Shown here piece after piece: positions 1-19,500 of a stretch of DNA of 19,500 nt (position 1 is its first letter; the number at the start of each line of letters is the position of its first letter). The DNA comes from Reclinomonas americana ATCC 50394 (lineage: Eukaryota). The position numbers and the translations under genes were made by a program. Below the pieces are notes generated by a model. It was not told where the DNA came from. It worked only from the letters and a program-made list of their open reading frames with translations, and searched no databases. Location of the stretch: positions 44,567-64,066 of the forward strand of contig PS015213.1 of NCBI GenBank assembly GCA_048213135.1, written 5' to 3'.

Positions 1-1052
1 CTGCCTCGGTCCCCGATCCGGGAAGCGACACCATCTCGTGCACCAGCTCCTCGTGCACACCGTCGCCACCACCACCACCAGCATTAGCAGCGGGTACGAC
101 CGCCTGACCTTTGCGATGATCCCTGCCGCTGTCGTCGCCGCCGTCACCGTCGGCGTCAACGTCATCGTCGCTCTTTTTGCGCGAGGCCGCCGCACGACGC
201 CACGATCCACCGCGCACATACGTTCCACTGCCAAACATGACAGCGGCCACACCGGAGCGCAGCAACTCGAAGAAGCCCGTGTACTTGCGCCACCATGAAC
301 CACTGTCGAGGAGCCACACTTGCGCCGGTCGCAGCTGACCGCGTCGAAACGCCGCCACCACTCCACGCGACACTGCAATGTGATTCGGGTGGCCGCTGAC
401 GCCACGCTCGTCAAACGTCACCACCCACTGGAACGCCGACCCACGCGCATGCTCTGCCACCACATCCGCCTGCTCTCCTCCATTGCACAATGAGTGAAGA
501 AGCAACAATGAAGTCTACTGCGCTCTCCCTCCCACTGACCACGGTGTTCACGGGCCATATGGCACGCATCGAGTCTTGCAGCTCCTCGTGGCGCACAATG
601 GTCACATCGTCGCGTTTGACACCGAGCACATGGCATGCGCGATACAACTCCTCCTCGCGACGCTGTCCGAGGCCCTCGGCGTTGCCATTGGACAGGCACA
701 AGACACTGAGTCGAGCGCCCACAGACTCCCGCAGAGTGGCGAGAGTGGGCGCAAAGAACATGGACTCGTCGTCCGGATGCGCAATCACCAGCAGTGCATG
801 TGGTGACGACACTACGATGCACGCACATAGAGAGAGAGAGAGAGAATGAATGCACATGCACGCACATGCAAGTGACTGTGAGTGAGTTAGTTGCTCACCG
901 TTTGCGCAGGCAGCTGAGAGAATGCGAGCTGCTCGTGAGCTCAGCACGCGACGCAGAAGGAACCCCAGTGCGGCGCACATGGCGAGCAGGCTGGCGAGGA
1001 GCACCGTCAGCACGAATGCCTTCAACAGTGCCTCTTCGTCCACGAGAAACAT
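1..1052 (-). CDS. PIGL: N-acetylglucosaminyl-phosphatidylinositol de-N-acetylase (PIG-L/GPI12), 3'-truncated by window edge
   Basis: Exons 1052-899, 811-540 and 469-<1, with introns 812-898 (GTGAG..TAG) and 470-539 (GTCAGT..CAG). The protein has an N-terminal TM helix, then VIAHPDDESMFFAPT, LSVLCLSNGNAEGLG.RREEEL, LQDSM..IW and VVTFDERGVSGHPNH, all PIG-L hallmarks. Confidence 0.93.
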
Positions 1053-1147
1053 AATGAGCAACAAAAGTGCGTTTTTACTCGCGACGGACTGGACGTCGAC
1101 AGGTGTTCCGCTGTCTGTCTGTCTGCGCGTGCGTGTGGAAAGCAGGC

Positions 1148-2351
1148 TCAGGCCACGGTGCACACGGAGAGCGTCGGGCACGAGGCCGACGCGGAGCAGT
1201 ACGACGGAAGCGCAAAGATGCTGCCATTGATCGGGTCGGTCTTGTACCTGTGTTTGCAGAGGCCAGTGTCAGCTAGCAGCAGGGAGAGAAGGCGGAGGAA
1301 CAAGAGACCGCCGTGTATGCGCAACGTCTGCGGGTTGAACTCAAAAAGGTCATTCGGCGCCATGTCGAGCCTGCATACAATGGTGCGACGTTCTTCAGCT
1401 GCAATTGCAGAGTATACCCTCGACCCTTTTGACCACACGCAACTCCACCGGCACGTTCGAGTCCACGGTGGCATAGTAAAAGTTGTCTTGCAGACCCTGC
1501 ACAGTCGACAATCAGCGCCTGCAAGGCCCCCCTGTTCCCTCACCATGTCTTGCGCAGACCTTCTGGTTCCACTTGTTGGTCATGTAGCCGCCAATCTGCT
1601 GCGTTCCGAGGTACTGTGCACCATGGAGCCAGTCGCGGCGAATGGTACCGCAGCCCTTGGCATCGTTGCAGCACGCGCAGCACGACTTGAGCTCGGGGAA
1701 CACGAGATATCGCATGCCGGCGACCACCAGGTGCGTGCAATTCGTGTTGGTGAGCCTGCGTCGTCGCACAAGTGAGAGACGCACGGAGGAGTGAGTGTGA
1801 GAGAGAGAGAAAAAGGCAGAGCAGGCGCAACGGGTGAATGCTTCCGCAATCTGTGTTGTTGCTGCATCAGCTCACGTGAACCTCCAACAAACGCAAAGAA
1901 AGAGGAGAGGAGACGCAACAGCGGTCGTGGCGGCCATTGGCGCGGTCAATGCGCGTGTAGTTGTGCACCTAATGCCCACCAAAAAAAGAACTTGAGAAGA
2001 CAGACAGCGAGACTCCGGGGGGGAGGCACACAATGCACTCACCGCATCATACCACCACGTTCCTGTCGTCGTGTGACTGCCACCAATGATCTTGGTGGTC
2101 TCGCTAAAGTCTGCGGTGGGTGGAGGAGCCAAGTGAGAAACACGCACGCACGCACGCACACGCACACGGAGACACACTCGCTCACCAATCTGGAAAAACG
2201 CAGGCCACACAGGCGCGTCGGGGTCGCCCAAGGCCAGCGCATGCTCGAGCTCACCCGCAGCCGCCTGCTCCACCAGCAAAGTGCTGGTGAACACCAGTGC
2301 AAACACGCAGGCGAGCGCGAGGAAGAGAAGCGAGGTGCTCTGGCGCGACAT
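1148..2351 (-). CDS. Secreted cysteine-rich protein, probably ependymin-related (EPDR/LolA-like fold) protist family
   Basis: 8 exons: 2351-2186, 2110-2043, 1968-1920, 1850-1832, 1755-1560, 1496-1444, 1370-1326, 1247-1148. A signal peptide is followed by APVWPAFFQIDFSE..TTTGTWWYDA..TRIDRANGRHDRYCGS..NCTHLVVAGMRYLVFPELKSCCACCNDAKGCG..W..AQYLG..W..GLQDNFYY..P..IFALPSYC. The CDS is firm; the family is inferred from the P..P..F / G..YD / F.LP..C pattern. Confidence 0.7.
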
Positions 2352-2443
2352 TTTTGTTGTCAAGTAAAGAATGATAAGATGTTCCGCGCGGGTCAACGGA
2401 GGACACAAGACTCGTCACTTGACGCACAGGCAGTCAGAGGTCG
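2352..2443. promoter_or_regulatory. Putative bidirectional promoter between the secreted-protein gene and PRIMPOL
   Basis: 92-bp head-to-head spacer with a local AT-rich patch (ttttgttgtcaagtaaagaatgataag). Inferred from gene geometry only. Confidence 0.45.
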
Positions 2444-4552
2444 ATGTCGCATGTGCTGCGTGTGACTCTTGACCAGCGACGAGCGGCGTATCATGCCAAG
2501 CGGTGAGCTGTGTGTGTCGAGATGGAAACCTTACACAAATCCTCTTCTCACACTCACGCTCGTGCAGGCGACTGTGGCAGGAGTTTGGTACGCAAAAGGA
2601 GGCGTTTGAGTATGCCGACGAGCATGCAGCGCAGTGCTTGTATTTCACGTATGAGGATGGCGATGAGGATGGCGTGAGGTATGAGGATCGCAGTGTTGCA
2701 TGCATGCATGCATGCATGCAGGCAGGGCTTCTCATCACCACATGCAGGCGTTTCCTGGTCACCACGGTGGTGGATCTGTGGTTTCGATACAAGAGCATTC
2801 CAGTGGTGCGACGACTTGTCTCTGATCTCATGCACGGCAGTCTCCTTCTCATCGCATGTTGGCGCGCACAGTCACGGCGCCATTTCTACGAGATCATTCG
2901 CGAGGGGATGCCGTGCTGCTTGTACATTGATGCCGAGTACATGCGAGACTCTGCGCCGTTGCGTCAAGTGCTGTTGTGCTGCTGTGATCGGCGACGGCTG
3001 CTGATGGAGAAGCAGTGTCGAGTGGCTGGACGCGGGTCATCCGCGACGCGTGTGCGAGGTGCTGGTGGAGGCCGCCATCCGAGCGTTTGCCGATCTGTTT
3101 GCTGTGGAGTGTTCTCGGTGCGCGCACACGTCTCTTCACGTCGCTTCCGCGTTCGCTGTCGTCACTCGGGCGCTTCGCAGCTCGCATGTCATTGTGTTGG
3201 ACTCGTCGACACCGGAAAAGTTCTCTCGCCATCTGATCTTTCGCGTGCCTGGCGTGGCGTTTGCGTCCAACGTGCATGGTGCGCGCGCTTCGGCCCTGTG
3301 CTGCTCTCCTCAGTGTTGACTGAACCCTCGCGCGCGCAGTCGGTCGCTTTGTGACGGCGCTGCTTCGACGAGTGCCGGAGACGCAGCGGCCGCTGTTGCA
3401 GCACGACATGCAGTGGATTGTCGATGCGGCAGTGTACACGCGCAACCGCAACTTTCGGGTGTGGGGATCGAGCAAGTATGGGCATGCGGCGACAGTTACG
3501 CGGCGCACTACCGTGGTGGCAATCGCAGACGGCTTTGCTGATCTTTGCCAAAAAAAAAACACGCAGTTGTGTCGCGACGACGACTGCGCATACGACATGT
3601 CGGCCATTCGCGACGAGGAGCCGTACTTGGCGATGGAGCAGGATGCCGAGTACTTTGCCGCCTCACTGGTCACCTATTTTCCGCGTGCGCATCGTCGCTC
3701 GTGGCGCCTCCTCGAGCTGCCCGAGTCAACGTTGCGCGAAGACGCAGAGAAGTTCACGAGTGCACTGCCGCGTGGTCTCCTCTCGCGCTTCGTGTGGGGC
3801 TCAGCATTTGCCGCCGAGTCCACTGGAGCACAGTCGGGTGTGGAGTCTGTGTCGCCCTTTCCGCAACTCGACGAGTACGTGATGCAGACCATGGTGGTGC
3901 CGGTGGCCGGAGGTCGCTCGGTGAGAGGCGGAGGAAGGTTGTTGTTGCACGCTCTTCAACAGGAGCTCTCACCCTTCGCCTCCTTCTCTCTCTCTAGGTC
4001 TCGTTTCGGTCGTGGCAGCTGTCGCCGAGCACACGAACGCTGACGCTGGCAGTCGCCGGCTCGCGTTACTGCCGCAATGTTGGTCGCGAGCACAGGAGCA
4101 ACGGCGTGTATCTCGTGTGTGACTTGGGGTTGCGTGGCATTTTTTCGTTATGCTCTATTCGATGTGCGCTCAACAAGCATTGTGGCTTCAGTCGCGGACA
4201 CGTTGTGCAGCGCTGCTGGGACCCCGACTGTCACGGATTCAGTTCAGGTGCTGCTTGTGTTTTCGACATGAGAAAGAGTGTGCTTGTTTTGCTGATTACG
4301 GCGTGACAGCACCGGTGTTGATCCCGCCGGGCCTGCTGCCGCCAGAGTACGTTGTCCGTCAGCCCGACACGATTTCGCTGGAATTTGGTTTGCGCACACG
4401 CACAGGCTCGTTGTGCTCACCTCAGTGGTTCTCACTTCCGATCACACGCAGGTGCGCTGACGGACGACGATCTGCAAGCCATCGACGCAGTGTTTGCAAC
4501 ACAGCTCGAGCGCCGTCACAGGCAGCTGCAGGTCAGCCGCCCACTTGAGTAA
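2444..4552 (+). CDS. PRIMPOL: DNA primase-polymerase PrimPol (AEP catalytic domain plus UL52-type Zn finger)
   Basis: About 11 exons. The spliced protein has RRFLVTT, HFYEIIREGMPCCLYIDAEY (motif I DxE), KFSRHLIF (motif II SxH), VDAAVYTRNRNFRVWGSSKYG (motif III), SPFPQLD, and the Zn finger RYCRNVGREHRSNGVY..QRCWDPDC. Stop TAA at 4550-4552. Confidence 0.95.
2697..2720. repeat. (TGCA)6 self-complementary microsatellite inside a PrimPol intron
   Basis: Read directly: tgcatgcatgcatgcatgcatgca. Confidence 0.9.
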
Positions 4553-4651
4553 TGTGCATTCATCTTCACTCACTTTCCGAAGCTGACACAGGCTGACAGC
4601 AGCTACGCCATGCAAGATGACGAGGAGGAGCAAGAAGGAGATTGATCTTGC

Positions 4652-5623
4652 CTATCCGCTGCCTGCGTGCTGCTCCACCACCGCAAGTCCGTCGGCAAAG
4701 GTGGACACTACAGTGCCGCACTCGTGCCGGATGAAGCGCCGAAAGGCCGCCAGTGACTCCTGCCAAGATGATGGGTCAGCGTGTGGCTGACGAAAAATGA
4801 GACAGTGGCCCGACGGATTTACCGCTTCGACTCGCTTCTCGATGTCTGCGTTGCCGCTGATGGCCAGAGCGGATGCATCGGGCATCAGCAACGCATCGAG
4901 AGCCGCATCCAGAGCGCGCCAGTTGCCAATGGCGATGACCGGGAGTGGTCGTCGTGGCGCGTCAGAATCATCGCTCGTGCTGTTGAGGAAGGTTTCGACA
5001 CTGCGCAATCGCCGTGTGAAGACTACCGGTGTGCTGTGTATTGCTGGGCAGGAGAACGTACCGCTCTTGCACAGCAGCTGGCGTTACTGCCGAGGGACCG
5101 TCGCCTCCTCGTGTGTGGTTCACTACGAAAATTGGTGGGCGAAGTGAATAACTTCGAACACCGCGAACGCATTTGTACCTATGAGAAGCACAGGGCGTGC
5201 GAAAACTCGAACACTCTGTTGAATGGTGTGCAGTGGCAGCACACTGTCGAGCCGCTGTGCACGCCATCTCAGTGAGCACATCACCATGTCAACCACTTCG
5301 CCATGTCAGCAATACCTCTTCCACATTGCTGTCGTCAACGCTTTCGTCCTCCACCATCACCACTCGACGCACCTGCGCCAGGTCCACCAAGCACAAACCG
5401 AGCCCATGCGTCGGCAGAATCAAGTGTGCGTCGCGAATAGTCTCCGACACTGCACGAATTGAAGTTGCGGGTTGTTCCGACCAGTCGACCAATCTCCATC
5501 ATGCAACTCACCTCGCACCACGCGGAAACGCTTCTCCAGCGCGGACTTGACCTCCCAGAAGAGTGGCGAGGAAGAGGCGAGGATCGCCGGCTCTGATCGC
5601 AAAGTCGATTCCTGGTGTTGCAT
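4652..5623 (-). CDS. SPO16/SCRE (C1orf146)/PTD-like protein with an ERCC1-like inactive nuclease fold
   Basis: About 6 exons. The spliced N-terminus AILASSSPLFWEVKSALEKRFRVVRVSETIRDAHLILPTHGLGLCLVD closely parallels my recollection of vertebrate C1orf146 ([48 protein letters not shown]). Later come PVLLIV and ..QERVETFL..LPVIAIGN. Stop TAG at 4652-4654. Confidence 0.65.
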
Positions 5624-5682
5624 GATTTTCTCTGTTCTCTCACGAGCACAAACTACAAACTTTTCAGAGGACAACTCGTTCA

Positions 5683-7444
5683 CTACGTTGACGCCGGTGC
5701 AATGTCGACTCTCATGTTGACATATGAGATCGAGTCCTTGTTCGTGTAGGGATTCGTTCCGGCGTACCCGGCTGTCCGGCCGGGCACCTTGGTCAGCGTG
5801 ACCCTGAATTGCACGGGGTCCGTCTCGAACGTGAAGGCGCTTGTAAATCTGTGCGTGAGTGCGTGTTGTACATGTGAGGTACTCGATGAGGTGTGCGATA
5901 TGCGAGAAGCGGACGGAACGAGTCGTCGCGGGCGTCGACCAGACTCGTGGACACGGCGACGAATTCGTGTTGCGCGTCGTCGGGACCGTCGGGCGAGTTG
6001 AAAATGTTGGCCGACCTGCAGCACCACCACAGGAGAATGGATTCAGTTGGAAGGCGGGAAAGACATGCATGTACGACGCAAGACTCACGTCAGCGCGCGA
6101 ATGTGGCGTTCGCGTCCCAACAGTGGCGACTGCGACGATCGAGGGAGGTGTGAGCAGAAAAAGTCAACGAAGCAAAGACTTGCTATCACACACGCACCTT
6201 CCACGGCGCAAACTCGACTACGCCCGTCTTCAGATGGATTCGGTCATCTTGCGTGAGGTACGTCATGGAGGCATTGTCGAGGGCGAAGCCGCGCGGGTTG
6301 GAGCGCTCGGTGGCGGCCGTGATGTTGATGAAGATGCCGCCACCAGCACCGACCACAACACCCACTGGATCCGGCGAATTCACTCCAACAATCACCAGCG
6401 CCGTGTCCTCGTCCATGCCCACTGCAAACTGCGAGCCACGCGGCAAATATCGTGTGTCCCATGCCAGGCGCAGGAGGCGACCTGTGGCGCAGCAGTCTGT
6501 GTGAATCACTCCTCTCCAGCCACATCGCCACGACACGCGCTTCACCTTGACGGCCTCGCGGTGCCACGTGCGTGTCGAGCAGGCCCCACGGGAACGACGG
6601 AATGCCACCCTCCGGCACATACACCACCGTGTAGGGATGCGTTTGCTTCCCGTACACTTCCGCCCCATCCAGCAGCGCATCCCACGAGTAGCCGCCCTCC
6701 ACCATCACCTTGGCCGTCTGCACAGCGGTGCCGGCGGAGCTGCCAGAGATCACGGCGCCAGCCTGCTGGAACCGGTCCATGATGGCCTGCAGCACCGGCG
6801 ACACCACACGCTGTCCACTGTCGTCTGTGTTGTAAAACGACGACACAATGCGGATCTGATCGCCGCCGGAGAAGAAGAAGCCGGTGCATTGCTGCGCAAT
6901 GTGCACCACATCGGGGTTGGAGTTGTTGGCGCGGTGCTGCATGTCGACGGGAATCCAGTGCACCGCCGCCGGGTGATACGACAGGAAAATCTCCTGCATG
7001 GCCTCCCATGCAGAAGGCTGGTGGTGTGGTGCAGTGAGTCACACGAGCAAGAGAGGGGAGAGGAAGGGGTGGACGTACTGGATCAATGTCGGCGGCGGTG
7101 ATCACACCAATGACTGCAGCGCCCTTGCCGCCGGCCAAGTCGACAATCTGTTGGATGATCAAGGGCTGGTCGTCCTGTTATGTGCGCAGTGCATGCATGT
7201 GCATGTGTGCATGTGAGAGAGAGAGAGGGACAGGCAAGGAGAGTACTTGTGTGCATGCACGTACCCAGTCGCCCGAGGGACCGCCGATCAACACGAGTGA
7301 GCCTGCGCGCGGAGCCGATGATGCTTGCGCCTGCTGGTGCCACCCGTACGCACAGAAGATCACCACGCTGGCCGTGAGCACGCATGAGAGCATGAGCACC
7401 AGTCGCACGTGTGGCGACGTGGTGACGGCGCCGCCCGAGTACAT
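5683..7444 (-). CDS. Cyanophycinase-like serine peptidase (peptidase S51) with N-terminal signal or anchor
   Basis: 7 exons. A hydrophobic N-terminus precedes SLVLIGG, VIGVITAA, GFFFSGGDQIRI, VISGSSAG (catalytic Ser), LLDTHVAPRGRQGRL (catalytic His region) and AVGMDEDTALV (Glu). A C-terminal extension ends ..YVNMRVDIAPAST*. Confidence 0.88.
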
Positions 7445-7522
7445 CGCGAGAAGATTATGATTATCGATATCTCGGAAATTTGCTTCACTCAGTCTTTCTC
7501 TCTCCGTGCACGTGAGAGGAGC
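7445..7522. promoter_or_regulatory. Putative bidirectional promoter between the cyanophycinase and unknown genes
   Basis: 78-bp head-to-head spacer, AT-rich (gattatgattatcgatatc..aaattt). Inferred from geometry. Confidence 0.45.
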
Positions 7523-9064
7523 ATGTCGAGTGGCTCCTCGTCAAGCGATGCCGCAGAGGGTGGTCACTCTCGCTCTGTCGATGGACCAGAGGATGTCTTC
7601 CCACTGCTCCTGGAGGCGCTCAAGACACGCGACATGGAAGGCGTGCTTCGACTCATGCCTCGTGTGCAGACGCATCACCGACTTGCTGTCGACTGTCTCG
7701 TGGTGCGTGCGTGTTACTATGGCAGCTGCAGCGCGTCCATGCACCTTGTGTCACCCCTGTTACTCCTCAGGAAGCATCTCGGCGGCACGTCTACAGTGCA
7801 ATGCGCATTCTGATCCGTTTCGTTCCTTACGGTGTGGTCGCCGTCGTTCGTCTCGCTCTTTAGAGTGCATCAGCAGCGTCTCAGTGTTTCATAGATGCGA
7901 GGCTATTCATCGAATGCCTTGCTGCACTGCGAGAGATGGCAAGAGGCTGCGCTCAAAGAACTGACTTCAGTGCCGATCAGTTGCCCGGAGACTTGCGACC
8001 TCGTGCTGAACTTCGACGTGTGCTCAGAGCCCGACATCGTGCCGCGTCAGCTCCAGCTCCCGGCCGCGGTGTGCCGTCATCCAACTCATCCAACCGCAGT
8101 TCGAAATCGTCGTCCACTTCAACCTCCACACATCGCAGCCATGGTTCCGGCTCTGCAGGCTCCGGCTCGGGGCGCGCGCCTGCCGAAGACGAGGTCTGTT
8201 CCTCACGTGTGGTGTACATGTGTTTGTTGAGTGCTGACGATGTTGCATGCGTGCAGGATTCGGAGGAAGACATGCTGGCAACAATCCGCGAGCTGACGCG
8301 GAGTGAGTTCACTACTCACATGGGCCAGCACATTCCGGAACGGGCAGTGCTGGTCTCCATGATCAAGAGGGACGACGACGACTACTGGTGTCGGGTCAAT
8401 GCCGGCGGTGGACCAAGCGTCAGGATCGCACGCCAACCGAGTACACAGGAGCAGGCGTTTTGCCACCTTCACATGGTTTTGTGATCATGTGTGCTCCTTC
8501 CACGCAGTGCATGAAGAGTCTTATGTGGCCTACCAGGTTCCCTACACCGTATACGATGCTGTCACGGGTTTACCAAAAGGCTTCATCGACGAAACGGGTG
8601 CCTACCACCACAAGGGCTACGGGAGCCAACGCGTCACGGCGACGATGGTGGAGAGATTCCTGGAGTCTTGTCTCGAGAACGGCCGACAGCAGAGCTCCCA
8701 GGCAGCACTGTTTCTCCGTCTCTGGCGTCAAGCACCGCGGAAGTTCCTGTCTGCAGGTTTTCACAGTCACCGCGACGATCCGCTCCACATCACTGTCTGC
8801 CTCCTGGATTGGGGCCAGTGGCACATCTATCCGGTTCCTGCCTCTGGTGCGGCTGTCAAGGGCAACAGGAAGTTTTTCCCTCTGATGCCGGGATCGAAGA
8901 GCCTTTACATGCTCAATCGAATCACCGGCGGCCGTGTGGTCCGCTGTCGTGGTGGGAGCCTCTTCAAGGCCTTATTCAAAATCGACGAGGAATCCGTGTC
9001 GGCATTAGAGGGTGGAATGGACATCGAAGCCTACTGTGTCGCACGCTTCAAGCTTGAGCTGTAG
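7523..9064 (+). CDS. Hypothetical protein: helical N-terminus, Ser-rich linker, globular C-terminal domain with a H-x-H..HIT..HIY motif
   Basis: ATG at 7523, donors at 7703, ~8194 and ~8441 with good acceptors. The last exon (~8508-9064) is long and open and ends in TAG. Exon boundaries around 7815-7895 are uncertain. Confidence 0.7.
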
Positions 9065-9114
9065 TTAATATTGAAAATGCCTGCCAACTGTCGTCGAAGG
9101 AAACATGCAATCAT

Positions 9115-10731
9115 TCATTCTTCACCACCACCACTTCCACCCTCGCCTCCACCACCACCCACAACTGGCAGGCTCGACGCCGAGAGCTTGCGCCAGAGAT
9201 GCTCGCTGCTGCGCACGGTCTCGTACTTTGGCGGGTGCTCATCATCGACACACGATGGGAGGCAGGAGACGACGGTGTCTGGCGACGGCCCCGTGAAGAA
9301 CACAATGGAGATGCGGTCGTTGCCGCGGTCGGGCGACGATGGCGGCAGCGCCACGCGATGCATGTTGGAGACGAAGCGATCGTTGGTCCACAGCTGCGAA
9401 GATTGGTGACGATTGCTTCAGCTGCCACGCACACAACACACACAGGAGTCTCTTCACGGAGCGAACCTGAATGAGATCGCCGCAGTTGACGGTGAAGCCG
9501 CCCTTGATTGGCGGGCAGTCGATGAACTCGCCGTCGGGCATCAACACCTGCAGTCCGCCCGGTGCGTCATCTTGCCGCAGAATGGTGTATCCTGCATTGA
9601 TCACAGCGAGTTCACGAGGCTTGTGTTATCGAGGAAACTGGACGGCATGCGCAAGCAGTGTGTGTACCTTCGTAATCCGTGTGCTCGCCGTACCGAAGCT
9701 GCATCGTCGTGGACAATCAGGTGAGTGTAACGCGGAGGCAGCCATCAATTGCTCAATCGCCAAACCTGTCTTGGCAGCGCCTGTGAGGGCTCCACGTGCG
9801 GGTAGTGAGCCAGTCGCAGAGAGCAGCTTGGTTGTGTGAAGAAGGGCTCGAAAAAGTCGCGGGGCATATCGAGAGCCAACGCAGTCAGCTCCATCATGGT
9901 GTGCAACAGCCGCGTCATCTCCGCCCAGTACTCGTACACTGCGTGCAGTGCGATTGTGAGGCAGACACACGCACAGAGAGAGTGAGTGGGAGAGGGAGAG
10001 CACGCTGGCGCACTTGTCTCCTTGTACCCAGCAGGTGTTTCCGGAATAACATCGGTGGGTTTGTGATGCACCTCGATGCTCTCCACCAAGTCGGCCGGTC
10101 GCACTGGCGTTGCCGTGGCCAGTGGCTGTGGATCAACACAATCAACAAAGCGTGCTCCCAAGTCGAGGCAACAAAGGAGAAACTTTTCCATCGGCGGCAC
10201 TCTGCGTGGCGCTGACTTGTTCGACTCCCTGCGGCACGTATCCTACGCAAGGCGCGATATTAGCGTTCTACCAACCGTGTAGGTCGCAAACGCCCTTCTC
10301 ATGCACACCTCCATATCCGTAGCTGCGAAAACGCGCAGAGTCAGTGAGGTGGACGATCAACTCCGAACACGGTCACCACTCACCCTTTCCCGAGGTTGGA
10401 CCGCTGCTTTTCCTCGAGTGGAAGTGAGAAGAACTCTTGCGCCACGCCGTATACACGTTCTTGCAACTCGTCGGATACTCCATGCCCCACCACATTCGCA
10501 AAGCCAACTGTTGTGCGAGTGAGAAGAGAGATCGAGATGCGATGACGATGCGATGTGATTGGACAACTCACCAGTGGAGAATGCCGCCTTCCACGCAGCA
10601 ATCACCTCCTGCGTCACAGAATGAGGGCACGAGAGGCACACACACACGAGTGAAAGGAAGGCCACCTCTTTCCCAGGCGCGTCATTGACAAATGCTGAGA
10701 TGTCGACGAGAGGAATGCGCTGTGGAGGCAT
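9115..10731 (-). CDS. 2-oxoglutarate/Fe(II)-dependent dioxygenase, IPNS/DIOX family (copy A)
   Basis: 10 exons. Motifs IPLVDIS, VGFANVVGHGV, FFSLPLEEK, LRLAHYP, YGEHTDY (HxD), GGLQV, VNCGDLIQLWTNDRFVSNMHRV (distal His) and RISIVFF (RxS). Confidence 0.93.
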
Positions 10732-10863
10732 GGAACTCTTGAGCTTGGGAAGTCACAAAAGACCAACACAGTCCCCCACTCAACGCACCCACACACGGCT
10801 CATTGGAGACTAGTAATCGGAAAAAACACAACGAGGACAACTGTTGGTCGACGTTCTTTTGTT

Positions 10864-12291
10864 TCACTCGGCGGCGTTCGAGGCGGTGAGCTTGCGCCAC
10901 AGATGATCTCCACTGCGAATGGTCTCGTACTTGGCCGGGTGTTCGGCGTCGACGCACGATGGCAGACACGAGACCACCGTGTCGGGCGAGGGGCCGGTGA
11001 AGAAGACAATCGAGATGCGATCGGTGTCGCGTCCACCGGGTTGCACCGGCGGCAGCGCCACCCGGTGCGTGTTGGAGACGAAGCGGTCGTTGGTCCACAG
11101 TTGAATCAGGTCGCCGGCGTTCACGGTGAAACTGCCACGCAGTGGCGGGCAGTCGATGAATTCTCCGTCGGGCATGCGCACTTGCAGGCCGCCCGGCGCG
11201 TCGTCTTGGCGCAGAATCGTGAACCCTTGCACGCACATCCCCTCGGTGAGCACACGTGAAAACACAAATGCACTGCACGTGTACACACACCTTCGTAGTC
11301 TGTGTGCTCCCCGTACCGCAGTTGGCCAGGCAGCGCATCGGCCGGATCGATATGCGGGTAGTGTGCCAGACGCAACACGCAGCTCGGGTTCTCGGCAAAG
11401 AACGGCGCGAAAAAGTCGCGAGGCATGTCCAGTGTGCACGCCGTGAGCTCCATGAGCGAGTTCAGGAGGCGCGTCATGGCGGCCCAGTACTCTTCCACTG
11501 CGCACAGAGATCAGTGCGCGCACAGCAGAGTGGATTTATGACTCAACAAAGCACGAACTGGTTTCTGCGTATCCCGCCGGTCTCTCGGGGATCACATCGG
11601 CGGGGCGATGATGGTACAGAATGTTCTCCACGAGATCCGCCGGTCTCGGTGGCGTCGCAGTGGCCAGTCGCTGCCAACAATCAATTACTCAGTCATCATG
11701 TCATCGGTCACGAAACGGTGGCATTCATCGCACCGATCCATCTGGAGCCGTCTGCGTGGCACTCACACGCTCCACGCCCTGCGGAATGTACCCTCCGAAG
11801 CCATAGCTATTGCGCCACAGAGTCAGCAGAATGAAGGAGACGCAAGAGAAAGAGAGACTCACCCCTTGCCCAAGTTGTACCGCTGCTTCTCCTCCAGCGG
11901 CAGATCGAAAAAGTCGCGTGCAGCTCTGTACACGCGCTCCTGCAGCTCATCGCCCACCCCGTGTCCCACAATCGTGGCGAACCCGACTAGGGAGAGTCAT
12001 GGATGAATGAGTGTGCATGCAAAACAAAGATGCGAGAATCGCATGATGGACGACGCACCAGTGGAGAATGCCGCATGCCAGGCAGCGATCACTCTCTACA
12101 AACTCGTCGTCAGCAGTCAGCACAGTACGTGCTCTTCACTCACTCACTCACTTGTTTTTCCTCAGCGCTTGCTGCATCATCGATGAATGCCGAAATGTCA
12201 ATCACTGGAATGCTCTGTGTGGCACAGTCAACAACTCAACACTTACAAACGCACACAGAGAAGCACGCACCCACTTCGCCTCGCTGCTCAT
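10864..12291 (-). CDS. 2-oxoglutarate/Fe(II)-dependent dioxygenase, IPNS/DIOX family (copy B, tandem paralogue)
   Basis: 8 exons. Motifs MSSEAKW|SIPVIDISAF, VGFATIVGHGV, LRLAHYP, YGEHTDY, GGLQV, VNAGDLIQLWTNDRFVSNTHRV and RISIVFFTGP. Highly similar to copy A. Confidence 0.93.
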
Positions 12292-12383
12292 CTCAATCCT
12301 GTCACGTTCATTGTCCTGTTTCCATCTTTCTGTCGAGACAACTCGACGTTTCTTTCGTTCACACTCCCGCATCGAGAGAGAAC
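12292..12383. promoter_or_regulatory. Putative bidirectional promoter between dioxygenase B and thiL
   Basis: 92-bp pyrimidine-rich head-to-head spacer. Inferred from geometry. Confidence 0.4.
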
Positions 12384-13936
12384 ATGTCGGCATCAGCAGC
12401 TGCAGCCGCCACCTCGTCCTCCTCATGGACACCAGAGACCACGCTGCGCGAGGCTGGCGGTGAGACACTGCCTGATTACCTTCTCACCTCCTCACTGACC
12501 AATCGCGACTGCTGCAGAGCGCCCGCTGATCGAGCGCCTGCAACAGATCATTGGCGAATCTGCAGGCTGCGGAGGCATGTGGGGCTCGCCACTCGTGCCG
12601 GGACCCGACGATGTGGTGGGAATGCCGCTGGCGATGCGTTCGACGACGACTGTCTCCGTCGGAGAATCAAGTGCGCCACTTGTCGGCTCGCCACCACCGC
12701 TGCCACCGGCTCCGCTCTTTGTCAACACCGACATGCTGGTGTGGTCCACCGATGTGCCACCACTGCCTCGCGGCATGAGCTCTCGCCAGGCGGCGCGCAA
12801 GGCGATTGTCAGCGCCTGCAGTGATCTGATTGTCAAGGGCGTGCAGCCGCAGGCCTTGGTCACCTCGTTGGCGCTGCCGTCCACGATGATGGTGGCGGAC
12901 TTTGACGAGGTCTGTCGGGGACTCGTCGACGGCTGCATCGAACTGGAGGTGTGCTACCTCGGTGGTGACATTAACGAGTGCGCCTCCGACAAGATCATCT
13001 CGGTGACCGCGTGGGGTCAGGCCGAGACGTACATTCCGCGCCGCGGTGCACGCGTCGGCGATGTGATCTTCACCAGTGGCATGTACGGGCGGTGAGTGCG
13101 TGGCGGGCGGCGGCGAGATCCTCCTTTCTCACTCGTGCATGCAGCGAGAGCATCGGCTTGACCTTCATGCTGGACCGCGAACCGGACTTGGCAGTGGACG
13201 AGTTGCGCCTGCGATCGCCATTGCAGTAGAGAGGGAGGCAGATTGGGGAAGAGTGCTAACTCGAGGGGTGCATGTGTTCACAGGTCACTGGAGGAGTGCT
13301 GCGATGCCATTCGGAATCCGACGGTGGAGCGAGACATTGGGCCAGCCATGGCGCGTCTCGGCGTCGCCTCGGCATCGTGTGACACCTCCGATGGCCTGTT
13401 GCGTACGCTGAACGACATGTGTGCGGCGGCAGCGTCGCATGGCGAGGCACCACTGTCGGCGGAGCTGCGTGCCTCGGCGATTCCAGTTGCGTGATCATGC
13501 CGATTCTGTTGCTTGAGCTCCTTTGTCTCTCTCTCTCACTCACCGACACCAACGTGGCAGATCCATCCGGCCGCTCGCAAAGTACGACACGATGATCCGC
13601 GTCGCCTGCTCATCGATGCGCTGCTTGGTGGCGAAGAGGTATCAACCAATCGAGTTGTCACGTCTCGTTCCGATTTTTGTTGTCGGGCCTCTTACCGCAC
13701 CCTCCCAGTTCAATCAAGTGTTTGCCGTGCCGGCCGACCAAGTGCCACTAGTGCGCTCAACATTTGGCGATCGCCTCACGGAGATTGGCGTGTTCGTGGA
13801 CGGCGAGAAGCACGACGGGCTGCTGATTGCCGACGATGGCGAAGCAGTGTCACTCAAGCAATTCGGACTCGGCTTTGCGCACTTCACCGGCGCCGACGTG
13901 ATCGACGAGGGCACTAAAGCATATACTCAAACTTGA
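12384..13936 (+). CDS. thiL: Thiamine-monophosphate kinase (ThiL, PurM/AIRS-like superfamily), archaeal-type
   Basis: 6 exons. Motifs GERPLIERL, GPDD, NTDMLVWSTDVP..GMS..QAARKAIVSACSDLIVKGVQP, LGGDINE, PRRGARVGDVIFTSG.YG, SCDTSDGL, LGGEEF, LTEIG and GFAHF make up the full ThiL series. Confidence 0.9.
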
Positions 13937-16900
13937 AGAGACCCAGCGCCTNNNNNNNNNNNNNNNNNNNNNNNNNNNNNNNNNNNNNNNNNNNNNNNNN
14001 NNNNNNNNNNNNNNNNNNNNNNNNNNNNNNNNNNNNNNNNNNNNNNNNNNNNNNNNNNNNNNNNNNNNNNNNNNNNNNNNNNNNNNNNNNNNNNNNNNNN
14101 NNNNNNNNNNNNNNNNNNNNNNNNNNNNNNNNNNNNNNNNNNNNNNNNNNNNNNNNNNNNNNNNNNNNNNNNNNNNNNNNNNACCCTGTACGAGTCCGCC
14201 GCCGATGCCCACCAGGACTACACTCAGCGACACAATCGACCGCCCAGCAGCATGCTGCTGTGCCTCGTGGCGCTCGGTCGACAGCAGCTGGCAGAGGCCG
14301 AAGAGTTGCGTCCCCTCTCTCTCCCTCCCCCCTCCCTCCTTCTGCCTCACATGCACACAGTGACCCGTTCGGTGACTCGCATGCTCTGCGCATTTCACTG
14401 CCTCCCTTGCGCCAATCTGCACGCCGAGGCTCCACGTCTGCGCGTGGCAGTGGTGCTGGTGGTGGCAGCGGTGCGGCTGACGAACACGAAGGTCGCACAA
14501 AGTCTGCAACAGCCGGCTTCAAGTACGTGTTGTCGGATCCAGCGCNNNNNNNNNNNNNNNNNNNNNNNNNNNNNNNNNNNNNNNNNNNNNNNNNNNNNNN
14601 NNNNNNNNNNNNNNNNNNNNNNNNNNNNNNNNNNNNNNNNNNNNNNNNNNNNNNNNNNNNNNNNNNNNNNNNNNNNNNNNNNNNNNNNNNNNNNNNNNNN
14701 NNNNNNNNNNNNNNNNNNNNNNNNNNNNNNNNNNNNNNNNNNNNNNNNNNNNNNNNNNNNNNNNNNNNNNNNNNNNNNNNNNNNNNNNNNNNNNNNNNNN
14801 NNNNNNNNNNNNNNNNNNNNNNNNNNNNNNNNNNNNNNNNNNNNNNNNNNNNNNNNNNNNNNNNNNNNNNNNNNNNNNNNNNNNNNNNNNNNNNNNNNNN
14901 NNNNNNNNNNNNNNNNNNNNNNNNNNNNNNNNNNNNNNNNNNNNNNNNNNNNNNNNNNNNNNNNNNNNNNNNNNNNNNNNNNNNNNNNNNNNNNNNNNNN
15001 NNNNNNNNNNNNNNNAGGTCGCGAAACGGAGAAGCCAGAATGGAATACATTCTGCGTGGGGGCGAGGGTGGGAGAGCTGTTCTTTGAGCAGTTGTGGCGC
15101 ACACGATAACACACCTCAATGGTTCGCACATCGGCGACGAAATATAGGCGGCAGGATCGAGTGTCCTCGCCGAGACTTGCCACTTTGGCGAAGAAACGAT
15201 CACGAATGTCGCCCGAGGAGAATGAACACTGCAGCACTGGTAAGAAAAATACTTCGGGGGAAAGGCTTCCGACCACACTGCTGCAACACCTTTTGCACGT
15301 CGAGCACACTGACAGCCGGTGCATCGGACGGAGCCGCGGGATCAAAGCTGGCGCTCACGGCCACGGCGGCCATGGATGCGGTAAACTCGCGCACCGCGTC
15401 CTCCTGCTCCTTGCGCGCTCCACTGCAGGCGTGCCGAAAGAAGAGACACAGCACGTAGGCTCATTAGTTTTATTCCCTTGAGCCACTCTCAGGCGAGGCC
15501 GAGAAAGACTCACCTTGAGGAGGAAGACGAGGAGGAGGAGGCAGTGGTTGGATCGTCGGTTCTCTTCCTGTCGCGCGCAAGCGCGGATGAACGCGATGAG
15601 CTGCCGGACTTGGCGTCGGGCACCGCCGCGCCTGTTTGTACCACGGGCGCGGCCTTGCGAGCTGGGCTGCCGACCACCGGCGGTCGCGCCACGCGCTTGC
15701 TGGCATCGGCCGGTGAGCTAGCCTGCTTGCGATCGCCGGGCGAATCCACCTTGGCCGCCGACGCCTTCAGTGGACTGCCGTCGGCGCTGCTCACCGACGA
15801 GCGCCGACGCAGGGCGGACTCGGGTGGAGGCGTACTGTTGCTGTGCGAGAGCGACTTGGGCGACACCGGTGCCGACAGTGACGACGCTGGAGGTGCGCCT
15901 TCGCTTCCCAGTGGTGTCAGCAGGGGAACCACCAGTGGCGTCGGCACGCCCATGACGAGCGACGAAGTCCACGCGGCGGGTTTGACTGCAGCGGCGGCCT
16001 CCACGCGACCGGCTGTGTAACACAACAATACCCGTGAGTGAAGGCGTGACGGGCAGAGGTGGAGAACAGTCGACGCAACTGCGGCGAATCTCGTCGAGCT
16101 GCGTGCGGAGCAGCACATTGTCTCGCATCAGATGCTCGACTTGCATGTCGCTGTCGACCACCTGTATGCATGCATGCAGTGAGTATCCTCGCCTTTTTGC
16201 CTTGCCAACACCCTCACTCACCCGCTTGCGCAGATACATGATTTCGGCGCGCATGCGCTCCATCATGAACAACTGTTGTGCGTACGCATCCACTTGCTTG
16301 TCGCGCCTGTCAACCCGTCGGTGAGTGCCAACAACACCCATTGGCAAATCTTCGACAGCCGTCATGGCACACGCACCATGCCTTCATGTCGCTCCACTCA
16401 TCGTTGAGCGCCATGTAATCAAACGCCTGTGCCCCGGGTGGCAGACGAGACTGCGAGTCGGGATACGCAGTGTTCCCCATCTTGCACATGAGCAAGCTGC
16501 CGTCCCACTCGTTGCTCACACCCGCGAAGCTGCGTCGCGCAGCGAGTGAGACAGACAGACAGACACACAAAGCGAATGGCAATGGAGTGGGGAGGTGCGC
16601 ACGCACCGATGATTGAGAATGGGATCATCGTTGAAGCCGTTGCGGCGCCAAAAGTTGAGAGAGGTGACATCGGCGTACGTCATGGCCACATCGAAGCTGC
16701 CGACGACTTTCGGATCGGTGGCAATCTACCGCAACTCGCTCCGCGTCAGTCATCGCACCGACGCACACACACATACACACCGATCTGCAGACACACACGC
16801 TCACCGAGAGCAAATGGCTTCCGAGGCGAGCATACTGGTACTTGAGCCGCACACCGACAAGCGTGATTTGCAACACGCGTAACCTCGTGGTGAAGTGCGT

Positions 16901-17815
16901 CGGCCACTCCCACGACACCGCGCCCACAATGCGATGCGTCGCAGTCTGCACACCGCAAGCCCACAATGAGCCAGCGTCAAAGGCACACACACTCATCAAG
17001 ATCAACGAACCACAGCCTCCTGCGCCGTGAACTTGAGCGTTCCCTTGTCTTCCTTGTCAATCACATCTGTGCCGCACGCATAAGCATCACCGCCGCACCG
17101 CGAGCGAGAAACAAACACCGCACCATCTTCCTCCTCCTCCTCTTCCTCATCCTCCTCATCTTCCTCCTCGTCGTCGTCGTCGTCATCGTCGTCTTCTTCT
17201 TCCTCATCCTCGTCTTCCTCTTCCTCATCATCATCGCTGTCCTCATCACTGTCTTCTTCCTCTTCCTCCTCGTCGTCGTCATCATCATCATCGTCCTCCT
17301 TCCGACTCCTCTTCTTCTTCTTCAACCGCATGGCGCCCGTCGGCGACCGCTGCTGTCGATGCGCCCCTCGCCGATGCAGCGACGAAGCCGTTGCCGCGGC
17401 GGCCGCCACCAACCGCTTACTCTGCTGCCTCTCCAACGCCCCTCGCTCCGCCTTGACATCGGCCACCGAGCGCAGATACGCAATCGTCTGCATTTGCCCC
17501 CCGTCCAACATCTCCAGCACCGCCGACAGCTCCAAGTTGGGAAGCACATGATGATACAACTAACGCACGCACGCACACATGAGCGCACACAGGCATGTCT
17601 TCTCCTGCGTGCGCACGCACACTCTCACGCACCGCAGCAATGGCCTCGCGAAGCTCACTCTCAAAGGTGGGGTCGCTGCTTGCCTGTTTGTTGGGCGCCG
17701 GGTACTGGTATGCTGCCACTATGGTGCCACGCACGGACGAGGTGCTGCCTGACTGCTGCTGCTGTTGCTGCTGCTCACTCGCAGGCAGCGTGTGTCGCAG
17801 TGACGCGAGTTCCAT
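13914..17815 (-). CDS. Multidomain protein: poly-Q, basic NLS plus D/E acidic tract, GCN5-like GNAT domain, coiled coil, S/P-rich linker, C-terminal PARP/ART-like domain (part lies on an inverted contig)
   Basis: About 13 exons from ATG 17815. GNAT part: IVGAVSW..VLQITLVGVRLKYQYARLGSHLL..FDVAMTYADVTSLNFWRRNGFNDDPILN..EWDGSLLM. Coiled coil: WRDKQVDAYAQQLFMMERMRAEI. PARP-like part: VLDVQK..IRDRFF..RLYFVADVRTIENVFHSGF..TLYESAADAHQDYT..MLLCLVALG..KYVLSDPAQALGLFKFEY. Confidence 0.78.
13952..14182. other. Assembly gap (N run)
   Basis: Run of N characters. Confidence 1.
14183..14545 (+). other. Gap-flanked contig coding on the + strand; apparently the inverted internal part of the 13914-17815 minus-strand gene
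   Basis: Two + exons (14183-14304 and 14361-14545; intron GTTGCGT..CAG) encode TLYESAADAHQDYT..MLLCLVALG..KYVLSDPA. Both ends join the minus-strand flanks in frame. Confidence 0.8.
14546..15015. other. Assembly gap (N run)
   Basis: Run of N characters. Confidence 1.
17125..17300 (-). repeat. Coding trinucleotide low-complexity tract (GAG/GAC/GAA/GAT) encoding about 58 Asp/Glu-rich residues
   Basis: (TCC/TCG/TCT/TCA)n on the + strand. It translates to EDDDDDDDDEEEEEED.. right after KKKKRSRK. Confidence 0.95.
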
Positions 17816-18118
17816 GACGCAGTGAGAATGGTGGGAGGAATCAAAGGGATCCACGGTCTGCTTCAATGAACGACAAACCGCGGGCCTTACCTGTCTGCTC
17901 TTTCCTCAGTCGCGCACTCGCTACTGTCTCTTCCCTTGCCTCAGTGTGTTGTTCTTGTCCTGGAGTTGCTCCGAAACCCCCTTCCTCTGGTGAGCACACA
18001 CTCATACATGCACAGTCTCAGACAGCAGCGCGTTGTCGCTGCACACACTCACTCTCTGCCTCTGTCTCTGTGATCGCTGTGTGTGTGTCTGTGTCTGATT
18101 ACGCGCGCAGAGAGACGC

Positions 18119-19500
18119 ATGGCATCAACAGGTTCGTTGGCAATTGGTTTCATTTAAAGTGCTCACACTCTTCTCACTCACACGCTCCTTCTCTGTGCTC
18201 TCCAGCAGAGGACGATCAGCTGCTGTGCGCGCGAGAGACCGAACTGGTTTCGTCAACACACACACACGCTCTCTCTCTCCCTCTCTCCCTCACAATACAC
18301 TGATGTCTATTTTCTCGTCATCATCACAGGAGCGGCAAGTGGATGCATTAGCCGACCTGTTTGTCACCAACACCGACTTCCCCGCCACGCAAGTCGCTCT
18401 CCAGCAGTTTGCCCGACCAGTGCGTCCACTCGGCGATCCACTCTTGTCTCTCACTCACATCGGTTGGTGCAGACGGAGGGCAGCAGCGGTGGCGATGCGG
18501 GCGATGCCGAGGCCGAGTTTGCGCAGTTGTATCACGAGGGCGATGCGGTGACTGTGGGTCGCGATCATCGACTTGCCCGTGTTCTCTTTGTCGGTCACAC
18601 GCAGTTTGCGGCGGGCATGTGGCTCGGGGTGGCCACGGCGGAGCGTGATGTGTTGACCAGCAAGCGCACCCCGCACCAGCACGACGGTGAGGTGGACGGT
18701 GTGCGGTACTTTGCGTGTCCACCAGGGCACGGAGCCTTTGTGAAACCGTCGTCGGTGGCGCTTCTGTGGGCCGATGTTGCGTGTATGTGCGCCCGATCGT
18801 TTGGGGCAATGAGTCGCTGAACGACTGTGCGTGCGTGCACACAGAACTCCAAGCGCGACTTTTGGGGCCTGTACCACGCGCACGCGCGCCTTTCGCTGGC
18901 GCTGCTGCAGCGCACGGTGGCGGCATTGGGTATGTCGGACGCCGATGGATCTCATGTGCGCGAAGGCTGGCGGCGCGAGATGAGATTTCGTGTGCGTGAG
19001 TTGACATCGTTGTTGGAGTTTGCCGCCGACCTCATCAGCATCGGCGAGCTGGAGGCACTCACGCACCTGCTGGAGCCGTTTGTGCCCGCTGCCATGAGTG
19101 CCAAGTGTGCCGAGGCCCTGGAGAAGCGCGAGGAGCTGAACGAGGCTGTGATTGACATTGCGGCGACACATGCACAATTGTCGTCGCCAACTCGCTTCGT
19201 CAACAAGGTACGCGTGCACCGACGCCATGCATGCCAGTTGTGGATGTCCTTCCATTCACACACGTGCGTGTTGCGTCGTCTGCAGTTCGACTCCGAGTTT
19301 GACACGATGCGCCTGCTGTACGCCGAGCGCGGAATTGTGCGACACGAGCAGTACCTCGCGCCGCCGCTGAGCAGCAGCCGATCGTCACTCTCTCCCCCGA
19401 CCTCCAAGGATGGATCGCCGATCGCGTCAACTCCAGGCTCTCCGCGACGGACTGCGGCCGCAGCAGCTGCGGTAAGTGTGTTTCCATTTCTCTCTCTCTC
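18119..19500 (+). CDS. CAP-Gly domain protein (microtubule-associated), 3'-truncated by window edge
   Basis: The spliced product is MASTAEDDQLL..RQVDALADLF..GDAVTVG..ARVLFVGHTQFAAGMWLGV..HQHDGEVDGVRYFACPPGHGAFVKPSSV, a classic CAP-Gly. Helical and S/P-rich segments follow. The last visible donor is GTAAGT at ~19472. Confidence 0.85.

Follow-up and report, generated by a model that had tools for sequence, protein, structure and literature searches.

The 19.5-kb window, i.e. the whole stretch of DNA analysed, carries 12 genes with 73 complete introns (about six per gene) according to our own coordinate-based gene models, in which introns were deduced from reading frames and homology; the models of genes g4, g6 and g9 are uncertain. 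The modelled introns span 52–91 nt (median, 67 nt), and the spliced genes translate without internal stops. The genes harboring the donor sites considered here (Table 1) code for a secreted protein (g2), a PrimPol-like protein (g3), a peptidase S51-like protein (g5), a ThiL-like protein of the AIR synthase family (g8) and a CAP-Gly protein (g11); the others are g10 and a gene fragment, g9, located between two N runs.

With 11 of the 73 modelled introns, GTTGCG is the most frequent donor hexamer, followed by GTGAGT (10) and GTGCGT (8). The ordinary donors include the type AG/GTGCG(T/C), where the first slash marks the exon end (13 donors start with GTGCG). G at position +5, which the original prediction had called near-universal, is present in only 47 of the 59 donors outside the GTTNCG class described below.

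Table 1. Introns of the GTTNCG class and two related introns outside it
Donor start	Coordinates	Strand	Length (nt)	Phase	Gene	If retained	Remarks
GTTGCGT	1851..1919	-	69	1	g2	in-frame stop	ends ACACAG
GTTGCGC	1756..1831	-	76	2	g2	frameshift
GTTGCGT	1371..1443	-	73	2	g2	frameshift + stop
GTTGCGC	1248..1325	-	78	2	g2	in frame, stop-free	ends ACACAG; homology basis
GTTGCGT	2958..3015	+	58	2	g3	frameshift
GTTGCGT	4129..4191	+	63	2	g3	in frame, stop-free	within UL52-type zinc finger
GTTGCGC	13202..13283	+	82	2	g8	frameshift + stop
GTTGCGT	13486..13560	+	75	0	g8	in-frame stop
GTTGCGT	14305..14360	+	56		g9		ends ACACAG
GTTGCGT	16013..16079	-	67	1	g10	frameshift	ends ACACAG
GTTGCGT	18776..18844	+	69	0	g11	in-frame stop	ends ACACAG
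GTTACGC	3495..3566	+	72	0	g3	in frame, stop-free	GTTNCG form
GTTCCGT	5849..5919	-	71	2	g5	frameshift	GTTNCG form
GTTTCGT	18247..18329	+	83	0	g11	frameshift + stop	GTTNCG form; G at -1
GTTTGCG	4388..4451	+	64		g3		non-class; G at +5 and -1
GTCTGCG	1497..1559	-	63		g2		non-class; G at +5 and -1; gapless vs P0001

The GTTNCG donor class

All 11 introns that the original prediction had listed as starting with GTTGCG(T/C) were recovered at their coordinates and on their strands, each ending with CAG, as were five related donors at 3495, 4388 and 18247 on the (+) strand and at 1559 and 5919 on the (-) strand. Three of the latter share the wider form GTTNCG, which starts 14 of the 73 introns; the consensus of the class is non-G at -1, GTT, any base (mostly G), CG, and T or C. 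The remaining two, GTTTGCG and GTCTGCG, had been described as two-base-shifted, a view that does not hold because both have G at +5 and at -1 and hence fit the ordinary register. Class introns resemble the other introns in length, G+C content and branch-like motifs.

As a word, GTTGCG is not enriched in the window: 22 copies were counted on both strands, compared to 20.9 ± 5.0 expected from 200 dinucleotide-preserving shuffles, 90 of which reach 22. The gene spans contain 1280 sense-strand GT sites, 73 of which are donors, but 11 of the 16 sense-strand copies of GTTGCG (hypergeometric p=3.4e-11) and 14 of the 28 copies of GTTNCG (p=2.3e-11) coincide with donors. Placement of GTTGCG at intron starts is non-random, though the hexamer is not over-represented overall.

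A pattern of this kind might arise if some or many of the sites were not introns and frame-mending GT...AG pairs had merely been selected during modelling. Eleven of the 14 class introns are needed by the frame or by an in-frame stop, whereas three (1248–1325, 3495–3566 and 4129–4191) are in frame without stops, and a naive gene finder produced noisy models. The weakest member is the candidate intron 14305–14360, proposed from its C+T-rich body, a CTCAC motif and the acceptor; the read-through frame of g9 is also open over the whole fragment, so that both frames are open, and no homologue of g9 was found. Least certain among the three additional GTTNCG members is the putative intron 3495–3566, which was modelled on the strength of the PrimPol layout and an intron-like interior, namely ten consecutive A followed by CACGCAG. 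However, with 16 GTTGCG copies among the 1280 sense GT sites, random picks of GT would yield about one GTTGCG per 73 rather than 11; the order and spacing of the exons in g2, g8 and g3 are backed by homologues; and the base at -1, unused in donor choice, still separates the class from the other introns. We therefore regard a modelling artefact as very improbable. The data support the interpretation of the class as genuine GT-AG intron starts forming a discrete set of about 15–19% of the window introns (11 to 14 of 73 in our models), in agreement with the major class of roughly 15–20% suggested originally.

Position of the cut relative to GTT

A GC-AG intron, cut 3 nt downstream before GCG so that GTT is exonic, would keep the frame in all 11 GTTGCG introns. 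This alternative was compared with the GT cut wherever homologues reach the junction. The g2 protein aligns to P0001 without a gap across its four class introns, two of which (1851..1919 and 1756..1831) flank an exon of only 19 nt (1832–1850). The GT model scores 535, and each GC donor 3 nt downstream costs 7–11 units (524 for 1851..1919, 528 for 1756..1831, 524 for 1371..1443 and 524 for 1248..1325); moving all four lowers the score to 495. Retention yields 163 for 1756..1831 and 499 for 1248..1325. For the g8 junctions, a profile of 50 ThiL homologues was used for scoring, and the GT model (201.7 bits) is best for both class introns, with small margins of 1.4 and 2.9 bits over the GC donors. 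For 13202..13283, the GC donor scores 200.3, an alternative donor at 13226 194.2 and retention 143.9 bits; for 13486..13560, the values are 198.8 (GC) and 194.7 bits (retention).

In g3, the GT donor at 4129 yields a zinc finger C-X6-H-X19-C-X4-C, in which X19 would become X20 if the donor lay 3 nt downstream. The spacing with the GT donor equals that of the zinc ligands C419, H426, C446 and C451 of human PrimPol (PMC4027207, available part), and Pfam Herpes_UL52 covers the upstream exon up to its residue 42 of 43. Moving both ends 14 nt upstream defines an alternative intron which leaves the finger spacing unchanged.

Thus, all seven junctions accessible by homology (four in g2, two in g8, one in g3) prefer the GT cut: in 7 of the 11 GTTGCG introns, predicted cleavage before GTT rather than 3 bases later fits the homologues, which show its position to one codon. 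At the other four, 2958, 14305, 16013 and 18776, no homologue argues against the GC cut. No homologue fixes the junction of 2958..3015 to one residue, and the in-frame alternative donors within 36 nt of it reach at most -0.7 bits when scored on the canonical profile. No homology was found at junction level for 16013..16079, which links a coiled-coil exon to a downstream 205-codon open frame. The 18776 junction is not fixed by homology because the CAP_GLY domain of g11 stops 6 residues short of it. Nevertheless, under the GC-AG model all 11 exons would have to end in GTT, and so with T at -1, whereas ordinary donors have G there in 50 of 59, and the donor profile gives the GC-start sites only -2.2 to -11.2 bits, which makes this model exceedingly improbable. 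Near the class introns as a whole, no in-frame alternative donor exceeds 5.2 bits, compared to a canonical mean of 9.05.

Register of the donor signal

The exon base at -1, which played no part in choosing donors, is G in 2 of the 14 class donors as compared to 50 of the 59 other introns (p=1.1e-6); when only introns required by frame or stop are counted, G is present in 1 of 11 versus 40 of 48 (p=6.5e-6). The composition of the class at -1 (A6 C4 T2 G2) is like that of the 47 canonical (+5 G) donors at -2 (A17 C15 T10 G5), and the flanking columns of the class match the ordinary profile one base off, -1 resembling -2 and +7 resembling +6. On a canonical reference profile built from the 47 donors with +5 G, with column +1 omitted for register scoring, the class scores -12.1 bits in its true register and +7.9 bits (sd 1.8) when slid by one, while canonical donors reach 6.6 bits (sd 2.2) on their own profile (leave-one-out). 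This slid fit is partly built into the class definition (T at +3, CG at +5/+6), only five columns being independent of it; across these five, the slid register is ahead by 104 bits, including 26.4 bits from exon column -1 and 2.8 bits from -2.

Bulged U1 registers at 5' splice sites were reportedly described by Roca et al. in 2012. In such a register, U1 would pair with G+1 and one U, the other U (+2/+3) would bulge, and GCGY would pair as +3 to +6. The intron-side columns (+4, +7 and +8) are explained equally well by bulge and shift, and class donors, like bulge +2/+3 sites, have one extra base that separates GU from the conserved block downstream. Tan et al. (2016) treat bulge +2/+3 besides other bulged or asymmetric-loop U1 registers, and bulge +2/+3 is an accepted human register, with 68 predicted sites, 54 after curation (PMC4856993, Table 3, in the part available). 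However, a bulge keeps exon position -1 opposite its usual U1 base, so that G would be expected there, and it is exon columns -1 and -2 that distinguish the two modes. A strong intron side alone does not relax -1, as 7 of the 8 ordinary GTGCGT donors still carry G there. The register statistics hence favor a shift of the whole register, since a bulge would have preserved the -1 G preference, and we consider bulged pairing unlikely. The analogy to shifted or bulged U1 pairing drawn originally fits the data even better than first recognised; of the two modes, the exon columns favor the shift.

GTTNAG donors are lacking among the 73 introns (0 vs 14 GTTNCG; binomial p=2e-4), despite nearly equal numbers of A (18) and C (21) at +4 of ordinary donors; only donors of the GCG type contribute to the class. 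The original description as ordinary donors with one extra base is accurate insofar as the class resembles GTNCG donors, but applies to the GCG type only.

Recognition, origin and known parallels

On balance it is probable, though with considerable room for doubt, that the class consists of ordinary U2-type GT-AG introns cut just before GTT, most likely via U1 pairing shifted by one base. TNCGY at +3 to +7 would be read as +2 to +6 of an ordinary donor of the AG/GTGCGT type, the first G of the intron would fill the role of the last G of the exon, and U at +2 would be the sole mismatch of the shifted pairing relative to an ordinary donor. Cleavage would remain at the true G+1, which U6, U5 and the catalytic core would presumably define at a later step, in line with what has been proposed for the few shifted sites in humans; we infer these roles of U1 and U6. 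Restriction to the GCG type suggests that the shifted duplex may work only when it is G+C-rich; the reason might be that C at +4 is paired by the 5' end of U1 or by a second U1. If the 5' end of U1 were the standard one, the shifted duplex would contain two mismatches (+2 and +5) and be weak, and GTTGAG, which is expected to pair better with standard U1, is absent from the 73 modelled introns (0 vs 11 GTTGCG); a hypothetical peculiarity of U1 must therefore be assumed. No snRNA gene was found in the 19.5-kb window.

Recognition of GUUGCG in the normal register by a dedicated second U1-like snRNA or a protein, without any shift, would agree with the highly uniform 7-base start (in 11 introns, GTTGCG followed by T or C), with the all-or-none restriction to the GCG type, and with C being as frequent as A at +4 of ordinary donors, which is unexplained by standard U1. 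Variant U1 genes and co-evolved snRNAs have been reported in other lineages (PMC3561869; bioRxiv 10.1101/2022.06.08.495308; both in the parts available). This model offers no reason, however, why the flanking columns should follow the ordinary profile with an offset of one base, and appears rather unlikely.

Eight of the 14 class introns, as compared to 6 of the 59 others, have a CACAG acceptor (p=4e-4), an excess which the shifted-register model does not predict. It would fit a common origin of the class from an intron-generating mobile element with its own ends GTTGCGY ... CACAG, inserting without an AG/G site; such a reading concerns origin and is compatible with the shifted register. The missing -1 G preference would fit as well, as would the clustering of the class in g2 and g8 (6 of 12 introns, vs 8 of 61 elsewhere; p=0.008). 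Moreover, intron turnover is ongoing, as shown by g7a and g7b, tandem paralogues of 77% identity that differ in four introns. Yet the cores of class introns resemble one another no more (mean local score 7.78) than they resemble those of other introns (7.76), the lengths of the GTTGCG introns spread over 56–82 nt, and no target-site duplication was seen on reading the flanks of the class introns. The genes g7a and g7b, which are most closely related to intronless genes of bacterial type, have no class intron (0 of 16), which removes an apparent link with transferred genes. The class introns thus do not seem to be copies of a mobile element, and a common origin is distinctly unlikely.

Human 5' sites of the form GU-U-(consensus +3 to +6) were reportedly assigned to shifted U1 pairing by Roca and Krainer in 2009. 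Human shifted sites give a bad fit in the canonical register but a good one once the pairs are moved by one position (PMC4856993, PMC9311317), and all validated non-canonical U1 registers together comprise 1.5% of 201,541 human sites, the shifted ones being a small part (PMC4856993; available parts of both texts). As in these sites, G at +6 appears, judging from the sequence, to take the role of +5 G, with the cut at the true GU. Unlike them, the class includes 14 of 73 window introns and is built on a GCG core, with none on the A-type core (human, AAG). Human shifted sites were proven by suppressor U1 experiments, while the class is known from sequence alone. About one in six introns here is seemingly read with an offset of one base, which is rare in humans; new in the present set are the scarcity of -1 G in the class and its slid fit to the ordinary donor profile.

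AG/GTGCGT donors are known from Mamiellophyceae green algae (Verhelst et al. 2013, PMC3879977; Irimia and Roy 2008, PMC2483917; available parts). The ordinary donors of the window likewise include AG/GTGCG(T/C), and the class looks like a version of them slid by one base. Mamiellophyceae are described as intron-poor outside special regions, unlike the window, and the available part of PMC3879977 does not mention a GTTGCG class; moreover, the nearest protein relatives of the window show no green-algal sign. The copepod Eurytemora affinis has GA or GG donors in about 12% of its introns (PMC5714493, available part) and, as in the window, an unusual donor in at least a tenth of the introns misleads gene modelling. 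In the copepod, GT itself is replaced, whereas the class described here keeps GT and displaces the rest of the signal by one base.

Gene models and frequency of the donor class

The 19.5-kb eukaryotic scaffold is G+C-rich (about 58%), with N runs at 13952-14182 and 14546-15015. All results are based on the window sequence and on protein homologues. Gene models were set by coordinates and curated by eye from three-frame translations; a dynamic programme based on codon usage and lacking splice-site models, run in two versions, gave noisy output and was used for a first pass only. None of the 12 translated models contains an internal stop, g4, g6 and g9 being the shakiest of them. The models comprise 73 complete introns, which range from 52 to 91 nt in length with a median of 67 and have the 3' ends CAG (61), TAG (11) and AAG (1).

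The whole window is extremely compact: the 12 genes occupy 17.8 of 19.5 kb, introns account for 4.9 kb, and the shortest intergenic spacers are about 60-100 nt long (e.g. 5624-5682 and 1053-1147). Within g6, the stretch 7832-8138 is ambiguous: the reading frame can follow either of two paths, and the one taken relies on unusual donors (GTCGTT, GTGCCG). The last exon of this gene (202 residues) had neither a Pfam family nor a relative in metagenome contigs. No Rfam family was detected in the 19.5-kb window at gathering thresholds.

Gene models and introns with GTTNCG donors (window coordinates; a single number is the donor position)
Feature	Position	Strand	Assignment or donor	Basis or remark
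g1			PIG-L	Pfam
g2			secreted protein	sole relative found: P0001, Naegleria lovaniensis
g3			PrimPol-like; Herpes_UL52-type zinc finger	Pfam
g4			no family assigned	
g5			peptidase S51-like	weak Pfam match; Atlas
g6	7523-9064	+	no family assigned	
g7a	9115-10731	-	2OG-Fe(II) oxygenase	Pfam; tandem with g7b
g7b	10864-12291	-	2OG-Fe(II) oxygenase	Pfam; tandem with g7a
g8	12384-13936	+	ThiL-like, AIR synthase family	Pfam and homologues
g9			gene fragment	between both N runs
g10			long gene	
g11			CAP-Gly	Pfam
Intron	1248-1325	-	GTTGCG	
Intron	1371-1443	-	GTTGCG	
Intron	1756-1831	-	GTTGCG	
Intron	1851-1919	-	GTTGCG	
Intron	2958-3015	+	GTTGCG	
Intron	4129-4191	+	GTTGCG	
Intron	13202-13283	+	GTTGCG	
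Intron	13486-13560	+	GTTGCG	
Intron	14305-14360	+	GTTGCG	
Intron	16013-16079	-	GTTGCG	
Intron	18776-18844	+	GTTGCG	
Intron	3495	+	GTTACG	class member beyond the 11
Intron	5919	-	GTTCCG	class member beyond the 11
Intron	18247	+	GTTTCG	class member beyond the 11

The original prediction of 11 GTTGCG(T/C) introns and five related donors was reproduced to the nucleotide, and its estimate that a frequent, one-base-displaced donor class makes up roughly 15-20% of introns agrees with the observed 11/73 for GTTGCG and 14/73 for GTTNCG. GTTGCG is the top donor hexamer, followed by GTGAGT (10) and GTGCGT (8). The hexamer itself shows no enrichment, with 22 copies on both strands compared to 20.9 ± 5.0 in dinucleotide-preserving shuffles. 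Gene spans contain 1280 sense-strand GT sites, 73 of which are donors. On the sense strand of these spans GTTGCG occurs 16 times, 11 times as a donor (p = 3.4e-11), and GTTNCG 28 times, 14 times as a donor. The other GTTGCG copies reside in exons (3), intron interiors (2) and on the antisense strand (6). It is the placement of the hexamer, not its abundance, that is non-random.

All 14 class introns start with GT and end with CAG, and 11 are required by frame or stop. Their removal restores a continuous frame, in agreement with homologues or known motif spacing in g2, g8 and g3. The GTTGCG introns are 56-82 nt long (median of the other introns, 65.5 nt), and the G+C content of class introns is 0.557 versus 0.548 for the others. 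Of the 11 GTTGCG introns, 8 carry a branch-like YTNAY motif located 8-45 nt upstream of the 3' end, which 10 of the 62 others lack. Judged by ends, frame, length range and branch-like motif, the class introns would qualify as U2-type GT-AG introns.

Position of the cut

From these data we infer both where the class introns would be cleaved and how their donors would be recognized. The original prediction set the cut before GTT and named beforehand, as its refutation, a cut 3 nt downstream, before GCG, which would generate GC-AG introns. This alternative was examined at seven junctions, and the evidence favours GT: the downstream cut scores lower at all six junctions tested and breaks the zinc-finger spacing at the seventh. 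In g2, the GT model aligns to the homologue P0001 from Naegleria lovaniensis with zero gaps over the stretch with four class introns and an intron starting GTCTGCG (score 535), whereas GC variants each insert one residue (524-528) and the four combined score 495. Scored against a profile made from 50 homologues of ThiL, the GT model of g8 came out best (201.7 bits), compared to 200.3 and 198.8 bits for the downstream cut at its two class introns, 194.2 bits for an alternative in-frame donor at 13226, and 143.9 and 194.7 bits for intron retention. The zinc finger of g3 reads C-X6-H-X19-C-X4-C under the GT model, X19 becoming X20 with the GC cut. The zinc ligands C419, H426, C446 and C451 of human PrimPol, as listed in PMC4027207, have the same spacing as the GT model.

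Single-codon support for the GT cut was thus obtained at 7 of the 11 GTTGCG junctions, four firm and three modest; the junctions at 2958, 14305, 16013 and 18776 are based on frame or stop logic and analogy. On the donor profile, GC-start sites scored -2.2 to -11.2 bits. A GC-AG cut would moreover make every one of the 11 upstream exons end in GTT, and hence have T at -1, which no donor in the window resembles. The best alternative in-frame GT or GC donor up to 36 nt from a class intron reached at most 5.2 bits on the canonical profile, the mean self-score of which is 9.05 bits.

Other searches with g3 concerned its single exons. The zinc-finger exon had no matches in the PDB and a 51-residue exon none in a word-index search, and an exhaustive representative search with a 118-residue exon returned only 2 matches, both multi-stretch alignments to long unrelated proteins. 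The Pfam coordinates of Herpes_UL52 refer to the g3 read-through translation, and this alignment carries other indels. A g2 exon of only 19 nt (1832-1850, minus strand) lies between two GTTGCG introns; the gapless P0001 alignment supports the junction on either side of this exon.

Register of donor recognition

Ordinary donors consist of exonic AG followed by intronic GT(G/A/T)(A/C)G(T/C), whereas the class follows the pattern GTT-N-CG-(T/C). Among the 59 non-class donors, G occurs at -1 in 50 and at +5 in 47, so that +5 G falls short of the near-universal occurrence claimed in the original prediction. Class donors carry G at -1 in only 2 of 14 cases, compared to 50/59 (p = 1.1e-6). This contrast persists for introns required by frame or stop (1/11 class vs 40/48 others, p = 6.5e-6) and on omission of g4, g6 and g9 (p = 3.1e-6). 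The composition of the class at -1 (A6 C4 T2 G2) resembles that of canonical donors at -2 (A17 C15 T10 G5, n = 47). The exon side of the class is displaced by one base; its -1 position acts like the ordinary -2 position and shows no G preference.

On a profile of the 47 canonical donors (non-class donors with +5 G) with the +1 column omitted, class donors averaged -12.1 bits in the true register and +7.9 bits (sd 1.8) when the profile was slid one base downstream, compared to 6.6 bits (sd 2.2) for canonical donors in the true register (leave-one-out) and -7.6 bits for 1197 non-donor GT sites slid likewise. Since the slid fit arises partly by construction, from three class-defining letters, the five free columns -2, -1, +4, +7 and +8 were scored separately; they put the slid register ahead by 104 bits over the 14 class donors, and the same statistic amounted to -6.2 bits per donor on canonical donors. 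The two-base shift claimed for GTTTGCG (4388) and GTCTGCG (1559, minus strand) has been abandoned: both donors have +5 G and -1 G, so the ordinary reading suffices. Among the 12 non-class donors without +5 G (e.g. at 4248, and at 5315, 15289 and 6545 on the minus strand; hexamers such as GTGCTG, GTATTG, GTGTTG, GTGAAG and GTACAC), nine keep the -1 G, and with slid-register scores of -0.5 to -11.4 bits none fits the slid profile. They look like donors of the ordinary register which are compensated on the exon side.

Class donors would accordingly be read by U1 in a register shifted by one base, in which the first G of the intron would stand in for the last G of the exon and the U at +2 would be mismatched, cleavage still occurring at the true GU. 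The original prediction had named shifted or bulged U1 pairing at rare mammalian sites as precedent and implied routine bulged U1/U6 pairing here, or variant snRNAs or splicing factors. Bulging of the U at +2 or +3 out of the U1 duplex would account for the intron-side columns equally well; however, it leaves -1 opposite its usual U1 base, so that G should stay preferred there, at odds with the 2/14 observed. Because the exon columns prefer the shift by about 29 bits, the shifted register is favoured over the bulged one. A shifted register is described for rare human 5' splice sites in the text of PMC4856993 and PMC9311317.

The claim that class donors are ordinary donors with one extra base holds for the GCG type and fails for the GAG type. 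Ordinary donors include GTGAG (16) and GTGCG (13), whereas GTTGAG does not occur as a donor compared to 11 GTTGCG (binomial p = 1.5e-4), nor does GTTNAG compared to 14 GTTNCG (p = 1.9e-4). A simple shifted model does not predict this restriction to GCG. C at +4 is a mismatch to the textbook U1 5' end, and therefore a shifted GCG duplex would be weaker than a shifted GAG duplex. The absence of GTTGAG donors suggests that this organism's U1, or else an additional U1, can base-pair with C at +4; given such pairing, only a G+C-rich duplex would tolerate the shift. It is conceivable, albeit on balance somewhat doubtful, that roughly a fifth of the organism's introns are defined via a U1 register one base off the cleavage site, only on G+C-rich donors of the GCG type, owing to an altered U1 5' end, or an altered second U1, that accommodates C at +4 in the duplex. 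Such a system would amount to a natural, genome-wide uncoupling of 5' splice-site recognition from the choice of the cleavage site. According to the text of PMC3879977, exonic AG followed by GTGCGT is the canonical donor type of Mamiellophyceae; this shows that other lineages can have C at +4 as a normal variant of the donor.

A free-living eukaryote in which 15-20% of introns depend on the shifted register would be a natural test bed for the handover from U1 to U6/U5. U6 and U5 fix the cut after U1 recognition. It would also lead one to expect a particular alteration of U1 or U6 that could be searched for, and donor models requiring +5 G or -1 G would miss or misplace about 1 in 6 introns here and break most multi-intron gene models in the genome. 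What is known of shifted and bulged U1 registers comes from reporter experiments and from a small minority of human splice sites; the shifted human register was reportedly first presented by Roca and Krainer in 2009. In the figures given by PMC4856993, all validated non-canonical human registers together make up 1.5% of 201,541 sites, in contrast to 14 of 73 introns in this window, and bulges at +2/+3 are predicted for 68 human sites. Searches of open-access full text brought up no account of GTTGCG donors, or of a shifted class, as a prevalent kind of intron, nor of a shifted donor class outside humans; by title and abstract, no paper among the listed matches that combine GTTGCG with intron and splicing deals with a donor class.

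Associated features and other intron identities

The class is linked to the acceptor CACAG, which terminates 8 of 14 class introns versus 6 of 59 others (p = 4e-4). The shifted-register model gives no explanation for this link, which hints at cross-talk between both intron ends. The longer acceptor ACACAG is found in 5/11 GTTGCG introns versus 2/62 others (p = 5.5e-4), and phase 2 in 8/14 class introns versus 13/59 others (p = 0.018). At 17560-17632 (minus strand), two in-frame GTGCGT donors located 12 nt apart, at 17632 and 17620, share one acceptor and may represent a tandem alternative donor.

The U12-type consensus comprises the 5' end RTATCCTT and, close to the 3' end, the branch site TCCTTAAC. 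A minor-type identity of the class was rejected, since its introns start with GTTNCG and share their CTCAC, CTGAC or CTGAT motifs with the remaining introns. A faint likeness to U12-type signals is seen in the intron at 13639-13708 (plus strand), the last one of g8: it starts with GTATCAACC, and CTCTTAC precedes its terminal CAG by about 15 nt. An introner or other mobile intron family was likewise dismissed: after trimming of the ends, class introns had a mean local alignment score of 7.78 with one another and 7.76 with other introns, the latter scoring 7.55 among themselves, and length, G+C content and branch-like motifs of the class also match those of other introns.

A tie between the class and horizontally acquired genes was considered, as g2 and g8 contain class introns at 6/12 compared to 8/61 elsewhere; it fails on the bacterial-like g7a and g7b (0/16), and the excess in g2 and g8 therefore lends it no support. 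The g7a and g7b proteins are 77% identical (251/324 aligned residues), and five intron positions coincide exactly. Additional introns are located at 10243-10308, 9699-9765 and 9394-9466 in g7a and at 12215-12270 in g7b, and must thus have been gained or lost after the duplication. Even at shared positions the donors differ, e.g. GTTTCT versus GTGCGA. The nearest metagenomic relatives, 40 of 80 loci inspected, mostly consist of a single uninterrupted match with 33-46% identity, which covers nearly the whole protein without introns and is of bacterial type. Because the nearest relatives found are bacterial-type and intronless, the intron-rich g7a and g7b may descend from a transferred gene. The g8 gene has five introns, and all 70 relatives found are of prokaryote type and mostly metagenomic, the few that bear names including archaeal ones; over part of the exon, identities are 38-50% for the best 50 and 29-36% for the other 20.
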